Source: a bacterium (GTDB taxonomy: Bacteria; Patescibacteriota; Microgenomatia; UBA1400; UBA12108). Taken from it: a stretch of DNA of 62,682 nt. Both the position numbers and the translations under genes were made by a program. Positions within the stretch are counted from its first letter, which is position 1. Every line of letters begins with the position of its first letter. The stretch spans positions 1-62,682 of the forward strand of contig JAJYKS010000006.1 of assembly GCA_021788365.1 (NCBI GenBank). The letters are read 5' to 3'. The notes beneath the pieces are model-generated. The model ran no database searches, was not told where the DNA came from, and saw only the letters and a list, made by a program, of their open reading frames with translations. This document shows, in pieces, positions 1 to 62,682 of this stretch.

Positions 1-63
1 TGGTATCCATACTATGTGGTATTGGTGTCTCCACATTCCATGTGCATTGAGCTTTGTTTTCAC
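1..63 (-). mobile_element. tnpA: IS200/IS605-family (HUH Y1) transposase TnpA, 5' end only (runs off window start)
   Basis: Minus strand from GTG at 63 reads MKTKLNAHGMWRHQYHIVWIP, matching the H..W...YHIVW.PKYR N-terminus of IS200-type TnpA; not in the ORF track. Confidence 0.75.
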
Positions 64-85
64 ATCCAAATTGTCTCACATTCAC

Positions 86-117
86 TCACGGGCTTACGCC
101 CGTGATCCTCTGTGAGG
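86..117 (-). repeat. Subterminal hairpins of the IS200/IS605-like element (putative left end)
   Basis: Perfect 8-bp stem TCACGGGC-ttac-GCCCGTGA (86-105) plus CCTC-tgt-GAGG (107-117), 23 nt upstream of the tnpA start. Confidence 0.6.
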
Positions 118-165
118 GGGTCAATAGTAACAAGATTTTGTAGTTGTTTCAATATGTCCTATAAC

Positions 166-194
166 TTGACAGTTAGCCTGGAATGTGCTATATT
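166..194 (+). promoter_or_regulatory. sigma70-type promoter
   Basis: TTGACA (166-171), 17 bp, TATATT (189-194) with extended TGn. Confidence 0.6.
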
Positions 195-402
195 TCTGTG
201 CGTCAGTATCCAGACAAAACCAGGCTAACGCAGTTTGTACTTTGTCTTCATACTAACAAAATCTTGCACATTAAAATGCGGAAGTTATCTCCTTTTCCAA
301 GTGGGTAATTTTGTGGGTATTATGGTATCTACAAAAATACCCACTTGGGTAGAAAAACGTTTTTCAATCCATTCTGTTCTGAGACAAAAAAAGGAGATCG
401 AC

Positions 403-717
403 ATGAATAAAAAAGTTGTTGGTTTAAGTTTCTCGTTTTGTGTTCGTGACATCGCGAGTGGTCGCATTGCACTCGACGAAGTCGAGAAGATTGTGGCCGC
501 AACCGCCGCAGACTCTCCCGCCGCGTGGGAAGAACTACTTGCCTCCTACAAGGAGACGTACTGGGACGACAATCCCGACGAGTGCGAGCGGATTGCGCGG
601 TACTTCATTGACAACGGCAAGGTTGAACAACCCCGCCTTTCAGGTCAGGAAGCGCATAACATCGCCGCAGGGCATTGGCTGGTAAACGGTCATCAGACCC
701 GCAATCCCCGCGAATAG
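403..717 (+). CDS. Hypothetical protein (104 aa)
   Basis: ORF 235-717; ATG 403 follows AAGGAG SD; protein-like composition. Confidence 0.7.
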   Translation: MNKKVVGLSFSFCVRDIASGRIALDEVEKIVAATAADSPAAWEELLASYKETYWDDNPDECERIARYFIDNGKVEQPRLSGQEAHNIAAGHWLVNGHQTRNPRE

Positions 718-947
718 CGAACCAAAACAACCAAATACATAAAAACCATGAATACATGGGTGGCGTAAGCCAACGGATTGTTCCGTTATAAACAATACTT
801 CCGCACAAGAAGTGCAAGAACCGCCCGCCCGAAGCTGGAAGTCTGTGATTACATCACAAATTTTCAGTTAGGGCGGTTCTTGTATCAAAAACTAATCGAC
901 AAATGTGCTAGCATATACTCATTAAGTCATTATTTAAGGAGTAAAAT

Positions 948-1475
948 ATGTCACCAAACTTAGTAAGTAGCACCTCATTTTTCTTATCAAATTTTGCCAA
1001 GAAATTAGCTGATGGCAAAACAACGCTTGATGAACTCAAGACACAAATGGAGGGTTCAGTTATTACTCCTGCCAGCAAATTCGATAATGCAGCCGACTTG
1101 GTTGAAGCTTATGGGGATTCGTATTTTCACGGGATTGACGGTAAGGTAGTTATGGATATCGCACAAACCTATATTGAGGGTGTGACCCAAGCAAAGGCGG
1201 AAGGCAGATATTTTGGTCGGAATCGAATGGAGGTTGAGGAAGTATATGGAGAGGACAGACAGAAGGCAGAAAATAGCTTGGTCGAATTCTATAACACGCA
1301 TGGTTTTGGTGTAATGCCAGAGGAACAGTTTCGAGAGGCTAAATTGGATAGTAGGCCAGTTGGTGTATATTTGATGGACTACTATAGCCCAGTTGAGGCG
1401 TTCACCAATAAACCAAGCATGCTAAATGGTGAACAAGTTAATCCTGGCGACATTAAGCCCTTACCCAGAGCATAA
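948..1475 (+). CDS. Hypothetical protein (175 aa)
   Basis: ORF with AAGGAG SD; G-rich plus strand, unlike its neighbours. Confidence 0.75.
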   Translation: MSPNLVSSTSFFLSNFAKKLADGKTTLDELKTQMEGSVITPASKFDNAADLVEAYGDSYFHGIDGKVVMDIAQTYIEGVTQAKAEGRYFGRNRMEVEEVYGEDRQKAENSLVEFYNTHGFGVMPEEQFREAKLDSRPVGVYLMDYYSPVEAFTNKPSMLNGEQVNPGDIKPLPRA

Positions 1476-1493
1476 ATTGTGTTATCATAATGT

Positions 1494-1588
1494 CGCCAGC
1501 AAAGCTGGCGGATCGCGCGCGAAAAAAACAAAATGACTGCGCGGCGCCCCGCACCGCCGCGCTCCTTATCAGGCCGCCGGAGGCGGCC
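1494..1588. repeat. Cluster of three GC-rich REP-like hairpins
   Basis: CGCCAGC-aaa-GCTGGCG (1494-1510); GCGCGGCG-8nt-CGCCGCGC (1539-1562); GGCCGCC-gga-GGCGGCC (1572-1588). Confidence 0.6.
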
Positions 1589-1652
1589 GCAGAGACCTTC
1601 TAACATCTACATAAAAGGCCACTTCATTTGACACCCGTGTATAATGGCTCCA

Positions 1653-1697
1653 ATGAAACTCGTAATCCGCATAACCACCACGACTACCATCCGCTAA
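1653..1697 (+). CDS. Thr-rich attenuator leader peptide MKLVIRITTTTTIR
   Basis: 14-codon ORF with five consecutive Thr codons (1674-1688), 7 nt after TATAAT, followed by mutually exclusive hairpins upstream of thrS. Confidence 0.9.
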   Translation: MKLVIRITTTTTIR

Positions 1698-1747
1698 CGC
1701 GGGGGAGTGTGTTGGATATGCTCACTCCCGCGCCACGCGGGAGTTTT
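1698..1747 (+). terminator. thrS attenuator: antiterminator/terminator pair
   Basis: Terminator ACTCCCGCG-cca-CGCGGGAGT-TTT (1724-1747); its 5' arm can alternatively pair with CGCGGGGGAGTG (1698-1709). Confidence 0.88.
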
Positions 1748-1781
1748 AGTATCTACCCATATACGCTAGAATAAGGAACAT

Positions 1782-3581
1782 ATGCAAAAACAAAAACAAG
1801 AAAGTCTAATACCAGATCTCCATCCGCTGCGCCACAGCGCGGAACACGTTCTCCACCAGGCGATGAAGGAACTCTATCCTTCGATACACCTGGCAATGGG
1901 CCCAGCAACAGACGAAGGCTTCTACTTTGACTTCGACGGCAAAGTCGATGGCAAGAGTGAGGTGGTTATCTCCGAGGCCGATTTCCCGAAAATCGAGAAA
2001 CGCATGGCAGAAATCATTAAAAAGGATCTCCCAATTACCAGATACGAAGTTTCTGAAAAAGAAGCTCGTAAACTCTTTGCCGACAACCCGTACAAACAGG
2101 AGTGGATCGACAAAGCCGTACAAGAGGGTAAAAACATCTCGATCTACTGGACCGGAGAACCAGAGAAACCGGGATCCATGGTGGACCTCTGCAAGGGCCC
2201 TCACGTCGAAAGCACGGGGAAGATAAAAGCGTTTAAGCTCCTCTCCGTGGCCGGTGCCTACTGGCACGGAGATGAGAAGAACAAAATGCTGACCCGTATC
2301 TATGGCACAGCCTTCTTCTCACAACAGGAGCTCGAGGAGCACTTGAAACGGCTAGAAGATGCCAAACTTCACGACCACCGTAAGCTTGGGCGTGATCTCA
2401 ACTTATTCGTTTTCTCCGATCTCGTTGGTAAAGGTCTTCCCATGCTCACGCCATACGGAACAACGATTCGTCGAGAGCTCGAACGATTTGTCGTCGACGA
2501 AGAGATACGACGTGGCTATCAGCACGTTATGACCCCGTCCCTCGCTAAGGTCGACCTCTACCGAACGAGTGGTCACTACCCATACTACAAAGACACTATG
2601 TATCCCCCAATGGTAGTCGACGAAGACGAGCTCATCTTGCGCCCGATGACCTGTCCGCATCACTTCCAGATGTACGTGAGCAGACCGAGGAGCTATCGGG
2701 AGCTTCCCATCCGCTACGCGGAGTTGGCAGACTTATTCCGATATGAGAAGAGTGGCGAGCTATCTGGGCTCATGCGTGTTCGCACGTTCTGCCTGGCAGA
2801 CGCCCACATTATCTGCACCAAGGAGCAAGCGGTGGGGGAGATAAACGCAGTTCTCGACCTCATCGAGTTCGTAAACAACACGCTCGGCATGAAAAAAGGT
2901 GTGGACTATCGCTATCGTCTCTCCTTGGGTGATCGCAGTGACACCAAAAAATATTACAAAGACGATTCCTCCTGGGATTACGCCGAAGGAGTACTACGAA
3001 GTGTCGTACAGTCGCGCGACGTTCCCTATTACGAAGCCGAAAACGAGGCCGCATTTTACGGCCCCAAAATCGATGTGCAGGTAAAAAATGTCGCCGGAAA
3101 AGAAGAGACTGCCTTTACCTGCCAATACGACTTCGTCATGCCTAAGCGCTTCAAGCTACGTTTTACCAATGCAGAAGGAGCAGAAGAAGAACCCATAGTG
3201 GTTCACCGGAGCAGCATCGGCGCATTCGAACGGACTATGGCATTTCTCATCGAGAAATACGCAGGGGCATTCCCGCTCTGGCTCTCGCCTGTACAGGTAA
3301 AGCTCGCCACTGTCTCAGAAAAAGAGCTGGGCGCTGCAGAAAAGGTAAAAACTGCTCTTAGTAGGGAAGGAATACGAGTGGAGCTCGATGATAGCAATCG
3401 TACGCTCGGGAAAAAGTCATCCGACGCACGAAGCGAAAAGGTTCCGTATTTTGCCATCGTAGGTGCAAAAGAGGCAGAGAACGGCACCGTCACGCTCAAG
3501 AATAGAGCGGGCGAACAGGTAGTACTCACCATAGACGAAGCAGTTGCCAAACTCAAGCAGGAAATAGTAAGCAAACAATAG
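1782..3581 (+). CDS. thrS: Threonyl-tRNA synthetase (lacks N-terminal TGS domain)
   Basis: HSAEH editing motif, DLCKGPHV, RPMTCPHH, AAFYGPKID, class II core and anticodon domain. Confidence 0.99.
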   Translation: MQKQKQESLIPDLHPLRHSAEHVLHQAMKELYPSIHLAMGPATDEGFYFDFDGKVDGKSEVVISEADFPKIEKRMAEIIKKDLPITRYEVSEKEARKLFADNPYKQEWIDKAVQEGKNISIYWTGEPEKPGSMVDLCKGPHVESTGKIKAFKLLSVAGAYWHGDEKNKMLTRIYGTAFFSQQELEEHLKRLEDAKLHDHRKLGRDLNLFVFSDLVGKGLPMLTPYGTTIRRELERFVVDEEIRRGYQHVMTPSLAKVDLYRTSGHYPYYKDTMYPPMVVDEDELILRPMTCPHHFQMYVSRPRSYRELPIRYAELADLFRYEKSGELSGLMRVRTFCLADAHIICTKEQAVGEINAVLDLIEFVNNTLGMKKGVDYRYRLSLGDRSDTKKYYKDDSSWDYAEGVLRSVVQSRDVPYYEAENEAAFYGPKIDVQVKNVAGKEETAFTCQYDFVMPKRFKLRFTNAEGAEEEPIVVHRSSIGAFERTMAFLIEKYAGAFPLWLSPVQVKLATVSEKELGAAEKVKTALSREGIRVELDDSNRTLGKKSSDARSEKVPYFAIVGAKEAENGTVTLKNRAGEQVVLTIDEAVAKLKQEIVSKQ

Positions 3582-3592
3582 TTACCAGATCA

Positions 3593-3626
3593 CATACCAG
3601 GTATGCAATATTGCATACCTGGTATG
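3593..3626. repeat. Perfect 34-bp palindrome
   Basis: CATACCAGGTATGCAAT/ATTGCATACCTGGTATG; a half-unit recurs at 61726-61749. Confidence 0.85.
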
Positions 3627-3670
3627 AAATTACATCACTAATAATCAAGAAATCCGCTATAATAAGCAAC

Positions 3671-4186
3671 ATGAAGTTTTACGCCATCAACCAATTTGTA
3701 AAAGGAACCGAGCTCCGTGTCGTGGACGAAACTGGCAAACAAATAGGCGTTATGAGCAAAACCGACGCCTTGGTTGAGGCCCAAAATCGCAATTTGGATC
3801 TAGTCGAAATCGCGCCTCTTGCCAAGCCTCCAGTTGCCAAGATTATAGATTTCAAGAAATTTAAGTATCTCGAGGCAAAAAAAGAGCGAGAGGGTCGCGC
3901 CAAAAGCGGCAAAGTAGAGCTTAAGGAAATCCGATTTACTCCATTTATTGCCACTGGTGATTTTGAGTCACGTGTAGGCCGCATGAAGGATATACTTGAG
4001 GATGGCGACCGAGTAAAGATTGTGGTAAAATTCACCGGTCGTCAAATCACGCACCCAGAGTTCGGACACGATCTTGTAAAAAAGATCCTGTCTTCACTTG
4101 AGGGAACAGCGGTTGCCGACGGAGTCGCAAAACTCCAAGGAAAGCAGTTGTTCTTGGTATTAAATCCGACCAAGAAGGCAAAATAA
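3671..4186 (+). CDS. infC: Translation initiation factor IF-3
   Basis: LRVVDETGKQIG, LDLVEIAP..PPVAKIIDFKKFKY, VELKEIRF; ATG 3671 is 7 nt after TATAAT. Confidence 0.97.
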   Translation: MKFYAINQFVKGTELRVVDETGKQIGVMSKTDALVEAQNRNLDLVEIAPLAKPPVAKIIDFKKFKYLEAKKEREGRAKSGKVELKEIRFTPFIATGDFESRVGRMKDILEDGDRVKIVVKFTGRQITHPEFGHDLVKKILSSLEGTAVADGVAKLQGKQLFLVLNPTKKAK

Positions 4187-4190
4187 ATCT

Positions 4191-4382
4191 ATGAAACGCA
4201 AAAGTAAGAAATCGCTGACAAAGCGAATCAAAGTGACAAAAAACGGTAAGATATTGCGTCGCACGCAGAACATGCGGCATCGCCGTTCACACAAGACTGC
4301 CGCCCAAGTCCGTCGTATGAAGGTAGTAAAAACCTTACACGGTCGCATTGCACGACGCGTAAAAAAGATTGTAGGAGCCTAG
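4191..4382 (+). CDS. rpmI: 50S ribosomal protein L35
   Basis: Basic 63 aa, KR.KVTKNGK..R, position in infC-rpmI-rplT. Confidence 0.93.
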   Translation: MKRKSKKSLTKRIKVTKNGKILRRTQNMRHRRSHKTAAQVRRMKVVKTLHGRIARRVKKIVGA

Positions 4383-4385
4383 AAT

Positions 4386-4739
4386 ATGACACGTGTTAAA
4401 AATAGCCCCACCAAACGTGCGCGCCACCACAAGGTGTTTGCACGAACCCGTGGGTTCCGCATGACCAAAAATCATCTGTGGAAAGTGGCACACGAAGCCT
4501 ACCTCCACGCCCTCGACTACTCCTTCCAAGGAAGGAAAGACCGCAAATCAGACATGAAATCACTCTGGATTGTGCGTCTCAATGCTGCACTTCGCGAGCT
4601 CGACCCCAAGTACACCTACAGTCGCTTTGTTGCCGATCTAAAAAAGAAAAACATCGTGCTCGATCGCAAGGTTTTGGCCGACGTCGCCGTTTCCGACACC
4701 CCAACTTTCAAGAAAATCGTCGAAGCAGCCTCAAAATAA
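4386..4739 (+). CDS. rplT: 50S ribosomal protein L20
   Basis: MTRVK, GRK.RK...KSLWIVRLNAA, YSRF..LKK.NI.LDRKVLAD. Confidence 0.98.
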   Translation: MTRVKNSPTKRARHHKVFARTRGFRMTKNHLWKVAHEAYLHALDYSFQGRKDRKSDMKSLWIVRLNAALRELDPKYTYSRFVADLKKKNIVLDRKVLADVAVSDTPTFKKIVEAASK

Positions 4740-4756
4740 TCCCATACATCGGGGTA

Positions 4757-4857
4757 TTGACAAAATTGCAGCCTGTAGTGTACTATGTGCGTCTTGCGAG
4801 AAGCAACCACTCCGGCAGCTATTGTATATATAGACTTGCCTACGAGAGGTTGCTTTT
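4757..4857 (+). ncRNA. Candidate small structured RNA (promoter followed by rod hairpin ending in U-run)
   Basis: TTGACA 4757-4762, 18 bp, TACTAT 4781-4786; hairpin AAGCAACC (4801-08)/GGTTGCTT (4848-55) with inner CTC/GAG, GGCA/TGCC, CTAT/ATAG; no ORF. Confidence 0.4.
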
Positions 4858-4875
4858 GGCGTATCTAGGGGTAAT

Positions 4876-4905
4876 TTGACAGGAAACAGTAACACGTAGT
4901 ATCCT
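4876..4905 (+). promoter_or_regulatory. Promoter of the pheST leader
   Basis: TTGACA 4876-4881, 18 bp, TATCCT 4900-4905, 8 nt before the leader ATG. Confidence 0.6.
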
Positions 4906-4913
4906 CTCCCCAC

Positions 4914-4958
4914 ATGAGTCACAAAGAAAATTTATTTTTCTTTTTTACCACCAGCTAA
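4914..4958 (+). CDS. Phe-rich attenuator leader peptide MSHKENLFFFFTTS (pheM-like)
   Basis: 14-codon ORF with four consecutive Phe codons (4935-4946) upstream of pheST attenuator hairpins. Confidence 0.9.
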   Translation: MSHKENLFFFFTTS

Positions 4959-4959
4959 A

Positions 4960-5006
4960 CGCGGGGAGGTAAACGTGCCTACCACCCCGCGGGAGCGGGG
5001 TTTTTT
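4960..5006 (+). terminator. pheST attenuator: antiterminator/terminator pair
   Basis: Terminator ACCCCGC-ggga-GCGGGGT-TTTTT (4984-5006); antiterminator GCGGGGAGGTA (4961-71)/TACCACCCCGC (4980-90); 1:2 pairing TTTACC (4944-49)/GGTAAA (4968-73). Confidence 0.88.
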
Positions 5007-5034
5007 GTGAGCACAAGATGTTACAATGAAACCT

Positions 5035-6039
5035 ATGCAAAACAAGATTGATACAATTAAAAATACCTTCATCGCAGACCTGGTTGCAGCAGCAACGCTC
5101 GAAGCTCTAGAAGCGATCCGAATAAAGTACCTCGGCAAATCGAAAGGGGAGACAACGCTTCTCCTCAAGGAATTACAATCGCTCTCACTCGACGATAAAA
5201 AGCACTATGGCCCCCTCCTCAACCAACTAAAGCACTATCAAGAGTCAGAACTAGAAAATAAATATAAAATACTAAATAGCGAAATAAAAAATGAAACAGA
5301 CCTCACTATTCCCGGCACTCCCCGTCCAGTCGGCCACCTACACCCCACCTCAGTTGTCATCCGAGAAATGAACGAATTCTTCCGCTACCACGGTTTCTCC
5401 ATAGGAGAAGGGCCTGAAATTGAAAATGCTGACTACAATTTCCGACGCTTAAATTTGCCGGAAGGGCATCCTGCGACAGATCTCCAGGACACACTCTTTA
5501 TCAAAGAGCCAGATATACTGCTGCGCACACACACCTCATCGGTAGAAACGCGCATACTTTCGGCGTACCACGACAAGCTACCCCTACGAGTCGTAGTCCC
5601 CGGCAAGTGCTACCGCAACGAGACAGGCAATGCCACCAACAATAGCTTCTTCTACCAATATCAAGGATTCGTTGTAGACAAGGGGATCACCATCCAGCAT
5701 CTAAAAGACGTCCTCACCAAATTCCACCAATTCTTGTTCGGCAAAGATGTAGTGCTACGCTTCCGCTACAAATACTACCCCGAGGTTTCTCCCGGTATGG
5801 GCGTCGACATGCAGTGCCAATTCTGCAAAGGGGTGGGGTGCGGCGTGTGTAAATATCGCGGCTATATCGAGGTTTTGGGGAGCGGCATGATCCACTACAA
5901 CACGCTTCTAGCTTGTGGTATCGATCCTGACATCTACACCGGTTTCGCCTGGGGCATGGGTTTAGACCGCCTCGTCATGAGTAAATTCGGTATCACTGAT
6001 ATTAGGAAACTTTATAGCGGAGATATCGTCTACCTATGA
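5035..6039 (+). CDS. pheS: Phenylalanyl-tRNA synthetase alpha subunit
   Basis: GHLHP, HPATDLQDT, LLRTHTSS, PGKCYRN, GFAWGMGLDRL; start 5035 (5026 alternative). Confidence 0.99.
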   Translation: MQNKIDTIKNTFIADLVAAATLEALEAIRIKYLGKSKGETTLLLKELQSLSLDDKKHYGPLLNQLKHYQESELENKYKILNSEIKNETDLTIPGTPRPVGHLHPTSVVIREMNEFFRYHGFSIGEGPEIENADYNFRRLNLPEGHPATDLQDTLFIKEPDILLRTHTSSVETRILSAYHDKLPLRVVVPGKCYRNETGNATNNSFFYQYQGFVVDKGITIQHLKDVLTKFHQFLFGKDVVLRFRYKYYPEVSPGMGVDMQCQFCKGVGCGVCKYRGYIEVLGSGMIHYNTLLACGIDPDIYTGFAWGMGLDRLVMSKFGITDIRKLYSGDIVYL

Positions 6040-7883
6040 AAATACCTATTACCTGGCTCAAAGACTACGTCGAAACCGATAAGAAACCGGCAGAAATTGC
6101 AAAAGTGTTCACGAGCCTCGGTCTCATGCTCGACAAGCCCATTGATGGTGATGTGCTAGATCTCGAGCATCGCATGGACCGTGCCGACTGGCTGAGCGTA
6201 ATAGGCTGTGCCCGCGACTTTGCAGCCTTTGAGGGATTAAAACTGCACGAGCAAAAAGTGTACGGCAAGCCCGGAAAATCAGTTGTTGCCAAAAAGCGCA
6301 TTACCATTACGGGTAAAACTACTGCCGCACATCGCTTCAACACGCGCGTATTCCGTGGCGTAAAAATCGGACCATCACCAAAGTGGCTCGTCGACCGTCT
6401 TGAAGCATACGGCATGGAGAGCAAAAATAACATCGTAGACATAACGAACTACACAATGGTGGAATACGGACAGCCGCTCCATGCACAAGACATTGCCAAG
6501 CTGCCGGCTCCCGAGATCACCTTACGCAAGGCGACTAGTGGAGAGACGATTACTACACTCCTTGGCACAACCGTGGTGCTTGATAGAGAAACAGATATTC
6601 TCGCTTCAGGAGGGAAGCCAGTCGTAATTATGGGGATAGTCGGTGGCGCAGAAACCGGAGTTACAGAGACTACCGTCGATATCCTCCTCGACGCCGGCAA
6701 TTACGACGCTCGAGTTATCCGCAAAACCTCCCGCCGCCTACGCATTATGAATGAAACCGTATCCAGATGCGACAAATTCCTCGACCCCAGGCTTACCGAG
6801 GTAGCACTCGCTCGTGCAACCGAACTCATCCTCGAAATTGCAGGTGGTACGTACTATGAAAACGAAGACTGGTATCCACACCCGAAGTTGCCACAATCGG
6901 AAGTACTGCACTTCGCACGCCTGGCACAGCTCAGCGGTATGGACATACCAATAGCACAAGTGAAAAGAACTCTCCGGGCACTTGAATATCAGATTATAGA
7001 AGAGAGTGACGACGCGCTCACCGTTGAAGTACCATATTTCCGCACCGACATCGAGGTGGAAGACGACCTCGTCGCAGACATACTCCGTATCGGTGACTAC
7101 ACCAATATTCCCGCCACTCCACTTGCCTCGCCTGTGCCCGTGGATATTACTTCAGCGCTGTATCGCTTCGAAGACCGGCTCCGCGATGTTTGCGCTGCCA
7201 TGGGTTGCGACGAGCATATCACCGACCCCTTAGTCAAAGCTACCGGCAGGGTAGGGGAAATCCACCTAGCTAACTCGTTGTCCGAAGATCAAAACGCACT
7301 GCGCACCTCGCTCGTCCCTGGACTCGTCCATGTGCAAAATACCTACAAAAAACACGGTATAGCGACGCCAGTATTCGAGCTCGGCTCCGTCTACGATGGA
7401 ACAGCTTCCACCCAAAGCGAAACACGGCAACTTACCGTTGTTGGTAGCGATCCGTCCGGTTACCTTGCAACTATTCTCTCCGCACTCGGGATAAAAAATT
7501 ATTCTCTCTCTTCACATGAGGCAGATCCTGTCCTTGTCTTAGTAAACCTCAAATTAGTCGGTACCATCAGTACCTCCTCATTTACTCTCAATACAGCGGC
7601 ACTCATCGAACATGTCTCTCCCTACCAAAGTCTCAAAACGGAAATCGCTCATGTACCGTCACTAGATATTTCGTTAACGCTGCCTACAGGTACTCACTTT
7701 GAGAAAGCAGCTAAAATTCTCGCAAAGTCCGCACCGAAGCCATCGTCCATTGCAGTTATCGAGCGCTATGAGAACTCGCTCCTTGTTCGTCTCACATGGG
7801 ACAAACAAATCGACGCGGACAAAGTCCGACTTTCATTGGTAAAAGCGCTGGAAGCAGCTGGTATCGCCACTCGATCGAAATAG
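6036..7883 (+). CDS. pheT: Phenylalanyl-tRNA synthetase beta subunit (short, no B2 OB domain)
   Basis: MKIPITWLKDYV, DRADWLS, NNIVDITNY.M.EYGQPLHA.D, PYFRTDI. Confidence 0.97.
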   Translation: MKIPITWLKDYVETDKKPAEIAKVFTSLGLMLDKPIDGDVLDLEHRMDRADWLSVIGCARDFAAFEGLKLHEQKVYGKPGKSVVAKKRITITGKTTAAHRFNTRVFRGVKIGPSPKWLVDRLEAYGMESKNNIVDITNYTMVEYGQPLHAQDIAKLPAPEITLRKATSGETITTLLGTTVVLDRETDILASGGKPVVIMGIVGGAETGVTETTVDILLDAGNYDARVIRKTSRRLRIMNETVSRCDKFLDPRLTEVALARATELILEIAGGTYYENEDWYPHPKLPQSEVLHFARLAQLSGMDIPIAQVKRTLRALEYQIIEESDDALTVEVPYFRTDIEVEDDLVADILRIGDYTNIPATPLASPVPVDITSALYRFEDRLRDVCAAMGCDEHITDPLVKATGRVGEIHLANSLSEDQNALRTSLVPGLVHVQNTYKKHGIATPVFELGSVYDGTASTQSETRQLTVVGSDPSGYLATILSALGIKNYSLSSHEADPVLVLVNLKLVGTISTSSFTLNTAALIEHVSPYQSLKTEIAHVPSLDISLTLPTGTHFEKAAKILAKSAPKPSSIAVIERYENSLLVRLTWDKQIDADKVRLSLVKALEAAGIATRSK

Positions 7884-7887
7884 GCCG

Positions 7888-10509
7888 CTAAGGAGTAGGT
7901 GAAGGAGAGGGGGATGGCGAGGGGCTCAGAGTAGGTGTGGGCGATGGCGATGGAGTGGGGGTGGGTGATGGCGAGGCGTCCCAGTTAGTTTGCACCCCAA
8001 CGTGAATAATTGTTTCTGCATCAGTGTTATCTTTCGTATGCACATGTGCCTTAAGTTCATACGTCCCCTTGGCGAGACTAGGCGCAGTCGTCGACACCAC
8101 CTTTTGCCCGTTGAATACTTCCCACTTCGTGCCGTTTATATAGGTAGTAATTGTATCGACATCCGAATTTGTACCCACGGTGATGTGTACGGGGAAATTA
8201 GACGCAAGGTTAGAGTCTTGATTGTGTGGTGAATCAAAGCCAATGGTTACGTCACTCGTGCTCCCACAGTATTGTGTCGGCACCTGATATCGGGGATCAG
8301 TCTGAGTTGCTAACCACCCCGGAATATCAGACTGCCACAACGGGTTATCATCTTTTGCCACAATAAACTCTTGGTTGTCATAGTAGTTGCGTGCCACATC
8401 CGCATCGTTCGCAAGCTTCGTGTGATCGCTCTTGCAAACTTTAACATTGGTATGCACTGGGTCGGGAGCTGTCGGTACGGTACCCTGGATAAAGTAATCT
8501 TGGCGAGAAGGGAACCCATCATGAGCAGGATACCCAGAGATTGCGTCAACATCTTGTTGCACAATATCTGATGGCTGGGTGAACTGATCACCCTTGTAGA
8601 GATCCCAAGCCTTTTGCATGATATAGCGCCATATCGGTGAAGCACCAGTCACTCCAGAGGCCACCTGTGTCATGGGCGAGTTATCGTTGTTGCCCACCCA
8701 CACGCCGACGACAGCGTTGGTACTCCAGCCAATAGTCCAGTTATCACGTTTGTCGTTGGTAGTACCGGTCTTCACAGCAATAGGTAGCCCATTCATATTG
8801 AGATAGCTATTTGGACCAAACGTAAGGAGCCGCGCGTTATTATCCGATAAAACGTTGTCGATAAGAAACGCCACTTCAGGCGATACGACTTGATCGCGTT
8901 TTCCAGGATTAGCCTGGTATATGGTCTTGCCATCTTTTTCCACTTTAAGTATAGAAATCGGGTCTACTTTATCGCCACCATTGGCAAAAGCGCTATAGGC
9001 ATGCACCAAGTCAAAGAGTCGTACTTCGCCACCACCCAAAGTCACCGAAAGACCAAGTCGAGACAAATTTGCCGCGGTGGGCTGCAGTGAATCAAACCCC
9101 ATTTGGTAGGCAAACGCCATCATGTTCTTAAGCCCCACCATGTCCAGAAGCTTTACCGCCGGAATATTGAGAGAGGATGCAAGCGAATAGCGGAGTTGCA
9201 CCGGTCCGTGATACTTGCCGTCATAGTTACCTGGCTCATAAAACTGATCGGATGTCGCACCGGGGAACTTCGTCGGCACGTCCCATACCATGGTAGCCGG
9301 AGAGTAGCCCTTAGAGAACGCCGCAGCGTACGTCACCGGTTTAATAGACGACCCTGGCTGCCGCAAGGACATGACCACATTTACCTGCCCATCGTAGTCC
9401 TTGGCAAAATAATCCTTGGAACCAACCATGGCCAGTATCTCCCCCGTCTGGGGATTCATAACCATCGCTGCCCCGTTACCAATATGGTATTTTGCCACTT
9501 TTGCCACCTCGGTAGCGACTGTCTGCTGGGCAAAGTCTTGTAACGTGGAGTCGAGCGTTGTAGTTACCGTATAGCCACCAGCAGAAACAAAGTTCTCGCC
9601 GAACATGGACACGAGTTGATCTTTTACATAAAAGACAAAGTGGGGTGCCTTTATCGAGACATCTTGCGGCTGAAACTGCACTAAGGGCAGTGCTTTCTCG
9701 GCATCACTTTCCTGCTGGGCGGTAATATATCCATTCGACTGCATAGCCTTAAGTACAGCTGTTGCACGGGCTACATACGCCTTGGGATTGCTACCATAGG
9801 GCGAGTAGAGTGACGGCGCCTGGGGCATACCAGCGAGGATTACCGCCTGCACGAGGTTTAGGTCTTTAGGTGCGACACCAAAATATTTCTGCGACGCCGC
9901 ACCGATTCCAACCGCTGTACCACCATACGGAACATCATTCAGGTACATTTGTAGGATCTGATCTTTCGTAAATTTACGCTCAATCTCGATCGCCAAGACA
10001 AGTTCCTTGAACTTGCGAACAAGCGTCCGATCATTGGTCAAAAGTTGATTTTTTACGAGCTGTTGGGTGAGAGTAGAACCACCCTCAGCACGCCCAGAAG
10101 TAAAAAGGCGAGAAAATCCGCGGAGGATACCGAGTACATCGTATCCAGGATGTGTATAAAAGTTCTTATCCTCGATAGATATCGTAGCTTCTCTAAGATA
10201 TACGGGAATATCAGAAAACGGGACAAAAACCTGATCATATTTCTGATAAAGATCGTACAAGGTATTGCCATTACGATCGAGTATTTTTGTAGAATAACCC
10301 CCTTGCTGTACCACCGTATCCGGATTGGGAAGGTACCGAGCGTAGTAGGCAAACATGCCAACAAACAAGAAAATCCCCAGAATCGTTGCAACGAGTGCAC
10401 CGAGCCCGAGATACTTTAGAAGATGTGCCCTGTCAAAATGTAGCTGCAGATGGAACTTCCCTCGCCTCCGCTCCCGTCTACTTTTCCACGTGTTAGCCCA
10501 ATCCTGCAT
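7888..10509 (-). CDS. Bifunctional penicillin-binding protein 1A family (GT51 + transpeptidase, C-terminal Ig-like domain and Pro/Ser/Thr tail)
   Basis: IEDKNFY.HPG, GGSTLTQQLVKN, RQPGSSIKP, SLN, KTGT; ATG 10509 is 7 nt after TATACT. Confidence 0.95.
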   Translation of the reverse strand: MQDWANTWKSRRERRRGKFHLQLHFDRAHLLKYLGLGALVATILGIFLFVGMFAYYARYLPNPDTVVQQGGYSTKILDRNGNTLYDLYQKYDQVFVPFSDIPVYLREATISIEDKNFYTHPGYDVLGILRGFSRLFTSGRAEGGSTLTQQLVKNQLLTNDRTLVRKFKELVLAIEIERKFTKDQILQMYLNDVPYGGTAVGIGAASQKYFGVAPKDLNLVQAVILAGMPQAPSLYSPYGSNPKAYVARATAVLKAMQSNGYITAQQESDAEKALPLVQFQPQDVSIKAPHFVFYVKDQLVSMFGENFVSAGGYTVTTTLDSTLQDFAQQTVATEVAKVAKYHIGNGAAMVMNPQTGEILAMVGSKDYFAKDYDGQVNVVMSLRQPGSSIKPVTYAAAFSKGYSPATMVWDVPTKFPGATSDQFYEPGNYDGKYHGPVQLRYSLASSLNIPAVKLLDMVGLKNMMAFAYQMGFDSLQPTAANLSRLGLSVTLGGGEVRLFDLVHAYSAFANGGDKVDPISILKVEKDGKTIYQANPGKRDQVVSPEVAFLIDNVLSDNNARLLTFGPNSYLNMNGLPIAVKTGTTNDKRDNWTIGWSTNAVVGVWVGNNDNSPMTQVASGVTGASPIWRYIMQKAWDLYKGDQFTQPSDIVQQDVDAISGYPAHDGFPSRQDYFIQGTVPTAPDPVHTNVKVCKSDHTKLANDADVARNYYDNQEFIVAKDDNPLWQSDIPGWLATQTDPRYQVPTQYCGSTSDVTIGFDSPHNQDSNLASNFPVHITVGTNSDVDTITTYINGTKWEVFNGQKVVSTTAPSLAKGTYELKAHVHTKDNTDAETIIHVGVQTNWDASPSPTPTPSPSPTPTLSPSPSPSPSPTP

Positions 10510-10574
10510 ATAGCCGAGTATAGAGCAGGCTAGACCCGTAGACAACTCCCCCCAGGCTTTCTATAATGAACGGC

Positions 10575-11726
10575 ATGAATGATGACCTCTTAACCCGCCG
10601 TGTTGCCAAGATTCTCCCCTCAAAAGAGGGACTTGAAGCACTCATAAAATCGAAGAAAAAAATCAGGCTCTACCAGGGATTCGATCCCACCTTTTCTGCA
10701 CTTCACCTCGGTCATACCATCGGTTTTCGCAAGCTCATGGATTTTGCAAAAGCAGGGCATGAAGTTATATTTTTGTTCGGTACGGGAACAGTTTTGGCCG
10801 GTGACCCATCGGAAAGAGATACGGGACGTAAATTAATTACACAAGAAGAAATAGATGAAAATATTAAAACATGGAAAGAGCAAGTCAGCAAAATTGTAGA
10901 CTTTGATCTGGTAAAGATCAGGCAAAACGGCGACTGGCTCACCAAGCTAACACTCAAGGACATAATAAACATCGCCAGCAACATTAGCGCCGTACAGCTA
11001 TTCAAGCGAGAAATGTTTACACGCCGCATAGCTCATGGAGACACTGTCTGGTATCACGAAACCATGTACCCACTTCTCCAGGGGTACGACTCGGTCGCAA
11101 TGGACGTAGACCTCGAAGTTGGCGGCACTGACCAAGAATTTAACATGCTCATCGGCCGTGAGCTGCAGCACAAAATGAATAATCATGAAAAATTTGTATT
11201 AACAACACCGATGATCAACGGCACGGATGGGAAGAAAATGAGTAAATCGGTGGGAAACTGTATATTTTTGACAGAACCACCAGAGGATGTGTATCGCAAG
11301 ATCATGGCGATGCACGACGAAATGATTCCCACGTACTATGAACTTTTAACCGACATACCTATGGATGAAATTGCAGCCTTAGATCCCAGTAAGCCTGTTG
11401 AAAACAAAAAACGACTTGCGTACGACATCACCCGACAGCTACATGGGGTAGAAGGCGCTCAAACAGCCGCAAAATTCTATGACTCATATGTTCAAACAAA
11501 ATTAGCCCCAGAAGATTCACCAGAAGTTATCCTAAAATCGGGCACTCCACTCCTCGAAGCGCTGAAAAACGCAGACCTTGGGGTAAGTAATAGTGACATT
11601 AAGCGAACACTCGAGCAGGGCGGGGTAGAATTAGACGGGGTCAGGCTTTCCGATCCTGTATCAGAAATAAAGGCCGGCACCCTCAAATTTGGCAAGCGCA
11701 CATTCAGAAAAATTGTGGTTAAATAA
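10575..11726 (+). CDS. tyrS: Tyrosyl-tRNA synthetase
   Basis: GFDPT..LHLGH, YPLLQGYD, GGTDQEFN, KKMSKS, C-terminal S4 domain. Confidence 0.99.
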   Translation: MNDDLLTRRVAKILPSKEGLEALIKSKKKIRLYQGFDPTFSALHLGHTIGFRKLMDFAKAGHEVIFLFGTGTVLAGDPSERDTGRKLITQEEIDENIKTWKEQVSKIVDFDLVKIRQNGDWLTKLTLKDIINIASNISAVQLFKREMFTRRIAHGDTVWYHETMYPLLQGYDSVAMDVDLEVGGTDQEFNMLIGRELQHKMNNHEKFVLTTPMINGTDGKKMSKSVGNCIFLTEPPEDVYRKIMAMHDEMIPTYYELLTDIPMDEIAALDPSKPVENKKRLAYDITRQLHGVEGAQTAAKFYDSYVQTKLAPEDSPEVILKSGTPLLEALKNADLGVSNSDIKRTLEQGGVELDGVRLSDPVSEIKAGTLKFGKRTFRKIVVK

Positions 11727-11733
11727 AGACACT

Positions 11734-11838
11734 ATGTCACTCACTAAAAAACAAAAAAAGATTTGGACAGTGATCACTGCAATCGCCTCGGTCGCGCTCC
11801 TTGCAATGTCATTCGCCCCCTTCTTCACCCTCAAATAA
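11734..11838 (+). CDS. Small single-pass membrane protein (34 aa)
   Basis: MSLTKKQKKIWTVITAIASVALLAMSFAPFFTLK fills the tyrS-recG gap; basic N-terminus plus hydrophobic helix. Confidence 0.65.
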   Translation: MSLTKKQKKIWTVITAIASVALLAMSFAPFFTLK

Positions 11839-11853
11839 GTTACACTATTAGCT

Positions 11854-13773
11854 ATGGATCTTATTGACCTTCCCGGCATCGGCGAGAAAACTGCTGCCAC
11901 ACTACGGACACACGGCATCGAAACCGCAGAAGCACTTAGTCATTACTACCCACGCGCGTACCGCACCTACTATGCAACATCTGCCGATAAACTTCCGATA
12001 GGGGAATATGTTTCTCTAATAGGCACCATCTCCCGCCCCGTTTCTCACCACACGGGGCACGTGAGTACACAGGTTGCTACCTTTAAGGACGATGGGGGCT
12101 CGCTCACCCTCCGTTGGTTCAACGCTCCGTATATCGTCAGGTCACTCCGAGTGGATACCACGTACCAGGTGCGAGGCAAGGTGGAAATTTTTGCAGGCAA
12201 ACGCCAAATGGTAAATCCTGAAACCCACCTGATTACCGGAGAATCGCCTCAACCGTCTGACCAAATTGTGCCCGTTTATACCGCTATTGGCACGGTAAAA
12301 TCCGGGAACCTCCGCAAAATAGTCGCCGAGGCGCTTAAACTCGCTGTCACTGACCCGCTCACTACAAAAATTCGTACAACGTACGGCCTTGTCGACCTCG
12401 AAACCGCGCTCCATAACATCCATTTTCCAAAAGACAACGACTCACTCGAAGCTGCTATACACCGTCTCGGCTTCGACGAGCTCTACGCACTCCAAATGGA
12501 GTCGCTAAAATCCGCCGAACATACCCACCCAGCAACCAACCCAATTCACTGCGATATGGGGATACTCCAAAACTGGATTACAAGCCTTCCCTTTGTCCCC
12601 ACTACTGCCCAAACACGAAGCATCGATGAAATCCTCAAAGATCTCGGAAACGGGGTGGCCATGCACCGCCTACTCCAAGGAGAGGTAGGAAGCGGCAAGA
12701 CGCTCGTAGCCGCAGCAGCCGCACTCACCGTCAAGCTCGCCGGCAAACAAACACTGGTCATGGCACCCACCCAGATACTCGCCGAGCAGTTGCACACGTC
12801 GCTCACCAGCTTCCTCCAAGACGCCGCCTCCATCTCATTGGTCACCCACGACGTGCACGGCGATACGACTGCCGACATAGTCGTTGGAACGCAAGCGCTC
12901 CTACAAGAAAAACACACATTTAGCACAATTGGGCTTGTCATTGTAGACGAGCAGCACCGTTTCGGCGTCGTGCAAAGACTACTACTGACACGTTTCGCCC
13001 CCGCACCCCATTTCCTCATGATGACCGCCACACCCATCCCACGCTCACTGGCCATGACCAGCCTAACAGGGTTAGATGTTTCCCATCTCGACGAGCTGCC
13101 AAAGAACCGTGTCCCAGTGAAGACGTATTATGTTACAGAAGAAAAGCGCAAGAACGCCTTCGATTGGATAAAGCGGGAGATACAGAGCGGCAACCAAGCA
13201 TTTGTTGTAGCTCCAGTTATAGACGAAGCGGAAGACGAGGAGGGAAACGCCAAAAAATCGGTGACGCTCTTAGAAAAAGAATTGACCACCCTCCTACCCG
13301 GCATCTCAGTGGATGTTATGCACGGCCGTATGAAAGAGCACGAGAAAACGGAGCACCTGCGAATGTTCCGTGATTGTCATACGCAAGTACTCGTAGCCAC
13401 CTCGATGGTCGAGGTAGGGATCGATATTCCAACGGCAAATATTATGGTCATAGAAGACGCCGAGCGGTTCGGCCTAGCCCAGTTACACCAGCTCCGAGGC
13501 AGGGTAGGGCGTGGCGGAGCACAAGGTCATTGCTTGCTTTTTTCCAAAATGAAATCAGAAAAGTCTCGTGAACGACTCACATACTTCGTGCGCGAAACCG
13601 ACGGGGCAAAGCTCGCAGAATATGATTTACGCACCCGCGGACCTGGCCAACTCTTTGGCCTAGTCCAGCATGGCTTCTTCTCCCTCCGTTTTGCCTCACT
13701 CTTTGACGAGCGTTTGCTCGAAGAAACTCATGCTGCCGCGCTTAGTGTTGCCAAATCGTCCATTTCCCCCTAA
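11854..13773 (+). CDS. recG: ATP-dependent DNA helicase RecG
   Basis: RLLQGEVGSGKT, DEQHRFGV, MTATPIPRSL, RFGLAQLHQLRGRVGRG. Confidence 0.98.
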   Translation: MDLIDLPGIGEKTAATLRTHGIETAEALSHYYPRAYRTYYATSADKLPIGEYVSLIGTISRPVSHHTGHVSTQVATFKDDGGSLTLRWFNAPYIVRSLRVDTTYQVRGKVEIFAGKRQMVNPETHLITGESPQPSDQIVPVYTAIGTVKSGNLRKIVAEALKLAVTDPLTTKIRTTYGLVDLETALHNIHFPKDNDSLEAAIHRLGFDELYALQMESLKSAEHTHPATNPIHCDMGILQNWITSLPFVPTTAQTRSIDEILKDLGNGVAMHRLLQGEVGSGKTLVAAAAALTVKLAGKQTLVMAPTQILAEQLHTSLTSFLQDAASISLVTHDVHGDTTADIVVGTQALLQEKHTFSTIGLVIVDEQHRFGVVQRLLLTRFAPAPHFLMMTATPIPRSLAMTSLTGLDVSHLDELPKNRVPVKTYYVTEEKRKNAFDWIKREIQSGNQAFVVAPVIDEAEDEEGNAKKSVTLLEKELTTLLPGISVDVMHGRMKEHEKTEHLRMFRDCHTQVLVATSMVEVGIDIPTANIMVIEDAERFGLAQLHQLRGRVGRGGAQGHCLLFSKMKSEKSRERLTYFVRETDGAKLAEYDLRTRGPGQLFGLVQHGFFSLRFASLFDERLLEETHAAALSVAKSSISP

Positions 13774-13787
13774 AATAACCATATTAT

Positions 13788-13815
13788 TTGCAAATTGTAA
13801 ATTGAGAATTGAAAA
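13788..13815 (+). repeat. Heptamer tandem array TTG(N)AAA x4
   Basis: TTGCAAA TTGTAAA TTGAGAA TTGAAAA between recG and rpmF. Confidence 0.7.
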
Positions 13816-13833
13816 TTTCTCCGTAGGAGATAT

Positions 13834-13983
13834 ATGACCCCCTTACCAAAACGCCGCTTTAGCACACGTCGCCAGGGTAAAAAACGCGCAAGCATTAAAT
13901 TAGCGCTCCCAAAACTCGTAAAATGCAAAAGCTGTGGCCAGATGAAAAAGTCGCATACCATCTGCAAAAACTGCGGCAAATAA
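13834..13983 (+). CDS. rpmF: 50S ribosomal protein L32 (Zn-ribbon form)
   Basis: MTPLPKRRFSTRRQGKKRA...CKSC...HTICKNCG; AGGAG SD; not in ORF track (49 aa). Confidence 0.95.
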   Translation: MTPLPKRRFSTRRQGKKRASIKLALPKLVKCKSCGQMKKSHTICKNCGK

Positions 13984-14005
13984 TCGTGCAATTCTCGACT
14001 ACGCT

Positions 14006-14356
14006 ATGAAAACTGCCACCGATCCTCGGCACAAAAAGCGCGAAGCCCGTGTCTCGGCACTCTTTGCGTACAGCTTCCAAAGCACAAACATTCCTGAGGG
14101 AATTACCGACATAATTGCAAAGCTAAGCGAGGTAGATAGTGTTGTTGCAAACGCTGCACCAGAGTGGCCGCTCCCAAAAATAAATAAAATAGATTTGGCA
14201 ATCCTGCGCGAAACGGTATATGAGCTTCTGTACGATAAATCAGTACCGCCCAAAGTCGTAGTAGACGAAGCCGTCGAGATAGCCAAGCGTTTCGGGAGCG
14301 ATGCCAGCCCTGGATTTGTAAACGGAGTCCTAGGTACCATTCTAAAGAAAGGATAA
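14006..14356 (+). CDS. nusB: Transcription antitermination factor NusB
   Basis: W.L.KINKIDLAILR, EAVEIAKRFG...S..FVNGVLG. Confidence 0.96.
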   Translation: MKTATDPRHKKREARVSALFAYSFQSTNIPEGITDIIAKLSEVDSVVANAAPEWPLPKINKIDLAILRETVYELLYDKSVPPKVVVDEAVEIAKRFGSDASPGFVNGVLGTILKKG

Positions 14357-14359
14357 TAT

Positions 14360-15052
14360 ATGAGCAGCGATCTTACAGCACTTGCAGATAGCCTTGGCTT
14401 AGCATTTAAAAACAGTCATCTCGTGGAGAATGCGTTTGTTCACCGCTCATATCTCAACGAATCAAAAGAATTTAGCGAGTCAAACGAGCGTCTAGAATAT
14501 TTGGGAGATGCAGTTCTAGAACTTGCTACATCTGATTTTCTCTACCGCACATTCCCTGATTACCAGGAGGGGATGCTGACAAACATCCGCGCCGCACTCG
14601 TGCGGACAGAGAGCCTTGCCGAGCTTGCCTCGTCGCTCAAATTTCCGAGCCTGATACGCATGAGCAAAGGTGAGGCAGCAGGGGGCGGTCGCGAAAATCA
14701 ATCCATTCTTGCCGATACATTCGAGGCATTCCTCGGTGCATTGTATCTGGATCTCGGATATGATTCATGTGTAGAGCTCCTTACCACACATCTTTTCCCT
14801 CACGTCGAGATGGTACTCAAAGAACAATCATACAAAGATAACAAGTCTCTCTTACAAGAAGTGGCACAATCTCGCCTCAAAGCAACGCCCCAATATATTC
14901 TTATCTCCGAATCCGGTCCAGATCATGACAAACACTTTGTCATGAAAGCGGTCATTGCCGGAACAGAGTACGCCGAAGGTGAAGGAAAGAGTAAGCAGGC
15001 TGCCCAGGAAGACGCTGCCAAACACACGCTTGAGCAAATGACGCGTACCTGA
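14360..15052 (+). CDS. rnc: Ribonuclease III
   Basis: ERLEYLGDAVL, ADTFEAFLGA, dsRBD. Confidence 0.98.
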   Translation: MSSDLTALADSLGLAFKNSHLVENAFVHRSYLNESKEFSESNERLEYLGDAVLELATSDFLYRTFPDYQEGMLTNIRAALVRTESLAELASSLKFPSLIRMSKGEAAGGGRENQSILADTFEAFLGALYLDLGYDSCVELLTTHLFPHVEMVLKEQSYKDNKSLLQEVAQSRLKATPQYILISESGPDHDKHFVMKAVIAGTEYAEGEGKSKQAAQEDAAKHTLEQMTRT

Positions 15053-15066
15053 TAAAATACAAACCT

Positions 15067-15303
15067 ATGCTAAAAGTTAAGTTAAGTCGCATCGGGAAAA
15101 AAGGTCAACCGCAATACCGCATAGTCGTCGCCGAGGCTAGATCAAACATGGGCGGCGTCTACGTTGCAGAGATCGGCTACTACAACCCGCTCACCAGTCC
15201 TCACACCTGGCAGCTGGATAAGGCAGCCTACGCGGCATGGCTCAAAAAAGGCGCCCAACCTACCGATACAGTCCGTAAATTAGCCGCAAGGGCCGCCAAG
15301 TAA
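15067..15303 (+). CDS. rpsP: 30S ribosomal protein S16
   Basis: MLKVKLSRIGKK.QP.YRIVVA, GAQPTDTV. Confidence 0.97.
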   Translation: MLKVKLSRIGKKGQPQYRIVVAEARSNMGGVYVAEIGYYNPLTSPHTWQLDKAAYAAWLKKGAQPTDTVRKLAARAAK

Positions 15304-15361
15304 TCTTTTTATACATGTACAATACGCATTACTTATTACCTAATACCAAATAAGGAGCCCC

Positions 15362-15727
15362 ATGAAAGACGTACTCGAATTCATCCTAAAGAACATTGTG
15401 ACTGTTCCCGACGACGTAAAAATTGAAGAAACAGATGAGGAGGGGACCACCAACTATATTGTGACCGTAAACCCCACTGACATCGGTCGTGTCATCGGCA
15501 AAGAAGGAAAAGTAATTAAAGCCATTCGGACAGTCATGCGCGTCATAGCAATCCAACGTGGAGTGCACGTCCGCGTTTCCATCGTTTCTGAGACAGACGG
15601 TGCCGCTCCCACAGATACATCCGTCACTGCGGAAATCCAGCCGGCTGAGGAAGAAAATAATGCCACCGCCCCAACTCCTTCCGTCGAAGCCGCCGAGGAT
15701 GAGAGAACCCTTTCAGTCGAAGTGTAA
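15362..15727 (+). CDS. khpA: KH-domain RNA-binding protein KhpA/YlqC with acidic tail
   Basis: DIGRVIGKEGKVIKAIR; conserved position after rpsP. Confidence 0.9.
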   Translation: MKDVLEFILKNIVTVPDDVKIEETDEEGTTNYIVTVNPTDIGRVIGKEGKVIKAIRTVMRVIAIQRGVHVRVSIVSETDGAAPTDTSVTAEIQPAEEENNATAPTPSVEAAEDERTLSVEV

Positions 15728-15735
15728 GTCGAAAA

Positions 15736-16470
15736 TTACGGAGCAAAGAGATCTCGTGCACCCGATGCCGCTGCACCCGTAGCTATCGGCACATCAGTGA
15801 GCGCTGGGTACTGATGATAGCTCTGCAGTGTCGTAAAGTAGGCCTGTTCCTTATCAGTAAATAGCGTAATCGGCCCATTTACATTTCCAACCGATGAGTC
15901 GGCCCACAACATACCCAAGTCTAGCGTAAGATCAAAACTGTCAGGCCCAGATACAGTCACCTTGACGTCTTTGATAAGCATGAGTGGCAGTGTTTGCTCG
16001 ACCGCTCGCAAGAATGAATAAACGTTATCTTTACTACCGGTTATTTTTACCGTTGTATCAAGTGTATGCAAACCTGGGGTCGCACGCGTGGCACTTGCGC
16101 CGGCCTGTGGCGTGAGTGTACCCGGAGACAGCGAAATGCCACCGAAATTAAGGTTGAGATCACGCGACAGGCCGTCGAGCGCCGAAAGATAGAGTAGAAG
16201 ATCTTTACCTGGAGGGAGCGCTGCATCCATGATTTTTACTCGATCAGAAAGCACCTGCGGATCGAGTCCCGTAAGTATTGCAACCCTACTCGAGAGGTCA
16301 CTTGATTGCTTCTGCTTTGCCGAAAGTTGTGACAAGGCCTTCTGGATATTGACTACTAGGGGGATGGCCGCAAACAAAACAAGCAGTGCGGCGGAAACAA
16401 AAATACTCACACCGCGAACCAATAATCCGTGACGTACAAGAATAGAATTGAGTGTTGGTGTTTCTGCCAT
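15736..16470 (-). CDS. pilO: Type IV pilus assembly protein PilO-like
   Basis: N-terminal TM helix, coiled coil, ferredoxin-like C-terminus; third gene of pilM-N-O. Confidence 0.7.
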   Translation of the reverse strand: MAETPTLNSILVRHGLLVRGVSIFVSAALLVLFAAIPLVVNIQKALSQLSAKQKQSSDLSSRVAILTGLDPQVLSDRVKIMDAALPPGKDLLLYLSALDGLSRDLNLNFGGISLSPGTLTPQAGASATRATPGLHTLDTTVKITGSKDNVYSFLRAVEQTLPLMLIKDVKVTVSGPDSFDLTLDLGMLWADSSVGNVNGPITLFTDKEQAYFTTLQSYHQYPALTDVPIATGAAASGARDLFAP

Positions 16471-16476
16471 ATGTCT

Positions 16477-17025
16477 TTACGTCCCATTCTTTGGAAGTGT
16501 CAAAATAAGTTGTAGCTGATAACTGCCTCCCTTTACCCGTTGTATCCCATTACTAACTACCTGGGTAAAAAATCCATTATCAGCTTGGTAATACGCGATC
16601 ACCTGGTTCAGAGACACAATATTGTCCGCAGTTACTTGCACGGCAAGCGTCATATCAGTAGGAAATGATGCACCGGTGATCTCAGATCCAGGTATCGATA
16701 ATGAAAATACGCGTTGTAGCGCTTCACGTGCAATAGAGCGATTATCGAGATAGGTGCTCATAAGCTGTAATCGACTCTTAAGATATATTTGTTGTGCGCT
16801 TGCCCGAGTCAAGCCAGACAAAGTGGTAGATGCTTTGGTTATCGACGAATCGAGCGCCGAAATACGGGTAGACAAAATGATCATAACAACAGACAAAGCC
16901 ACCGTCACAACCGTAACAATAACTACGGCAATCACGCTAAAGCGTAAAAGCTTTCGTTCCTGTTGATATTCCTTTTCGGAAAGCACCCGACGGTTTTTGA
17001 GCAAGTTCACGCCGATCGAGGCCAT
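16477..17025 (-). CDS. pilN: Type IV pilus assembly protein PilN-like
   Basis: INLL-like N-terminal motif (VNLL), TM helix, position after pilM. Confidence 0.75.
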   Translation of the reverse strand: MASIGVNLLKNRRVLSEKEYQQERKLLRFSVIAVVIVTVVTVALSVVMIILSTRISALDSSITKASTTLSGLTRASAQQIYLKSRLQLMSTYLDNRSIAREALQRVFSLSIPGSEITGASFPTDMTLAVQVTADNIVSLNQVIAYYQADNGFFTQVVSNGIQRVKGGSYQLQLILTLPKNGT

Positions 17026-17037
17026 AGGCTCATTCTC

Positions 17038-18063
17038 CTAGAATACTCGCAGCGCAAGTCCTGCTGCAACCGTATACACCGCACGCTCACGAGGAATAAT
17101 AACCCCTCGCCCAGGCTTTGCTGTCGCAAATGGATCAGCAACGGCGACCTCAGTACCACCAAACGCCTGAGAAAAGTAGGTAGTAAAATCGGGCAAATAG
17201 GCGCCGCCGCCGGAGAGAACTATTCGCGACACTCTGCTCTTGTTAGCGGTTGCATGATACTCGATAGCCTTACGCATCTCGCTGGCAATTTGTTCAACCA
17301 CAACCAGGAGACTTTTGCGTACCTTCCCTTCAAGCTGCGCAGCGTCGAGTCCGTAGGTACGCTTATATTCCTCAGCTTGGGGGAGGGGGATAGACAAAGA
17401 TTGTGAGAGAGCACGAGTCAAAGCAACCCCGCCTACCGTGGTTACATACGAAAACGTCAGAGTTACGCCGTCCACAATGGCGAGCACCGTCGACAGCGCG
17501 CCCATATGGACAATGAGTGTTGATGTCGGAGCTACGCCAAAAGTAAGTGCACGGGTTGTTGCTACCATCTCAGACTCGACGGCGATCGGGTCAAGTCCAC
17601 AGGATAAAAGAAAATCAACCAATGATTGTAAATATTTTTTTGGCGCTGCGACAAGATACACGAGCATTTTTTTGTCCGAAGCATGAGGGTCGGCAGGACG
17701 CACAATGGAATAATCTACCTCAACATCCGCAACAGGAACCGGCACAAACTGCTCCGCTTCCCACTGTATGGCGGAAGAAAGCTCCGCATCACTCATCGCC
17801 GGCATGGAGACAATGCGACTATAAACACGGGACTCAGGAATTGAGACAACAACGCGCCGATCACGTATCTTGGTTTCTTCCAAAAGTTTCTTGACTACCG
17901 GCTGCAATTTTGTTGTGACGACCTGATCTCCAAACTCAAGCGAACCTGCTGTGTTCGAGGCAAGCCCAACACTAGTCACGGTATAGTTCTTTGTGCCAAG
18001 AACTGTCGCCTGGCAAGCCTTTATACTCGAGCTGCCAAAATCGAGACCAAAATACGCACTCAT
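17038..18063 (-). CDS. pilM: Type IV pilus assembly protein PilM
   Basis: FGLDFGSSSIK, EAEQFVP, IVLSGGGA actin-like fold. Confidence 0.95.
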   Translation of the reverse strand: MSAYFGLDFGSSSIKACQATVLGTKNYTVTSVGLASNTAGSLEFGDQVVTTKLQPVVKKLLEETKIRDRRVVVSIPESRVYSRIVSMPAMSDAELSSAIQWEAEQFVPVPVADVEVDYSIVRPADPHASDKKMLVYLVAAPKKYLQSLVDFLLSCGLDPIAVESEMVATTRALTFGVAPTSTLIVHMGALSTVLAIVDGVTLTFSYVTTVGGVALTRALSQSLSIPLPQAEEYKRTYGLDAAQLEGKVRKSLLVVVEQIASEMRKAIEYHATANKSRVSRIVLSGGGAYLPDFTTYFSQAFGGTEVAVADPFATAKPGRGVIIPRERAVYTVAAGLALRVF

Positions 18064-18127
18064 GGGCAGGACTACTCCTTATAATAAGTTTATACGGTAT
18101 ACCATTGTACTATATACGATTATTCGA

Positions 18128-18898
18128 CTACTGTATCGTACCTCCAGAAAATAAAGCGTAATCAAATATCGACCCAGGTGCGTCGAGCGTCCGCTGCACC
18201 TGGATGTCGCTTTGCGCGCTCCCCCCCGAAGTACTAGACTGAATAAGATATAGCTGCGTAGACAATCCGGAGCCTGCTACAGAAACCGTACTATTTGAGT
18301 ATAGTGGCATAAGTCGCACAAACGTCGTCCCTGCAGGGGGTGTATACGAAACACTACTCAAGTAACCCCCAGTTCCTGCGCTCGCAGCAGCAAACCCATT
18401 CCCAGACAAGGTACACCCATAGGGATTGTAATACGCATAGTGCACCGTTCCTGCCGCGCCTTGATACGCAGCGATAGAAAGCGCAGCCGGAGCTTTGCCA
18501 TTCCCCTCGGATACGCAGGCCACATTCTCAGAAGCGTCAGATTTCTTTGTCCACATAATGGTGAGAGCACCCGATAGACCAGAGGTGTCTAAATGTGCTT
18601 GCTCACCCTCGCGAACAAACAATGAATAGGCCGCCAGAGTTTGAACAGTATATTGAGATGTAAACACTCCAGAGGTCTGAGTAGTAGCACCACTCGGGAC
18701 CGTTCCCTGTCGCAACTGATTAAGCGCAGACTCAACCCCGGACTCCGAAAGTTGAAAGGCGCTATTACTCTCGACATCCTGGCGTGAGAGAACAGTGTTA
18801 GAAAGGCTGCGTGAGGCGAGAGAGAGAACGAGTGCAACCACAACCGCCATGATAACAAGAAGCATAAGACCTATCTGGCCGGAAAACTGGCGTCGCAT
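18128..18898 (-). CDS. PilX-like minor pilin (no Glu5)
   Basis: SGQIGLMLLVIMAVVV..., AFQLSESGVESAL. Confidence 0.75.
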   Translation of the reverse strand: MRRQFSGQIGLMLLVIMAVVVALVLSLASRSLSNTVLSRQDVESNSAFQLSESGVESALNQLRQGTVPSGATTQTSGVFTSQYTVQTLAAYSLFVREGEQAHLDTSGLSGALTIMWTKKSDASENVACVSEGNGKAPAALSIAAYQGAAGTVHYAYYNPYGCTLSGNGFAAASAGTGGYLSSVSYTPPAGTTFVRLMPLYSNSTVSVAGSGLSTQLYLIQSSTSGGSAQSDIQVQRTLDAPGSIFDYALFSGGTIQ

Positions 18899-18954
18899 AT
18901 AGCTCTATCAAATCAGACTTGACCGCGCCAGTCAAATTCTTCATACTGACGGTA

Positions 18955-19422
18955 ATGTCCATAAAACAAGGGTTTACCCTCATAGAGCTACTGATTGTGA
19001 TGGCAATTATAGCCATATTAGCCTCCGTCAGTTTTGCCAATTTTCAAACAACACGAATTAAGGCCCGCGATGCACAGAGAAAATCAGATCTTGCAACCAT
19101 AGCCAAAAGCCTCGAAGCCTACGCCAACGATTACCAATCGTATCCACTATCAGATAGCTCCAACAAAATTATCTGCCAACCACCGAGTACGACGTGTGGT
19201 TGGGGTTCGCCATTTACCGACGGCAAATCAACCTATGTGGCGTCATTACCTACCGATCCAGGTAGCTACAGCTACGAATACACATCGACAACTGGTAAAA
19301 ACTTTACCCTATATGCCTATCTCGAGAACAGCAACGATCCTAGCATCATAACCATCACACCCACCGTCTCGTGTGGTGCGGTAGATTGTAATTACAAAGT
19401 AACGTCGAGCAACATCAAATGA
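18955..19422 (+). CDS. Type IV pilin/pseudopilin
   Basis: [19 protein letters not shown]; TTGACC-17-CATACT, 7 nt before ATG 18955. Confidence 0.92.
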
Positions 19423-19961
19423 GTTTACGATCTACCATCCGCCATCTACGACCTACAATCTACGACCTACGACCTGGCTTCACCCTCATCGAGCTCCTCA
19501 TCGTCATAGCCATTATCGGCATCCTAGCTAGCCTCATTTTAACGAACCTTACCGCTGTTCGCGAGCGCGCACGTGACGCGCGCAGAAAATCTGACCTCTC
19601 ATCACTACAACAGTCGCTACGTCTGTATTACAACGACGCAAGCCAGTTCCCAACAAGCGACACGAGCTATCGGATTGTTGGGTGCGGGACTATTGCCGCA
19701 CCAAGTACGTGCTCGTGGGGAGGAACATTCTCGACATCTACAAATACGTATATGAATTCGCTTCCCACCGACCCTGCTAGTAGCACAGGAAACACCATAA
19801 GCTATCAGTACTATCGAGTAAATGGTGATAGCTACCTCATAGTCGCCACACTTGAAAATCCTTCCGACGCGGACGCGACATCATCGCAGTCCCGTTGTAG
19901 TACACAATATGCTGCCTTTACCGGCACCAAAACGGCAACCGATTATGTTGTTTGCGAATAA
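19419..19961 (+). CDS. Type IV pilin/pseudopilin with heptamer-repeat leader
   Basis: [19 protein letters not shown]. Confidence 0.92.
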
Positions 19962-19965
19962 GCCT

Positions 19966-20433
19966 ATGACCATCGATGTACGATCTATCATCCACCATCT
20001 ACGATCCGGCCCATGGCCCCGAGCGAAGTCGAGGGGTTTTACCTTAATCGAGCTCCTGGTTGTCATCGCCATTATCGGCATCCTCGCCTCGATCGTCCTC
20101 GCAAGCTTCTCAACCGCCCAAAAACAAGCACGTGACGCTTCTCGTCGTCAAATTATCAGCAATGTACAAACGGCGTTTGAGCAATATTACGCAGAAAAGA
20201 ACCTATACCCAGAAAACGCTACACAAATTAGCGATGCGTTCCAAAACGGTGTGCAGCCCACAGACCCCAAAACGTCGACACCTCTCATCTGGAACGTCTC
20301 CCCAACAGGTGCGGGGTATTGTGTCTGTGCTACACTGGAGTCGGGTACAGGCAACGCCACCAGTCCTGGGGCTAGCTCCACCTGCAGTTGGTCAAATACG
20401 GGCACCTATTATTGTGCTCAGAATAAACAATGA
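19966..20433 (+). CDS. Type IV pilin/pseudopilin with repeat-containing leader
   Basis: [16 protein letters not shown]; start ATG 19966. Confidence 0.9.
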   Translation: MTIDVRSIIHHLRSGPWPRAKSRGFTLIELLVVIAIIGILASIVLASFSTAQKQARDASRRQIISNVQTAFEQYYAEKNLYPENATQISDAFQNGVQPTDPKTSTPLIWNVSPTGAGYCVCATLESGTGNATSPGASSTCSWSNTGTYYCAQNKQ

Positions 20434-20840
20434 TTATGAAAAGGCGTGGTTTTACCCTCATTGAGTTACTAGTCGTTATCTCCATAATTGGCATATTGGT
20501 CGCCGTAGGTGTAGTTAGTTACACACGTGCCATACAGATTTCCCGTGACGCCAAGCGCAAAACGGACCTAGAGCAAATTCGCCAAGCTCTAGAAACATAT
20601 CGTTCGGAGATTGGCGCGTACCCCGCAACCAGCGGCTGGCAGACGGCATTATCGCCAACATATATAACAACGATGCCAACCGATCCCAAAGGGGGATCGT
20701 ACGACTACAAGACTACCAGCACCCCAGCAACGACGTACATCGTGTGTGCTTCGTTAGAGTTGGGGGGGACAACAACACTCCCCGCCTGTTCCGGCCTCTC
20801 ATGTGGGGGAGTCTGTAACTACGACGTTACCAATCCTTAG
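20430..20840 (+). CDS. Type IV pilin/pseudopilin (GspG-like)
   Basis: [22 protein letters not shown]. Confidence 0.92.
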   Translation: MIMKRRGFTLIELLVVISIIGILVAVGVVSYTRAIQISRDAKRKTDLEQIRQALETYRSEIGAYPATSGWQTALSPTYITTMPTDPKGGSYDYKTTSTPATTYIVCASLELGGTTTLPACSGLSCGGVCNYDVTNP

Positions 20841-20877
20841 CTTGCGCTTTCCTCTGTTTTTCTCCATACTATTCCCA

Positions 20878-21390
20878 ATGCTCCCATATATTGGAAATTG
20901 GAAATTGGAAATTGGAAATTGCCGCCCGCAAAGGGCAGGGTACACGCTAGTCGAGCTACTGATCACCATGACGATCACGCTAACGCTCCTTACCTTTGGT
21001 CTATCGGCTTATCGTCAGATGCAGATGAGCCAACAGGTAACCGCGGCAGAAAGTAGCATTATTGGCGCGTTAACTGCCGCAGAAAAGCGCGCCACAGTAG
21101 GCGACAAAGATTGCACCGGTGGGCTGCTTGGCATCCAAGTTACAACAGCTGCAGGCGCAGGAACCATGACAACCCAAGCAATATGCCAGGCAAACGTGGG
21201 CACAGCCACACAAACGAACGTCGCCAACATCGCATTTACCACAGGATCTGTCCTCACATTTCAACCACTCGCCCAGGGCGTTAACTTTACCGGAGCCGAT
21301 CCACTAAACATAGATTATATGATAGGGGTAGCCAAGTATCGAGTGAGTGTGAGCAAATCCGGAACCATCCTTTATGGAGGCAAGCAATGA
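20878..21390 (+). CDS. Minor pilin (FimT/GspH-like) with TTGGAAA array in the leader
   Basis: GYTLVELL; ATG 20878 is 7 nt after CATACT. Confidence 0.85.
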   Translation: MLPYIGNWKLEIGNCRPQRAGYTLVELLITMTITLTLLTFGLSAYRQMQMSQQVTAAESSIIGALTAAEKRATVGDKDCTGGLLGIQVTTAAGAGTMTTQAICQANVGTATQTNVANIAFTTGSVLTFQPLAQGVNFTGADPLNIDYMIGVAKYRVSVSKSGTILYGGKQ

Positions 21391-21869
21391 AAACCTTGAG
21401 CGGTCAATCCATTGTAGAGACGGTGATTGCGACTGCCATTATCAGCATTGCAGTCGTCGCAGCGCTTTCACTTATGAACTATACGCAAAAACAGGCAAAC
21501 TATGCAAAAACACTTAACCTAGCGGTCGACTTTAATACGCAGGCTTCAGATTGGCTCCGACAAGAAAAAACTACGCTGGGGTGGGCTACTATTGCGGGCA
21601 AGATAGCGACCGACGCCGGCGCTGGGGGCTCGGTCACCTACTGCTTAAACGTCCTACCAACCGACGCCTCAGGCGGCTTTACAGCCCTAACAAGCGGTGC
21701 ATGTGGAACGGGGGCGTACATTAGCGGAACACTTTTTGTGAGGGAAGTAAGCTTTACCTCCAATACCATTTCCAGTGGTTCAACGGAAGCAACAGTTTCC
21801 GTCTCTTGGACCGACTCGAACACGACCCGTCAAAATACGACTACGCTGGAGCTCTCGCAATGGAATTAA
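21387..21869 (+). CDS. Minor pilin (PilV-like)
   Basis: GQSIVETVIA class III signal. Confidence 0.8.
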   Translation: MKTLSGQSIVETVIATAIISIAVVAALSLMNYTQKQANYAKTLNLAVDFNTQASDWLRQEKTTLGWATIAGKIATDAGAGGSVTYCLNVLPTDASGGFTALTSGACGTGAYISGTLFVREVSFTSNTISSGSTEATVSVSWTDSNTTRQNTTTLELSQWN

Positions 21870-21877
21870 ATAAAAGG

Positions 21878-22372
21878 ATGTCAATTCATACCCCAAAGCT
21901 GCCGATAAGAACAAAGGGATTTTCGGTTGTCGAACTCACGATTGTTATCGGCTTAGTCGCACTACTGTCACTCGCGCTATCTGCTGTCATGCTCACCACG
22001 CTGGCAAATAGCACCCGAATCCGCATGGCTACATCTGCCAAACAAACAGGGGATTATGCATTAGGCCAAATGCAAGAGCTTATTCGCAATGCCAAGGCGG
22101 TTACAAGCTGCAACACACTGGGAAATACCATTACCGTCACTAATCCAGACGGTGGTAATACAACATTTGCGTCGTCTGGTACCACGATTGCCTCAAATTC
22201 AGCATCGCTTACTGGGAGTGATATGTCTATTGCAAACTTTGTACTATCCTGCAACCCATCTGATGCAAGTCCTTCACTCGTAACAATTGCATTTGACGTA
22301 CAACCAACCGCCAACACCTACAGTCTCCAACCAATCCATTTCACAACATCAATTCAAGTGCGAAACCAGTAG
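21878..22372 (+). CDS. Minor pilin (PilW/GspJ-like)
   Basis: GFSVVELTI class III signal. Confidence 0.8.
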   Translation: MSIHTPKLPIRTKGFSVVELTIVIGLVALLSLALSAVMLTTLANSTRIRMATSAKQTGDYALGQMQELIRNAKAVTSCNTLGNTITVTNPDGGNTTFASSGTTIASNSASLTGSDMSIANFVLSCNPSDASPSLVTIAFDVQPTANTYSLQPIHFTTSIQVRNQ

Positions 22373-23170
22373 TTACATCCCGTATATCCGAAGAAGTGAA
22401 CCACCCCATACGAGGGCAATTATCGCCCCAGCAACAAGGAATGGTCCAAATGGCAGGGTATCGGTCCGTTTACGTATACCGGCTACCAAAAGACCTACAC
22501 CGACACTTGCTCCAACAATAAAGGATGCAAGAAAAGCAACGATTACCCTGGGCCACCCAACAACCAGAGCCACGAGAAACATAAGATACGGGTCACCATC
22601 ACCCATGCCCCGACCGTGCGTCACCCAGCGAAGCAGCTGAATAAAAAACGCCGAAACAATCGCTCCAACAAGTGCCGCTACAAAATCATTGAGGTGATAT
22701 CCACCCAAAAACAGAAGCACGATGCGGTACAAGAGTACCCATGCAACACTGACCCACAAGACTGGCATGAGTATGACGCCATATGCCCAATCAGCAATAG
22801 CCAACACTAAGAGAAGTACGCCAATACCAAGCCAAAACAGAGGCTGTATATACGTAAGCGGTTGAACAGCTAGCTGAAAAAAGAAAGTCCCCATAACCGC
22901 CCACCATATAAAAAGACTCCCAAGGATAAATTCCACAATCGGATAGCGCGCAGATAAGCGCTTGTGGCAACAACGACTTCTCCCTCGATAGAATAGGTAG
23001 CTTACGATCGGTACCATGTCATACCACGTGAGCGTTTTTTTACAATGATCACACCGCGACCGGCCCCCCACCCAATCAGTACCCTGTATTGTCCGATCGA
23101 TGAGCACATTAACAAAACTGCCAACCGATGCTCCCAAGAAAAAAATAATGACAAACAATAGCCAAGTCAT
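22373..23170 (-). CDS. pilD: Prepilin peptidase
   Basis: GSFVNV, RSRCDHC, MGDGD, LPFGPFL; ATG 23170 is 6 nt after TACAAT. Confidence 0.95.
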   Translation of the reverse strand: MTWLLFVIIFFLGASVGSFVNVLIDRTIQGTDWVGGRSRCDHCKKTLTWYDMVPIVSYLFYRGRSRCCHKRLSARYPIVEFILGSLFIWWAVMGTFFFQLAVQPLTYIQPLFWLGIGVLLLVLAIADWAYGVILMPVLWVSVAWVLLYRIVLLFLGGYHLNDFVAALVGAIVSAFFIQLLRWVTHGRGMGDGDPYLMFLVALVVGWPRVIVAFLASFIVGASVGVGLLVAGIRKRTDTLPFGPFLVAGAIIALVWGGSLLRIYGM

Positions 23171-23189
23171 AAGATTATTGTACCCCACA

Positions 23190-23216
23190 AAAACCCCTCG
23201 CTTGGGGAGGGGTTTT
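23190..23216. terminator. Intrinsic (bidirectional-type) terminator after the major pilin
   Basis: AAAACCCCTC-7nt-GAGGGGTTTT perfect 10-bp stem. Confidence 0.85.
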
Positions 23217-23239
23217 ATATATTCATATTATTTTGTAAC

Positions 23240-23866
23240 TTATGGCAAGCAGATGTAACAACCGGTTGCAGCATCGGCAGTACCAGCAGTCGCACACGTT
23301 GAAGTATTTGGGCACCCATCAGGAGGGAAGTCGGTAGGCAGCGTATTCAACCCAGTTCCATTGTTAGAACAACGCTTCCATGCCTCTTCTCGGAATGAAG
23401 CCGACTTGGGTATAAAACAGACATACGTACTCGAAGCGGAAATACCATTGTTATAGATCCACAGATAGTTATACGTCGAAGCAACGACACGGGTAATAAA
23501 GGATGATTTGAGCTCAGACGAGCCGCCACTCGAAAGATTTTGCAACATCTGCTGCGCGTCGCCACCAACCGTCTGAGTTGCAGAGGTGAGTTTGGTGAGT
23601 CCATTTGTACCGGTTCCATAGGTACTCGTATTAGTACTACTGGCACCGATTGCCCATGGATAGTACCCATGGTTAGCATAGTAACGATCTATTGCAGAGG
23701 AAAGCTGCTCAGCATCGGACCTTGATCCTGTATCTTTACCACGGTTAATCTGCTCGATTGGATTGATGGCGGCGAGCACTGCAACCGCCAAAATGCCCAA
23801 GACGGCAATGACAATTAAAAGCTCAATCATGGTGAAACCCCTAGTTATACGATGCAACAACTTCAT
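23240..23866 (-). CDS. Probable major type IV pilin
   Basis: GFTMIELL...AINPIEQIN; strong SD and own terminator. Confidence 0.88.
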   Translation of the reverse strand: MKLLHRITRGFTMIELLIVIAVLGILAVAVLAAINPIEQINRGKDTGSRSDAEQLSSAIDRYYANHGYYPWAIGASSTNTSTYGTGTNGLTKLTSATQTVGGDAQQMLQNLSSGGSSELKSSFITRVVASTYNYLWIYNNGISASSTYVCFIPKSASFREEAWKRCSNNGTGLNTLPTDFPPDGCPNTSTCATAGTADAATGCYICLP

Positions 23867-23936
23867 ACTATCCTCCTATTTCCTATTACCTATCACTACA
23901 CCACAATAGAATTTCACTGTCAACATTCATCCATTT

Positions 23937-25136
23937 CTAAAACGCACTCGTCAGATTGTAAATTGGCACAATGATGGCAACGACAAGAAAACCAACCCCA
24001 AGTCCAAGTACGATCATAATGAGAGGCTCGATTGCTGCCGAAAGATTTTTTATTTCATGCTCCGACTCAGTCTCAAAAAATGCCGCGACACGGTTTAGAA
24101 TCTCGTCGAGTTTGCCAGTCTGTTCACCGACCGAAACCATCTGGGAAACGATAAGGGGGAACGTTTGATGCTTTGCAATACTGGTCGCGAGTGAATTGCC
24201 TTTCTCTACATCCTTAGCCACAACCGACAGGTCTTCGGATAGAACAACGCTGTCCACAACGTCCTTAACAATGGTGAGGGCATCCACCAATGAAACACCA
24301 GCCGCTGCCAAGAGGGCGAGGGTGCGGGTAAACTCCGCCATCATCACCATAAGTTTAATTTTGCCATATATGGGGACCTTCAGAAGGATCGTATCGTACA
24401 TGACAGCACCTTGTTTAGTTTTGCGCCAGAGACCGAGGCCATAGATTGCACTAAAAATCCCAAGAATTACGATATACCAGTATTGCGACGTAAAGTTAGA
24501 AACGCCAATGAGTATTTTGGTGACAGTTGGCAGTTGGACGTTAAAATCCTTATACATCGATGTTAGCTTAGGCAATACAAAAATCATCATAACGGCAGCC
24601 ACAACCGTCATACCGATTACAACGATGACGGGATAGATAAGCGCACCTTTTGTTTTTGCCTGAAACTCACGCTGACTCTCCAGGTTATCTGCAAGACGTA
24701 GAAGTATGGTGTCCAGTACGCCAGCCGACTCTCCGGCCCGAATAAGCGCGATATAGACTTTAGAGAACGTATCGGAGTGCGCCGCCATGGCATCAGCGAG
24801 GGTAGAGCCCCCCTCCACTGCACGCAGTATTTGCGCTATTCTCGACTGCAGCGCCGGCGCCGCTTGTACTTGTAAGATGGACAATGCATCGGTCAAGGCA
24901 AGCCCTGCACCAACCATAGTAGACAACTGCCGAGTAAAGTTCACAATATCGTCAAATTTAACGCGATCCGCGAAATGAAAAAGCGATTCACTCCCAGCGG
25001 TCAGCTCGTGAAGCTCTATGATGACGAGCTGCTGGCTGCGCAATACCTCCACAGCCGACTTCTGGCTCTGCGCCTCTACAACACCTTTCCGAAGCTGGCC
25101 ATTCTCCGATCGAGCCTTAAAACGAAAACGCAACAT
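23937..25136 (-). CDS. pilC: Type IV pilus platform protein PilC (GspF family)
   Basis: FTRQLSTMV.AG, AGESAG.LD, GEQTGKLD, IEPL. Confidence 0.97.
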   Translation of the reverse strand: MLRFRFKARSENGQLRKGVVEAQSQKSAVEVLRSQQLVIIELHELTAGSESLFHFADRVKFDDIVNFTRQLSTMVGAGLALTDALSILQVQAAPALQSRIAQILRAVEGGSTLADAMAAHSDTFSKVYIALIRAGESAGVLDTILLRLADNLESQREFQAKTKGALIYPVIVVIGMTVVAAVMMIFVLPKLTSMYKDFNVQLPTVTKILIGVSNFTSQYWYIVILGIFSAIYGLGLWRKTKQGAVMYDTILLKVPIYGKIKLMVMMAEFTRTLALLAAAGVSLVDALTIVKDVVDSVVLSEDLSVVAKDVEKGNSLATSIAKHQTFPLIVSQMVSVGEQTGKLDEILNRVAAFFETESEHEIKNLSAAIEPLIMIVLGLGVGFLVVAIIVPIYNLTSAF

Positions 25137-25143
25137 ATTCCGT

Positions 25144-26211
25144 TTATCTCCCCGCCACTAATCTATTAAGTTCATCGAGGTTGAGTGCATAATCACGTGC
25201 CGTTTGCAGCGTGATCTTTTTTGCGAGATAGCTCTCTGTAAGTGCCATCTCTAACGTTCGCATACCGACGTCCGTAGATGTCTGCATCGTGTTCACCAAC
25301 ATGTGAGTTTTACCGTCGCGAATAAGCGATCGTACGGCAGGAGACGCCAAGAGAATCTCTTGGACCGCCACCTGACGATTGTCGATTGAGGGGATGAGCC
25401 GCTGCGCAACGACCGCTTCAAGAGAAAGGGATAATTGTTGCCGTATCTGCTGCTGCTGATCCTCAGGGAACACGCCAACAATACGATCGATAGTCTGTGC
25501 TGCCGAGTTGGTATGAAGTGTCGCAAACACAAGGTGACCGGTCTCGGCTATGGTGAGGGCGCTCTCAATCGTGTCATAGTCGCGCATTTCACCTATGAGG
25601 ACCACGTTCGGATCCTCTCGGAGTACACTCCGCAAAGCCACATTCCATGAGTGAGTGTCCGCATGAAGCTCACGCTGCGAAATGATGCTTTTCGCCGGCG
25701 TATAAACGAACTCGACAGGATCTTCAATGGTTATAATGTGATCAGGTCGCGACTCGTTGATGCGCTTGATCATCGCAGCCAAAGTTGTTGATTTGCCATG
25801 GCCAGTCGGTCCGGTGACAAGCACCAACCCTTGCTTAAGCTCGGTGAGCTCACCAAGGATCGGCGACAATCCCAGTTCTTCAATGGTGTGAATGGTAGAC
25901 GGCACATACCGCAGCGCTGCCGCCAGATTTCCCTTCTCATAGTACACGTTGACACGGAACCGCTCACCAGACGGGAGCGAATAAGAAAAATCAAGTTCAC
26001 GGTCAACAGTAACTTGCTCCTGCTGTTCAGAGGAGAGGAGGGGGGTCACCAGTTGCTTTGCGCTCTCCGGAGTGACAATAGCTGATTCAGGGACCGGTAA
26101 CAAATTGCCGTGAAGACGCAACGTTGGTTGATTACCCACCAAAATATGCACGTCAGAAGCCTGGTAGCGCACACACATTGTTAGTATTTCGTGTATATCC
26201 ATATGTTCCAC
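25144..26211 (-). CDS. pilT: Twitching/retraction ATPase PilT
   Basis: GPTGHGKSTT, TIEDPVE, AETGHLVFATLHT, IRQQLS (AIRxQL-like). Confidence 0.97.
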   Translation of the reverse strand: MEHMDIHEILTMCVRYQASDVHILVGNQPTLRLHGNLLPVPESAIVTPESAKQLVTPLLSSEQQEQVTVDRELDFSYSLPSGERFRVNVYYEKGNLAAALRYVPSTIHTIEELGLSPILGELTELKQGLVLVTGPTGHGKSTTLAAMIKRINESRPDHIITIEDPVEFVYTPAKSIISQRELHADTHSWNVALRSVLREDPNVVLIGEMRDYDTIESALTIAETGHLVFATLHTNSAAQTIDRIVGVFPEDQQQQIRQQLSLSLEAVVAQRLIPSIDNRQVAVQEILLASPAVRSLIRDGKTHMLVNTMQTSTDVGMRTLEMALTESYLAKKITLQTARDYALNLDELNRLVAGR

Positions 26212-26240
26212 GCTCCTCTCATATCTTCTAAAGTCTTGTT

Positions 26241-27956
26241 TTACGTTCTTGCCACACGCATAACTTCCTCGAGTGTGGTCACTCCCTCAAGCGCCTTGAG
26301 GTAGCCATCCTGTTCCATAAGCATCATGCCGTCGGTAACAGCCGCCTGCTCAATTGAGTCAGCTGGAGCATGCTCCAATATCAGTTTCCCGATTTTTTCG
26401 GTAACTTTCAATACCTCAAATATACCGACTCGACCCTGATACCCGGATTCGCCACACGCGTCGCACTTTCTCCCACGGGAAAGCTGGGGTACGTTGCCGC
26501 CGTGTTGTGCCACAAATGAATCATAGAGCGGGCCGAGTACGCGCTTGAGTTCAGTTATCATTTCGGCAGTCGGTGTATATGTCTCTTTGCACTTGTCACA
26601 AATCTTCCGGACCACACGCTGAGCAACAACGCAGGTCATAGTGGAAGCAAGAAGAAACGGTTCTGCCCGCATATCAAGGAGACGTGGGAGGGCGCCAGCA
26701 GAAGAGTTTGTGTGAAGGGTAGAAAATACGAGGTGACCAGTAAGAGACGCCTGTATGGCCAAGTCCGCCGTTTCGTTATCACGGATCTCGCCCACCATGA
26801 TGATATTGGGATCTTGTCGAAGAAACGATCGTAGCCCGTTTGCAAACGTGAGGCCTGCCTTGGGATTTATCTGCACTTGGTTCACACCATCAATTTGGTA
26901 CTCAACCGGATCCTCAAGGGTAGATATGTTTACCTTTGGCGTATTGAGGATGTGTAAAATAGAATAAAGCGTTGTCGTCTTACCTGAACCCGTCGGTCCA
27001 GTGATAAGAATAATACCGTGCGGCACACGGATAGATTCTTCAAGTATCTTAAGCGCCGTCCCCCGAAGTCCCAGATCTGCCATGGTGGGCACGTTGCTAC
27101 TTTTGCGAAGTAGTCGCATCACAATCTTCTCGCCGTCCACCGTAGGGAGCGACGACACACGCAAATCTACTTCCTGCTCGTCTGCCTTAAAGGTAAAGCG
27201 TCCGTCCTGCGGCACACGCCGTTCATCTATCTTCATATCCGACAAAATCTTGACACGAGATACCACGGCATCGTGTACCTTCTTGGGTAGTACCAATTTT
27301 TCCTGAAGTATACCGTCGATACGATACCGCACACGGGTGTGGTCCTCCAATGGTTCGATATGGACATCTGACGCACGGCTCTTGACCGCAAATTCAAGGA
27401 TAGTAGCCACAATCTTTGCGATAGGCGCCTCACGGATGACGTCTCCAATGTGTTCGACGTCCACGATGCGCTTGGCCATATCGGAGTCCTGCGTTTCCTT
27501 AAGCACTTGGGTGACTTCCGCGGACAAGCTCTGAGAGTAGCGCTTCGGTATTTCCTCTTTCAAGGCGTCAGCAAGCGCGAGACCAGGCAACACTTTCGTA
27601 TTCGATTTTGCCTCAAGAAAAGCGATCGTTGAAAGGTCGAGTGGATTTGCCATAGCGACAGAAAGTTGCCGTGTCTTAGGATCAAACGAATAGGGAAGTG
27701 CCTGATAGTATTCAGCAACAGATTCCGGAAATTTGGCGAGTGCCTCAGGAGAAGATGCAAGCGTATCGAGGTCGACGTACGGAACGTTGTATAGTTTTGC
27801 TCGAGCACGCGCAACCGCCTCAGGCGGAACCACACCAGAAGACACGACGAGATCGTCGAGCGGCGTACCACTGACATAACTTTCCTGCTGCAGACGTGAA
27901 TAATCAGAATCCGACAGCAAGCCATCCTTCTTCAGGATGAGGGCAAGATCTTGCAT
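26241..27956 (-). CDS. pilB: Pilus extension ATPase PilB (GspE family)
   Basis: ASDVHIEP, PQDGR, GPTGSGKTTT, LRQDP, CxxC Zn motif. Confidence 0.97.
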   Translation of the reverse strand: MQDLALILKKDGLLSDSDYSRLQQESYVSGTPLDDLVVSSGVVPPEAVARARAKLYNVPYVDLDTLASSPEALAKFPESVAEYYQALPYSFDPKTRQLSVAMANPLDLSTIAFLEAKSNTKVLPGLALADALKEEIPKRYSQSLSAEVTQVLKETQDSDMAKRIVDVEHIGDVIREAPIAKIVATILEFAVKSRASDVHIEPLEDHTRVRYRIDGILQEKLVLPKKVHDAVVSRVKILSDMKIDERRVPQDGRFTFKADEQEVDLRVSSLPTVDGEKIVMRLLRKSSNVPTMADLGLRGTALKILEESIRVPHGIILITGPTGSGKTTTLYSILHILNTPKVNISTLEDPVEYQIDGVNQVQINPKAGLTFANGLRSFLRQDPNIIMVGEIRDNETADLAIQASLTGHLVFSTLHTNSSAGALPRLLDMRAEPFLLASTMTCVVAQRVVRKICDKCKETYTPTAEMITELKRVLGPLYDSFVAQHGGNVPQLSRGRKCDACGESGYQGRVGIFEVLKVTEKIGKLILEHAPADSIEQAAVTDGMMLMEQDGYLKALEGVTTLEEVMRVART

Positions 27957-28018
27957 ATGGTTCTATATTAGACATATTTGTTCTATCCGTCCAATGGCAA
28001 TAGACATATAATGCAGGT

Positions 28019-28669
28019 ATGGCAGCATACATCGTCGATTATGGTACTTCTGAGTCGCGCGCCGCCTACGTAGCAAACGCCGCTGAAACTAAAGAACTCG
28101 TACGTGTAATTGCCGAAAAAACCTCGATCACCATTAAACAAGTACACGAAATTCGCCACGCACTCGCCACGCACAGCCGTTTAGGACGAATCATATGGAT
28201 AGAGGAAGCAAATCAACTGACAATCCCTGCACAGAACGCTCTGTTAAAAATGCTCGAAGAGGGGAATGCCGAATTTATCCTGACATGCGAGCTTGCTGGG
28301 TCACTCCTTGCAACAATCCGCTCCCGCTGTAGCGTAGTACATCTCAGTCGTGAAAAGAAAAAAGATACAAATACCGGTGAAGGGCACGATGCTCTGGGGC
28401 TCGTCAAAATGGCCATGTCCGCCCCCCTCGGCGAGCGGATAGCTCTCGCAGGAAGCGTGAGTACCGACCGCGAAGAAGCACTTGCTTGGATACGGAGACT
28501 TGGTCGAGCGCTTTCCGCAACGCTTGCAACAACAAATAACATTTCCTCTCAAGAGATTTTAGGGAAAATCGAGACGGGAGTGGGGGAGGCAGAACAACAG
28601 CTCTCGGCCAACTGTTCGGTAGCGCTCGCCATGCAACACTTCTTCCTTCACTTACCGAGGACAAAATGA
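28019..28669 (+). CDS. holB: DNA polymerase III delta'-like clamp loader subunit (short)
   Basis: IEEANQLT.PAQNALLKMLEE, LLATIRSRC. Confidence 0.8.
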   Translation: MAAYIVDYGTSESRAAYVANAAETKELVRVIAEKTSITIKQVHEIRHALATHSRLGRIIWIEEANQLTIPAQNALLKMLEEGNAEFILTCELAGSLLATIRSRCSVVHLSREKKKDTNTGEGHDALGLVKMAMSAPLGERIALAGSVSTDREEALAWIRRLGRALSATLATTNNISSQEILGKIETGVGEAEQQLSANCSVALAMQHFFLHLPRTK

Positions 28670-28746
28670 TTATAGGTCCGTGGACGCGTCCGGTTTAGCC
28701 TGCTAGAATGGCCTGTGTTATAGTGGTTACCTGCCCAATTCGATAA

Positions 28747-30705
<1,959 letters not shown>

Positions 30706-30724
30706 TACACAAAAAGGAGGTACT

Positions 30725-31222
30725 ATGTCCGATCCCATGCAAATCAAAGTTTTTATAGAAATCCCCGAGGGCTCACATGTCAAATATGAGCGCGACGAAG
30801 AAACGGGTATGATCATGGCAGATCGCATTCTGCACACTCCCATGGCCTTTCCCTTTAACTATGGTTTTGTCTTGGGTAGCAAGGGCCAGGATGGTGACCC
30901 CACCGATATCGTACTCTTAACCTCCGAAAAACTCGTCCCAGGAGTCGGGGTAAAAGCCCAACTCATCGGCATGCTGGAAATGACCGACGAAGAAGGGGTC
31001 GACACCAAATTGATCGCGGTCCCCGTAAAGAAGGTAGATCCATTATTTGGGGTCTGGACAGACGTTACCGATGTTCCGGAACACACCCGTGCGAAAATTA
31101 AACACTTCTTCGACCACTACAAAGATCTCGAGCCCGGCAAGTTTGTCAAAACCGGTGTATTCCTCGGTCGTGCTGAAGCAGAAAAAGTACTAGCAGAAGA
31201 TATGAAGAGGGGAGAAAAATAA
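30725..31222 (+). CDS. ppa: Inorganic pyrophosphatase, family I
   Basis: EIPEGS.VKYE, DGDPTD, DEEGVDTK; AGGAGG SD. Confidence 0.96.
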   Translation: MSDPMQIKVFIEIPEGSHVKYERDEETGMIMADRILHTPMAFPFNYGFVLGSKGQDGDPTDIVLLTSEKLVPGVGVKAQLIGMLEMTDEEGVDTKLIAVPVKKVDPLFGVWTDVTDVPEHTRAKIKHFFDHYKDLEPGKFVKTGVFLGRAEAEKVLAEDMKRGEK

Positions 31223-33931
31223 GTGGCAGACGACTCCATTCTAAAACCACTCGACCTCGGTGACGAATCGGTAACCGAGGTGACAGAGACGCTAGCCCCT
31301 GCACCAGCAGAGGGTGGCTTCACCATGAACACTTCGTTCACGACCGAAGATACTCCATACGGTCGCGTTGTTTCCCGCGAAGTAGTGGGGGAGATGAAAA
31401 AAGCATACCTTGACTACGCCATGAGCGTCATCGTCGCCCGTGCGCTCCCGGACGTACGCGACGGCATGAAACCGGTGCATCGTCGCATTCTGTACGGTAT
31501 GAAAGAGCTCGGGCTCTCATTCCCTGCAAAGTACAAGAAGTGTGCCCGTATCGTCGGTGAGGTTCTTGGCAAATACCATCCCCACGGTGATATGGCTGTG
31601 TATGACGCCCTCGCTCGCCTTGCCCAGGACTTCACCATGCGCTATATGCTGGTCGATGGTCAGGGTAACTTCGGCAGCATTGACGGTGATTCCCCCGCAG
31701 CCATGCGTTACACCGAAGCTCGGCTCGCCAAAATCACCGCCGAACTCTTGACGGATCTTGAAAAAGAAACGGTCGATTGGATCGATAACTTCGACGGTAC
31801 TCAGCAAGAGCCGACTGTTTTGCCAGCCAAGCTCCCCAACCTACTCCTTATGGGCTCAGACGGTATTGCCGTTGGCATGGCCACAAAGATCCCACCACAC
31901 AACCTAAACGAGGTTGTCGATGCGACCGTCGCACTCATCGCAAAGGGTAAATCAACTCGCACGGTAGAACTCGCCCAGGATATTCCCGAGGACGAACTGG
32001 CAAGCACTCCCTACACTAATCTCATGGGCTCGTTCGAGTCTTCCGCAGAGGTTGACGACCTCTTGGAAAATATTAAAGGTCCCGATTTCCCAACAGGTGG
32101 AGTCATCTACGATGCAAACGCAATTCGCGAAGTCTATGCTACCGGTAAAGGAAAAATCGTAACCCGCGCCGTGGCCGAAATCGAAGAAACGAAGAGTGGC
32201 AAGTTTCAGATCGTTGTCACCGAGATTCCGTACCAAGTCAACAAAGCAAAGATGATCGGTCGCATGGCCGACCTCGTCCGTGACAAAAAGTTAGACGGTA
32301 TAAGCGACCTTCGGGACGAATCTGACCGTGAGGGTTTACGGATAGTCATCGAGCTCAAAAAAGCCGCCAAACCAAAGAGTGTATTAAACAATCTCTGGAA
32401 ACACACCGAACTACAAAGCAGTTTCCCCGCCAACATGGTGGCTCTCGATGCCTCCGGCACTCCACACCTTATGAATCTAAAAACCATTTTGAGCCACTAT
32501 GTCACCCATCGTCAGATGGTTGTGGTACGTCGCAGCCAGTTTGAGCTAAAAGCTGCTCGCGCTCGCATCCACATACTGGAGGGATATATCAAAGCGCTCG
32601 ATCACTTAGACGAAGTAATAGAGACTATTAAAAAGAGTAAAGACACCGAAGATGCCAAGAAGAATCTTATTGAAAAATTTGGCTTCTCCGATATACAGGC
32701 AGTTGCTATCTTGGATCTACAGCTCCGGCGCCTCTCTGCCCTCGAACGTCAGAAGATAGAAGATGAATACAACGAACTCCTAAAAGTCATTAAAGCACTC
32801 GCTACACTGCTTAAAGACCCAGCTGCAATTCTCGCGACCATCGTCAAGGAGCTCGGCGAGCTTAAGAGTACGTTCGGCGACGAACGAAAGACCAAAGTGG
32901 TAAAGAGCAAGCTTGGAGAATTTTCGGAGGAAGATTTGGTAGCCAAGGAAGACAACCTCGTAGCCATAACCAAAGATGGCTACGTGAAGCGTATGCCGCT
33001 CTCTACCTATCGCACGCAGCGCCGCGGCGGCAAAGGAGTCGTGGGTATGACCACCAAAGAAGAAGATGAGATTATGCACATGACTGTCGCCAATACACAC
33101 GACTTCGTTTTGTTCTTTACCGATCTTGGCAAGGTCTACAGCCTACGCGCATTTGAGCTTCCCGAAGGCTCTCGCCAAGCCAAAGGTCAGGCAATCGTCA
33201 ATTTACTTTCCCTCGGTGACACGGAGCGAGTGCAAGCACTGCTCACACTCACCAAAGATACCTTCACCGACAAAAAGATGTTTATTACCATGGCAACCAA
33301 AAAGGGTATGGTAAAAAAGACGCCGCTCGCCGAATATGAAAACATCCGTGCCTCCGGCAAGATCGGCATCGCGCTCCGCAATGACGATAAGTTGGTGAAG
33401 ACGGTGCTATCAAACGGCGAAAACTATATTATCTTGGTTACTAAGCACGGCAAATCCATCAAATTCAAGGAGACCGACGTGAGTGCCACCGGCCGCGACA
33501 CCATGGGTGTCAAAGGCATAAATCTCAAGGATGGCGACGAAGTTATAGCCATGGAAACTGTCGAAGTAAATCCGGAAAAGCCCATGGATGGTCGCCGCAA
33601 ATTCTATCGCGAGATTCTCGTAGTCACCGAACACGGACTCGGCAAGCGCACAAGCGTCGATGAGTACCCCGAGCAAAATAGGGGAGGGCAGGGGGTAAAA
33701 GTCGCCGAGCTCTCTGAGAAGACGGGTAACATAGCCGCCGTTCGCATGGTAACGGAAGACGATCAGCAGGTGGTCATTAGTACCAAAGCTGCTCAGGTTA
33801 TCAAATTACCCCTGAAAAACATCAAAGTTTTGGGTCGAAGCACCCAGGGGGTCATTCTCATGCGGCCAAATGCAGGCGATCTAGTTACGACGGTTACAAC
33901 ACTGCAAGAATCAGAGGAAGAAGAAGTATAA
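31223..33931 (+). CDS. gyrA: DNA gyrase subunit A
   Basis: PDVRDG.KPVHRR, YHPHGD, AAMRYTE, GyrA box QRRGGKG; GTG start. Confidence 0.98.
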
Positions 33932-33941
33932 AGGAGGTAAT

Positions 33942-34139
33942 ATGAAACTAAAGAAAAATGTCGGGACAGTAGACAAAATTGTTCGATACGTGATCGCAAT
34001 TGTTGCGCTGATTGTCGCCATGCGCACCACCGGCTGGGTCGCAGGTGTAGCCTACGTAGTTACAGCAGTTGCTGCCTTGACGGCCACACTCGGCTACTGT
34101 CACCTCTACACATTGCTCGGCATAAATACCACAAAATAA
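33942..34139 (+). CDS. DUF2892/YgaP-like membrane protein
   Basis: KNVG.VD..VR, G.C.LY.LLGINT. Confidence 0.85.
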   Translation: MKLKKNVGTVDKIVRYVIAIVALIVAMRTTGWVAGVAYVVTAVAALTATLGYCHLYTLLGINTTK

Positions 34140-34222
34140 CGTGTGCGTATCTGTGTCATTTCACCGTAGACGCTCATGATATACTGTAGCTACCAATATA
34201 TAGTTTAAGATTGGGGGTAAGT

Positions 34223-34823
34223 ATGCTCACCGTTGGCGACATGATTCCAGACACAACTCTCGAGATTTACTACAAGGATGCCTTCTCAAAAGTAAACCTT
34301 TCCAACTATCGTGGTAAATGGCTCGTTCTCCTCTTCTATCTATCGTGGTAAATGGCTCGTTCTCCTCTTCTATCCCGCCGATTTCACCTTTGTCTGCCCC
34401 ACTGAACTCGAAGATGCCGCGCACCACTACGCAGCGTTCCAAAAAGAGGGAGCAGAGGTTGTCTCCATCTCAACCGACACCGCCTTTGTCCACAAGGCCT
34501 GGCATGATCACTCAAAGGCTATCAGTACCATCACATACCCAATGGCCGCCGACCCAACCGGCGCACTTTGTCGAGTTTTCGGTACCTATATAGAAGGAGA
34601 GGGCCTCTCTCGCCGGGGCAGTTTCATTATTGATCCCGATGGCAAACTCGTTTCCATAGAAATTCATGACAATAGCATTGGTCGCAATATTGAAGAAATC
34701 TTGCGCAAACTGCAGGCTGCAAAGTTTGTGCGTGAGAGCGGTGGCGCTGTTGTCTGCCCCGCCAACTGGCACCCGGGTGAAAAGACCTTAAAACCCGGCA
34801 TTGACCTCGTCGGGAAGATTTAA
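34223..34823 (+). pseudogene. ahpC: Peroxiredoxin AhpC, frameshifted by a 34-nt tandem duplication
   Basis: Frame 1 from 34223: MLTVGD...YRGKWLVLLFYLSW*; frame 2 continues YRGKWLVLLFYPADFTFVCPTE...VCPANW; 34307-34340 = 34341-34374. Confidence 0.85.
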
Positions 34824-34826
34824 CGT

Positions 34827-35048
34827 ATGCCCAAAACTACCCCTCCACAAAAACCCGCCGAACACATAAACACGTGCCACGCCCACTCGGCGGGCAGCAG
34901 CGCGCTCTACAGCCTCGGCACGATCGGCGCGCTTGTCTACTATCTTCCCGGTGCAAGCGGCGTGGGAGATTTTTTCTTTCGCCTTGGCAAGGCGATCGTC
35001 TGGCCAGCCCTTGTCATGTACCATCTCCTCACGCTCTGGAAATTATAA
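34827..35048 (+). CDS. Small hypothetical membrane protein
   Basis: ORF right after ahpC with two hydrophobic segments. Confidence 0.7.
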   Translation: MPKTTPPQKPAEHINTCHAHSAGSSALYSLGTIGALVYYLPGASGVGDFFFRLGKAIVWPALVMYHLLTLWKL

Positions 35049-35072
35049 AAGCTACGTGCAACCCAACTCATT

Positions 35073-35939
35073 TTACTCTGCCGCGATAGCCTCGGCGAGT
35101 GTGTTTGTCGTAGTACGTTTTGACCACTTCCGCGTTGCCAACCAAAAAGCGCCCATCGCGTAGAGCACACCGACAATGACGTCCAAGGCATAATGTTCAC
35201 CCAAATAGAGGACTGCAAACCACACCGCCACAACATAGAGACCTGCCAAAAGCCCCCACATCTTCCACCGACGCACGGCAAAAAGAGAGATCAGAAACGG
35301 CACAGCCGCGTGGAGTGACGGCATGGCGGCGACCGGATTGGCACGTAAAAAACTATAGAGCGTGGGGAGCGACTCCCCAGGGAGGAAATGAGCCATGACA
35401 AGCGGGGTAACTTCAGATACAGGCGGTATATAGCCAGCCTGTGCCGCCATCCACGGCGGCATCGCCGGAAACGCAATATAGGTCACAAACGAGAGGTAGG
35501 CGAGGCCAAGGAATGCCCTCGAAAAAGCAACGAAATCGCGTCGGTCGACAAGCCAGAACACATATGCAAGTAGCATCGGTGCAACAAAATACGAGATATA
35601 TGCGGTGACCGCAACAAAATCGTACCAATGAACCACTCCCGGGGTATACAGCCAATGCTGGAGAGAAACACCAGGTATCGAACCAAATACAAAGGTATCA
35701 AAATGTATCATAGGCCAAATATGCACAGCGGGGGAGATAAGCGGCACTATGCCACGCAGAAATTCGTAGGCAAAGTAAAAAAAGAGAAATGGTCCCCAGT
35801 CACGAATAAAGGCTTTTCCACGGCCCAGAATGAGCGCCCCAAAAATTGCAAAAACAAAAAACTGATCAGGAGAAAACCACATGCGGTGGCTTATCATAAA
35901 AGATGAGACCACCACCATGTATATGACGGCTAAATACAT
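35073..35939 (-). CDS. PAP2 superfamily membrane protein (Aur1/IPC synthase-like)
   Basis: AAMPSLHAA and HYALD motifs, multiple TM helices. Confidence 0.88.
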   Translation of the reverse strand: MYLAVIYMVVVSSFMISHRMWFSPDQFFVFAIFGALILGRGKAFIRDWGPFLFFYFAYEFLRGIVPLISPAVHIWPMIHFDTFVFGSIPGVSLQHWLYTPGVVHWYDFVAVTAYISYFVAPMLLAYVFWLVDRRDFVAFSRAFLGLAYLSFVTYIAFPAMPPWMAAQAGYIPPVSEVTPLVMAHFLPGESLPTLYSFLRANPVAAMPSLHAAVPFLISLFAVRRWKMWGLLAGLYVVAVWFAVLYLGEHYALDVIVGVLYAMGAFWLATRKWSKRTTTNTLAEAIAAE

Positions 35940-35983
35940 ATACCGTTTATTCTAAGGCATGCTGACTGACGAGTACCTTAAAT

Positions 35984-37108
35984 TTATTTTTTATAGAGGT
36001 AGAAGAAATCTTTATTGTACCCATGAAGGTAGGCAAACGAACCATCGTGGATATCTTTTACGAGCGTAGACGTCTTATATTGTCCATTGCCAATGGTATC
36101 AAAGATGTTGAAACGAACCCAGTAAGGATTTATGTCGAGTTGCATAGCGTTCTCAGCCCCCGCCATCTGGAGCGCAGTTGCAAGTGTGGTGGGCGTCAAA
36201 TTATTTCCAACAGCAAATAAAAGATTCCCGTTCTTGGTTAGACCCATCCCACTCCTCCAAGTATAAATACCAGCGGTAAGCGTTCTCCCCCACAGTTTTT
36301 TATCCTCCTGATTGGTTGTTGCGACACGGCCATCCGCAACAAGCATCGGACAATTTTGTCGGACAAAATCAACCTGCCCGGCAAGTGACTGTCCGGTATA
36401 GTTGAGAATCTTGAGCGATCCGTCTTTATAACCAACAATCGTTGCCAGATTATCCTTAAGCGGTAGGTAAGTGGTGTTGCCTACAATCATGCCATATTGA
36501 CCGTCGCGATACTGGAAACCACCGTCAAAAGCCGCGAGGAGCTTACCGGATGAGATAATGTCAGGTGGAACCACTCCCGGTCCCGGCATACCCACGGGAC
36601 CGCCTGGTTGTTGAGTACCGGCGGTAGCGCCCATCTTTACCTGCCGCATATCAAGTTGAAAAATAGTGACGTTCGCATACGGCCTTTCTGGGTCAGGTCG
36701 TACATAGGTATATGCCGCAACAGCTTGGTTGGGGAACGCGGCGAGCGGTCGTACCTGCCACACCCCCTCACCAGAATCGGCAGGATACGAATGGGTAACG
36801 GGAATCGGAGTAAGGTTGAGATCGCTTCCATGTATCGAAATGTTCGCCGTATTGCCAACATCGACAAATGTCACCCCAGTGTCACTCTTTGGGTTATACA
36901 TAGTTTGCTGTAACTTATCAGAAAAATTATAGTAAAACGCCTCAAGTGGAATAACGACGCCAGGTCCCAGTATCGGCCGCAATACGTTATCAGTAAATTC
37001 CGCCGCAGCAGGCGTGTCGTATTTGATGAAGAGACCAGCAGCTACGACAAGCGCCAAGCCAAACAGCCCGATAGAAAGGATAATTTTCTTTGTCCGTAGT
37101 TTTTTCAT
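35984..37108 (-). CDS. Phosphodiester glycosidase (NAGPA-like) family exported protein
   Basis: N-terminal anchor, AAFDGGF, WRSGMG, AMQLD. Confidence 0.75.
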   Translation of the reverse strand: MKKLRTKKIILSIGLFGLALVVAAGLFIKYDTPAAAEFTDNVLRPILGPGVVIPLEAFYYNFSDKLQQTMYNPKSDTGVTFVDVGNTANISIHGSDLNLTPIPVTHSYPADSGEGVWQVRPLAAFPNQAVAAYTYVRPDPERPYANVTIFQLDMRQVKMGATAGTQQPGGPVGMPGPGVVPPDIISSGKLLAAFDGGFQYRDGQYGMIVGNTTYLPLKDNLATIVGYKDGSLKILNYTGQSLAGQVDFVRQNCPMLVADGRVATTNQEDKKLWGRTLTAGIYTWRSGMGLTKNGNLLFAVGNNLTPTTLATALQMAGAENAMQLDINPYWVRFNIFDTIGNGQYKTSTLVKDIHDGSFAYLHGYNKDFFYLYKK

Positions 37109-37149
37109 GAGCTATTAGCGTATCACGACATTCTGCTAAAATACAAGAC

Positions 37150-37719
37150 ATGAAGCGAATTGTCATAATCCCGGGAAATGGTGGCTCCCACGTCGCAACC
37201 GACAATTGGTATCCTTGGATTCAGGCTGAATTACAAAAAAAAGGTTACACCGTTGTGGCAACCGACATGCCCGATCCTGTTGCCGCACACATGGACATAT
37301 GGCTTCCCTACATGGAGTCCACACTCAAAATGGGGGAAGAAACTATCGCTATCGGTCACTCTTCCGGTGCCGTCGCTATTCTTAGATATCTCGAAACTCA
37401 CAGGCTAGCTGGAGCAGTTCTCATAGGTGTCATGCACACGGACCTCGGGTTTGACGATGAAAAAGAAGCCGGCTGGTACAAAGATCCCTGGCAATGGGCA
37501 AAGATAAAGGAAAACGCCGGCTGGATAGAACAGTTCTATTCGACCGATGACCCCTTTATCCCAGTTGCCGAGCCAGAGCTTATTCACACGAGGACCAACT
37601 CCGTCGCGCACATTTTCCACGACCGTGGCCACTTTATGATAGATGACAAACACCCGAACGAAACGGTATTCCCAGAGCTTATCGAGGTAATACGTTCCCA
37701 TGATAAGGGAAACCTATGA
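37150..37719 (+). CDS. RBBP9/YdeN-family alpha/beta serine hydrolase
   Basis: IIPGNGG, NWYPW, GHSSG, DDPFIP, GHF. Confidence 0.92.
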   Translation: MKRIVIIPGNGGSHVATDNWYPWIQAELQKKGYTVVATDMPDPVAAHMDIWLPYMESTLKMGEETIAIGHSSGAVAILRYLETHRLAGAVLIGVMHTDLGFDDEKEAGWYKDPWQWAKIKENAGWIEQFYSTDDPFIPVAEPELIHTRTNSVAHIFHDRGHFMIDDKHPNETVFPELIEVIRSHDKGNL

Positions 37720-38909
37720 AAAATGAAAAAAGACTCCGTGTTGCGTTTATATACGGCGGGGTGAGCCCAGAACATGAAATCTCGGTCATTACCGGCGTAC
37801 AAGCCATGGCGGCAGCTAAAGGAGAGTTCGACGTCATCCCACTATACGTCGCCAAATCTGGCGAGCTCTACACCGGCGAAGCACTCAAGGACATCGGCAC
37901 GTATAGCAAACTTTCATTAATACCCAAACTCGCAAAGCACGCTGGGTTACCAGAGAAAAGCAGCCAGGCGGTAATACCACTTGCCGAGCCAAAGCCTTTT
38001 TCCGCAAAAGAGACACCGTTCGACGTGCTCTTTCCCTGCTTTCACGGCGGGGTAGGGGAGGGTGGCTGGATCCAGGGGATAGCAGAAGCACAAGGCATAC
38101 CGATGGTTGGCACGGGATTAACTGGCGCTGTAATCGGCATGGACAAGGTTGCTATGAAACATGCCTTTGCAGCGGCCGGAATACCACAAGCTTCCTACCT
38201 CTGGTTCTACCGACAGGAGTGGCAGGAGAAAAAGAACCCACTCCTAAAAACAATTACCGGTAAGTTCTCGTTCCCCCTGTTCGTAAAGCCGAGCCGCGGG
38301 GGCAGTAGTATTGGCACCACTATGGCGACAGACAAAGAATCGCTCATTCGCGCGATCGACCTCGCCGCGGCGCTCGACACACGTGTCGTGGTCGAGGAGG
38401 GGATAGAAAACGCCCGGGAATTTAATATATCAGTTATGGGGAACGCGGGGAGCACACTCGAAACATCTGTCGTCGAAGAAGTCTTTCACGGACAAAGCGA
38501 TTTCCTCGGGTTCGAAGAAAAATACCTCACGGGCGGTAAGACAAAGGGCATGGCAGGGACTGACCGACAGATTCCCGCAGAGGTGTCTGGGGACGTTGCC
38601 AAAAAGATAGCCGACATTGCCAAACAAGTGTTCCGCCTCTTTGATTGTGGCGGCCTTGTCCGCATCGACTTTTTGGCGAAGGGTAAACAGGTGTATTGTG
38701 TAGAAATAAACACCATTCCCGGATCGCTTAGTTTTTACATCTGGGATAAATCGGGTTATACCTACCCCGAGCTAATAAAACGCCTCGTTGACCTTGCGAC
38801 GATCCGCGATGCCGAGAATAGAAAAACGGCACGGTCATTTGCATCAAATGTGCTCGAGGACGCAGCCACTTCCCTTGGTAGCAAGCTCGGCAAGAAATTA
38901 TCTGGGTAG
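37716..38909 (+). CDS. ddl: D-alanine-D-alanine ligase
   Basis: GGVSPEHEIS, HGGVGE, FVKP..GGSSIG, EINTIPG. Confidence 0.95.
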   Translation: MKNEKRLRVAFIYGGVSPEHEISVITGVQAMAAAKGEFDVIPLYVAKSGELYTGEALKDIGTYSKLSLIPKLAKHAGLPEKSSQAVIPLAEPKPFSAKETPFDVLFPCFHGGVGEGGWIQGIAEAQGIPMVGTGLTGAVIGMDKVAMKHAFAAAGIPQASYLWFYRQEWQEKKNPLLKTITGKFSFPLFVKPSRGGSSIGTTMATDKESLIRAIDLAAALDTRVVVEEGIENAREFNISVMGNAGSTLETSVVEEVFHGQSDFLGFEEKYLTGGKTKGMAGTDRQIPAEVSGDVAKKIADIAKQVFRLFDCGGLVRIDFLAKGKQVYCVEINTIPGSLSFYIWDKSGYTYPELIKRLVDLATIRDAENRKTARSFASNVLEDAATSLGSKLGKKLSG

Positions 38910-38910
38910 T

Positions 38911-39906
38911 TTAGGCGTGTGTTTCCGGGATATCATTCTCCAAAAGCACCAGTGGCTCTTTGCGCAGTTTGAGCGCGGCAACCGCTCCCATAAAGTCTAG
39001 TGTTTTTGCAATAGTGATAGTTCGTACACCAGACGCGCCGGCGGTAAGCGCGCGCGTTTGTTCGGTATCACCTACCAGTATGAGGACGTCAGCATTGCCA
39101 TTCACCAATTTACCCAGTTTTTGGTGCACCGGCGCGGTCTCTCGCCCCAGTTCGAGTAGTCCTGGGGTAACAAGTATTCGCGTATATTTTTTCTGCCGCC
39201 CCAGGTACTGCACCGCTTCGACAAAGCTTTTCTCGTTACTGTTGTAGCTATCATCTATTACTTTCATCCCATACCGTGCCTCCGTCATCTCAAAGCGGTT
39301 TGGCACGGAACGAATATGTTGTTCGGCAGCTGCTATTTCCCGCTCGCTCATCCCACACGCCCGAGCAATCGCTCGGGCACCATTTTGGTTTACCTCCCCG
39401 CGGCTACCACCGGTATACCAGATAGATTCATGCACATGCGCGCGCACGGTCTCGTCACACCCATTGGCAATGAGAGTCCCACCATGACCATGTATATACT
39501 CCGCAATTTCGGTCTTTGCCCGGATAATATTTTCCCAGCTGCCAAAACGGGTGAGGTGCTGTCTGGCTATGCCGGTCATGACACCAACGTCCGGATGTAA
39601 GATGCGGCAAAACCACGCAATCTCACCCACGTGGTATGCACCTACTTCGAGTATGAGGAGCTCAGTAGTGGGGGCTACTTCATATCGAAGTGTCTTGGCG
39701 ATGCCAACGGGTGTGTTGTAGTTACCGCTCGTCTCGACAGTCCGGTACTTATGGCGGGTGAGATCATACGCCAGTTCCTTAACAGATGTTTTTCCGTATG
39801 AACCGGTTACAACGACCACCTTGCCTCCACGCCCGTGAAAGCGCCGTACTTCTCGAGCAATCCACTGACCGTAAAGCCAGTCACGTATACTTCTCAAAAA
39901 GTCCAT
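38911..39906 (-). CDS. murF: Mur ligase, MurF-like (short)
   Basis: VTGSYGKTS.KE, GNYNTPVG, DDSYNSN. Confidence 0.85.
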   Translation of the reverse strand: MDFLRSIRDWLYGQWIAREVRRFHGRGGKVVVVTGSYGKTSVKELAYDLTRHKYRTVETSGNYNTPVGIAKTLRYEVAPTTELLILEVGAYHVGEIAWFCRILHPDVGVMTGIARQHLTRFGSWENIIRAKTEIAEYIHGHGGTLIANGCDETVRAHVHESIWYTGGSRGEVNQNGARAIARACGMSEREIAAAEQHIRSVPNRFEMTEARYGMKVIDDSYNSNEKSFVEAVQYLGRQKKYTRILVTPGLLELGRETAPVHQKLGKLVNGNADVLILVGDTEQTRALTAGASGVRTITIAKTLDFMGAVAALKLRKEPLVLLENDIPETHA

Positions 39907-40631
39907 ATTTCCTCCAAAATCCGCATGAGCTTCTCAGCGTGTGACAACTGTGGATCGTGTCCCGCACCCCACACCACACGTATACGCACGTCTGGAATAA
40001 GCCGCTTGTATACATCGGTCTGTTCGAGGGGGAGAAGTGGATCTTTTTCTCCCCAGATTACATACGTCGGGCAAAGAATTCGAGACAAGTAAGGTGTAAG
40101 CTCGGTTTTCACAATTGCCCGATACAATGTGCGCAGTTCGGGTGAACTACGATAGTCCTCATCCATGATTCCCCCAACAACCCGAGCTCGTATAGAAGGT
40201 GGCACCCATCGGAAAAGAGCCGCAGCAGTCCTCAGGAAAGTTCGGCGGATAGATCGCGGCTTCACCCCCGCTGGATCCACCAGAACGAGTGCCTCAAATA
40301 CCTCCGGTCGGGTTGCCGCAAGCACAATACCCACACGTCCGCCCAAGGAGTGACCAACCAAACTAATTTTCTTAAGCTTCATATAGGTAAGCCATTGGAA
40401 AAAACGTTCAGTGTACTCCGTAATATCAGAAACGATGGGGATAGGCGAACCACCAAACCCTGGCAGATCGACTGTATACACTGGTCTGCCGGTTGCGATG
40501 TGCAGCCCCTGGGCAAAAGGAACCCACTCGCTACCACTGCGGCCCCAACCATGAAGAAAGACTATCGGGACTCCTTTGCCAGGAGTTACCGTATAGCTCC
40601 ATACCTGCCCCGAAACCGCCACTTGCCGCAT
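39894..40631 (-). CDS. Alpha/beta hydrolase
   Basis: FLHGWG, DLPGFG, GHSLGG, WGEKD; ATG 40631 is 6 nt after TATAAT. Confidence 0.92.
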   Translation of the reverse strand: MRQVAVSGQVWSYTVTPGKGVPIVFLHGWGRSGSEWVPFAQGLHIATGRPVYTVDLPGFGGSPIPIVSDITEYTERFFQWLTYMKLKKISLVGHSLGGRVGIVLAATRPEVFEALVLVDPAGVKPRSIRRTFLRTAAALFRWVPPSIRARVVGGIMDEDYRSSPELRTLYRAIVKTELTPYLSRILCPTYVIWGEKDPLLPLEQTDVYKRLIPDVRIRVVWGAGHDPQLSHAEKLMRILEEIWTF

Positions 40632-40650
40632 AGTGTGATTATATCCCTGT

Positions 40651-40700
40651 CTATCTATCAATATCTATCAATATTTGACAACATCTACCAATATCTTCTA
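40651..40700. repeat. Five degenerate 10-bp direct repeats overlapping divergent promoters
   Basis: CTATCTATCA ATATCTATCA ATATTTGACA ACATCTACCA ATATCTTCTA. Confidence 0.75.
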
Positions 40701-40710
40701 AAGTTGTTGC

Positions 40711-40965
40711 ATGGCAGATATTCACTCTCTTAAACAATCGTTGGCGCTCGCCGAGGCAGAGGCGCGGCTCCTTCCTCGGAGGCGTGCCATTCTCGAGACT
40801 ATCCGTGAGCAAGACACTGTTAGTTTCGATTATCTCTCACGTAACTTCGTCGGCACACCAAGTTCCACACTGCACTACGAGCTTGCAGCGCTCCAAAAAC
40901 TAGGACTGGTGAGAAAGCTGGGTGAGACCCGTGGTGCACTTTATGCTTCGTCGTTCCCCGAGTGA
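40711..40965 (+). CDS. Small winged-helix DNA-binding protein
   Basis: RRRAILETIRE...TLHYEL..LQKLGLVRKLG.TRG.LY wHTH pattern. Confidence 0.75.
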   Translation: MADIHSLKQSLALAEAEARLLPRRRAILETIREQDTVSFDYLSRNFVGTPSSTLHYELAALQKLGLVRKLGETRGALYASSFPE

Positions 40966-41903
40966 TATTTTTCGTGCACACTCTTTAGCTGTGGGTTCGT
41001 CACATGGGTGTATATCTGGGTAGTGGCAATATTCTTGTGCCCGAGCATCTCCTGCACCTCCCGAAGTCCCGCCCCGTGAGACAAAAGATCTGTCGCAAAC
41101 GAGTGCCGCAGTACATGGGGCGTTATCGCAATGGGAATATTCGCCAGTCGCCCATACTTGCCGATAATCCGCTGTACCGAGCGGGTGGTCAGGCGCAACT
41201 TTTCTCCAGCCTTAGGGTCATCAATGGCGGGTTTTTCGCGGGCATGGCGTATAAAGACGGGTGCATAGTGGTCATTCCGTTCTCGCAAGTACCGTTCAAC
41301 CCACCCAGCCGCACGTACCGAGAGAAAGACGACACGCACCTTTCGCCCCTTGCCAACAACCGCAAATTCCCGTGTCTCCAAGTTAATTGTCGACTTATTC
41401 AAAGAACAAAGTTCCGATACTCGCAGGCCTGTAGAAAAGAGTGTCTCCATGATAGCGCGGTCACGCAACCCGCGGATAGTCTCCAGATTGGCTGACTCTA
41501 TCATTCGTTCAACTGACTCGTAGTCGAGGAACTTGAGCGAGTGTTCTTTGCCCTTTGGTAGCTCCAAGCGCTCTGGAGATACGACCTCGTAATCCTGGCG
41601 GATAAGATAGCGCAGCATAGAACGAAGTGCTATTACATAATAACCCTGGGTGACCGGTGAAAGATATCGGCCGTCCTTATCCTGCATACGGGCAAGGTAC
41701 AACCGATACGTTTTAAGTATTTTTGTCGATAGATCGGCCAAACTCACATCAGAATAGTGCTTATCTAGCCACACAGCAAACTTTCGCAAGTAAAATCGAT
41801 AGTTGCGCACGGTAAATACCGACACTTGTCGTTCAATAGTGAGATACTCGAGGAACTCTTCGATCGCGTCCTCTAACGTAGGAGTAAGGTGGTTAGCACT
41901 CAT
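40941..41903 (-). CDS. Tyrosine recombinase, XerC/XerD family
   Basis: LFSTGLRVSEL, GKG.K.R, HVLRHSFAT.LL, LGH.NI.TTQIY. Confidence 0.95.
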   Translation of the reverse strand: MSANHLTPTLEDAIEEFLEYLTIERQVSVFTVRNYRFYLRKFAVWLDKHYSDVSLADLSTKILKTYRLYLARMQDKDGRYLSPVTQGYYVIALRSMLRYLIRQDYEVVSPERLELPKGKEHSLKFLDYESVERMIESANLETIRGLRDRAIMETLFSTGLRVSELCSLNKSTINLETREFAVVGKGRKVRVVFLSVRAAGWVERYLRERNDHYAPVFIRHAREKPAIDDPKAGEKLRLTTRSVQRIIGKYGRLANIPIAITPHVLRHSFATDLLSHGAGLREVQEMLGHKNIATTQIYTHVTNPQLKSVHEKYHSGNDEA

Positions 41904-42126
41904 AGTATTTCGACTGCCAAACAAGCGGAATAAATTTTGGGAAGGATATATCGCGCAAATTTCAACATACACACCCACCGCACATACCGAGTGTGGTACC
42001 ACAAACCCTATAGTGGTATTTGCTCGTATCCTATAGTCAGAGGGTGGAGGGAGAGAATTTGACTAAGGGACCCACCTTCATTGTGCGACATTGTTGGTGG
42101 CTTGTCAATCACGATATACTAAACGA

Positions 42127-42600
42127 ATGAAGCTGTACAGATATAGTCCAATCCACTCTCAAGAGTCGCTCGGAAAAGCAGTTGGCTATGTCGCAGAAAA
42201 ATCCCAGGAGCTATGTGCAAAACTTACCGCAGAGCATCTCGAGTTTAGTGGTGTTTTGACAATCTGTAGTCACTATTACGAAGAATATGATGTGCTAGCC
42301 AATATCCTGACAGAGATGGGAACTTTCGACAAAGAACACAACGGGCCACGTGTCGTACTCCACAAGCCGTTCAAAACGCCGTACGGGCAGATAGCTCGAC
42401 TTCGCATCCGTCATCCGGACCCGTACCGATACCAAGTAGGCGCCGGAGACTTCCGTGTCGCGGACTATGAACAATTCAAGCAAGCTCATCTAACAGACGA
42501 CAATCCTTACATCCGGGAGATTATTCGCCCCGATCTCACCATGCTCGAATTTTGGCATCCTGACTATGACATCGTAGGGTATATTGTAAAAAAGAAGTAA
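42127..42600 (+). CDS. Hypothetical protein (possibly VOC/YecM-like)
   Basis: ORF; ATG 42127 is 6 nt after TATACT; fold guess is weak. Confidence 0.7.
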   Translation: MKLYRYSPIHSQESLGKAVGYVAEKSQELCAKLTAEHLEFSGVLTICSHYYEEYDVLANILTEMGTFDKEHNGPRVVLHKPFKTPYGQIARLRIRHPDPYRYQVGAGDFRVADYEQFKQAHLTDDNPYIREIIRPDLTMLEFWHPDYDIVGYIVKKK

Positions 42601-42605
42601 AACGT

Positions 42606-43187
42606 ATGATCACGCCGCAACTAATTTCCCAGATTACAGATCTGGCAAAAGGGGAAATAACAAAATACAATGCACCGAGTCCCACCCACTTTGAGATGTC
42701 TCTCAAAAAAGGCAAGGAATTCGCCAAAAAGCTAAAAGCCAGACAAGATCTGGTAACGCTTGGCATCTGCCTCATGGACGTTAAGCTTGGCGAAGCGATG
42801 CACGCCGGAAAAATTACCGAACACGTCGCTATGTCCCTCGCATACACAAAAGAAATTCTGGAGCCGTCCCACGAGCTTACCGAGCAAGAGAAAGCTATCA
42901 TCTATAATGCCGTCGAGTCCCACCACGGTGCCGTCCCGCACACCAGCCTCGAATCCGAAATAGTGACAAACGCCGATTGCTACCGATTCATCCATCCCAC
43001 GGGCGTCACCGAATTTATACGAATGCTGTCAAAGCGCGAGCTCGATAGTGTCGTGGCAATCGTAGAAGCAGCCGAAGCCAAGCTGGACGAGAAATGGACA
43101 CTCGTAACACTGCCCGCAGTCAAAGCTGAGTTAGAGCCATACTACCGTGACTACAAAAAACTTTTTGCTATCGTCAAAAAGGGTTAA
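42606..43187 (+). CDS. HD-domain-like protein (HD dyad apparently degenerate)
   Basis: H..MS, LMDVK, ESHHG, IVTNADC layout of the HD fold. Confidence 0.65.
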   Translation: MITPQLISQITDLAKGEITKYNAPSPTHFEMSLKKGKEFAKKLKARQDLVTLGICLMDVKLGEAMHAGKITEHVAMSLAYTKEILEPSHELTEQEKAIIYNAVESHHGAVPHTSLESEIVTNADCYRFIHPTGVTEFIRMLSKRELDSVVAIVEAAEAKLDEKWTLVTLPAVKAELEPYYRDYKKLFAIVKKG

Positions 43188-43390
43188 GTCGCCTGTTTTC
43201 TCCACATACTACCAGAGGTAGAGACCGTAGAATCGCGTCTACGGCTAGTCGCCAGATACGCACGATTAGTTATATAGCCAAAATAGTGATTTTTCTACGG
43301 GTAAAGTTCGGAAATGGTCAAATCGACAGGCATGTAAAAGTGGGGGACAATTAAAAACGAAAAGTCGACGCAAAACAATTTCTTGCTATT

Positions 43391-43418
43391 TTGAAAATTG
43401 AAAATTGGAATTTGAAAA
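43391..43418 (+). repeat. Heptamer tandem array TTGAAAA-type x4
   Basis: TTGAAAA TTGAAAA TTGGAAT TTGAAAA. Confidence 0.7.
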
Positions 43419-43658
43419 TTTTTCAGCCCCCTCCCGATTATTGGCAATATGTCATAAAAGATATATTGTGCGACATATTATATATATGCTTCCCCACAGT
43501 CACATATCCATAAAACGGGGGAACGGCCAGAATGGACCAAATCCACACTCTACTCCATATACCATCAAATCCGTACTACACCCTTATATTTATTGGCGAT
43601 ACACCCAGAGTCGCGTGTACCCGCCAACGCTTCCAACCCTACGTGGCAATCTGCCATA

Positions 43659-43735
43659 CCAGATGTGACCTCTGGAAGTATGTCCCTGCTACACAGGATT
43701 AGCCCTAGTTCGTGAGCCCCAGATGTAACATCTGG
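43659..43735. repeat. Two 17-bp palindromes 60 bp apart
   Basis: CCAGATGTGACCTCTGG (43659-75) and CCAGATGTAACATCTGG (43719-35). Confidence 0.7.
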
Positions 43736-43938
43736 TGCTATCACTCGCCCGTCGAGATTTGCCAAAGCCAAATAATACGAACTATATCAACAGGATCACA
43801 CACCATTCGCAAAGATTGGGTACTTTTTTTCCACAATCGTGAAAAATTATAGGACTATTCGTGAAAACGTCGCAATTTATTATAGGTTATATAAAACTAT
43901 GGGACTACTCCCCTGCCCCTTTGCGTACAAGTAGTGGT

Positions 43939-44751
43939 TTACCCCATCCACCGCATAAAGACCGCGCCGGTCACAACCAAGAATACAATTGCAGCAAAGC
44001 CCACATATTCCTGTATTGTCCTGGGGAATAAACGCTCCTCGACATCATGCTGGAATATACCTAGGATTACGTACATCGCCATGGACAGCATCACGCTCGC
44101 CATCGGTATATCAATGAGCCAAAAAGACAGCGCCGTTGCTATCTCGGTAATAATGATGGCTCCTACCGTTGCATATCCCGTCTCCCGCTTGATACTACCC
44201 GTGAGACTATACGACCACACACCCTGCAACACTAGAGGAAATGTCGCTAAAAATACAAGTGGGGTAACGATACCAACAGACACGCGTAGCGAAAAAATGA
44301 CGTGGTAGAGAAACGCCGCCGACAACACGGTAAGAAGGAAGCCCACTGCCCGAGCCGCACGCAGCAGTTGAATAGTGCGAATGGAGGCAACGGCAAAAAT
44401 ATTAGCGGTAAGAAGTAGGCCGTACATCGAGATTGCAAAAAGCAGCGTCACAATCCATCGAGTAACCGACTCTGCGGGTAGCAGGAAATAAAAAAGTGCG
44501 ACCGATACGGGATAAAATGTCGGCAAAATCATGTTCGTAAGCCAAGCAGAACCACGAAGCTCAGAGAGGAGACTCCACGCAGTAAGAAAATAAGACGCAA
44601 CGGCAAAACCAATGATCGCGCCGTAGCGTTCTTCAATAGGCAGCCGCTGAATAACAACAAGACCGAGAGAGAGTAATAAAGAAACAAGCACAAACTTCCG
44701 TCGCTTGGTGAGAATAGGTCGTTTCTCAACCCGCCTAGGCCATGTTGGCAT
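43939..44751 (-). CDS. Multi-pass membrane protein of unknown function
   Basis: About 8 TM segments; ATG 44751 after AGGAGG, overlapping the yebC stop. Confidence 0.85.
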   Translation of the reverse strand: MPTWPRRVEKRPILTKRRKFVLVSLLLSLGLVVIQRLPIEERYGAIIGFAVASYFLTAWSLLSELRGSAWLTNMILPTFYPVSVALFYFLLPAESVTRWIVTLLFAISMYGLLLTANIFAVASIRTIQLLRAARAVGFLLTVLSAAFLYHVIFSLRVSVGIVTPLVFLATFPLVLQGVWSYSLTGSIKRETGYATVGAIIITEIATALSFWLIDIPMASVMLSMAMYVILGIFQHDVEERLFPRTIQEYVGFAAIVFLVVTGAVFMRWMG

Positions 44752-45448
44752 AGACCTCCTGCACGTCATCGTAATCTGACAGAGCCTCAAGAAAAGCAAT
44801 GGTCGTGTCTGGATTGCTCGCACTAGCAGTCACCTTAGGACGATATCCCAGACTACCCTCCACACCATCGACACCCGCCGAGGTGAGGTACGAGACAACA
44901 TCGTGCACCCTATCAGGAACGGTATAAACCGTACCTCCGCCTTCTTCGTCGGGGACAACATCGGTCATACCCAGATCAATAAGTGCAAGCTGGATATCTT
45001 CACTCAGCGCACCATTATATGGAACTATACCGCACGCCTCAAATTGGTACATAACGCTCCCCGGCTCTCCCATGCGCCCACCGTGCTTCTCAAAAAGATT
45101 CCTAAGTTCAGACACACTACGGTTGCGACTATCGGTAACAATCGTGGCGACAACCGAAACTCCACCAGGAGCAAATCCCTCAATGACAAGCTCCGCAAGA
45201 TCTGCGCCCGCCCCTTTATCCATCCCACGCTCAATGGCACGTTGAATGTTTTCCTTTGGCATGGAAACAGCTCTAGCTTTATCGACAGCCAGACGCAAAG
45301 AAAAATTCATATCTGGATCACCAACTCCGCCACCTTTTTTGACGGCAATCGCAATGGCATTAGCCATCTTGGTAAACACGCCACTGCGGACTGCGTCGTT
45401 TGCCGCCTTCTTATGCTTTATGGTGCTCCACTTACTGTGCCCCGACAT
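44735..45448 (-). CDS. yebC: YebC/PmpR family protein
   Basis: MSGHSKWSTIKHKK, MPKENI.RAI, DDVQEVY.N. Confidence 0.98.
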   Translation of the reverse strand: MSGHSKWSTIKHKKAANDAVRSGVFTKMANAIAIAVKKGGGVGDPDMNFSLRLAVDKARAVSMPKENIQRAIERGMDKGAGADLAELVIEGFAPGGVSVVATIVTDSRNRSVSELRNLFEKHGGRMGEPGSVMYQFEACGIVPYNGALSEDIQLALIDLGMTDVVPDEEGGGTVYTVPDRVHDVVSYLTSAGVDGVEGSLGYRPKVTASASNPDTTIAFLEALSDYDDVQEVYANMA

Positions 45449-45471
45449 ACCTTCATTTTACATCAATCTCT

Positions 45472-45587
45472 ATCCGGAAGTCATATTTACAAAGAAAAAT
45501 ATTGCGCAGGATTGATCCGAGCACAAGATCGCTGCGACACCAGTCGCAGATAGATCGGTTTTTCACTTGGAAATATGACTTCCGGAT
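45472..45587. repeat. Structured dispersed element, copy 1 (terminal inverted repeats, three-way junction)
   Basis: 21-bp TIR (20/21 match); 103-nt core 95/103 identical to 51116-51218. Confidence 0.9.
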
Positions 45588-45640
45588 TTCTGCAATCCCA
45601 TTGACAACTCACCCCTTACTCTCGATAATAATGCGAATAC

Positions 45641-46240
45641 ATGCGCGAACTACAAGAACAAGCCATCCGTGCCGCCTTAGGGGGCAATTGGGAACTCGCC
45701 ATCGAACTAAACGCCGAAATTTTAGCAGAGAATCCCGATGACATCCCCGCTCTCAATCGACTAGCAAGAGCGTATACGGAAATGGGACAAAAAGACGAAG
45801 CTAAGGTTATGTATCAACGGGTTCTTACCCTCGACAAATACAATCCCATTGCCACAAAAAATCTCAAAGTCCTTCCCCACCAAAAAAACGGGACTACACC
45901 TCAGGTGACCACTGATGAAGATTTTATTGAACAACCCGGTCTCACCAAAGCCGTAAGTTTGATAAAAGTCGCGAGCCGTGAAACACTACTCTGCCTGTCC
46001 TGTAAACAAAAGGTGACGTTTGCACCCCGCTCACGCCTAATCTCGGTAACAACCGACGACAAAGTCTACCTTGGCTCCCTCCCAGACGACCTCTCGCTCA
46101 AACTGACTAAATGCATAAAACGAGGTTATGCCTATGCGGCATGTGTAAAAAATACCACTGACAGCGCCATTTCTATTTTTATCCGTGAGACAAAGCGGCC
46201 TCAACGTGCTGGCTACGCGCCTTCATTTATCACTCGCTAA
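45641..46240 (+). CDS. TPR-repeat protein
   Basis: A..GNWELA..N..IL...P.DI.ALNRLARAY; TTGACA-17-GATAAT upstream. Confidence 0.85.
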   Translation: MRELQEQAIRAALGGNWELAIELNAEILAENPDDIPALNRLARAYTEMGQKDEAKVMYQRVLTLDKYNPIATKNLKVLPHQKNGTTPQVTTDEDFIEQPGLTKAVSLIKVASRETLLCLSCKQKVTFAPRSRLISVTTDDKVYLGSLPDDLSLKLTKCIKRGYAYAACVKNTTDSAISIFIRETKRPQRAGYAPSFITR

Positions 46241-47190
46241 AACAAGTCTTGTGCGTCTGTCCCGACTGTAACGACTATTTGCGCCCGATACTGGTCGGTC
46301 GAACCTATTCTAACGTTGGTAAATCCAAACAACGATTTCATAATAACAAGTATCGAGTCGATTTCCCTGGTATGTGACGATATAGTGACGACGGTGCTCG
46401 TCGCGTCGAGAGTACCCGAGCGTACTGCGACAACATCGAGACCTATGTTGGTAAGGAAATCAGCCACATCATTACCCAATCCATTTAGGCCACTGTCGTT
46501 GACAACAGCAACAGTCACCCCCTCGCTCCCCACGCCCCAATCGAACAATCGAGTTCCAACATATTGTTGTAAACGCTCGGGGTGGTACAAATAATCTGCT
46601 CCACGCTGCTCAAAAACCCCTGCACGTACGAGATCATCCACCGTCGCCACTTTCCAGAGATAGCTATAGGCACGGGTAAGAAGAACAGCACTATCTAGTC
46701 TAGAGAGGTTTGTTTTCTTCTGCAAAAATGCATTCCATAAACCACGCTGCAGGTCACTCGCGGTGGTTTCAGCAACACCGGTCACGAGGTAACCCGGTAT
46801 CGGCACTTTCATAAATCCCTGCACTTTACGTCGGGTAAACTCTCCCCCACTCCCTCCACCGTACGAACCCAATGAATAGAGTGCCCCCATCCGATACTCA
46901 CCAACAGATCGAGAACGGATAGACAGATTTGACGGAAACGGAAGCACAAAAACACGACGAAGCACTGGGTCAAACGAAAGAAAGTCCACCTGGCCACCAG
47001 CTCCCACCTCGATCATGTTGAAGCGATGCGGGTTGCCAAACACGAGTGACCGTCGCGCCTCCTGATATACCCATCCAGCAAGACACATAAAAAGGAGTAA
47101 AACTCCGGCAACGAAGCCATAGGTTATACGCGGATCACGCGGGATCTGCACCCGCTCACGCCGCTCACGTCTACCACCCCGTCCCATCAT
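46237..47190 (-). CDS. Membrane-anchored protein with LytR C-terminal domain
   Basis: VAVVNDSG..GLGN.VA..L...G, IVVTVG.D. Confidence 0.8.
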   Translation of the reverse strand: MMGRGGRRERRERVQIPRDPRITYGFVAGVLLLFMCLAGWVYQEARRSLVFGNPHRFNMIEVGAGGQVDFLSFDPVLRRVFVLPFPSNLSIRSRSVGEYRMGALYSLGSYGGGSGGEFTRRKVQGFMKVPIPGYLVTGVAETTASDLQRGLWNAFLQKKTNLSRLDSAVLLTRAYSYLWKVATVDDLVRAGVFEQRGADYLYHPERLQQYVGTRLFDWGVGSEGVTVAVVNDSGLNGLGNDVADFLTNIGLDVVAVRSGTLDATSTVVTISSHTREIDSILVIMKSLFGFTNVRIGSTDQYRAQIVVTVGTDAQDLF

Positions 47191-47237
47191 CCTTCCATGC
47201 TACCACGTAGAGAGCGTATGGCGTACAATGAGTGGCC

Positions 47238-48371
47238 ATGTTGACACTAGACCAATTTCAGTACGATCTACCCACAAAGTGTATTGCCCAAGAACCCGCA
47301 CATCCGAGGGATCATGCCCGACTCATGCTTATACACCGACAAGAGGGTACCATTTCTCACCACCACGTTTATGACTTACCCTCACTGCTACCAAGCGGCT
47401 ACGACATAGTCGCCAACAATACCAAGGTTTTCCCTGCCCGTTTGCGCGGGACAAAAGCGACAGGTGGCCAGGTCGAAATACTCTTACTCGCTCCACTCGG
47501 CCACTCCCGCTACCACTGCCTGACCCGTCCGGGACTCAAAGTCGGTGACGTGGTCCAATTTGCAGCTACGGGAACTGTCCTTGAAAGGAATTCACGGCTG
47601 CAAGCCGAGAAGGGCTCGCCGGCAGACGAAAGGACAGTGCCCCAAGTATTATCCGGATCAATCACCCATCTTGAAAAAGATGGCATGGAACGCACGATCG
47701 CGTTTGACTGCAACGAGGGGGAATTAAAAGCAGCAATAGCCGAAGTCGGCACTATGCCGACACCACCATACATCAAGAAAATGGTAAAGAATCCCAACGA
47801 CTACCAGACTATTTACGCCAAATATGGTTTCTCCGCAGCAGCCCCCACCGCAGGCCTCCATTTCACCCCACAGCTATTGCAGAAACTAAAGCATGCCCAC
47901 CGCTGGGATGAGCTTACCTTAAATGTTGGGCTCGGCACTTTCCTTCCGGTAAAAACAGAGTATGTCACTGAGCACCCCATGCACAGCGAGTCATTTACCA
48001 TTTCTAGCTCTGCTGCTGCCGCCATGAATGCCTCACGCCGATCAGGTAATAGACGGCTAGTTGTAGGTACGACCACGCTCCGTGCCCTGGAATCTGCCGT
48101 CGACGAGTTGGGTAGTATTACACCTGTCAGTAAAAGCACCAAGATCTATATCTACCCACCCTATCGTTTTCGGGCGACCGATGCCTTGATGACAAATTTT
48201 CATCTTCCAGGGAGTACCCTCCTCATGCTCGTCTCTGCGTTCGTGAGCTACCCGCAGACGGATACCCACTTCACAAACTTCCACGATGCGCTGTTGGGGT
48301 ACGCCTACGCCGAAGCCGTGCGCCTGGGCTATCGCTTCTTCTCCTTTGGCGACGCCATGCTCATTCTGTAG
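47238..48371 (+). CDS. queA: S-adenosylmethionine:tRNA ribosyltransferase-isomerase QueA (with ~25-aa insertion)
   Basis: IAQEP, NNTKVFPARL, PPYI, YQTIYA, AAPTAGLHFT, FFSFGDAM. Confidence 0.98.
   Translation: MLTLDQFQYDLPTKCIAQEPAHPRDHARLMLIHRQEGTISHHHVYDLPSLLPSGYDIVANNTKVFPARLRGTKATGGQVEILLLAPLGHSRYHCLTRPGLKVGDVVQFAATGTVLERNSRLQAEKGSPADERTVPQVLSGSITHLEKDGMERTIAFDCNEGELKAAIAEVGTMPTPPYIKKMVKNPNDYQTIYAKYGFSAAAPTAGLHFTPQLLQKLKHAHRWDELTLNVGLGTFLPVKTEYVTEHPMHSESFTISSSAAAAMNASRRSGNRRLVVGTTTLRALESAVDELGSITPVSKSTKIYIYPPYRFRATDALMTNFHLPGSTLLMLVSAFVSYPQTDTHFTNFHDALLGYAYAEAVRLGYRFFSFGDAMLIL
47570..47642. repeat. Palindromic element inserted in frame in queA
   Basis: GGGAACTGTCCTT (47570-82)/AAGGACAGTGCCC (47630-42) 12/13 inverted repeat enclosing CGGCT-gca-AGCCG. 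Confidence 0.8.
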
Positions 48372-49119
48372 GAAAATATTTTTGTACGTGAGCCAAAAGG
48401 TCTTGCCGCGTCTCCCACTTTATTCGCTCATGGGTCACGGGGTGCACGAGCTCGAGTGATTGTGCCGACAGCATGACGCGTGTGGCCCATTTTCTATCTT
48501 CCCTGCTCCGCTTTCTCCCGGCGTACAGGTTATCGCCAACCAAGGGGTGTCCCACGTGCTGCGCATGTACTCGTATCTGGTGAGTCCGCCCCGTCTTTGG
48601 ACGAAACGTAACCAATGAAAATCCACCATACCCTCGGTCATCCACGTGAAGCTCTCGGGGAAACTGCCAGGTCTTCCAGAATTCCTGTACAGTGTACGCC
48701 GTCGTACTCTCCCGACCGTCTTCACGCACGCCGTAGCGCGTACGATTGTGATGCATACGTCCCAACGGGAGCGTTATCTCGCCTTCCGGCGCCTTCCACA
48801 CGCCGTGGGTGAGAGCCAGATAGGTCTTGGTGACTTCCCGCTCCTTAAACTGCCGCAGAAGCTCCACAAACGCTTGTGGCGTCTTGGAGAGTATCATCAC
48901 CCCGCTCGTTTCCTTATCCAGCCTATGCACTAGTCCACTCCGCTCCTGGAAATAGGTACCCTCCTCACTCATAAATCGTAAATCTTGAATCTTGTATCTT
49001 GTATCCATCCAATCCTGCACCGTCTCCGTCTTTACCGTCTCGGCACGGTTCACCACCACCCCGCTCGGCTTGTCTATAACAACAATATCGTCGTCTTCAA
49101 ATAAAATCGGAATCTCCAT
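48361..49119 (-). CDS. RluA/RluD-family pseudouridine synthase
   Basis: VIDKPSG, GLVHRLDKETSG, TGRTHQIRVH, GHPLVGD. Confidence 0.95.
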   Translation of the reverse strand: MEIPILFEDDDIVVIDKPSGVVVNRAETVKTETVQDWMDTRYKIQDLRFMSEEGTYFQERSGLVHRLDKETSGVMILSKTPQAFVELLRQFKEREVTKTYLALTHGVWKAPEGEITLPLGRMHHNRTRYGVREDGRESTTAYTVQEFWKTWQFPRELHVDDRGYGGFSLVTFRPKTGRTHQIRVHAQHVGHPLVGDNLYAGRKRSREDRKWATRVMLSAQSLELVHPVTHERIKWETRQDLLAHVQKYFPTE

Positions 49120-49137
49120 AGTATGTGGAATTGTACC

Positions 49138-49428
49138 TCATATATGGAAAACGAGGCTTGCCAAAGCATACCAGACAACTCCGCCGAAAATAAGGTAATC
49201 GGCGAAGTTATTATAAAAGAGTCCAAAGAAATTCCACGGATCAGCCACCGCTCCCCCTGTAATGCGGCTCCACAAATTTACGGCTCCACCAACAAAAATA
49301 AGCACAAGTGGTCCCCGGCGAGTTTTTTCTTTTACAAAAAGATACAGAACGACAAACTCTGCCAAAACAATTACCGCAAGTGGTACGGGAATACCACCAC
49401 TCACCCCAACATTGAGGATGCCGGTCAT
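49138..49428 (-). CDS. lspA: Minimal lipoprotein signal peptidase II-like protein
   Basis: LNVGVSGG, GGAVNL..R, V.D, N.AD; ATG 49428 overlaps the upstream stop. Confidence 0.6.
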   Translation of the reverse strand: MTGILNVGVSGGIPVPLAVIVLAEFVVLYLFVKEKTRRGPLVLIFVGGAVNLWSRITGGAVADPWNFFGLFYNNFADYLIFGGVVWYALASLVFHI

Positions 49429-49781
49429 TTTGCCTTTTTGGCACAGCTCATGCAAAGCTCCGCCGTGGGGTCCACTCCCAGACGGTCGGTATCGATCATA
49501 GCGCCGCACTTTGTGCACTTACCATAGGTACCATCATCAACTCGTTTCATGGCTGCCCGTATGCGCGTAAGTGCCGCTTCTGTTTCTTTCGACATTGCTT
49601 GGGATTGTTCGTGGCCAAACTGCTCCGTTGCCTCGACGTCATCGCTACGCTGCGAAGTAAAGCGAGACGCGTCACTATACGGATCCTCACCGTCCAAAGC
49701 GCGTTTGCGGTGCAAAAGATCATCCTCTGCTTTCTTGAGGTAGTCCCACACCGACTGTAATATATTCCTTGGATACTGCAT
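49425..49781 (-). CDS. TraR/DksA C4-type zinc-finger protein
   Basis: YGKCTKCG..I...RL...P.AELCMSC. Confidence 0.92.
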   Translation of the reverse strand: MQYPRNILQSVWDYLKKAEDDLLHRKRALDGEDPYSDASRFTSQRSDDVEATEQFGHEQSQAMSKETEAALTRIRAAMKRVDDGTYGKCTKCGAMIDTDRLGVDPTAELCMSCAKKAK

Positions 49782-49796
49782 GCTTCCTCCCTTTCT

Positions 49797-50597
49797 CTAT
49801 GTGTGTTTCCATTGTAACAAACCATTGGTAATGCGCCCACTCCCACCGCGCTGCAAAAGAATCCCCACAATGGCAATAATGATAAGACCAACACCAATAA
49901 TGCTCATCAAGGGAACAGGTCCCAGGCGCACGGTCTGAACTGTAATCCACCCCATAACGCCGTAAAAAAGCCCCGAAAAAGCCACAAATACGAGCGCCGC
50001 AAGTCCATCTTTAGCAACCGTCGACTCTCTCCGATACCACGCATAAAACCGAAAATTTTTACGCACGGCAAAGACGATCACGTAGGCAAGAATTGCCCAC
50101 ACGACGCTCCACACATCTGCCGGAAACCGCCGCACGGCGTCCACCTGAGTAACAATACCCCATCGCCAAGGAATACCAACACTCATGCCTGAAAGAAGTG
50201 CCCCGATAGCCCCAAAGACCAGCACCATTGTAAGTGCAACCGCCGCCCCGTCCCACGTCTTCCGTACTTCCCACCCCTGCTGATGGGAAAAGAAACCAAG
50301 AAACACGGTAGCGCCACCAATCCCTAGTGGATAAGACAGCCCGGGATACGACAGTACACCAATCGCCCGCCACCACACATGCATATCGGCCCAATTGAGA
50401 GCAATATACCCAATGCGGCCGACAACAAAAAATACTAGTAGGGAGAGGAAAAAGGCGTCAAACAACGAGATCTCCTCCCAATGCTCGTCACGACCCAACT
50501 TCCACCAAGTGTACAGTCCAAAAAGCAAACCAAAAAAGAGGCAAACTCCAAATGAATAAATTGTTAGCGGTCCCACATGTAACAAAACTGGTAACAT
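49797..50597 (-). CDS. lgt: Lgt-like membrane protein (signature motifs divergent)
   Basis: MLPVLLHVGPLTIYSFG N-terminus, GLS..G, GIPW..G; gene context with dksA-lspA-rluA. Confidence 0.65.
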   Translation of the reverse strand: MLPVLLHVGPLTIYSFGVCLFFGLLFGLYTWWKLGRDEHWEEISLFDAFFLSLLVFFVVGRIGYIALNWADMHVWWRAIGVLSYPGLSYPLGIGGATVFLGFFSHQQGWEVRKTWDGAAVALTMVLVFGAIGALLSGMSVGIPWRWGIVTQVDAVRRFPADVWSVVWAILAYVIVFAVRKNFRFYAWYRRESTVAKDGLAALVFVAFSGLFYGVMGWITVQTVRLGPVPLMSIIGVGLIIIAIVGILLQRGGSGRITNGLLQWKHT

Positions 50598-50648
50598 AGT
50601 CCCTCCACAGGCTTTACACTATACACTATTCACTTTACACTATTCCCT

Positions 50649-51113
50649 ATGCTTTCCATTTCCCACGCCGCAACCGGCGCTTTTATTGCAGTAAAGATTG
50701 GCAACCCACTCCTCGCGGTCCCGCTCATCCTCGCTTCGCACTACGTTGAAGATGCCGTTCCTCATTGGGACGCTGGTACTGGTTTATCCAAAGGCAAGAA
50801 GACACCAAAGGCAGCCTTCCGCGACGAAATTATAGACATTATCGTAGCCGGCATCATAGTTCTTATTCTGTTCCCCGTTCATATATCGTTAACTTCACCG
50901 CTTACCGCCCTACTCGCTGCCCCAGTCTGGGGAGCATTCTTTGGACTCCTCCCCGATTTTCTCGAAGCTCCCCGTAACTTCCTCAAATACGAGCCTCGCT
51001 GGCTCCGCCCTATAAACAAATTCCATGGCCGATTTCACCACTCGATCCCCAATGTTTGGGCCGGCCTCGCCCCCCAAGTACTCCTCCTCAGTCTCATCTG
51101 GGCGTTTCGGTAG
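50649..51113 (+). CDS. Putative membrane-bound metal-dependent hydrolase (YdjM-like)
   Basis: SHAATG, SHYVED..PHWD, LPDF, H..FHH. Confidence 0.6.
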   Translation: MLSISHAATGAFIAVKIGNPLLAVPLILASHYVEDAVPHWDAGTGLSKGKKTPKAAFRDEIIDIIVAGIIVLILFPVHISLTSPLTALLAAPVWGAFFGLLPDFLEAPRNFLKYEPRWLRPINKFHGRFHHSIPNVWAGLAPQVLLLSLIWAFR

Positions 51114-51226
51114 ACGAAGTCATATTTACAAAGCAAAATATTGCGCAGGATTGTTCCGAGCACAAGATCGCTGCGCGACCACGCGCAGACAGATCGGTTT
51201 TGCACTTGGAAATATGACGAGTCTAC
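51110..51226. repeat. Structured dispersed element, copy 2
   Basis: Same core as 45477-45579; outer stem GTAGAC/GTCTAC replaces ATCCG/CGGAT. Confidence 0.9.
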
Positions 51227-51264
51227 CTAGAGAGAAGCATAAAACTAACGTATAATACCCCTGC

Positions 51265-51349
51265 GCCTAGGTGGCGGAATTGGTATACGCGCAGGTCTCA
51301 AAAACCTGTGGTCTCAACAACCTTGAGGGTCCGAGTCCCTCCCTAGGCA
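51265..51349 (+). tRNA. tRNA-Leu(CAA)
   Basis: Acceptor GCCTAGG/CCTAGGC, D arm GCG..CGC, anticodon stem CAGGT/ACCTG with CAA at 51299-51301, long variable arm, T stem GAGGG/CCCTC; CCA not encoded. Confidence 0.93.
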
Positions 51350-51351
51350 CA

Positions 51352-52665
51352 CTATCCCCTCGCGCGGTCTACGCCATAAAATCGTACGCGATCCCCACGG
51401 AATCGAAGGTCTATGGTGCGCAGAGCGCCATTACGATGTTTGGCTATATTGAGCTTCACATTTTCAAGATCCTCAGCATCCTCGCGATACAAGAACATGA
51501 CAACGTCCGCATCCTGCTCGATGCTACCCGACTCACGGAGGTCCGCCAGTTGTGGCGTACTCCCACTCCCACGGTGTTCGATCGCACGCGACAATTGCGA
51601 CAAAGCCAGAACCGGTATCTTTAGTTCGCGAGCCAAATTCTTCAAACCCTGCGATATCTCTGCCACTTCCTGCACGCGGTTTTCCAAATTGCGACCACGC
51701 ATAAGCTGGAGATAGTCCACTACAATAAGCCCTATCTCATGTTCTGATTTGAGGCGGCGAGCTTTGGTACGCATCTCAAGAACTGAAAGTCCTGGTGTGT
51801 CATCGATGTAAAGCGGTGCCTCGGCGAGAACGCCCATAGCATCCGAGAGCTTGCCAAAGTCTTCACTCGACAATTTTCCGGTTTTGAGACGCCATGCATC
51901 AATGTCTGCCTGTGATACTAGGAGGCGATCCACGAGCTCTTCTTTGCTCATTTCTAGCGCAAAAAATCCAACCCCTACCTTTGACACAGCACTTGCGTAT
52001 TGGGCTATGTTCAGGGCAAACGCTGTTTTCCCCATACCAGGACGCGCGGCGAGGATTATCAAGTTCGAGTCTTGCATCCCCGCGAGACAGTTGTCCAGAT
52101 CAGTAAATCCGGTTGCAACACCCCGCAAAGATCCAGATTTCTTCGACAGCTCATCGAGTCGATCAAAACTCTCCGCAAGTATCGATCGTAAGGGCGTAAA
52201 TCCTTGCTTCATCTGCTGCTGCGAAAGCCCAAACACCTTCTGCTCCGCGCTATCCAAAATGGTGCCAATTTCCGCCCCCTCATCAAACGACAATTCGATC
52301 ATGGCCGAACTATCGGCAATGAGTTTACGCCTGGTGTAATAGTCTCGAATGATCTCACCGTAATGCTTTATGTTTGCGGAACTGGGGACGCCCTCAGCGA
52401 GCGACGAAATGTATGACACGCCGCCGACTTTCTCGAGCAACTTCATTGTTTTTAATTTCTGGGGGAGTGTAACCAAGTCGATCGGCTCGCGACTCTCAAA
52501 AAGCGAGATCATGGCTCGATAGATATCACCATGACGATCCTGGTAAAAAAACTCAGGTAAGAGAAATTCAGATACCTGAACTATTGCGTCCTTATCGATG
52601 AGAATAGATCCAAGTACCGATACTTCTGCCTCATCACTATGCGGGGGGACTTTGTTTCCTGCCAT
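51352..52665 (-). CDS. dnaB: Replicative DNA helicase DnaB
   Basis: PPHS.EAE.SVLG, AARPGMGKT, VDYLQL, SQLSR, DLRESGSIEQDAD. Confidence 0.99.
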   Translation of the reverse strand: MAGNKVPPHSDEAEVSVLGSILIDKDAIVQVSEFLLPEFFYQDRHGDIYRAMISLFESREPIDLVTLPQKLKTMKLLEKVGGVSYISSLAEGVPSSANIKHYGEIIRDYYTRRKLIADSSAMIELSFDEGAEIGTILDSAEQKVFGLSQQQMKQGFTPLRSILAESFDRLDELSKKSGSLRGVATGFTDLDNCLAGMQDSNLIILAARPGMGKTAFALNIAQYASAVSKVGVGFFALEMSKEELVDRLLVSQADIDAWRLKTGKLSSEDFGKLSDAMGVLAEAPLYIDDTPGLSVLEMRTKARRLKSEHEIGLIVVDYLQLMRGRNLENRVQEVAEISQGLKNLARELKIPVLALSQLSRAIEHRGSGSTPQLADLRESGSIEQDADVVMFLYREDAEDLENVKLNIAKHRNGALRTIDLRFRGDRVRFYGVDRARG

Positions 52666-52731
52666 GCTCACATTTTACCGGAAAAACAGCACACCCAAAA
52701 CCGTGTACTATCTACCCGTACTATATACAAA

Positions 52732-53388
52732 TTACTCAAAGAGAATCACTTCAGTACTATCCGCGGGCAGGGATTGGGCGGTAATGGAGAGAGTCTTCAC
52801 GGTTCTCGATCCATGGCCATACGCTGCAACAAAGGTTTCAACACCCCCCACCTCGCCAAATGTCTTCTCGTCGTGGCGATCCGTACGATAGTGCATAGGC
52901 AACACATAGGTTGGCTCAATTTGCGCGGCAACGTCACCGGCCTGTTTTGCATCGATTGTATAAAACCCTCCCACCGGCACCATGAGGACGTCAACAGTGT
53001 CAAGCTCGTCCACAAGTTTTTCAGATAAGGGGTGCCCCAAATCACCAAGGTGTAACACCCGTAGGCCTTCGGCTTGCACAACATAAATAGTATTTGCCCC
53101 CCGCTCCGCACCTTCCTTAGCATCGTGATACGTCGGATAGCCAAATACCGATATACCCTCCACTTCATACTCCCCCGGCTCTTGGATCACAAACGGCTGG
53201 GGACGACGCGCAGTGCCAGACACCGCAGCAGCGTTATTATGATCCGAATGCTGGTGGGACAAGGTAACAATATCGGCAGAAACAGTCGGCATCTTAAGAG
53301 ATCCTATATTGCCATACGGATCCATAACCACCACACCTGTTTTTGTCTTTACGCGAAAACACGAGTGTCCGAGATAGCTAATTTCCAT
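52732..53388 (-). CDS. Metallo-beta-lactamase-fold hydrolase
   Basis: YLGHSCF, SHQHSDH, HLGDLGH, PMHY. Confidence 0.93.
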   Translation of the reverse strand: MEISYLGHSCFRVKTKTGVVVMDPYGNIGSLKMPTVSADIVTLSHQHSDHNNAAAVSGTARRPQPFVIQEPGEYEVEGISVFGYPTYHDAKEGAERGANTIYVVQAEGLRVLHLGDLGHPLSEKLVDELDTVDVLMVPVGGFYTIDAKQAGDVAAQIEPTYVLPMHYRTDRHDEKTFGEVGGVETFVAAYGHGSRTVKTLSITAQSLPADSTEVILFE

Positions 53389-53593
53389 ATTCCCTATATT
53401 ACCACACCGAGTTCACCCGACAGCGAAGTCGTATTAAAAAATAAATAAGGCACACACGAGCAGAGCAATTTTCAGCGCGGAACGTCGAACTGGTCCCTCC
53501 AGTAAGCTGTGAGCACTGCAAAATTGTGTCGCGAGTATGTACAACAACAACAAAGTCTTTACGATTCCCCCCTCTTGCGCTACACTCGCTCTA

Positions 53594-54031
53594 ATGAAAG
53601 TCCGCAAAGAAGCCACTGTAGCAGTCATTATAGGTCTCGTATTGGGACTTATTGTCGTCGGCGGGGTTGTGCGAGCTCGCCAAGCATTACAACAAATGCA
53701 AAAAGAAAATAGTGAAGCCTCTTCAGTTGGCCAAAGTGGTCCTACCCCTTTGGGAGCACCATCCGGCCTCTTCCTCACGATAGAGACTCCCGACAACTCC
53801 GTGTCAAAAGACGCTGCGCTTACGGTAAGTGGAAAGACGCTCGCCGGTACATATGTTGCCATTACCGGTGAAAAGGGCGAATATCTTATAGTGCCAAACA
53901 GTCTTGGTTCATTTAGTCAGGACGTGACGCTCGCTGGAGGCGCCAACACCATTACGATAACCGTCTACCAGGCAGACGGCACTCACGTTGCCAAAACACT
54001 TAATGCGGTATACACAACCGCGGGGTTGTGA
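53594..54031 (+). CDS. Membrane-anchored Ig-like domain protein
   Basis: TM helix, then TVSGKT...FS.DVTL..GANTITIT; ATG 7 nt after TACACT. Confidence 0.75.
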   Translation: MKVRKEATVAVIIGLVLGLIVVGGVVRARQALQQMQKENSEASSVGQSGPTPLGAPSGLFLTIETPDNSVSKDAALTVSGKTLAGTYVAITGEKGEYLIVPNSLGSFSQDVTLAGGANTITITVYQADGTHVAKTLNAVYTTAGL

Positions 54032-54049
54032 TACAGTCTATCCCTGTCT

Positions 54050-54790
54050 ATGAAGAAAAAAGCACTATTTGCCGCCACTATTGCACTTACTGTTGTAATA
54101 CTGGCTCCGATTCCTGTCTCATTCGCAGCTTCCCCGACGCCTACACCCGATGCCACAGCAAGCAACAGCGCCACCATTAACGAAATTACCGATAACCTCA
54201 AACAACGTTTGCAAGAGACAATACAAAACGCCAGTAGCTCAGCAACGGCGACGGCTGTTGCCTACATTGGTTCGGTAAAGGATGTCGTAAACGACACAAT
54301 CGTCATGGACACCAAAGACGGCCGCAAGAACATCGCAGTTGGCAGCGATACCACAATCGTCCGTACCCCGGGACAACGCACAATAAAGATAGATAACGTC
54401 CAAATCGGCGACTCGGCGATCGCGATCGGCACACCAAGTGCAGAGGATGAGCTCGCCGGTACCCGAATTGTAGTGAGCACCGACCCCATCACCCCCCCTG
54501 CCAAAACCAGCGGCTATGGCACCATAACCAAAATAGCACGTGGCTCGTTGTCATTATTTGTTCCTGGCCAATCCGACCCTGTCGTAGTAGGAGTAGATGG
54601 GAACACGATTATAAAAACGCCATCAGATCTCCTTACTCTCAAAGACCTTGCGCTCGGCGATACCATCGTCTACACCGCCGATCTAGATAAAAATAACAAC
54701 CAGACAGCAACTATAATCATGCAAATCTCAACAGCTTCTCCCACTCCCTCCCCAGAGACCTCAGCCTCGCCTGCTGCCAAGAAAAAATAA
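54050..54790 (+). CDS. Secreted protein with repeated beta-rich (DUF5666-like) domains
   Basis: Signal peptide, PT linker, two G.V..V...T.I.......L.VGD.V-type units. Confidence 0.7.
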   Translation: MKKKALFAATIALTVVILAPIPVSFAASPTPTPDATASNSATINEITDNLKQRLQETIQNASSSATATAVAYIGSVKDVVNDTIVMDTKDGRKNIAVGSDTTIVRTPGQRTIKIDNVQIGDSAIAIGTPSAEDELAGTRIVVSTDPITPPAKTSGYGTITKIARGSLSLFVPGQSDPVVVGVDGNTIIKTPSDLLTLKDLALGDTIVYTADLDKNNNQTATIIMQISTASPTPSPETSASPAAKKK

Positions 54791-54793
54791 AAT

Positions 54794-54821
54794 TTGACAA
54801 GCCGTCACAATTTGCTATTAT
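54794..54821 (+). promoter_or_regulatory. Promoter of the hisS-operon leader
   Basis: TTGACA 54794-99, 16 bp, TGc-TATTAT 54816-21, 8 nt before ATG 54830. Confidence 0.7.
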
Positions 54822-54829
54822 CCACCTCA

Positions 54830-54919
54830 ATGAACACCTACACTCTAGCCACTGTAGCCCTGAGCTTGTCGAAGGGTCATAGCTCCCACACATTTGTGGC
54901 GGGAGCGCTTTTCGCGTAA
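54830..54919 (+). CDS. Candidate attenuator leader peptide (29 aa, His codons at 54878 and 54887)
   Basis: MNTYTLATVALSLSKGHSSHTFVAGALFA; its 3' part GTGGCGGG is complementary to the terminator 5' arm. Confidence 0.6.
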   Translation: MNTYTLATVALSLSKGHSSHTFVAGALFA

Positions 54920-54968
54920 AAAAGAAATAATTAGTTTCTTCCCATACCCCGCCACCAGGCGGGTTTTT
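54896..54968 (+). terminator. Attenuator-type antiterminator/terminator
   Basis: Terminator CCCGCC-acca-GGCGGG-TTTTT (54948-68); GTGGCGGG (54896-903) pairs perfectly with CCCGCCAC (54948-55). Confidence 0.8.
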
Positions 54969-54989
54969 CGTATTTATTAAAGGAAATAT

Positions 54990-55181
54990 ATGACATACGT
55001 TCCAGAGAAAAGACCAAATTGGGTCACTAATCCAAAAACTCCCCAGGAGTTAATTGATCAACAATACAATCAAAGCGTAGCACCAGATCAACGCTATTTT
55101 AAACCTCCCGAAACGGAGGAAGAGTCGGCAACGTATGTGGAACGCCTCGCTACCTGGCTCGCCAAATGGAGGGAGACATAA
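54990..55181 (+). CDS. Small hypothetical protein (63 aa)
   Basis: AAGGA SD; first ORF after the attenuator. Confidence 0.65.
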   Translation: MTYVPEKRPNWVTNPKTPQELIDQQYNQSVAPDQRYFKPPETEEESATYVERLATWLAKWRET

Positions 55182-55183
55182 AT

Positions 55184-56287
55184 ATGACCAATACCATCGA
55201 TCTCACTAAACAGCTCATCACCATCCCCTCTTGGGTTGGCCCAGGATGCGATGAAATCAAAGTCGGGCAGTTTATTCACGACTGGCTCAGACAAAATACC
55301 ACTCTCGCGGTCGTCAAACAGCTAGTTGTAAATGGCCGCTTTAACGTGATTGCCACTGGAGCAGGTTCTATTAAGACTCTCCTTGTAGGTCACATAGATA
55401 CTGTCGAAAATCGCGCTGGCTGGATCAGTAATCCATGGACGCCAGTCATCAAAAATGACCGGCTCTACGGCCTAGGCTCGACCGACATGAAGGGGTCATT
55501 AGCTGCCATGCTCACAGCTATCTCTGAAATTAAAAGTACTGATGGTCTCATGATTCTCTGCTACATCGACGAGGAGTACGACTTTGCCGGCATGCGCCAA
55601 TTTATCAAAGAGTATCGTGGCAAAATCGAACCCAAACAAATTATCTCCCTCGATGGTTCTGTGGACCAAATCGGGACCGGTTGCCGAGGCCTCATCGAGG
55701 TCAGCTTTCAGCTTCGCGGCCAGACTGGTCACGCAGGCCGCCCCGAAGCCGGGGTCAACGCCATCGTCAGCGGCCTCAACTGTGTAAATAAGCTCAAGCG
55801 ACAACTCGCGACTAAATATATGGATCCCAATCTCGGTATCACCACTCTCAATGTCGCCTACTGCCAGGGCGGGCTGGACAACGGTCAGGGAGGATACGGG
55901 AGACAGGGTAACAACATCGCTGACCTCGCCGAATTTGTGCTCGATATTCGGACGGCGTCTAACGTCCTCAACTCAGAGAAAATTCGTGAGCTACTTTTAT
56001 CATATGCTCGTGCAGCCAAGCTCAAGCTCGAGAACTGGTCCGTCCGCCACGACCTGGGGATGTGGTCAACTCCTGTAGAGTACCTGATTCCACTTTTTGG
56101 TAACGCTTACCGATACGAGTCCTCACTCGGTTATATCGATACTCAAATGTTGTGGGAGGCGTTTGGACAAATTCCTTGTGCCACCATCGGAGCAGGCAAC
56201 CTCGCCCTGGCCCACCAACCAAATGAATATGTAGAAACTGCTAATCTAGAAAAAACTAAGGAGCTTGTATGTCAAATCTTGAAATAG
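55184..56287 (+). CDS. M20 metallopeptidase, ArgE/DapE-like
   Basis: GHIDTV, YGLGSTDMKG, DEE, GHAG.PE.G.NAI, AHQPNEYV. Confidence 0.92.
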   Translation: MTNTIDLTKQLITIPSWVGPGCDEIKVGQFIHDWLRQNTTLAVVKQLVVNGRFNVIATGAGSIKTLLVGHIDTVENRAGWISNPWTPVIKNDRLYGLGSTDMKGSLAAMLTAISEIKSTDGLMILCYIDEEYDFAGMRQFIKEYRGKIEPKQIISLDGSVDQIGTGCRGLIEVSFQLRGQTGHAGRPEAGVNAIVSGLNCVNKLKRQLATKYMDPNLGITTLNVAYCQGGLDNGQGGYGRQGNNIADLAEFVLDIRTASNVLNSEKIRELLLSYARAAKLKLENWSVRHDLGMWSTPVEYLIPLFGNAYRYESSLGYIDTQMLWEAFGQIPCATIGAGNLALAHQPNEYVETANLEKTKELVCQILK

Positions 56288-56934
56288 AAGAACTTCGTGC
56301 TTCTACCGCCTCATTAGTCGCCCCCCTTTATGCAGCTTGTTTTGGTGAGGGAAGTACGCCAGCGGAAGGTTGGGGAGAACGCGCTGCCTGCTGGGAAACA
56401 GGATGTCTCGAGGATGGGAAACAAAAAATTATTCCGTACGTAGAAGTTGGCACGCCTTGCCCGCAATGTGCAACTCCCATGACCGAGGCCTACCCCCTTG
56501 AGTGGACATCCAGATATATCAAGAGCGAACTTTCATATCCGGGAACAATCGCACTCTTAGGATATATTGATCGTATAGTTGCTGCTGCCTGGGCGTATGA
56601 GGGTGAGATTGGCACAATCGCAACAAGAAAATATCCCAACAATCCATCTATGGCGGCCAAAGTGGTAGCCACCTACGGCAGAGTCTGGCCTAAGGAATCC
56701 AAAACGTTCTATATTTCCGAAGTATTTGTATCACCGGATAAGCGTGGCAATAATTATGCTCAAGAACTTATCAATAAAATGCTAAGCCAGGCGCGATACC
56801 CCGTGACTAGCCGCACACTCGACACGTCACCAATGACCACAGTCTTTACCAAAGCGGGATTAAAGAAAATCCTCAGTGCAGGCAGTGATCCCGAAAATAA
56901 TTTACGTGTTTTCTACGCTAGCCCAAGAAACTAA
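56269..56934 (+). CDS. GNAT-family N-acetyltransferase with a Cys-rich insert
   Basis: YISEVFVSPDKRGNNYA acetyl-CoA motif A; CWETGC...CPQC. Confidence 0.8.
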   Translation: MSNLEIEELRASTASLVAPLYAACFGEGSTPAEGWGERAACWETGCLEDGKQKIIPYVEVGTPCPQCATPMTEAYPLEWTSRYIKSELSYPGTIALLGYIDRIVAAAWAYEGEIGTIATRKYPNNPSMAAKVVATYGRVWPKESKTFYISEVFVSPDKRGNNYAQELINKMLSQARYPVTSRTLDTSPMTTVFTKAGLKKILSAGSDPENNLRVFYASPRN

Positions 56935-56946
56935 AAGGAGGATATA

Positions 56947-58194
56947 ATGAAACCCATGCAAAAACAAAATTTACAGACACTCAAAGGTTTTCGCGATTTT
57001 CTCCCCCAGGAAAAGCGCATCCGCGACGTGGTCTCGGAAAAGATTCGCCGTACATTCGAGCGCTACGGCTTCGAGCCGCTCGAGACCCCAACGCTCGAGT
57101 ACGCCGACCTGCTGCTCGGTAAATACGGCAACGAGGCCGACAAGCTCGTCTACCGCTTCACCGACCGAGGCGGGCGTGACATCGCCCTTCGCTACGACCA
57201 GACGGTCCCGACAGCCCGCGTCCTCGCCCAAAACCAAGATAAACTGGGGGTTGGCTTCCGCCGCTACCAAATCCAAAATGTCTTCCGCGCCGACAAGCCA
57301 CAGAGGGGCCGCTACCGCGAATTCACCCAGTGCGACGCCGATATTTTTGGCATCTCGTCTCCCCTCGCCGACGCCGAGATCTTGGCCGTCTACTACAATA
57401 TTTACAAAGATCTTGGCCTATCCGACATAAAAATTTATTTAAATGATCGGGAAACTCTAATTACAACGCTCTCTCCCTTTACCACCTCTACGGTCGATGT
57501 TTTCTCGCTAATCCAGTCTATAGACAAGTTAGACAAAATGGACAGAAATAACGTAGAAGCAGAACTTGTCGAAAAAGGAATTACAGCACGTAACGCAACC
57601 ATGGTGCTGAACTCCATACTCAGCGCAACTGCAAGTGCAAGTCTTCTCGAAATAACGGTTGCTGCAGAGTACTTAGGAATTCCAAAAGAAGTGGTTGTTT
57701 TTAGTCCCACGCTCGCCCGCGGCCTCGACTACTACACCGGCATGATTTTCGAGGGCAAGGTTCCGGGAGAGTCCGGCTCGGTCGGCGGTGGCGGCCGCTA
57801 CGATCGTCTCATCGAAAGCATTGGTGGCCCCGCAATCCCCGCTGTCGGCTTCGGCCTAGGTTTCGATCGCACAGTCGAAGTGCTGGTCGCAAAAGGTCTG
57901 GTCACACCGAGCGCGGCAACTCGCGCCCTGGTCACCATCTTTGCCCCAAACCTACAGGATAAAGCCTTGCAAGCTGCCCGTGCGCTCCGCGAAGCCGGCG
58001 TAAATACCGAGCTCTACCCAGATAGTTCTGCCAAGCTCGAGAAACAGCTCAAATACGCGGACAAAAAAGGCATCCCCTACGCCATTGTGATCGGCGAGGA
58101 CGAGGCCGGGAAAGGCGTCGTCACGGTGAAGAACCTCGCCACGCGACAACAGCAAACGGTTTCGCTTGACGAAGCGGCAAGTCTCCTGCAATAG
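56947..58194 (+). CDS. hisS: Histidyl-tRNA synthetase
   Basis: KGFRDF, LRYDQTVP, GRYREFTQCD, RGLDYYTG, GFGLGFDR, KQLKYADK. Confidence 0.99.
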   Translation: MKPMQKQNLQTLKGFRDFLPQEKRIRDVVSEKIRRTFERYGFEPLETPTLEYADLLLGKYGNEADKLVYRFTDRGGRDIALRYDQTVPTARVLAQNQDKLGVGFRRYQIQNVFRADKPQRGRYREFTQCDADIFGISSPLADAEILAVYYNIYKDLGLSDIKIYLNDRETLITTLSPFTTSTVDVFSLIQSIDKLDKMDRNNVEAELVEKGITARNATMVLNSILSATASASLLEITVAAEYLGIPKEVVVFSPTLARGLDYYTGMIFEGKVPGESGSVGGGGRYDRLIESIGGPAIPAVGFGLGFDRTVEVLVAKGLVTPSAATRALVTIFAPNLQDKALQAARALREAGVNTELYPDSSAKLEKQLKYADKKGIPYAIVIGEDEAGKGVVTVKNLATRQQQTVSLDEAASLLQ

Positions 58195-58201
58195 TAAAAG
58201 G

Positions 58202-59125
58202 ATGTCTCGCTCCCGCCGCTTGGCCTATCTCGCCCTCGTGGTAAACGCAGTGATCTGGGGTGCCGCGTTCCCCATAATCAAGCCGTCACTTTCGTTTATC
58301 TCGCCGCTCCAGTATCTCTACCTTCGTTATCTGGTAGCGAGTATCTTCGGCATCCCTATCGTTGTCTATTTTTATATCAAAAGTAGACCAAAGATATCTT
58401 ATATCATCAAAGTATTACTTATAGAATCTATCCAACTCATCTCACTTCCCCTGCTCTACATCGGGCTCGCGAGAACAAGCGCGCTTGACGCCTCGCTTAT
58501 TGGAGCCACAGGACCAGTGTTTGTTGTCCTCGGTGGTTTTATCTTTCTCCATGAACACGAGCGTAAACGCGAGTGGCAGGGCATGGTTATCTCACTTTTA
58601 GGGTCAATTGCCCTTGTTGTAGGTCCACTCCTAGATGGCCATGGTTTTGACCCGGGATCCTTCTCTGGCAACACGGCAATCATTGCCTATAACGTACTCT
58701 ATACAGTCTACGCCCTGACCGCCAAACACTTTTACAAACAGCGCCCACCGCTATATCTTGGCTCGATAATTTATCTGTTGGCGTCCGTCATGTACGGCTC
58801 TTGGCTGTACATAGGTGGAACGCTACCCCCACTCACACTGCTTATGGCAAACCGTGAGGTAGCACTTGCTGTCTTCTACATGGGACTTCTCGGGTCACTC
58901 CTCGCCTTCGCGCTCTACTTGTATGGTCAAAGCAAAATAGAAGTATCGGAGGCAAACCTCTTTACATACCTAAACGGCGTCGTAGCAATACCCGCAGCTT
59001 TTCTTATTCTCGGCGAGCGCCCCACCTGGTACATGCTTGCGGCTATCGTTGTTGTGGCCTACGGGGTCTGGCGTGCAGAGACTCGCTCCCGCCGCACTTC
59101 TCGAAAAGCCAAAGTGCTGCTATAA
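58202..59125 (+). CDS. DMT/EamA-family transporter
   Basis: [10 protein letters not shown], 10 TM helices in two repeats, ILGER. Confidence 0.92.
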
Positions 59126-59133
59126 TTCTCCCC

Positions 59134-59418
59134 ATGAAAGCCAACATCCATCCAAAATATCAGACTGTTACAATAACCTGCAGTTGCGGCGCCAGTTTTA
59201 CGACCGGCAGTACCAAGGGTGATTTTCCAGTCGATATCTGCAGTAAATGCCACCCATTCTTCACCGGTGAGCAGCGCTTTGTCGACACGCTCGGCCGTGT
59301 TGAGCGTTTCAAGGCCAAACAAACCAGTGCTACAGGCAAAAAAGCTAAAAAAGACCGCAAAACCGCGCAGTCTGGTCCTCGCACACTTTCCGACATTCGC
59401 GCCGCGCAAGGCAAATAG
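59134..59418 (+). CDS. rpmE: 50S ribosomal protein L31
   Basis: [29 protein letters not shown]. Confidence 0.98.
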
Positions 59419-59433
59419 ATTTATACTATTCCT

Positions 59434-60453
59434 ATGGATTACGCCTCGCTCGTATCAGAGTACGACCATCTTGTCGCCGAATCTGCCGATCCGACAAATG
59501 CCGCTCGGCTCGGCGAGATCGGCGAAGCCATCAGTGAACTGGAACCAAAGGTTGGTATTGCTCGAGAACTCGTCTCCCTTGATACTCAAATCGCCGATTC
59601 GACAAGTTTGGCGAATGATCCCGAATTAGGCAAATTAGCCAAGGACGAAGTCGTAGAACTCAAAGAAATACGTGAAGCCAAGCTCGCCGCGCTCCAGGCG
59701 CTCGAATCGAGCCCGGACACCGCCGAAGACAAGCGCCCCGCGATAGTGGAGTTCCGCCCTGGTGCAGGCGGTGAAGAAGCAAAAATCTGGGTAAATGATC
59801 TCTTTCGCATGTATACTCGCTTTGCCGACCTCGTCGGTCTCAAATACGAAACATTGGACGAGGGCACCTACCTCTTCAGCGGTCGCCCCAACGACCCCAC
59901 ACTGCCCCAAGGCGCCTATGGCCTCCTTAAGTGGGAGTCCGGCGTCCACCGGGTGCAGCGCGTGCCGGAGACCGAAGCACAGGGGCGTATCCACACTTCA
60001 ACTGCCAGTGTTGCCGTGCTACCAAAGGTAGACCCGCAGAAGATTACCGTTCGCGACGAAGATTTGGAGTGGCAGTTCTTTCGTGCAGGGGGACACGGTG
60101 GCCAAAACGTGAACAAGGTTAGTACAGCCGTACGTCTCATCCACAAGCCAACCGGCATCACCGTCGTCTCTACCCAAGAGCGATACCAAGAGCGCAATCG
60201 CCAGATCTGTCTGGACTACCTCCGCGCCCAGTTGTGGGAACGGCAGGAAGAGGAGCGGCTCGCCAAACAGAAGAATACCCGCCGCGCGGCGGTTGGCCGC
60301 GGGATGCGTGCGGAAAAGATCAGGACCTACAACTACCCCCAAAATCGCGTCACCGATCATCGGATCGGTGTATCTTGGCACAATCTCGAAGCAATCCTCG
60401 AGGGCAGTCTCACCGAGCTCCTGAAAACCGTCCACATGGAAATGAATAAATAA
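59434..60453 (+). CDS. prfA: Peptide chain release factor 1
   Basis: [14 protein letters not shown] (PxT), [21 protein letters not shown]. Confidence 0.97.
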
Positions 60454-60474
60454 AACTAATTACCAAACTCGAAA

Positions 60475-61665
60475 TTACTGAGACTGCGGCTCGGCCTTGA
60501 GAGTTACGGTCAAAGGTATCGTTCCCCCATTGCGGTAGACCGTCACCGCCACCTTGTCCCCTATCTTTTTAGTGAGGAGGAGCTGTGCCAAGCCGCCAGA
60601 TGATTCAGCAACATTCTTTCCGTCAAACGTTGTCACAATATCGCCTTGTTGCACCCCAGCATCGGCGGCAGAGCTACCGGGGACCACAGAGACTACATAG
60701 GCACCAGCCGGCACATTGTTGAGGAGTGCTACATCCTTCGAGATGGATTTATACTGTACCCCAAGGAAGGCACGATCAAACTTACCGGTTGTATTAAAGG
60801 TGTTTAAGGTATCTTTTACCACGTTTATGGGGAGTGCAAAGCCTATGTTCTGCCCTGCCTGTGACACCGCTACGTTCACCCCCACAACTTGTCCCACCGA
60901 GTTTAGAAGTGGTCCTCCAGAATTACCAGGGTTTATGGCTGCGTCAGTCTGAATCACATTGGAGAGTTGCTCCGACATACCGCCCATTGCGTCCCCTGCC
61001 GTTATCCCACGCCCCAAGCCAGATACGACGCCGGTAGTTACCGTATCGCGGAACTCGCCGAGTGCGGTCCCAATGGCGATCACAAACTGTCCCACTTGCA
61101 GGTTATTAGAGTCGCCCATGGCGACAACCGGCAGATTGCTTGCATCTATCTTGAGGATGGCCAGATCGTTTACGGGATCTCGCCAGATTTGCTGCACGGT
61201 ATATGTCTTATTGTCTTTGGTGACTACCTTATACTGGCTGGGACTGCCGGTCGCGACAACGTGTTTGTTGGTCACAATAAGTCCGTCGGCGGCGACTATA
61301 AAACCACTGCCTATGTCTACCGTTTGGGGCGTAGTGTTCTGGCTGCCCTGCTGACCACCAGGAACAGAAAACACGCCAAAGGGATCAAGGAAAAAGGGAG
61401 CTAGGTTTTGCTGTGGCTGCTGTGTCATAGACACGGTAACGACGGCAGGAGATACGTTTTTAGCAACATCGATGACTACGGACTCTTCGGTAAGAACTTT
61501 TTGTTGCAATGCCTGCCCAGTACTTGCTGTCTGCTTTGGTAACACTTTGTCGAGAAACGGCAATGTCCATACTCGGTCGGATACCGCTCCCGACACGAAC
61601 ACTACCATCACAAACACACCCGAGAGTACGCCGATTAAAAATGTCGAAAAACCCGTGCGTTTCAT
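60475..61665 (-). CDS. HtrA/DegP-family serine protease with PDZ
   Basis: GSGFI, TNKHVV, DLAIL, QTDAAINPGNSGGPL. Confidence 0.96.
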   Translation of the reverse strand: MKRTGFSTFLIGVLSGVFVMVVFVSGAVSDRVWTLPFLDKVLPKQTASTGQALQQKVLTEESVVIDVAKNVSPAVVTVSMTQQPQQNLAPFFLDPFGVFSVPGGQQGSQNTTPQTVDIGSGFIVAADGLIVTNKHVVATGSPSQYKVVTKDNKTYTVQQIWRDPVNDLAILKIDASNLPVVAMGDSNNLQVGQFVIAIGTALGEFRDTVTTGVVSGLGRGITAGDAMGGMSEQLSNVIQTDAAINPGNSGGPLLNSVGQVVGVNVAVSQAGQNIGFALPINVVKDTLNTFNTTGKFDRAFLGVQYKSISKDVALLNNVPAGAYVVSVVPGSSAADAGVQQGDIVTTFDGKNVAESSGGLAQLLLTKKIGDKVAVTVYRNGGTIPLTVTLKAEPQSQ

Positions 61666-61725
61666 AGATTAAATATATCATTACCTCGCCGCACTGAAAA
61701 AAAACTGAAACAGATACCTCAAAAC

Positions 61726-61749
61726 ACCAGATCACATACCTGGTATGCA
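61726..61749. repeat. Second copy of the ACCAGATCACATACCWGGTATGCA unit
   Basis: 23/24 identical to 3584-3607. Confidence 0.85.
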
Positions 61750-61752
61750 GTG

Positions 61753-62682
61753 TTACTTTACCAAAAGCTTTACCGCAGCGTCGAGTTGCAGGTCTTTGGC
61801 GGGATCATCTCCTGACGCGACCTTCATATCTGGCGTTATCCCCTCTTTACCAATCCAGCGACCCGATGGCAAGAGCCAGTGGGCGATTGTTACGTGCAAG
61901 CTGGATCCGTCGGGGAGGTCTTGTATTTCCTGTACCGTTCCCTTTCCGAATGACTGCTCGCCTACAATGGTCGCCCGTTTATGATCTTGGAGTGCCCCAG
62001 CAGTTATTTCAGCCGCAGAAGCGGAGCCACCGTTTATAAGAACGGTCATAGGGATAGATAAGAGGCTACCATGACGATTCACCGTATAGGTATCCGTGTT
62101 TGTTCTGCCTTGCTGCTGCACCACGACCCCGCTATCCACAAACTCAGACACAATGTACACAGCCTCATCCAGATATCCACCTGGGTTATCACGAAGGTCA
62201 AGAACCAGTCCATCAACATGGTTCGCCTGTATCTCGGCGATTTTTTGTGCCCACTCGGATTCAGTGTTCCCACCAAACTGGTGCAAAGATAGGTGCGCGA
62301 TGGTCTTACCACCCTGTTTCACATACGAAAGCTCGACAGAAGGCACGGTTATGGTGTCACGGGTAATATCTAGAGGAGTTGTTTTTGTTGCCCCCGTATG
62401 AAGTACTGTCAATGTCACCACGGTCCCCTTATCACCCCTAATATCGGTCACGGCGGTGGGCAAAGTCATATTTGTTGTATCGACATCCAGATTTTTCTTT
62501 GCATCTTTTATGTGCAAAATTAGGTCGCCGGCCTTAATCCCAGCTTTCTCCGCCGGACTACCGGCTATGGGCGAAACTACCGCCAATACACTATCCTTAT
62601 ACCCAAGCTCAATTCCTACACCATAAAAAGAACCGGAAAGGTTTTCATTTGCTTGCTTGTTCTCGTCGGGTGTTAGGTACTG
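61753..62682 (-). CDS. S41 family C-terminal processing protease (CtpA/Prc-like), 5' end beyond window
   Basis: F.GVGIEL, PDZ, DLRDNPGG, SASAAEI, GEQSFGKG; frame open to the window end. Confidence 0.96.
   Translation of the reverse strand, partial: QYLTPDENKQANENLSGSFYGVGIELGYKDSVLAVVSPIAGSPAEKAGIKAGDLILHIKDAKKNLDVDTTNMTLPTAVTDIRGDKGTVVTLTVLHTGATKTTPLDITRDTITVPSVELSYVKQGGKTIAHLSLHQFGGNTESEWAQKIAEIQANHVDGLVLDLRDNPGGYLDEAVYIVSEFVDSGVVVQQQGRTNTDTYTVNRHGSLLSIPMTVLINGGSASAAEITAGALQDHKRATIVGEQSFGKGTVQEIQDLPDGSSLHVTIAHWLLPSGRWIGKEGITPDMKVASGDDPAKDLQLDAAVKLLVK

Follow-up and report, generated by a model that had tools for sequence, protein, structure and literature searches.

The thrS gene of this Patescibacteria genome is very probably under ribosome-mediated transcription attenuation, with a leader peptide through which the level of charged tRNA-Thr is sensed. 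The leader most likely raises ThrRS output when charged tRNA-Thr runs low. A first-pass annotation of the 62,682-nt window (the whole stretch of DNA that was analysed; all coordinates given here refer to its forward strand) had proposed a Thr attenuator for thrS. Judged from sequence, this reading is supported by the recurrence of the element in relatives, its strand specificity, the spacing of its parts, covariation and the modelling of stall positions. The proposed regulated gene (1782..3581) encodes a threonine--tRNA ligase of 599 aa that scores 615.7 bits against TIGR00418 (cut-off 383.65) and carries the Pfam domains tRNA_SAD, tRNA-synt_2b and HGTP_anticodon. It is preceded by a Shine-Dalgarno (SD)-like AGGAAC/AAGGAA (1774..1779) within aataaggaacatATG.

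The leader ORF and its alternative RNA structures

Upstream of thrS, a TATAAT -10 promoter box (1640..1645) is separated by a 7-nt gap (1646-1652) from a short ORF, MKLVIRITTTTTIR (1653..1697), which comprises 14 codons plus TAA, appears in the ORF listing and has Thr-run uORF homologues in relatives. The first-pass annotation had described this very arrangement, and the only change needed was to place the ATG one base earlier, at 1653-1655; the stop codon occupies 1695-1697. Five tandem Thr codons, ACC ACC ACG ACT ACC (1674..1688), are the proposed sensing codons, giving a 5' leader ORF with tandem codons cognate to the synthetase gene downstream. In the homologous leaders Thr is encoded by ACC (110), ACT (105), ACA (44) and ACG (3), and such third-position variation is a pattern typical of coding sequence. 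The tRNA-Thr set of genome G000 comprises GGU, CGU and two UGU. Gene callers are likely to leave small ORFs of this kind unannotated.

We found no SD-like 4-mer before the leader ATG, neither at 1653 nor in any of the 47 homologous leaders, while a -10-like hexamer lies 4-10 nt (mode 7) 5' of the in-frame ATG in 39 of these 47. A sigma-70 promoter scan gave no -35/-10 pair, and no -35 box stands at normal spacing upstream of TATAAT; TTGACA at 1628-1633 was rejected as a -35 box, being merely 6 nt from the -10. The -10 box 7 nt before an ATG that has no SD suggests a leaderless 5'-AUG, and the pattern is conserved. With neither an SD nor a spaced -35, the transcript probably has little or no untranslated sequence before the ATG, and the homologous leaders are probably leaderless too. 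The GC-rich stretch at 1476-1640 was tested as a genomic repeat and has no second copy in the genome.

The leader RNA can adopt competing structures. Segment 1 (1669..1694), which spans the Thr codons and the rest of the 3' portion of the leader ORF, pairs in MFE folds with segment 2 (1699..1721) if it is free of ribosomes. This 1:2 hairpin (1669-1694/1699-1721; -24.7 kcal/mol) holds the stop codon in its loop, UAAC, and encloses the TCCGC/GCGGG pairing that had been noticed earlier. The core of segment 2, GCGGGGGAGUG (1699-1709), can alternatively pair with segment 3 (1723..1733), the 3' arm of the antiterminator, at -21 to -22 kcal/mol; folding thereby confirmed, as 1699-1709/1723-1733, a pairing with the region at 1723 that the first-pass annotation had suggested. 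Segment 3, which is also delineated by covariation in relatives, overlaps the entire 5' arm of an intrinsic terminator (1724..1747) that was identified by a terminator scan and by folding. Its 9-bp stem (1724-1732/1736-1744, 7 of 9 bp G-C) with loop CCA and tail TTTAGTATCT has a predicted energy of -16.2 kcal/mol and leads into a U-run (1744-1747) that is short, UUUU then AGUAU. The 9-bp terminator reusing the antiterminator's arm, likewise part of the earlier proposal, is therefore present. The leader ORF is thus followed by an intrinsic terminator before thrS begins, the antiterminator is mutually exclusive with this terminator, and the 1:2 helix covers the sensing codons. Folding of the 133-nt leader gave z = -4.08 relative to dinucleotide shuffles.

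From these elements we infer the following switch. Transcription would start about 7 nt after TATAAT, so that the RNA has its 5' end at or beside AUG 1653 and is read as a leaderless message with no SD. When Thr-tRNA is plentiful, the ribosome would reach the UAA at 1695-1697 and its footprint would hide the core of segment 2 (1699-1709). As a consequence of this footprint segment 3 would pair with segment 4, and the terminator (1724-1744) with its U-run would form and stop transcription before thrS. Without any ribosome, segments 1 (1669-1694) and 2 would pair with each other, and the terminator would form here too. When Thr-tRNA is scarce, owing to little threonine or insufficient ThrRS activity, the ribosome would stall on the first Thr codons (1674-1679), disrupting helix 1:2 and freeing segment 2 for segment 3 (1723-1733). 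The 2:3 helix would sequester the 5' arm of the terminator, allowing RNA polymerase to read through and more ThrRS to be made.

Recurrence of the leader in related genomes

We found an ATG-uORF with at least four Thr in six residues on the sense strand of 48 of 177 thrS upstream regions. Under the same criterion the antisense strand of these 177 regions yielded none and any other amino acid at most five, and Thr enrichment is strictly strand- and amino-acid-specific as well as frame-specific. A canonical terminator (a G+C-rich hairpin, then at least 5 T in 8) starts 21-35 nt past the uORF stop in 47 of the 50 unique Thr-uORFs, a tightly constrained spacing, and most of these 47 terminators have 5-7 consecutive U. 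The Thr run of the relatives comprises 3-8 codons, and the peptide ends in Pro in 34 of 47 leaders. Pairing at the RNA level, of CCC with GGG, also seems to constrain the C-terminal codons of the leaders, which are often Pro.

Of the 106 species-level genomes in the order, 41 have Thr-uORF and terminator together before thrS. Conservation of the Thr codons and of the alternative stems in relatives, on which the first-pass annotation had staked its proposal, thus came out in its favour, and the antiterminator covaries (see below). Family counts are 8/16 in the genome's own family (f1), 28/33 in f13 and 2/3 in f19, and essentially no genomes with this combination occur elsewhere in the phylum. 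The element is patchily distributed and dispensable: half of the own family has no Thr leader, nor does the closest relative, whose ThrRS is 74% identical. A metagenome scan for closer relatives gave none above 68% ThrRS identity.

This recurrence bears on the idea that uORF and hairpin stand together by chance, the hairpin being the terminator of the upstream gene (948-1475), which is indeed on the same strand, and the small ORF being meaningless. The terminator lies 250 nt beyond the stop of that gene, however, with the -10 box in between, and the upstream neighbours of the recurring pair vary among the 41 genomes. Often the neighbour is tRNA-Val, and in some relatives the uORF starts 2-3 nt after it. 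The 1.09-Mb genome as a whole contains 14 Thr-rich ATG-ORFs (6-40 codons, with four or more Thr within 5 residues), and a terminator follows only the leader ORF at 1653-1697, directly upstream of thrS. As the sole such case among 14, right before thrS, the pairing of leader ORF and terminator is more than chance would give. The comparative data effectively refute a chance juxtaposition, to which we assign next to no probability.

A different question is whether thrS might be controlled by binding to an untranslated leader, either of ThrRS to a tRNA-Thr-like operator or of uncharged tRNA-Thr to a degenerate T-box. A T-box scan of 46 loci in E-value mode returned just two matches, both at thrS in genomes of the order and both below the 93-bit gathering score (L105, 44 bits; L182, 30.5 bits). 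These sub-threshold matches suggest that a tRNA-sensing RNA occurs at the thrS locus in relatives; at the gathering score, no T-box was found as the regulator among 40 loci of relatives that have no Thr leader. At the locus studied here, however, no Rfam family was recognised over 1400-1900: at E up to 10 neither the T-box leader (RF00230) nor Thr_leader (RF00506) matched, and the E-value-mode scan gave only chance-level mir-31_2, PreQ1-III and isrK (E of at least 0.29). The element, about 95 nt from AUG to U-run, is too short for a T-box, and ATG, frame and stop are conserved around Thr codons that vary synonymously at the third position. Nor is any stable structure predicted at 1748-1781, beside the thrS SD, where an E. 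coli-type thrS operator would have ThrRS-binding hairpins that resemble the tRNA-Thr anticodon arm. We regard control by such binding as very unlikely.

Covariation and modelled switching

Because a MAFFT alignment of 28 diverse leaders mis-registered the terminators, it was set aside for pair counts, and helices were assessed using an alignment-free comparison of cognate and non-cognate duplexes and an alignment of nine sequences from the own family. Duplexes of segment 2 with segment 3 averaged -13.8 kcal/mol for cognate and -10.5 kcal/mol for non-cognate partners, and 1:2 duplexes -16.7 versus -14.9 kcal/mol (0/2000 permutations in both cases). In the own-family alignment, pairing of the antiterminator amounted to 82.5%, and five of its nine pairs were altered on both sides. 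The covariation score of the antiterminator was 0.429 compared to 0.135 in shuffles (0/500), and its register beat all slid registers. Covariation of the terminator helix was weak in this nine-sequence alignment.

We modelled the effect of ribosome position by in silico equilibrium folding of 47 leaders with the ribosome as a mask. With the ribosome at the stop codon, P(terminator) exceeded 0.8 in 45 of 47 leaders, and in 38 of 47 it fell below 0.2 when the ribosome was stalled at one or another of the Thr codons. Stalls that abolish the terminator lie 6-9 codons before the stop; Thr codons are most frequent 4-7 codons before it, and the two ranges overlap. For the leader of this genome, P(terminator) dropped from 0.96 to only 0.33-0.5 with stalls at Thr1-2 and stayed at 0.8 or above with stalls at Thr3-5. 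Its antiterminator (-22.0 kcal/mol) is isoenergetic with the combination of a small hairpin at 1705-1723 and the terminator (-21.9 kcal/mol). In the equilibrium model this switch thus appears thermodynamically balanced and only partial, not decisive.

The modelled balance of about 50:50, together with the short U-run in this genome, would suit a leader in which the same stalling on Thr codons governs Rho-dependent termination, the stability of the mRNA or the accessibility of the thrS ribosome-binding site. Hairpin and U-run would then mark a pause or processing site, and some leaderless Streptomyces aaRS leaders do indeed have no clear intrinsic terminator (PMC8079986). The canonical terminators of 47 of the 50 homologous leaders, most with longer U-runs, speak against such an output, and the leader hairpins, terminator included, lie at least 35 nt upstream of the thrS SD with no predicted pairing to the SD region. 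We consider these other outputs unlikely, though less so than any other alternative discussed here, and favour transcription attenuation.

Cognate leaders in the same genome and comparison with known systems

Short leader ORFs with cognate codons also precede other synthetase genes of this genome: MSHKENLFFFFTTS with Phe codons before pheS, MLENVCCCPCEDGGECTC with Cys codons before cysS and MTFSRGLSLLLLTT with Leu codons before leuS. The Phe leader lies within the window, where the gene order is thrS-infC-rpmI-rplT-[leader]-pheS, and Rfam Phe_leader gave no match there. These leaders bear on whether the Thr run could be incidental, for instance imposed by ACC/ACU repeats needed as partners for the GGU/AGU repeats of segment 2, with the uORF serving as a general translation-stress sensor or a constitutive, leaky insulator. 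Such a view could draw on the double role of the Thr codons, which also form the 5' arm in helix 1:2, and on the apparent pairing constraint on the C-terminal codons. Since the Phe, Cys and Leu leaders precede their cognate genes with the same architecture, however, codon identity follows the synthetase under control, not a requirement of RNA structure; frame- and strand-specific Thr enrichment argues in the same direction. An incidental Thr run is therefore, in our view, highly improbable, and sensing of charged tRNA-Thr is the reading that we retain.

Taken together, the data allow a broader if tentative reading, which we hold to be less probable than its opposite: leader peptides without SD or 5' leader may form an order-wide aaRS regulon that fills the role T-boxes play in Firmicutes, covering at least thrS, pheS, cysS and leuS in this genome. 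One design feature would be a 5'-AUG made directly by a -10-only promoter or, as may be the case in some relatives, created via processing of the tRNA-Val 3' end. The other would be a stop codon lying within a CCC/GGG mini-hairpin loop, often preceded by a C-terminal Pro. This placement could keep the terminating ribosome on segment 2 until the RNA is committed to termination. If true, both features exceed the classical attenuation model.

Microgenomates-type Patescibacteria are generally regarded as amino-acid auxotrophs. Since very few Patescibacteria (CPR) have been cultured, next to nothing is known, to our knowledge, of how they regulate their genes. The thrS leader offers a concrete example of how such reduced, ultra-small cells may sense amino-acid supply: they appear to gauge tRNA charging by means of the ribosome and to adjust the synthetase, as E. 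coli does with pheST. With its homologues it contributes about 50 diverse sequences to the study of leaderless translation coupled to attenuation, and the patchiness at thrS, a locus with a leader peptide in some genomes, a T-box-like element in others and neither in the rest, illustrates the rapid turnover of sensing systems.

The E. coli pheM-pheST attenuator, reportedly described by Fayat/Springer et al. in the 1980s as leader-peptide control of phenylalanyl-tRNA synthetase, shares with the thrS leader an ORF with tandem cognate codons, 1:2, 2:3 and 3:4 hairpins and an intrinsic terminator before an aaRS gene, and even the neighbourhood thrS-infC-rpmI-rplT-[leader]-pheS is alike. In contrast to pheM-pheST, it is ThrRS that would be regulated here, with a Phe leader before pheS present as well; the leader has no SD and is apparently leaderless, the host belongs to the Patescibacteria, and sequence homology is not detectable. 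E. coli thrL (Rfam Thr_leader, RF00506) has Thr sensing codons and the same attenuation logic, but the genes under its control are those for threonine biosynthesis (thrABC); thrL senses Ile as well, and it is the longer of the two and is equipped with an SD. By these features the thrS leader is an analogue of thrL and not a member of the Thr_leader family.

The mechanism itself is textbook, and aaRS genes controlled by leader peptides are familiar from pheM-pheST and from Streptomyces lividans (PMC8079986), while our literature search found no published description of a Thr leader-peptide attenuator before thrS in Patescibacteria. Leaderless leaders in S. lividans comprise leuL2-leuS, trpL2-trpS, alaL-alaS and thrL-thrS (PMC8079986); for mycobacteria, attenuators with leaderless poly-Cys uORFs are described (bioRxiv 10.1101/834739). 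Those of S. lividans are leaderless, cognate-rich short ORFs before synthetase genes including thrS; the leader studied here is likewise a cognate-rich short ORF before thrS and is probably leaderless. Streptomyces thrL, however, has two Thr codons only and no clear terminator (PMC8079986), whereas five tandem Thr codons, a canonical terminator and a covarying antiterminator are found here in an unrelated phylum. Leader-peptide control of thrS would thereby be extended to a new phylum, with features much clearer than in the single Streptomyces report. The thrS T-boxes of Firmicutes and the translational thrS operator of E. coli likewise feed back on tRNA-Thr charging or ThrRS level; their sensors are uncharged tRNA and the ThrRS protein, respectively, whereas the sensor proposed here is the translating ribosome.

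Anatomy and conservation of the threonine leader

The window belongs to a 1.09 Mb genome of the Microgenomates type of Patescibacteria, whose nearest ThrRS relatives carry the labels Gottesman-, Roizman- and Beckwithbacteria. Upstream of thrS (1782-3581, + strand; TIGR00418, 616 bits; Pfam tRNA_SAD, class II core and anticodon-binding domains) and on the same strand, a TATAAT -10 box (1640-1645) stands 7 nt before a 14-codon uORF encoding MKLVIRITTTTTIR (ATG 1653-1655 to TAA 1695-1697), which includes five tandem Thr codons, ACC ACC ACG ACT ACC (1674-1688). A terminator hairpin of 9 bp, seven of them G-C, follows with a CCA loop and a UUUU tract (1724-1732/1736-1744). Sequence reading, ORF listing and a terminator scan agree with the first-pass annotation on this arrangement and its coordinates; the description of the leader stands, with its ATG at 1653, one base before a naive count. 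infC, rpmI, rplT and pheS lie downstream of thrS. The element is very probably a ribosome-mediated attenuator of thrS that senses Thr-tRNA. This reading had been proposed at first pass, and the conserved Thr run, the terminator spacing, the cognate duplexes, the covariation of the antiterminator and the overlap with the modelled stall window all support it.

We collected thrS loci from GTDB species genomes (protein search, upstream regions fetched) and JGI metagenomes, and counted as Thr-uORFs ATG-initiated frames of 4-45 codons with at least four Thr within a 6-residue window. Such uORFs occur on the thrS strand in 48 of 177 upstream regions and on the opposite strand in 0/177, while every other amino acid is enriched in at most five of the same regions. 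A G+C-rich hairpin with a U-run begins 21-35 nt (median 28) past the stop in 47 of the 50 unique Thr-uORFs. The peptides comprise 12-24 residues with 3-8 Thr and vary freely outside the Thr run (for example MKQILLTTTTTTHP, MNNYNITTTTTTNP, MHKKLIATTTTTTIPV and MKLIVNCTTTTSS). Thr codon use (ACC 110, ACT 105, ACA 44, ACG 3) varies at the third position, which at the sequence level reads as a signature of coding constraint.

In an alignment-free test, segment 2 was paired with its own terminator arm and with the arms of other leaders. Cognate antiterminator (2:3) duplexes averaged -13.8 kcal/mol vs -10.5 kcal/mol for non-cognate ones (median rank 6 of 47; 0/2000 permutations reached the mean), and cognate upstream (1:2) helices -16.7 vs -14.9 kcal/mol (0/2000 permutations). 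In a nine-sequence alignment of the own family the antiterminator is 82.5% paired, both-sided changes occur in five of its nine pairs (12 cells), and its covariation score is 0.429 vs 0.135 for shuffled alignments (0/500); the register used outscores every slid register. Covariation of the terminator helix is weak in this alignment. Both Thr-rich uORFs and covarying stems, which a scan upstream of thrS had been proposed to find, were thus recovered.

Pro is among the last four residues of 34/47 peptides (ending, for instance, in NP, IPV or HP), and TAG is the stop codon of 31/47 leaders. A CCC in the Pro region pairs with the GGG directly after the stop, which places the stop codon in a loop of four to six nt; in the window's leader, UCCGC/GCGGG takes the place of this pairing. 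Either RNA pairing or slow termination at Pro-stop could account for the pattern, or the two together.

Alternative folds and the modelled switch

Free of ribosomes, the leader is predicted to form a 1:2 hairpin (1669-1694/1699-1721, -24.7 kcal/mol) with the stop codon as its loop, together with the terminator (-16.2 kcal/mol); the 133-nt leader has a fold z-score of -4.08. The 1:2 pairing claimed earlier is present as UCCGC/GCGGG around the stop. Segment 2 (1699-1709) has an alternative partner at 1723-1733 (-21 to -22 kcal/mol), and this 2:3 pairing buries the entire 5' arm of the terminator.

We modelled the ribosome as a 28-nt footprint held single-stranded during folding. For the window's leader the terminator is predicted with a ribosome at the stop codon as well as without one, and a stall on the Thr codons makes the antiterminator the minimum-energy structure. 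Because the antiterminator (-22.0) and the combination of a small hairpin at 1705-1723 with the terminator (-21.9) are isoenergetic, the equilibrium probability of the terminator falls from 0.96 to only 0.33-0.5 for stalls at Thr1-2, and it is at least 0.8 for stalls at Thr3-5. The model portrays the switch of the window genome as thermodynamically balanced, and by this calculation any real switch must depend on co-transcriptional kinetics. With the ribosome at the stop, 45 of the 47 leaders have a modelled terminator probability above 0.8; in 38, stalling at one or another of the Thr codons brings it below 0.2. When all A-site positions were scanned, stalls 6-9 codons before the stop abolished the terminator (median P <0.15); this range overlaps the one in which Thr codons cluster, 4-7 codons ahead of the stop (frequency 0.74-0.89).

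Initiation, distribution and other synthetase genes

An SD-like 4-mer between -18 and -4 was found in 0/47 leaders, and in 39/47 an in-frame ATG follows the end of a -10-like hexamer at a distance of 4-10 nt (mode 7), the hexamer mostly having 5-6 of 6 matches and often an upstream TG. Since the -10 box lies so close to the ATG and no SD is present, the transcripts from which the leaders are translated are most likely leaderless or nearly so. Leaderless leader peptides have been described in Streptomyces (PMC8079986) and leaderless Cys uORFs in mycobacteria (10.1101/834739). In the thrS upstream regions of two relatives, L092 and L102, the uORF ATG begins 2-3 nt after tRNA-Val ends, and no -10 box intervenes; a 5'-AUG would here have to come from tRNA 3'-end processing of a co-transcript. 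Within the window, 12 nt past the thrS stop, lies a perfect 34-nt palindrome (CATACCAGGTATGCAAT/ATTGCATACCTGGTATG, 3593-3626, + strand) without a U-run, a possible terminator-like hairpin or protein operator. Downstream of it is another TATAAT (3658-3663); because this box lies 7 nt before the ATG at 3671, infC may be leaderless and transcribed from a promoter of its own.

The Thr leader is patchy and lineage-restricted. Uorf and terminator occur together in 41/106 assessable species genomes of the order (8/16 in the own family, 28/33 in family f13, 2/3 in f19 and 0/18 in f15), and 6/59 metagenome thrS loci carry the leader. Among 78 genomes of other Patescibacteria (~50 families) only three have a Thr-rich uORF, and none a convincing terminator. 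No leader is present in the closest relative (ThrRS 74% identical), whose tRNA-Val is directly followed by thrS. tRNA-Val(GAC) lies immediately upstream of leader or thrS in many relatives (L001, L003, L004, L007, L008, L091, L092, L097, L101, L102); in the window, 1476-1640 holds a unique GC-rich, hairpin-rich 120-nt stretch in its stead. In the assembly, which is 95% complete, ARAGORN found only Val(TAC) and no tRNA-Val(GAC). At thrS in two genomes of the order, T-box matches fall short of the gathering score (L105 3297-3456, 44 bits; L182 275-458, 30.5 bits). Another structured element, conserved between loci L005 and L010, lies ~150 nt before thrS; it has a long terminator and a core, GGAUGGAACC, that resembles a T-box, and Rfam gave no match for it.

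We searched the window's genome for long ORFs preceded by a terminator and, before that, by a short ORF containing an amino-acid run. Four of the seven candidates are credible leaders, each before its cognate synthetase gene (thrS, pheS, cysS, leuS); a fifth reads the cysS site in an overlapping alternative frame, and the remaining two look like 3' ends of upstream genes, the one before lysS resembling the GreA C-terminus. The Phe uORF MSHKENLFFFFTTS (window 4914-4958, +) is followed by an antiterminator, by the terminator ACCCCGC-GGGA-GCGGGGT plus T6 (4984-5007) and, shortly after it, by pheS (5026-6039). Rfam Phe_leader does not match here; at the related locus L017 (4406-4513) it scores 49.5 bits vs a gathering score of 55. 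The Cys-rich uORF MLENVCCCPCEDGGECTC (contig C14:84120-84176, +; TATTAT 6 nt before the ATG) and its terminator ATCCCC-GGAA-GGGGAT-TTTT form an element (C14:84120-84230) directly upstream of cysS (C14:84246-85655, +; TIGR00435, 418 bits). On the minus strand of contig C7, the Leu-rich uORF MTFSRGLSLLLLTT (11742-11786; TATCAT 6 nt before the ATG) is followed by the terminator GCTCCCC-GCAA-GGGGAGT-TTTT upstream of leuS (9028-11676; TIGR00396, 779 bits). Leader codon identity thus tracks the regulated gene, which argues against a Thr run that exists for RNA pairing alone.

Relation to known attenuators

Our literature search found nothing on leader peptides in Patescibacteria or in the candidate phyla radiation at large; comparative studies of aaRS attenuators published in Russian, beyond the reach of this search, may hold an earlier prediction for other phyla. 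The only thrS-linked leader found was thrL of S. lividans, whose two Thr codons are not followed by a clear terminator (PMC8079986). Membership in Rfam Thr_leader or T-box was rejected, as the element matches neither, and no ThrRS-operator-like structure is predicted beside the thrS SD in the window. The element follows the logic of the classical attenuators trpL, thrL and hisL. Its nearest analogue is E. coli pheM-pheST, and the gene order thrS-infC-rpmI-rplT-leader-pheS is the same in the window as in E. coli. Leader-peptide attenuation, aaRS targets and leaderless leaders all have precedents; new here are the phylum, the clarity of the thrS case and a use that appears to extend across aaRS genes.

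Follow-up and report, generated by a model that had tools for sequence, protein, structure and literature searches.

At least five aminoacyl-tRNA synthetase (aaRS) loci of the genome analysed here, those for Thr, Phe, His, Leu and Cys, are most likely controlled by stalled-ribosome attenuators. We interpret the elements upstream of these genes, with a probability of roughly 85%, as classical ribosome-mediated (leader-peptide) transcription attenuators, each of which would sense the charging of one tRNA and set the expression of its aaRS operon. From the sequence we infer where transcription starts, that the upstream open reading frames (uORFs) are translated, that ribosome and polymerase are coupled at once, that termination occurs in vivo and that the leaders respond to starvation. 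Three of the leaders lie in the window, by which we mean the whole stretch of 62,682 nucleotides that was analysed; those of leuS and cysS are on other contigs of the same genome (1.09 Mb, Patescibacteria/Microgenomates group). The first-pass annotation of the window had proposed attenuators for thrS, pheST and the hisS operon, and this reading gained support: the defining anatomy was found at the three leaders, leuS and cysS could be added, and the design is conserved in relatives.

Most CPR/Patescibacteria are uncultured; they need imported amino acids, and very few regulators can be recognised in them. On balance we incline towards a broader, joint reading: a lineage-wide leaderless attenuator regulon over many synthetases in auxotrophic Microgenomates-type CPR (at least Thr, Phe, His, Leu and Cys here), together with reduced Gly and Ser T-box-like leaders, and with a His attenuator governing candidate scavenging genes (deacylase, GNAT-like protein and EamA transporter). 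This set would be the main, undescribed route by which such cells read the amino-acid supply of their host or environment.

Leader anatomy in the window

The leaders of thrS, pheST and the hisS operon share the single design that had been attributed to them: 7-8 nt separate a -10 box from the start codon (AUG) of a short cognate uORF (five Thr, four Phe and two His codons, respectively), and behind the uORF come overlapping antiterminator and terminator sequences. In the thrS leader, the 5' half of the 5' arm of the predicted antiterminator pairs alternatively with the Thr-codon segment 1669-1694 (1:2 helix). The features of this locus are:

1640-1645, + strand: -10 box TATAAT of the thrS leader (from sequence); the uORF ATG is 7 nt further on
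1653-1697, + strand: thrS leader uORF MKLVIRITTTTTIR, with five consecutive Thr codons at 1674-1688
1698-1709 and 1723-1732, + strand: arms of the predicted thr antiterminator, 5' arm CGCGGGGGAGTG with CACTCCCGCG (folding)
1724-1744, + strand: stem of the thr intrinsic terminator, then a T-run to 1747 (-18.8 kcal/mol, z -4.3)
1782-3581, + strand: thrS, followed by infC (3611-4186) and rplT (4386-4739) (Pfam)

The pheST leader follows rplT. Its uORF start codon (ATG, 4914) is 8 nt past the -10 box TATCCT, and upon folding the whole terminator 5' arm (6 nt) is sequestered by the antiterminator:

4876-4905, + strand: Phe leader promoter, TTGACA (4876-4881), 18 nt, TATCCT (4900-4905) (from sequence)
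4914-4958, + strand: pheST leader uORF MSHKENLFFFFTTS, with four Phe codons at 4935-4946
4960-4971 and 4980-4991, + strand: arms of the predicted phe antiterminator (folding, z -3.3)
4984-5001, + strand: phe terminator, then a T-run to 5006 (terminator scan and folding)
5026 or 5035 to 6039, + strand: pheS, followed by pheT (6036-7883) (Pfam)

As had been noted in the first-pass annotation, tyrS has no such leader. Neither a uORF nor a terminator was found upstream of this gene, which serves as the negative case:

10562-11726, + strand: tyrS, putatively leaderless, with -10 TATAAT (10562-10567), 7 nt, and ATG at 10575

In the leader of the hisS operon, the uORF start codon (ATG, 54830) is 8 nt past TATTAT, and the uORF contains an inserted repeat element:

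54794-54821, + strand: his leader promoter, TTGACA (54794-54799), 16 nt, TATTAT (54816-54821) (from sequence)
54830-54919, + strand: his-operon leader uORF MNTYTLATVALSLSKGHSSHTFVAGALFA, with His codons at 54878-54880 and 54887-54889
54860-54875: repeat element CTGAGCTTGTCGAAGG (21 copies in the genome), inserted in the uORF just upstream of the His codons
54883-54889, + strand: region 1, CTCCCAC (pairing analysis)
54896-54905, + strand: region 2, GTGGCGGGAG (pairing analysis)
54948-54955, + strand: region 3, CCCGCCAC, partner of region 2
54948-54963, + strand: his terminator, then a T-run to 54968 (folding)
54990-59125, + strand: operon encoding a 63-aa ORF, an ArgE/DapE-type M20 deacylase, a GNAT-like protein, HisS (56947-58194) and an EamA transporter

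The 1:2, 2:3 and 3:4 pairings were all found in this leader. Folding from region 2 onward gave an antiterminator with an 8-bp 2:3 helix (-25.6 kcal/mol); a fold begun too near the stop codon misses this helix. The anatomy claimed earlier for the his leader is borne out by the pairings and by orthologues, and the uORF has only two His codons, a number not significant taken alone. Judged by the window, the His leader appears weak, and it is rescued only by its orthologues. Eight genomes of this family carry orthologous operon leaders, intact in six, and the peptide HHxSH-T-x-VAG is conserved; the orthologous peptides include the stretch HHSSHTxVAGxxFA, with three or four His codons versus two in the window. 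In the leader alignment, both alternative structures were about 90-92% paired, versus 37-52% when the register was slid, and compensatory changes were present. A different insertion occupies this position in two further genomes, both of which have kept the regulatory core.

Genome-wide screen and conservation in relatives

The genome was screened for terminators in 5' intergenic regions only, the unfiltered version being swamped by antisense and coding noise. Thirty-five loci with a 5'-region terminator were found in the 1.09 Mb. All five aaRS loci among them (thrS, pheS, leuS, cysS and the his operon) have a cognate-enriched uORF. The two outside the window are MTFSRGLSLLLLTT with five Leu before leuS and MLENVCCCPCEDGGECTC with six Cys before cysS, the identity of both genes being confirmed by Pfam. 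No IleRS was found in this genome by phmmer, NCBIfam and Pfam searches, and the upstream region of argS is N-masked.

A TAnnnT hexamer is placed 4-10 nt ahead of the start codon in 36 of 46 leaders, and a Shine-Dalgarno-like motif in two. The 6-8 nt spacing and the missing Shine-Dalgarno sequence make the uORFs appear leaderless. Over the whole genome, the distance from -10 box to start codon peaks at 6-7 nt (197 cases, versus a background of about 14 per position); by this measure leaderless starts are habitual throughout the genome, and the spacing in the leaders agrees with the genome-wide signature of leaderless genes. HisG and PALP-family enzymes were not found in the genome, and both were present in 14 of 14 control genomes; their absence fits the sensing of imported amino acids.

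A screen of aaRS upstream regions against controls, which the first-pass annotation had suggested, did reveal cognate enrichment. Of 30 genomes from the same order, 14 have a Thr-run uORF ahead of thrS, compared with none on the antisense strand and at most three for other amino acids. In a wider Patescibacteria/Chloroflexi set, Thr runs were found before thrS in 8 of 77 genomes versus 0.7 in shuffles. Phe runs precede pheS in 5 of 30 relatives (at least four per 6-residue window; about nine under a broader criterion), clear Leu leaders precede leuS in 4 of 30, and Cys uORFs precede cysS in 15 of 30 under a looser criterion (at least three per 6-residue window), versus three antisense. His leaders were also found before hisS in four other families. 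Since many relatives have no leaders (that of thrS is absent in 16 of 30), attenuator control is dispensable.

Predicted switching and alternative explanations

In the proposed mechanism, transcription would start about 7 nt past the -10 box, so that the uORF AUG would be at or adjoining the 5' end of the transcript and the ribosome would load without a Shine-Dalgarno sequence. When charged tRNA is plentiful, the ribosome would reach the stop codon and cover region 2, which begins at or just past this codon (for Cys and His, within the 3' end of the uORF); the 3:4 terminator would then form and polymerase would halt before the synthetase gene. When charged tRNA is scarce, stalling on the Thr, Phe, His, Leu or Cys codons would allow 2:3 pairing and read-through. 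RNA left untranslated would adopt the 1:2 and 3:4 pairings, leading to termination.

Each sequence was folded with a masking ribosome either at the first cognate codon or at the stop codon, shuffled spacers serving as controls. Stalling at the first cognate codon caused the terminator to be lost to an antiterminator in 28 of 41 leaders (3.5 expected from shuffles); the stop-codon position preserved the terminator in every modelled leader. In this equilibrium model the window his leader keeps its terminator under a stalled ribosome, as does the leuS leader, whose antiterminator has only 6 bp. MAFFT and RNAalifold gave no consensus for the Thr antiterminators, the sequences being too divergent to align. 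Hexamers resembling -10 boxes sit between each terminator and its gene, and constitutive promoters at these places could blunt the effect of an attenuator. At pheS, no Shine-Dalgarno sequence is visible from which read-through transcripts could be translated.

Neither a short ORF nor a terminator-like hairpin is unusual (a simple scan gave 24 terminator-like sites in 12 kb versus 12 expected), and the two His codons would not stand out by themselves; the promoters and terminators might accordingly be ordinary ones that belong to neighbouring genes and enclose short ORFs without any meaning. We regard such a coincidence as extremely improbable: at each of the five loci the residue run fits the synthetase encoded downstream, antiterminators far outnumber those of the shuffles, and the chance reading is contradicted because the cognate codon match holds across genomes, the Thr runs being absent from the antisense strand. 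It is also improbable, if less so, that the uORFs, instead of using the intrinsic terminator, act mainly on synthetase translation (by coupling or reinitiation) or via Rho-dependent polarity. Their stop codons are only 67-84 nt from the start codons of thrS and pheS, and reinitiation after leader peptides is proposed in PMC4833913 as a general role of leader genes. However, each leader has a strong G+C-rich hairpin, a T-run and an overlapping alternative helix, all superfluous for coupling, and thrS, cysS and hisS already have Shine-Dalgarno sequences of their own.

Attenuation by a stalled ribosome is preferred for the set as a whole, and the his element (54794-54968) calls for separate consideration. 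It might be an independent small RNA or small-protein gene with a promoter and terminator of its own, a decayed leader, disrupted by the repeat, that has lost control of the operon; the paucity of remaining His codons, the insertion of the 21-copy repeat and the terminator retained in the equilibrium model all point that way. This alternative is nevertheless unlikely, as the core (H-x-x-H, region 1, region 2 GTGGCGGG, region 3 and terminator) is intact and identical or near-identical to that of the orthologues, the antiterminator is stable when folded from region 2, and the core survives in the two genomes with another insertion. Weak T-box-like leaders were found before glyS and serS on other contigs, and tRNA-sensing leaders probably exist in this genome. 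That the window leaders are themselves T-boxes, or protein-bound attenuators, with incidental codon runs, is hardly credible: they have no match to the T-box family (RF00230), measure 90-140 nt and have no Stem I and no T-box sequence, and the codon run is the feature conserved across divergent leader sequences.

Relation to known systems

In E. coli, a Phe-rich leader peptide (pheM), an antiterminator and a terminator directly precede pheST. The gene order here, thrS-infC-rplT-leader-pheS-pheT, also matches the E. coli pheST neighbourhood. The Phe leader resembles pheM in its Phe-rich peptide and in the antiterminator and terminator before pheST, and differs from it in being apparently leaderless, without a Shine-Dalgarno sequence and without detectable Rfam similarity, in a CPR host. 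Attenuation of gamma-proteobacterial pheST is cited in PMC1262725. None of the Rfam leader families (Thr_, His_, Phe_, Leu_ and Trp_leader) gave a gathering-score match in the window; the thr, phe, leu and cys leaders had no Rfam match at E<=1, and the sole match of the his leader was a weak one to Trp_leader (19 bits versus a 41-bit cut-off, E 0.2), with none to His_leader.

Other parallels come from Streptomyces, in which leaderless leader peptides precede leuS, trpS, alaS and thrS (PMC1262725; PMC8079986, the latter based on RNA-seq). Both systems have short cognate uORFs, apparently leaderless here too, followed by hairpins, at several synthetases per genome. The present leaders belong to another phylum, form a different set (Thr, Phe, His, Leu and Cys), have much cleaner runs (five Thr versus two in S. 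lividans thrL) and always end in a canonical U-tract terminator. In bacilli, His leader peptides precede hisS paralogues and hisZ (PMC2965389). The his leader analysed here shares a His-codon uORF and a terminator with those of bacilli and enterobacteria, and predicted control of a hisS-family gene with the former; unlike both, it has only two to four His codons, and the operon behind it comprises a small ORF, hisS and genes for an M20 deacylase, a GNAT-like protein and an EamA transporter.

A literature search of limited reach found no description of attenuation or leader peptides for Patescibacteria/CPR. The first-pass annotation was likewise aware of none for CPR. The mechanism as such, leaderless leader peptides before aaRS genes included, is known from Streptomyces (PMC8079986, PMC1262725), for his leader peptides from bacilli (PMC2965389), and from E. 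coli. The mechanism is a textbook one, and the gain is in its distribution and physiology, not in principle. Five synthetase operons with conserved predicted stalled-ribosome switches in one 1.1 Mb genome would constitute a concrete regulatory layer. Such switches imply transcription-translation coupling and efficient leaderless initiation in the lineage, and the regulon reading, if true, would provide direct evidence that this coupling is tight in CPR. A cognate-codon uORF with a terminator is also a signature by which intergenic regions could be annotated in thousands of metagenome-assembled genomes.

Mycobacterial polycysteine leaderless uORFs reportedly act as attenuators of cysteine biosynthesis operons without obvious terminators, in work attributed to Canestrari et al. 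(2020). The Cys leader resembles them as an apparently leaderless, short, Cys-rich ORF that would sense cysteine supply, and differs from them in having a terminator and in its predicted control of cysS. Cys leader peptides before cys operons are also cited in PMC1262725. Finally, the present leaders would follow the logic of Firmicutes T-boxes, in which a poorly charged cognate tRNA triggers antitermination ahead of the synthetase gene; the T-box senses by direct tRNA binding, whereas here the sensor would be the translating ribosome. T-box-like and leader-peptide types seem to coexist in this genome.

Leader anatomy at the synthetase genes of the window

The genome to which the window belongs amounts to 1.085 Mb in 26 contigs, is 94.8% complete and has a G+C content of about 49%. 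Among named records, the nearest ThrRS loci come from MAGs of the Microgenomates group and other Patescibacteria (including Roizman-, Beckwith-, Gottesman- and Woesebacteria), and a genome of the same family is recorded as 'Microgenomates group bacterium'; therefore, the first-pass annotation was right to call the genome CPR-like. The genes considered in the window are:

1782-3581, thrS, followed by infC and rplT
4386-4739, rplT, after thrS and infC
5026-7883, pheS and pheT
10566/10575-11726, tyrS
56947-58194, hisS, fourth gene of an operon, far beyond the other synthetase genes of the window

In the thrS leader, a TATAAT box (1640-1645) is separated by 7 nt from the ATG at 1653, which opens a leader ORF (uORF) of 14 codons, MKLVIRITTTTTIR, with five consecutive Thr codons. 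Directly 3' of the uORF stop, CGCGGGGGAGTG (1698-1709) can pair as antiterminator with CACTCCCGCG (1723-1732), and the latter shares sequence with the 5' arm of the terminator, a strong one at 1724-1744 followed by a T-run. The full leader folded at -42 kcal/mol (z = -4.8), with the terminator formed and region 2 paired to the Thr-codon segment; the predicted layout is that of a four-segment trp-type attenuator, in which regions 1:2 pair in free RNA, 2:3 form the antiterminator and 3:4 the terminator. The pheS leader starts with a promoter (TTGACA, 18 nt, TATCCT) ending 8 nt 5' of the ATG at 4914. Its uORF is MSHKENLFFFFTTS, and the antiterminator (4960-4971 with 4980-4991) overlaps the terminator (4984-5001). 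The design first proposed for these two leaders, a -10 box 7-8 nt before the AUG of a cognate uORF followed by overlapping antiterminator and terminator, was thus found at both.

In several relatives (L003, L004, L006, L012, L019, L020), x-Pro-stop (NP*, HP*, CP*, YP*) closes the thrS leader peptides. This Pro codon and the stop, together with the GGG that follows, make up a small hairpin, CCC-GUAA-GGG; the RNA, and not the peptide, may therefore be what is constrained. Between rplT and the Phe leader (4757-4870) lie another promoter (TTGACA 4757-4762, 18 nt, TACTAT 4781-4786) and a long hairpin, GCGAGAAGCAACC...GGTTGCTTTTGGC (about 4803-4866, -31 kcal/mol), which had no match in Rfam. Five genomes from the same family have it, with the outer stem kept and the inner hairpin covarying; in three of these it lies directly 5' of pheS, which there is leaderless and lacks the Phe leader. 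In L064, a genome of another family, the same outer stem encloses a Phe-codon uORF. Possible identities are a small RNA, the terminator of rplT and a relic leader.

The his operon leader has a promoter (TTGACA, 16 nt, TATTAT) ending 8 nt 5' of the ATG at 54830. Region 1, CTCCCAC (54883-54889), which includes a His codon, pairs with region 2, GTGGCGGG (54896-54903), which is perfectly complementary to CCCGCCAC (54948-54955), the 5' arm and part of the loop of the terminator. Free leader RNA folded into 1:2 plus terminator, and RNA folded from region 2 onward gave the antiterminator (-25.6 kcal/mol). The promoter, uORF and overlapping stems claimed for this leader therefore stood, but its 29-codon uORF has only two His codons, and for these the claim is supported through orthologues. 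An orthologous leader heads the same operon in eight genomes of the window's own family, six of which have a common peptide, ...HH(S/T)xH-T-x-VAG-xxF(A/G); leaders of the HHH type lie directly before hisS in four genomes of other families. In the window, a repeat element, CCTGAGCTTGTCGAAGG, present in 21 copies in the genome, is inserted just 5' of the His codons and leaves H-S-S-H; independent repeat insertions lie just 5' of the His codons in two other genomes. The orthologues and the insertion argue that the weak window case truly belongs, in slightly altered form, to a conserved family of His leaders. In an alignment of nine leaders, both alternative structures were about 90-92% paired, compared with 37-52% with a slid register, and compensatory changes lay mostly at the terminator base and in the two hairpins inside the 2:3 helix.

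The 16-17-nt repeat, (C)CTGAGCTTGTCGAAGG, has its 21 copies in coding and intergenic DNA, one of them at 54860-54875 within the his uORF and others within leuS (contig C7, 11005 and 11638) and proS (contig C20, 202312); in proteins it is translated as SLSKG or LRQAQD. The corresponding site of the his leader holds another insert, SPACNSCAIALRAG, in two relatives. Besides hisS, the operon under the his leader includes genes for an ArgE/DapE-type M20 deacylase, a GNAT-like protein and an EamA transporter; a scavenging role for them is speculation.

Leaders and leaderless starts across the genome

ORFs and terminators were called across the whole genome, and only terminators in 5' intergenic regions were kept, giving 35 loci. 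The same leader design was found at two loci outside the window: leuS (TATCAT, 6 nt, ATG; uORF MTFSRGLSLLLLTT; LeuRS of 882 aa) and cysS (TATTAT, 6 nt, ATG; uORF MLENVCCCPCEDGGECTC; CysRS of 469 aa), both synthetases being confirmed by Pfam. With the three window leaders, five synthetase loci thus have a cognate-codon uORF and a switchable terminator. Among the other synthetases, alaS, valS, metS and tyrS are leaderless only, lysS has a short 5' leader after its own promoter and no uORF, and proS, trpS and hisS are internal to operons; IleRS was not found in this census, and the argS upstream region was masked. The first-pass view that tyrS lacks an attenuator was correct, as only TATAAT, 7 nt and ATG were seen upstream.

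The longest-ORF start of tyrS (10566) overlaps its -10 box (region 10539-10577), so the real start is probably 10575. The leaderless valS, alaS and metS (on other contigs) and tyrS have TATAAT, TACAAT or TATACT 7 nt from the ATG. Between the terminators and the synthetase starts of thrS, pheS, leuS and cysS there is a -10-like hexamer 7-9 nt from the ATG: TAGAAT before thrS (1767-1772), TAAAAT before leuS (C7) and cysS (contig C14), and TACAAT (5022-5027), 7 nt before the ATG at 5035, for pheS. These may be second, constitutive promoters securing basal expression of essential genes. Another attenuator may lie at C14 69100-69331, where a leaderless uORF (TATAAT, 9 nt, ATG; MRDESSSLFFCNEIMPYYGRLAVVFVDEGGPR) precedes two terminators in tandem and a gene for a 362-aa protein with no Pfam match. 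An intergenic element of about 70 nt (…TTTTGCAGTGCTCACAGCTTACTGG…CCAGTTCGACGCTCCGCGCTGAAAA…) is repeated before unrelated genes (contig C10, about 22700-22830; C14, about 58720-58810).

Genome-wide, the distance from TAnnnT to the start codon peaks sharply at 6-7 nt (118 and 79 cases, against about 14 per position elsewhere), which indicates that leaderless mRNAs are this organism's normal way of expressing first genes. TAnnnT was present 4-10 nt upstream in 36 of 46 leader ORFs, several others having CATAAT at the same place, and a Shine-Dalgarno-like motif in only 2 of the 46. This supports, but does not prove, translation of the uORFs from 5'-terminal AUGs; that such a start would couple the first ribosome to the polymerase at once is a reasonable inference.

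Conservation and ribosome-position folding

Thirty genomes of the same order were compared for each gene. A Thr uORF, defined by four or more Thr within six residues, lies before thrS in 14 of 30, compared with none on the antisense strand and at most three for any other amino acid; among 77 loci of more distant Patescibacteria and Chloroflexi there were 8, vs 0.7 in shuffles. Phe leaders precede pheS in 5 of 30 genomes by the strict criterion (at least four in six) and in about 9 by a looser one, and a clear Leu leader was found at leuS in 4 of 30. Cys uORFs (at least three Cys in six residues; consensus CCCPC..GGEC.C) were found in 15 of 30 genomes vs 3 antisense, 5' of cysS or of a small gene followed by cysS. 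Runs of cognate codons are thus enriched across these genomes, over antisense or shuffled controls for Thr and Cys.

To model a ribosome in 46 leaders, the RNA was masked as far as 13 nt beyond the A-site codon. A ribosome placed on the stop codon left the terminator intact wherever the leader could be evaluated; one placed on the first cognate codon gave a minimum-energy fold lacking the terminator in 28 of 41 leaders (3.5 expected with shuffled spacers). The thr, phe and cys leaders of this genome switched as predicted. The leuS leader and the window's his leader retained the terminator at equilibrium, and their case rests on co-transcriptional order and conservation. Anatomy, folds and relatives together support the interpretation of these elements as synthetase attenuators, as a predicted function.

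Amino-acid supply and known leader families

Neither HisG nor any PALP-family enzyme (ThrC, CysK, TrpB and related) was found in the genome, both being present in 14 of 14 controls; on this gene content, the putative attenuators cannot report on biosynthesis, and what they sense must be how far tRNAs are charged with imported amino acids.

In Escherichia coli, pheST is under the control of the Phe-rich pheM leader. This operon is the gamma-proteobacterial case cited in PMC1262725, and classical attenuators were predicted for Streptomyces leuS and trpS in 2005 (PMC1262725). RNA-seq of S. lividans revealed leaderless leader peptides before alaS, thrS, trpS and leuS (PMC8079986), and His leader peptides lie 5' of hisS paralogues in bacilli (PMC2965389). 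The mechanism proposed for the window leaders is textbook, and a full-text literature search returned no account of attenuation or leader peptides in Patescibacteria/CPR. The window leaders matched neither Rfam leader families nor the T-box model; as modelled, they would work like known leader attenuators but outside their sequence families. By their predicted function, they are several new leader families in a new phylum, no surprise to an attenuation specialist and a useful, testable handle on CPR regulation.

Weak, sub-threshold T-box matches were observed in the glyS and serS leaders (E = 0.003 and 0.02), in which the T-box core AGUAGGGUGGAACCGCG is recognisable:

C12 21265-21444, T-box-like glyS leader
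C20 95918-96150, minus strand, T-box-like serS leader
C20 206253-206367, minus strand, asp/asnRS leader, with a motif, GGTAAGCCCGTAATAGCAGG, common to the serS leader

In this one CPR genome, reduced T-boxes and leader-peptide attenuators seem to occur side by side.

Follow-up and report, generated by a model that had tools for sequence, protein, structure and literature searches.

Extended -10 boxes adjoining start codons suggest leaderless mRNAs at transcription-unit heads of a Woesebacteria-like bacterium

In the genome of an ultra-small bacterium of the Patescibacteria/CPR (Microgenomates, Woesebacteria-like; 1.085 Mb, about 50% GC), a TAnnnT hexamer stands directly before the ATG of many genes that head transcription units. 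We consider it likely that these boxes are sigma-70 extended -10 promoters giving leaderless mRNAs, which are translated from a 5'-terminal AUG. On this reading, each box would be the -10 element of a promoter for the housekeeping sigma-70. Most of these promoters would belong to the extended -10 class (TRTGnTAtAAT), have little if any -35 element, and let RNA polymerase start at the A of the ATG or 1-2 nt before it. The resulting mRNAs would carry neither a 5' leader nor a Shine-Dalgarno (SD) site, and ribosomes with initiator tRNA would bind the 5'-terminal AUG directly. This arrangement may apply to about 40-60% of the transcription-unit heads, corresponding to 20-35% of the genes overall, with a minority of heads keeping leaders, while downstream operon genes would be started by SD pairing with the intact 16S anti-SD or at ATGA stop-start overlaps.

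Boxes before start codons in the window and the genome

We called 918 genes genome-wide with our own crude start model and 64 genes in the window (the whole stretch of 62,682 nt that was analysed), 18 of which are divergent. Divergently oriented genes were taken as certain transcription-unit heads. Two sets of starts were compared, a motif-blind set, chosen without the motif, and a model-chosen set, where the motif helped the choice.

The initial annotation had described such hexamers at about 20 genes of the window. The box, in the form of CATACT at two pilin genes, is found 5-8 nt before the ATG at all 19 starts named there by coordinate, at rpsP and pilD, and at three leader ORFs, and the coordinates of the box-ATG pairs are correct wherever they had been located (Table 1). 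TAnnnT begins at -12 to -14 in 24 of the 64 called genes, compared to 4-5 at control offsets. Several boxes belong to divergent pairs, namely PBP1A/tyrS with a spacer of 65 nt, pilB/holB (62 nt), the NAGPA-like gene and the serine hydrolase gene at 37150 (41 nt), and the LytR_C-domain gene and queA (47 nt).

Table 1. Boxes and start codons in the window, with hisS as an ambiguous contrast.
Feature	Coordinates	Strand	Box	Spacer to ATG (nt)	ATG	Remarks
Thr leader ORF (MKLVIRITTTTTIR), upstream of thrS	1640..1655	+	TATAAT at -13	7	1653	
infC (IF3)	3658..3673	+	TATAAT (3658-3663)	7	3671	Pfam IF3_N from residue 6
Phe leader ORF (MSHKENLFFFFTTS)	4900..4916	+	TATCCT at -14	8	4914	TTGACA 18 nt upstream of box
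pheS	5022..5037	+	TGtTACAAT	7	5035	
PBP1A	10507..10522	-	TATACT	7	10509	
tyrS	10562..10577	+	TATAAT (10562-10567)	7	10575	
recG	11841..11856	+	TACACT	7		
rpsP (S16)	15053..15069	+	TGaTAAAAT	8	15067	
Type IV pilin	18942..18957	+	CATACT (weak) at -13	7		N_methyl motif, residues 2-26, backs start
Second pilin	20865..20880	+	CATACT at -13 and TACTAT at -11 (weak)			
pilD (prepilin peptidase A24)	23168..23182	-	TACAAT	6	23170	
pilB (T2SSE ATPase)	27954..27970	-	TAATAT	8		
holB (DNA polymerase III delta')	28007..28021	+	TATAAT (28007-28012)	6	28019	
NAGPA-like gene	37106..37122	-	TGaTACGCT	8		
Serine hydrolase gene	37137..37152	+	TGcTAAAAT	7	37150	
Alpha/beta hydrolase gene	40629..40643	-	TATAAT	6	40631	
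84-aa ORF	40699..40713	+	TAAAGT	6	40711	
157-aa ORF	42115..42129	+	TATACT	6	42127	No Pfam match
yebC	45446..45460	-	TAAAAT	6	45448	YebC N domain from residue 5
LytR_C-domain gene	47188..47202	-	TGgTAGCAT	6	47190	
queA	47224..47240	+	TACAAT	8	47238	Pfam domain from residue 4
154-aa ORF	50636..50651	+	TACACT	7	50649	
dnaB	52663..52677	-	TAAAAT	6	52665	DnaB N domain from residue 7
Metallo-beta-lactamase-fold (MBL) gene	53386..53401	-	TGgTAATAT	7	53388	Domain from residue 2
145-aa ORF	53581..53596	+	TACACT	7	53594	
His leader, 29-aa upstream ORF heading hisS operon	54816..54832	+	TGcTATTAT (TATTAT at -14)	8	54830	TTGACA 16 nt upstream of box
hisS (contrast, ambiguous)	56931..56958	+	TATAAT	7	56956	AAGGAGG 6 nt before ATG 56947
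rpmE (L31)	59121..59136	+	TGcTATAAT (TATAAT 59121-59126)	7	59134	L31 residues 1-62 = profile 1-63
prfA (RF1)	59422..59436	+	TATACT	6		
HtrA-like protease gene	61663..61677	-	TGaTATATT	6		

Two further motif matches, absent from the initial annotation, are probably false: the one before ATG 56956 of hisS, where a perfect AAGGAGG precedes the upstream ATG 56947, and the one at pheT (6036), which starts in an ATGA overlap. The SD-led ATG 56947 is the more likely start of hisS, since this gene is operon-internal. Directly upstream of the pheS box lies a GC hairpin with a T run after it, an earlier ATG of tyrS (10566) falls within the tyrS box, and the TAA stop codon of the EamA gene upstream of rpmE (59123-59125) falls inside the rpmE box.

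The positional analysis was extended to the genome, where TAnnnT is strongly enriched at -12 to -14 of the starts. With motif-blind starts, 22-24% of the genes have a hexamer starting at -12 or -13, compared to 5% at shifted offsets, and with model-chosen starts it lies at -12 to -14 in 37% of all genes versus 7.5% in the control. The positional profile has sharp peaks at -12 (16-18%) and -13 (8-9%), over a background of about 2-3% at neighbouring upstream offsets and about 1% at internal in-frame ATGs. Independently of any annotation, 16% of the 375 occurrences of TATAAT have an ATG at offset 12 or 13, where about 3% are expected.

The enrichment is concentrated at unit heads. Among divergent genes genome-wide, TAnnnT is found in 32-37% with motif-blind starts, which is a lower bound, and in 53-59% with model-chosen starts at -12 to -14, an upper estimate resting on motif-assisted starts, against 6-9% in the control. 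The divergent genes of the window carry a strict TAnnnT at -12 to -14 in 13 of 18 cases (0-3 at control offsets), or in 16 of 18 if CATACT and weaker boxes are counted by eye. The earlier proposal that first genes are mostly leaderless is therefore apt for the window, while genome-wide the share comes down to about half. About one-third of the head genes have neither a box nor an SD motif.

Genes located at most 10 nt behind a co-directional gene show TAnnnT in only 9-13% and have SD motifs instead. The view that many operon-internal genes use SD motifs holds, SD being more frequent in co-directional genes than in divergent ones; SD 4-mers peak at -8 to -12 with 5-9% per offset versus about 1%, and stop and start codons overlap as ATGA in 71 gene pairs. 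The tail of the 16S rRNA carries a normal anti-SD (GGATCACCTCCTTTCT), which fits a mixed regime of leaderless and SD-led initiation. Both sequence checks proposed in the initial annotation, the enrichment at -12 to -14 and the anti-SD, thus came out in favour of its reading.

Promoter character of the box

The logo aligned on the hexamer yields the consensus TRTGnTAtAAT, in which T-R-T-G-n lies outside the seed and the interior is TATAAT-like; at the extension positions, G reaches 64% and T 45%. The TG dinucleotide precedes 35.7% of the boxes, compared to 6.4% of all genomic TAnnnT occurrences (p = 1e-49). For the -35 element, we counted matches with at least 4/6 identity to TTGACA, which give a weak signal at a spacing of exactly 17 nt (31 versus about 12 in the background). 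At spacings of 16-18 nt, boxes without TG have 46 such matches versus 25 in the control, and boxes with TG have 13 versus 12. A -35 element present only where TG is missing is, judging from these counts, the classical trade-off of extended -10 promoters. The encoded RpoD (439 aa) contains regions 1.1, 1.2, 2, 3, and 4, and region 3 is the part of the sigma factor which contacts the TG of an extended -10 element.

The TGnTAnnnT pattern upstream of 504 head genes occurs 91 times at offsets 12-17, almost never at 18-38, and diffusely beyond, so that about 60% of the identifiable extended -10 promoters lie at a leaderless distance from the ATG. With only 6-8 nt between the -10 box and the ATG, a leader could measure 0-2 nt at most. 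In tight divergent pairs, with the two genes 17-30 nt apart, boxes for both genes are found in 7 of 9 cases, which leaves no room for leaders.

Alternatively, the hexamer might act in the translation of mRNAs that do have a leader, as an AT-rich non-SD ribosome binding site (RBS) or an S1-binding element like that of the Bacteroidota in group B of GeneMarkS-2, with transcription starting further upstream. The element is indeed A/T-rich and sits at the RBS position, the genome encodes a bS1 protein with four S1 domains, and T at -1 is frequent at all starts (a pyrimidine at -1 is found at 82-89% of box starts and 76-81% of other starts, and is not specific). We nevertheless regard a translation signal as very improbable. 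Group B motifs precede all genes (PMC6028130), whereas the box is depleted at the tightly packed co-directional genes. Each gene of the closely spaced divergent pairs has its own box, offsets 18-38 hold no stronger promoter motif, and the consensus is that of a sigma-70 extended -10 element with -35 compensation. Together, the TRTGn extension, the -35 compensation, the bias towards unit heads, and the phylogenetic footprints described below indicate that the hexamer is a promoter -10 box and no translation signal.

Start codons and conservation among relatives

If the boxes are promoters, the true starts could still lie downstream, with short leaders made of the apparent N-terminal codons. The starts come from our own crude model, and hisS (56947/56956) and tyrS (10566/10575) are ambiguous. 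However, when the proteins are read from the proposed ATGs, their Pfam domains start within residues 1-12 (in Table 1, from L31 at residue 1 to DnaB at residue 7), and these boundaries support the ATGs. The ATGs and first residues of rpmE and tyrS are also conserved in relatives, and the positional peak is seen with motif-blind starts too, making downstream starts very improbable. Counting against a strict absence of leaders, the spacers of 8-9 nt at rpsP, queA, pilB, and some rpmE orthologues suggest leaders of 1-3 nt.

Upstream of rpmE, the sole conserved block is TG.TA.AAT, which is present in 19 of 19 family genomes and always 6-9 nt from the ATG. For tyrS, a box at -12 to -14 is kept in 33 of 57 relatives. 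We further counted TGnTAnnnT-N6-ATG against a phase-matched N12 control. The 31 family and order genomes (the studied genome and 30 relatives) contain 2453 matches versus 679 in the control, a 3.6-fold excess, and 151 genomes of the phylum show an approximately 2-fold excess, though not in every genome. Escherichia coli K-12 has no excess of this pattern, with 72 matches versus 68 for the reversed-pattern control (1.06x). TAnnnT is loose (30,146 genomic occurrences), and its place beside the ATG might simply reflect chance or the composition of A/T-rich intergenic DNA. This explanation is of negligible probability and is refuted by the positional controls, the hexamer being 4- to 5-fold more frequent at exactly -12/-13 than at neighbouring offsets in the same intergenic DNA. 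The 3-fold lower counts of the reversed-pattern and N12 controls, the E. coli result, and the footprint shared by relatives also speak against it.

Comparison with known systems

In Bacillus subtilis and other Gram-positive bacteria, sigma-A promoters can have an extended -10 element (TGn/TRTGn, the "-16 region"), and their -35 element is dispensable with TG. The boxes described here likewise have T-R-T-G-n immediately upstream of TATAAT, with a -35 element only in boxes lacking TG. The mRNAs made from such promoters in B. subtilis normally have a leader and depend on SD, whereas here the promoters adjoin the start codon.

By its overall pattern, the genome appears to be of an already known kind and resembles group C of GeneMarkS-2, which comprises species with frequent leaderless transcription from the Actinobacteria (e.g. 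Mycobacterium tuberculosis) and Deinococcus-Thermus (e.g. Deinococcus deserti) (PMC6028130). Shared features are the Pribnow box, placed 6-8 nt ahead of the start codon in the first gene of an operon, SD motifs for internal genes with the anti-SD retained, and a similar leaderless share, with 25-50% of operons predicted leaderless in group C (PMC6028130) and 40-60% of heads here. The genome differs in its lineage, Patescibacteria/CPR being absent from the main text of PMC6028130, in its size of 1.1 Mb and about 50% GC, and in the marked TRTGn extension with almost no -35 element. In D. deserti and M. tuberculosis, the leaderless genes are backed by transcription start site (TSS) and N-terminal data, whereas here we infer the transcript start at the ATG and leaderless translation from the sequence. 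The archaeal leaderless genes form GeneMarkS-2 group D (PMC6028130) and share leaderless first operon genes and SD motifs for internal ones; the archaeal promoter, however, has a TATA/BRE element about 26 nt upstream, where this genome has a -10 box of bacterial type at 6-8 nt.

Our literature search found no paper reporting leaderless-type promoters in the phylum Patescibacteria and, as far as we found, no characterisation of TSS choice by the RNA polymerase of this lineage.

In E. coli and its phages, individual leaderless mRNAs such as lambda cI and Tn1721 tetR are initiated at a 5'-terminal AUG without SD, in an IF3-sensitive and bS1-independent manner, and are rare exceptions in their genomes. 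The transcripts proposed here would likewise have a 5'-terminal AUG read without SD. Unlike these exceptions, the leaderless arrangement would be the commonest one at the unit heads of this bacterium and would include the core genes infC, tyrS, pheS, dnaB, prfA, rpmE, and rpsP.

TAnnnT boxes and start codons in the window

The pairs of ATG and TAnnnT-type hexamer (the box) for which the initial annotation had given a coordinate are all present exactly where it placed them, with 6-8 nt between box and ATG for the pairs checked in the window, and the two pilins carry a weaker box, CATACT. Its claim that three leader peptides are preceded by boxes also holds, with one found before each of the Thr leader ORF (upstream of thrS), the Phe leader ORF (upstream of pheS) and the 29-aa His leader ORF heading the hisS operon. 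The EamA transporter gene upstream of rpmE ends within the rpmE box (59121-59126), its stop codon TAA occupying 59123-59125. The sole RNA gene in the window according to Rfam and ARAGORN is a tRNA-Leu (CAA) at 51265-51350.

Box-associated start codons and close divergent gene pairs in the window
Feature	Position	Box	Box position or spacing	Remarks
Thr leader ORF	ATG 1653	TATAAT	-13	
infC	ATG 3671	TATAAT	3658-3663	
Phe leader ORF	ATG 4914	TATCCT	-14	TTGACA 16-18 nt upstream of box
tyrS	ATG 10575	TATAAT	10562-10567	earlier ATG 10566 inside box
rpsP	ATG 15067	TGaTAAAAT	spacer 8	
pilD	23170, minus strand	TACAAT	spacer 6	
holB	ATG 28019	TATAAT	28007	
His leader ORF	ATG 54830	TATTAT	-14	TTGACA 16-18 nt upstream of box
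rpmE	ATG 59134	TATAAT	59121	
Divergent pair	37106-37152			41-nt spacer
Divergent pair	47188-47240			47-nt spacer

Read from its box-adjacent ATG, the L31 protein encoded by rpmE matches positions 1-63 of the Pfam profile with residues 1-62. For other proteins read in the same way, the Pfam domain begins at residue 2 (metallo-beta-lactamase fold), 4 (QueA), 5 (YebC), 6 (IF3), 7 (DnaB), 8 (RecG wedge) or 12 (PilD), and residues 2-26 of the pilin make up the N-methylation motif. Two further candidates proposed as leaderless by our gene model are probably false, namely pheT at 6036, which overlaps pheS by ATGA, and the hisS ATG at 56956, as a perfect AAGGAGG precedes another ATG, at 56947, nine bases upstream. 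In this hisS region (56931-56958), the TATAAT at leaderless distance from ATG 56956 overlaps the first candidate ATG at 56947.

Enrichment, probable promoter identity and gene context of the hexamer

The source assembly comprises 1.085 Mb on 26 contigs, the window being contig C23, with about 50% GC and an estimated completeness of 94.8%. Gene calling with a self-trained three-periodic Markov model yielded 918 genes whose 5' end is complete. The expected positional enrichment of TAnnnT before starts was borne out as a sharp excess at -12/-13 over control offsets. When the longest ORF is taken, 16-18% of genes have the hexamer starting at -12 and 8-9% at -13, compared to 2-3% at other upstream offsets and about 1% at internal in-frame ATGs. 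Starts chosen by coding potential alone have it at -12/-13 in 22-24% of genes versus 5% at eight shifted offsets. Without any annotation, an ATG follows at offset 12 or 13 after 16% of the genome's 375 TATAAT sequences (expected about 3%), and 7.7% of 1,924 TGnTAnnnT motifs lead to an ATG versus about 3%. Of 64 genes called in the window, 24 show TAnnnT at -12 to -14, against 4-5 at control offsets. The TAnnnT-ATG arrangement is real and highly non-random. The class sizes of a hard-EM start model (401 leaderless, 517 SD) were discarded, its "no signal" class having been wholly absorbed, and we therefore give instead lower bounds from motif-blind starts and counts of the strict pattern, controlled by shifted offsets.

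Several features that were not sought argue that the hexamer is a promoter element and not a ribosome-binding signal. We aligned 294 strict hits on the hexamer, demanding TAnnnT only. The interior reads TAtAAT, with TATACT, TATAAT, TACAAT and TAAAAT as the commonest forms, and is preceded by T (48%), R, T (45%), G (64%) and n, which is the TRTGn extended -10 motif. TG precedes 35.7% of start-proximal hexamers but 6.4% of all genomic TAnnnT (p = 1e-49). A -35 element is not visible in the pooled logo of the 294 hits; it surfaced only once boxes with and without TG were tested separately and by spacing. Exactly 17 nt is the spacing at which TTGACA-like sequences (at least 4 of 6 positions matching) are most frequent (31 versus about 12), and the excess is confined to boxes without TG (46 versus 25 in the control), boxes with TG having none (13 versus 12). 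That TG and the -35 element compensate for each other is a textbook property of promoters. The primary sigma factor encoded in the genome is also complete, having regions 1.1, 1.2, 2, 3 and 4. A pyrimidine at -1 does not discriminate as a mark of the transcription start, since T is common at this position whatever the start, and the choice of start codon is uninformative, with ATG at about 94-95% in all classes.

The box favors genes that head their transcription unit. Genes with a divergent upstream neighbor, which are certain heads, have it at -12/-13 in 32-37% of cases with blind starts and in 53% with model-chosen starts (59% including -14; control 6-9%), whereas for genes at most 10 nt behind a co-directional gene the values are 9-11% and 13% (control 3%). 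Half of the genes 11-40 nt behind a co-directional gene have a box, so that many promoters sit within the 3' end of the gene before. SD 4-mers peak at -8 to -12 and occur in 23% of genes versus 8% at the control position; in agreement with the initial annotation, which assigned SD motifs to many operon-internal genes, they are found in 27% of tightly packed co-directional genes against 14% of divergent ones. ATGA overlaps join 71 gene pairs. Altogether, extended -10-class promoters adjoin the start codon at about half of the unit heads, and SD motifs and overlap coupling serve the rest.

Upstream of 504 likely heads, TGnTAnnnT occurs at offsets 12 (41), 13 (23), 14 (12) and 15-17 (15), is nearly missing from 18 to 38, and farther upstream occurs about once per nucleotide, of which chance accounts for about half. 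This profile indicates that roughly 60% of the identifiable extended -10 promoters lie at leaderless distance. The rpoD gene (locus L086, 354-384, on contig C2 of the source genome) has TGgTATACT 22 nt before its ATG and appears leadered, with no clear SD seen, and the gene for the four-domain bS1 (L082, 840-861, on contig C15) is SD-led (GGAAAGGAG). Transcription and translation factors are thus not uniformly in the leaderless class, though infC is.

Tight divergent pairs show the arrangement in its most compact form. Both genes are boxed in seven of nine pairs that lie 17-30 nt apart, their starts having been chosen with the help of the motif, and a leader would not fit into spacers this short that hold two boxes. 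Where the spacer is 17-27 nt, the two -10 boxes overlap on opposite strands (contigs C20, C16, C1, C2 and C14 of the source genome). The palindrome AGTATATACT is common to two unrelated loci, each time within a 23-nt spacer, and consists of two overlapping TATACT boxes. As two polymerases could not bind such boxes simultaneously, the paired genes may be mutually exclusive.

Conservation and distribution of the arrangement

In all 19 family genomes compared, whose L31 proteins are 58-77% identical to that of the source genome, conservation in the 60 nt before rpmE is limited to the columns TG.TA.AAT, always 6-9 nt from the ATG, and none of the 19 has an SD before the gene. Order-level relatives keep the rpmE box in 3 of 11 cases, and one of their loci (L108) has TATAAT followed by a longer leader with AAGGA. 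For tyrS, TAnnnT at -12 to -14 is kept in 33 of 57 relatives, reaching as far as Peribacteria-labelled bins. The tyrS relatives nearest to the source, with identities up to 82%, come from metagenome bins that carry the label Candidatus Woesebacteria or Microgenomates, and the remoter ones belong to Beckwithbacteria, Chisholmbacteria, Curtissbacteria and other Patescibacteria. Five close relatives (loci L003, L004, L008, L013 and L015) instead have TACAAT and a leader of roughly 8-10 nt with AGGAG (gaTACAATacaAGGAGttatATG), an arrangement that sits about 25 nt upstream of the ATG. The tyrS and rpmE orthologues thus show turnover, with the leaderless and SD-led modes interconverting.

Whole-genome counts of TGnTAnnnT-N6-ATG were compared with those of the reversed pattern and of the phase-matched spacing N12. 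The source genome has 91 hits, with 37 reversed and 30 for N12, and 31 family and order genomes (the source and 30 relatives) together have 2453 versus 682 and 679. Across 151 genomes of the phylum the counts are 7541, 3343 and 3760, while E. coli K-12 has 72 hits and 68 reversed. The median N6/N12 in the phylum sample is 1.98; 74 genomes reach a ratio of 2 or more, and significance (p < 0.01) is attained in 84. The ratio falls below 1.2 in 21 genomes, including all six, larger ones, of one family, f23 (G037, G064, G088, G111, G133 and G172; 0.9-1.6 Mb), which shows no excess (N6 251 versus N12 240), like a few single-genome families. This could be due to lineage-specific loss or a different promoter geometry. 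N11 proved a misleading spacing control (median N6/N11 = 1.13), as in many genomes it yields inflated counts when set against N12 or the reversed pattern, likely because the TAN triplet is then out of frame with the ATG and not depleted by coding sequence, as it is at N6 and N12. Spacing controls for patterns of this type must therefore be phase-matched, and N12 indeed behaves like the reversed pattern. Judged by these motif counts, the trait is strong in the family and order of the source, and in the phylum it is widespread without being universal.

Proposed leaderless initiation and its implications

Transcription from sigma-70 promoters starts 6-8 nt downstream of the -10 hexamer. A spacer of 6-7 nt would place the transcription start at the A of the ATG, and one of 8-9 nt would place it 1-2 nt before. 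The sequence evidence is best read as the initial annotation proposed, with first genes of transcription units mostly translated from leaderless mRNA. No pairing with the anti-SD is open to such mRNAs, so they would have to be initiated at their 5'-terminal AUG. The single 16S gene terminates in GGATCACCTCCTTTCT, indicating an intact anti-Shine-Dalgarno sequence, and components relevant to a leaderless route are encoded, among them the four-domain bS1 and IF3, itself encoded by a gene of the leaderless class.

GeneMarkS-2 defines a "group C" of genomes, typical of Actinobacteria and Deinococcus-Thermus, in which operons begin with genes that have a Pribnow box at 6-8 nt while the other genes have SD motifs, 25-50% of operons being leaderless (PMC6028130). 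The arrangement of the source genome fits this definition but not that of "group B", with its non-SD ribosome-binding sites. A study of CPR ribosomes describes a shortened bS1 and the loss of the anti-SD in some Parcubacteria, with no mention of leaderless genes (PMC9297842), and our full-text literature searches found no paper reporting them in Patescibacteria. Leaderless-rich genomes are a known kind; what is new, in the literature searched, is the lineage.

Start calling in CPR metagenome bins is mostly based on SD models. If at least a third of genes are leaderless, many annotated N-termini and many "intergenic" regulatory regions in CPR genomes would be mis-set, and tyrS and hisS illustrate the ambiguity of start codons for gene calling. 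The simple promoter definition TRTGnTAtAAT-N6/7-ATG may help in engineering the few cultivable relatives. The arrangement suggests that these minimal cells economize on 5' UTRs and predicts a translation tuned for 5'-terminal AUGs despite an intact SD machinery. In the debate over whether leaderless initiation is ancestral, Actinobacteria and Deinococcus-Thermus would also be joined by a third large lineage of bacteria.

We put at somewhat below even the chance of a broader view, in which leaderless expression from extended -10 promoters without a -35 element is the default for unit heads throughout Microgenomates and roughly half of the Patescibacteria families, was lost in some, and includes bidirectional pairs with overlapping boxes in 17-27-nt spacers, such as AGTATATACT. 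If true, the CPR would be the largest bacterial radiation run mainly on leaderless mRNAs, and this mode would be linked to the reduced CPR ribosomes, with their four-domain bS1 and missing uL30 and bL9.

Follow-up and report, generated by a model that had tools for sequence, protein, structure and literature searches.

A candidate phenylalanine leader-peptide attenuator upstream of pheST in a Patescibacteria bacterium, and matching leaders at other aminoacyl-tRNA synthetase genes

The region between rplT and pheS in this bacterium very probably encodes a ribosome-mediated leader-peptide transcription attenuator, which would sense charged tRNA-Phe and gate transcription into pheS and pheT. A Phe leader-peptide attenuator had been proposed in an earlier note on this DNA, and that reading is borne out by the anatomy of the locus, the alternative folds of its RNA, covariation and conservation among relatives, and the agreement between leader codons and the downstream gene at four synthetase genes. 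The most likely outcome of such a device is that more synthetase would be made when charged tRNA-Phe is low. The transcription start site, the translation of the leader, the termination and the response to phenylalanine are what we infer from the nucleotide sequence. The window, which is the whole stretch of DNA analyzed (62,682 nucleotides), is one contig of a genome of 1.09 Mb in 26 contigs. The organism is an uncultivated Patescibacteria/CPR bacterium, and the phylum is thus indeed very distant from that of Escherichia coli, as had been stated; the nearest named relatives of its PheS come from Microgenomates group bacterium GW2011_GWF2_46_18, Patescibacteria-group genomes and candidate division WWE3. 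The features of the locus are as follows.

4386 to 4739, plus strand: rplT, ribosomal protein L20 (Pfam Ribosomal_L20, E = 1.4e-33), the upstream neighbor of the leader.
4757 to 4786, plus strand: promoter-like site for the hairpin RNA, TTGACA, N18 and TACTAT (10 of 12 matches in the scan), conserved in family f1.
4794 to 4860, plus strand: conserved structured hairpin RNA (RNAalifold, 23 pairs, 11 of them with compensatory changes).
4876 to 4905, plus strand: promoter-like site for the leader found by the promoter scan, TTGACA (4876-4881), an 18-nt spacer and TATCCT (4900-4905).
4914 to 4958, plus strand: leader ORF MSHKENLFFFFTTS of 14 codons, from ATG at 4914 to TAA at 4956-4958, with homologous leaders in relatives.
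4935 to 4946, plus strand: four tandem Phe codons read from the sequence, TTT TTC TTT TTT, the proposed sensing site.
4960 to 4969, plus strand: region 2, CGCGGGGAGG, beginning 2 nt after the stop codon and predicted to pair with region 3 as an antiterminator.
4984 to 5006, plus strand: intrinsic terminator found by the terminator scan, with region 3 at 4985-4991, region 4 at 4995-5000 and T6 at 5001-5006.
5019 to 5027, plus strand: extended -10-like box TGTTACAAT, fitting the genome consensus TGnTAnAAT, 7 nt before the pheS ATG at 5035.
5026 to 6039, plus strand: pheS (Pfam tRNA-synt_2d, E = 9.3e-72, and Phe_tRNA-synt_N).
6036 to 7883, plus strand: pheT, 615 aa (Pfam B3_4, B5 and tRNA_synthFbeta (CLM)), overlapping the pheS stop codon.

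The position claimed for the leader, upstream of pheST, agrees with the Pfam assignments of the two genes lying directly downstream, and the leader ORF MSHKENLFFFFTTS does contain the four tandem Phe codons ascribed to it. From the end of the ORF, it is 67 nt to the pheS ATG at 5026 and 76 nt to the ATG at 5035, the latter being the more likely start codon. The terminator had been described as a 7-bp stem followed by U6 and is found as such, since the scan gives the hairpin ACCCCGC-GGGA-GCGGGGT (4984-5001) with seven pairs, six of them G-C, and a 4-nt loop. Folded in isolation, this hairpin reaches -14.1 kcal/mol, a figure that is itself evidence at the level of sequence. Region 3 (CCCCGCG) lies on its 5′ side and region 4 (GCGGGG) on its 3′ side. 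Region 3 is also complementary to CGCGGGG at 4960-4966 within region 2, and the resulting 2:3 antiterminator is the minimum-free-energy fold of the free RNA (-37.8 kcal/mol, z = -3.07), which was matched by 0 of 200 shuffled sequences.

In the mechanism that we propose, transcription would start at or beside the leader AUG at 4914, and the ribosome would therefore load on the 5′ end of the transcript without a Shine-Dalgarno site. When Phe-tRNA is plentiful, the ribosome would reach the stop codon and its footprint would cover region 2; with region 2 covered, region 3 would pair with region 4, and the polymerase would terminate at the U-tract around 5001-5006. When Phe-tRNA is scarce, the ribosome would stall on the Phe codons, which lie 14-25 nt upstream of region 2, and the free region 2 would pair with the emerging region 3, so that no terminator would form and the polymerase would read into pheST. 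Folds in which ribosome-sized masks were placed on the leader RNA are consistent with this course of events: the antiterminator forms in the free RNA and when the A site is on the first Phe codon, whereas with the ribosome on the stop codon the terminator alone forms because the footprint covers region 2. The masked folds and the spacing thus place the 5′ strand of the antiterminator inside the footprint of a ribosome at the stop codon and outside that of a Phe-stalled one. When the mask is moved to the fourth Phe codon and includes a full downstream footprint of 13 nt, the predicted energies of the two folds are almost equal, and the terminator (-21.8 kcal/mol) is slightly favored thermodynamically over the antiterminator (about -20.6 kcal/mol); read-through would therefore need either kinetics or stalling at an earlier Phe codon. 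At the fourth codon, the order of synthesis would decide, as region 3 would meet the free region 2 before region 4 exists.

The earlier note had credited the locus with a complete set of 1:2, 2:3 and 3:4 stems. The latter two hold in the folds and among relatives, while the 1:2 stem is at chance level and unconserved. The sole candidate for region 1, CCUCUCCCC at 4903-4911, might pair with GGGGAGG (4963-4969), but 23 of 200 shuffled sequences pair as well; the pairing is not conserved across 17 relatives, and comparable pairings are missing in many of them. The candidate would moreover be absent from a leaderless transcript because it lies upstream of the AUG, within the -10 box. In a trpL-type three-hairpin attenuator, which combines a 1:2 pause hairpin of the leader coding region with the 2:3 and 3:4 stems, the first hairpin is an integral part. 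Having no supported 1:2 stem, the device described here is therefore a two-hairpin switch and not the full trpL architecture, and the predicted default of such a switch without translation is read-through.

Among about 970 ORFs of this genome, TAnnnT boxes show a sharp peak 6-7 nt upstream of the ATG; alignment of the -10 sites gives the consensus TGnTAnAAT (TGnTAtAAT), an extended -10 element without a -35 consensus, at about 17% of genes; leaderless mRNAs therefore appear to be common in this organism. The leader itself has no Shine-Dalgarno site. Its promoter-like site has a perfect -35 hexamer but a weak -10 hexamer (TATCCT), which ends 8 nt before the ATG at 4914 in comparison with the modal 6-7 nt. 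The suggestion of a leaderless transcript is thus plausible in view of the genome-wide pattern, although the leader's own -10 box is a poor example of that pattern in both sequence and distance, and the leader ORF is probably translated from a leaderless mRNA. The layout TTGACA..GTAGTATCYT..ATG likewise precedes the leaders of two relatives (L012 and L019), and TGnTAnnAT boxes stand 6-7 nt before the ATG of the leaders found at thrS, leuS and cysS of the same genome, which are described below. Several other families have the ATG of the leader at -1 to +11 nt relative to the stop codon of rplT; coupling, and not a leaderless start, is the probable route of translation there.

The extended -10-like box TGTTACAAT that follows the terminator is a possible proximal promoter for leaderless pheS mRNA, which would bypass the attenuator. 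A similar box precedes pheS in 60 of the 110 relatives, including attenuator-free families such as f15, and thrS, leuS and cysS also have extended -10-like boxes downstream of their terminators. Since this promoter-like box comes after the terminator, the switch may control merely part of pheST transcription; pheS may have a basal leaderless transcript, to which the attenuator would add Phe-dependent read-through from the leader promoter and from upstream. It is also conceivable that the attenuator is real but that its main output is not translatable pheST mRNA. In that case, the promoter of pheS at 5019-5027 would supply most of its expression, in the form of leaderless mRNA, and Phe-dependent read-through would modulate that promoter by interference, yield a short terminated RNA or a peptide with a role of its own, or gate spill-over from the rplT operon. 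The fit of the box to the leaderless consensus at 7 nt before the ATG, its occurrence in families that have no attenuator, and the lack of a Shine-Dalgarno site with which pheS could be translated from read-through transcripts all speak for such an arrangement. We nevertheless consider it unlikely. Leaders that match their genes at four synthetase loci point to the synthetase itself as the regulated product, and in two relatives (L026 and L008) the gene following the terminator is preceded by a strong Shine-Dalgarno site but by no evident promoter. In addition, many internal genes of this genome have neither a Shine-Dalgarno site nor a -10 box, from which it follows that Shine-Dalgarno-free initiation is probably common here.

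A second conserved element, the hairpin RNA at 4794-4860, is present once in the genome, 54 nt ahead of the ATG of the leader. It shares homology with regions 1:2 of the Phe attenuators of two other families, and its homologs in relatives L025 and L132 enclose Phe codons. As a candidate peptide gene, the element was rejected, since neither its start codon (TTG, ATG, CTG or TCG) nor its reading frame is constant; it is better regarded as a structured RNA. The proximity of this RNA to the leader, together with the presence of T-box-like leaders at glyS and serS in the same genome, would suit a switch flipped by a factor other than the ribosome, namely uncharged tRNA-Phe acting in a T-box-like manner, or PheRS or another RNA-binding protein with region 2 or the hairpin RNA as its target. 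The odds of this are small. A search of window positions 1-12000 against Rfam (4227 families, E <= 10) gave no T-box, no Phe leader and nothing else relevant at the locus; the leader is too short for a T-box; and several relatives carry the leader without the hairpin RNA. The conserved spacing of Phe run, stop codon and region 2 can be understood only in terms of a ribosome footprint.

That spacing emerges from a comparison of 110 pheS upstream regions, drawn from 18 families of the same Patescibacteria order. Families were counted with a simple detector and inspection by eye, and false positives were removed by hand; the matches in families f3 and f15, for instance, proved to be the C-termini of rplT and not leaders. 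A Phe-rich leader followed by a terminator precedes pheS in 10 of the 18 families (f1, f4, f5, f8, f9, f11, f12, f13, f14 and f18). The persistence in relatives on which the earlier note had staked its reading is thus seen in 10 families, for the Phe run as well as for the 2:3 and 3:4 stems that compete with each other. Examples of the leader peptides, each read to its stop codon, are MKPMQHLITASKFFFTHQ, MTNHNLHTFFFFTS, MTNTKTFFFFKL, MKTNSVTSRFFFFTQQ and MNQAFFFRFAFFSK, as well as longer ones ending in PFFSFFFFGNDA, TTTFFFSPL and LTSFFFFSHC. The layout is constant: the stop comes 2-4 codons after the last Phe and is followed by 1-6 nt and then by a G-rich region 2, which in the relatives is essentially a copy of the 3′ arm of the terminator; the terminator stem follows the stop at a distance of 23-33 nt. 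The motif FFFFT is common to several families, but outside the Phe run the peptides are not conserved, and they range from 12 to 25 residues in length. The gene ahead of the leader is rplT in 19 of 24 relatives. Most genomes of family f1 have a variant ORF that runs through region 2 and ends in FTPFTSGAFVA, often as the tail of a longer ORF, and the amino-acid specificity of this variant appears less clear.

Regions 2, 3 and 4 differ between families and yet remain complementary, as in the pairs CGCGGGG/CCCCGCG, GGGGAGC/GCTCCCC, GGTGGGT/ACCCACC, GAGGGT/ACCCTC and GGGATT/AATCCC. Because the spacers of the attenuators vary too much in length for an alignment-based count of covariation, a permutation test was used instead, in which region 2 was defined by position only, as the 16 nt from the second base of the stop codon. 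Region 2 pairs with the terminator arm of its own locus at a mean of -11.2 kcal/mol and with the arms of other loci at -8.1 kcal/mol, and 0 of 10,000 permutations reached the observed value. Of the 83 terminator-like sites upstream of pheS, 28 follow a Phe run, compared with 12 of 514 such sites genome-wide, and antiterminator-like complements are found at 35 of 83 and 14 of 514, respectively. Taken together, the attenuator element far exceeds what chance would produce. A rival reading, with an ordinary terminator or insulator of the upstream units (the rplT operon and the hairpin RNA) and a Phe-rich ORF arising by chance in a T-rich spacer, is strongly disfavored. T-rich tracts are indeed common near terminators, and no other terminator is obvious for the promoter of the hairpin RNA at 4757; an insulator, however, would not explain why Phe runs lie in the reading frame between a start and a properly positioned stop in 10 families of unrelated sequence, why they are enriched upstream of pheS, why the leaders of thrS carry Thr and not Phe, or why regions 2 and 3 covary. 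Least probable of all is a functional small hydrophobic peptide as the product of the ORF, with the hairpins as no more than its terminator, since the shared FFFFT motif would fit such a peptide, but what is conserved is the position before pheS and neither the residues outside the Phe run nor the length, and the antiterminator would have no role.

The attenuator appears largely confined to this order. Among about 70 pheS loci outside the CPR (Firmicutes, Bacteroidota and other phyla), the detector gave 0-1 matches, and 60 genomes from about 50 other Patescibacteria families yielded one plausible Phe leader, MTSFIYTSFCFRI, in a genome of the same taxonomic class. Because this single plausible case was found in 60 genomes outside the order, the Phe leader is not a general trait of the CPR.

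The argument that the codon run would act as the sensor is strongest at other synthetase genes. Within the window, thrS, whose product is supported as ThrRS by Pfam, is preceded by the leader MKLVIRITTTTTIR with the run TTTTT (1653-1697), followed by an antiterminator and a terminator (1724-1744). On other contigs of the same genome, leuS has a leader ending in MTFSRGLSLLLLTT (SLLLLTT at its C-terminus) and cysS has the leader MLENVCCCPCEDGGECTC with six Cys. Among the thrS genes of relatives, 9 of 13 terminator-like sites follow Thr runs (as in QTTTTTNP before the stop) and 0 follow Phe runs. Since thrS is preceded by Thr and not by Phe runs, a compositional artifact is ruled out, and this cross-control is the strongest argument for the codon run as the putative sensor. 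It is, on balance, somewhat more probable than otherwise that these elements form an order-wide regulon, in which leaderless attenuators at thrS, pheST, leuS, cysS and perhaps the hisS operon read host-derived amino acids in CPR bacteria unable to make amino acids, alongside the T-boxes of glyS and serS and layered on constitutive leaderless promoters adjoining each gene. If such a regulon exists, metatranscriptomes would show, through the proportion of read-through to terminated leader transcripts, which amino acid limits these uncultivated symbionts in situ. The attenuators would offer a sequence-defined readout of amino-acid limitation that can be mined from such data, and they would mean that ultra-small symbionts keep amino-acid-specific sensing. 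Attenuation would here be deployed in many families on synthetase genes in place of biosynthetic operons, which these organisms lack.

In Proteobacteria, leader-peptide attenuation belongs to the textbooks, and it is also on record for Actinobacteria and a few Firmicutes (PMC1262725, PMC2965389); the present analysis reveals no new mechanism. The full-text literature searched, in which subscription journals are thinly covered, yielded no description of leader-peptide attenuation in Patescibacteria/CPR; to our knowledge, the kind of mechanism is known, and this member and its phylum-level setting are new. Control of synthetase genes by other means is widespread in Firmicutes, where the T-box riboswitch (RF00230) governs many aminoacyl-tRNA synthetase genes (PMC1262725, PMC2965389). 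As in the proposed attenuator, a shortage of charged tRNA, signaled there by uncharged tRNA, leads to an antiterminator and to read-through into the synthetase gene. However, the Phe leader has no tRNA-binding Stem I, specifier or T-box sequence, and its sensor would be the translating ribosome.

Closer parallels are found among leader peptides. Classical leader-peptide attenuators have been described at trpS and leuS of Streptomyces, and His leaders at hisS paralogs of Bacillus (PMC1262725; PMC2965389). These systems resemble the present one in that leader-peptide attenuation acts on synthetase genes rather than on biosynthetic operons, but they belong to other phyla, respond to other amino acids and are led by Shine-Dalgarno sites. 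According to PMC2965389, leader-peptide systems were at the time known only from Proteobacteria and Actinobacteria, in addition to the new Firmicutes cases of that study. In mycobacteria, a preprint describes leaderless polycysteine short ORFs as Cys-responsive attenuators of the downstream genes of their operons (bioRxiv 10.1101/834739). The likeness lies in a short ORF at the 5′ end of the transcript that is enriched in one amino acid, and the cysS leader MLENVCCCPCEDGGECTC is a close analog; the difference lies in the phylum, in the aminoacyl-tRNA synthetase genes controlled here and in the explicit terminator/antiterminator pair.

The closest likeness is to the pheM leader of E. coli, which precedes pheST-ihfA, and the claim that the same mechanism operates here agrees with both geometry and synteny. 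Both leaders are Phe-rich, consist of 14 codons and lie between rplT and pheS. The gene order in E. coli is thrS-infC-rpmI-rplT-pheM-pheS-pheT, and the same order from thrS through rplT stands upstream of the leader described here. In both, the stop comes 2-3 codons after the last Phe, and a terminator with a U-tract follows. The E. coli leader ends in FFFYFST, and its region 2, GGAGGCU, begins 3-5 nt after the stop and repeats region 4, a layout that is the same in the present case. On the other hand, the E. coli leader has a 5′ untranslated region with the Shine-Dalgarno-like sequence AAGG and is preceded by a separate rplT terminator, while that of the present bacterium is apparently leaderless and has no conserved 1:2 hairpin. 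The genes also differ in what follows the terminator: in E. coli, about 220 nt separate the T-run from pheS, which is equipped with a Shine-Dalgarno site of its own, whereas here the terminator ends 20-29 nt before pheS, with a promoter-like box in between. The earlier note had left the origin of the likeness between convergence and deep conservation. The patchy distribution favors the former, because the element is rare elsewhere in Patescibacteria; the sequences are too short to be aligned for homology with pheM. The attenuator thus probably arose within this order, convergently with that of Proteobacteria; it is less likely that the rplT-leader-pheST module is homologous to that of E. coli pheM and hence ancient. 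No matter which of the two origins applies, the locus would represent a clean case of the convergent, or very old, reuse of one and the same rplT-leader-pheST layout.

Predicted leader-peptide attenuation in the genome containing the window, G000, extends beyond pheS to thrS, leuS and cysS, and the leaders concerned (contigs C7 and C14 being other contigs of G000) are as follows:

Window 1638-1752: predicted Thr leader-peptide attenuator before thrS.
Window 1653-1697: thrS leader ORF MKLVIRITTTTTIR*, 7 nt after the extended -10 box TGTATAAT.
Window 1724-1744: terminator of the thrS leader, which also has an antiterminator.
Contig C7 near 11,700, minus strand: leuS leader MTFSRGLSLLLLTT*, codon run matching leuS.
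Contig C14 near 84,207, plus strand: cysS leader MLENVCCCPCEDGGECTC*, codon run matching cysS.

The thrS leader is kept in the form ..QTTTTTNP* in nine relatives, and the leuS and cysS leaders each have a terminator/antiterminator pair and an extended -10 box 6 nt upstream of the ATG. Across G000 as a whole, approximately 17% of ORFs have an extended -10 consensus, TGnTAtAAT, without a -35 consensus, 6-7 nt upstream of the ATG. Genes within operons are among them, a pattern suggesting that this genome makes pervasive use of leaderless mRNAs and internal promoters. At pheS, a similar box (window 5019-5037; also in the relatives L002, L005, L015, L024, L026 and others) is located 6-10 nt upstream of the ATG in 60 of the 110 genomes of the order, and it sits downstream of the attenuator terminator wherever the attenuator exists.

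In most genomes of family f1 (L010, L013, L017, L020 and L021), the leader ..FTPFTSGAFVA* makes up the C-terminal end of a longer ORF that contains heptad-like repeats, e.g., LETKVDGLETK; it appears that the regulatory leader either grew into a larger coding sequence or was taken over by one. At the head of the hisS-containing operon of the window is an ORF whose own tail resembles these f1 pheS leaders (..FTSGAFVA*):

Window 54830-54919 (region 54796-54963): leaderless-looking 29-codon ORF MNTYTLATVALSLSKGHSSHTFVAGALFA*, first in the operon.
Window 54948-54963: terminator after this ORF.

The ORF contains only two His and two Phe codons, and behind it lie a 63-aa ORF and genes for an M20 peptidase, a GNAT-like protein and HisS. 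In two families (L026 and L021), the Phe attenuator is separated from pheS by another conserved ORF, a small one of about 80 aa with the pattern MAYCQ..AE....HRARC.LC..I....H.G..P.A.AL.L...Y...GNAWIGA....VVE..GQ.I; this ORF had no match in Pfam.

The region between rplT and the Phe leader (4757-4875) contains a structured RNA hairpin (4794-4860) that is conserved, present in a single copy and equipped with a predicted promoter of its own. It was found in nearly all f1 genomes, shows compensatory changes at 11 of its 23 pairs and, in most members of f1, has a 3' arm (TTGCTT) that also serves as the -35 box of the next leaderless ORF. The homologous hairpin constitutes regions 1:2 of a Phe attenuator in families f5 (L025) and f19 (L132).

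PheS itself, unfused in G000, carries a fused N-terminal domain of about 250 aa in many relatives (L003, L010-L012 and L016-L019 of f1; L147 and L160 of f8; L029, L152, L164 and L172 of f14), so that the open frame is about 585-630 aa long. The sole match of this domain was to the AlaRS core model, Pfam tRNA-synt_2c, in its C-terminal part (positions 472-551).

Two further synthetase genes of G000 are preceded by leaders resembling T-boxes, both scoring under the Rfam cut-off:

Contig C12 21333-21411, plus strand: T-box-like leader before glyS, 28 bits.
Contig C20 96027-96148, minus strand: T-box-like leader before serS, 25 bits.

The glyS leader carries the canonical AGGGUGGAACCGCG. Given these two leaders, G000 is, as judged from its sequence, a genome that combines predicted T-boxes with leader peptides across its synthetase genes.
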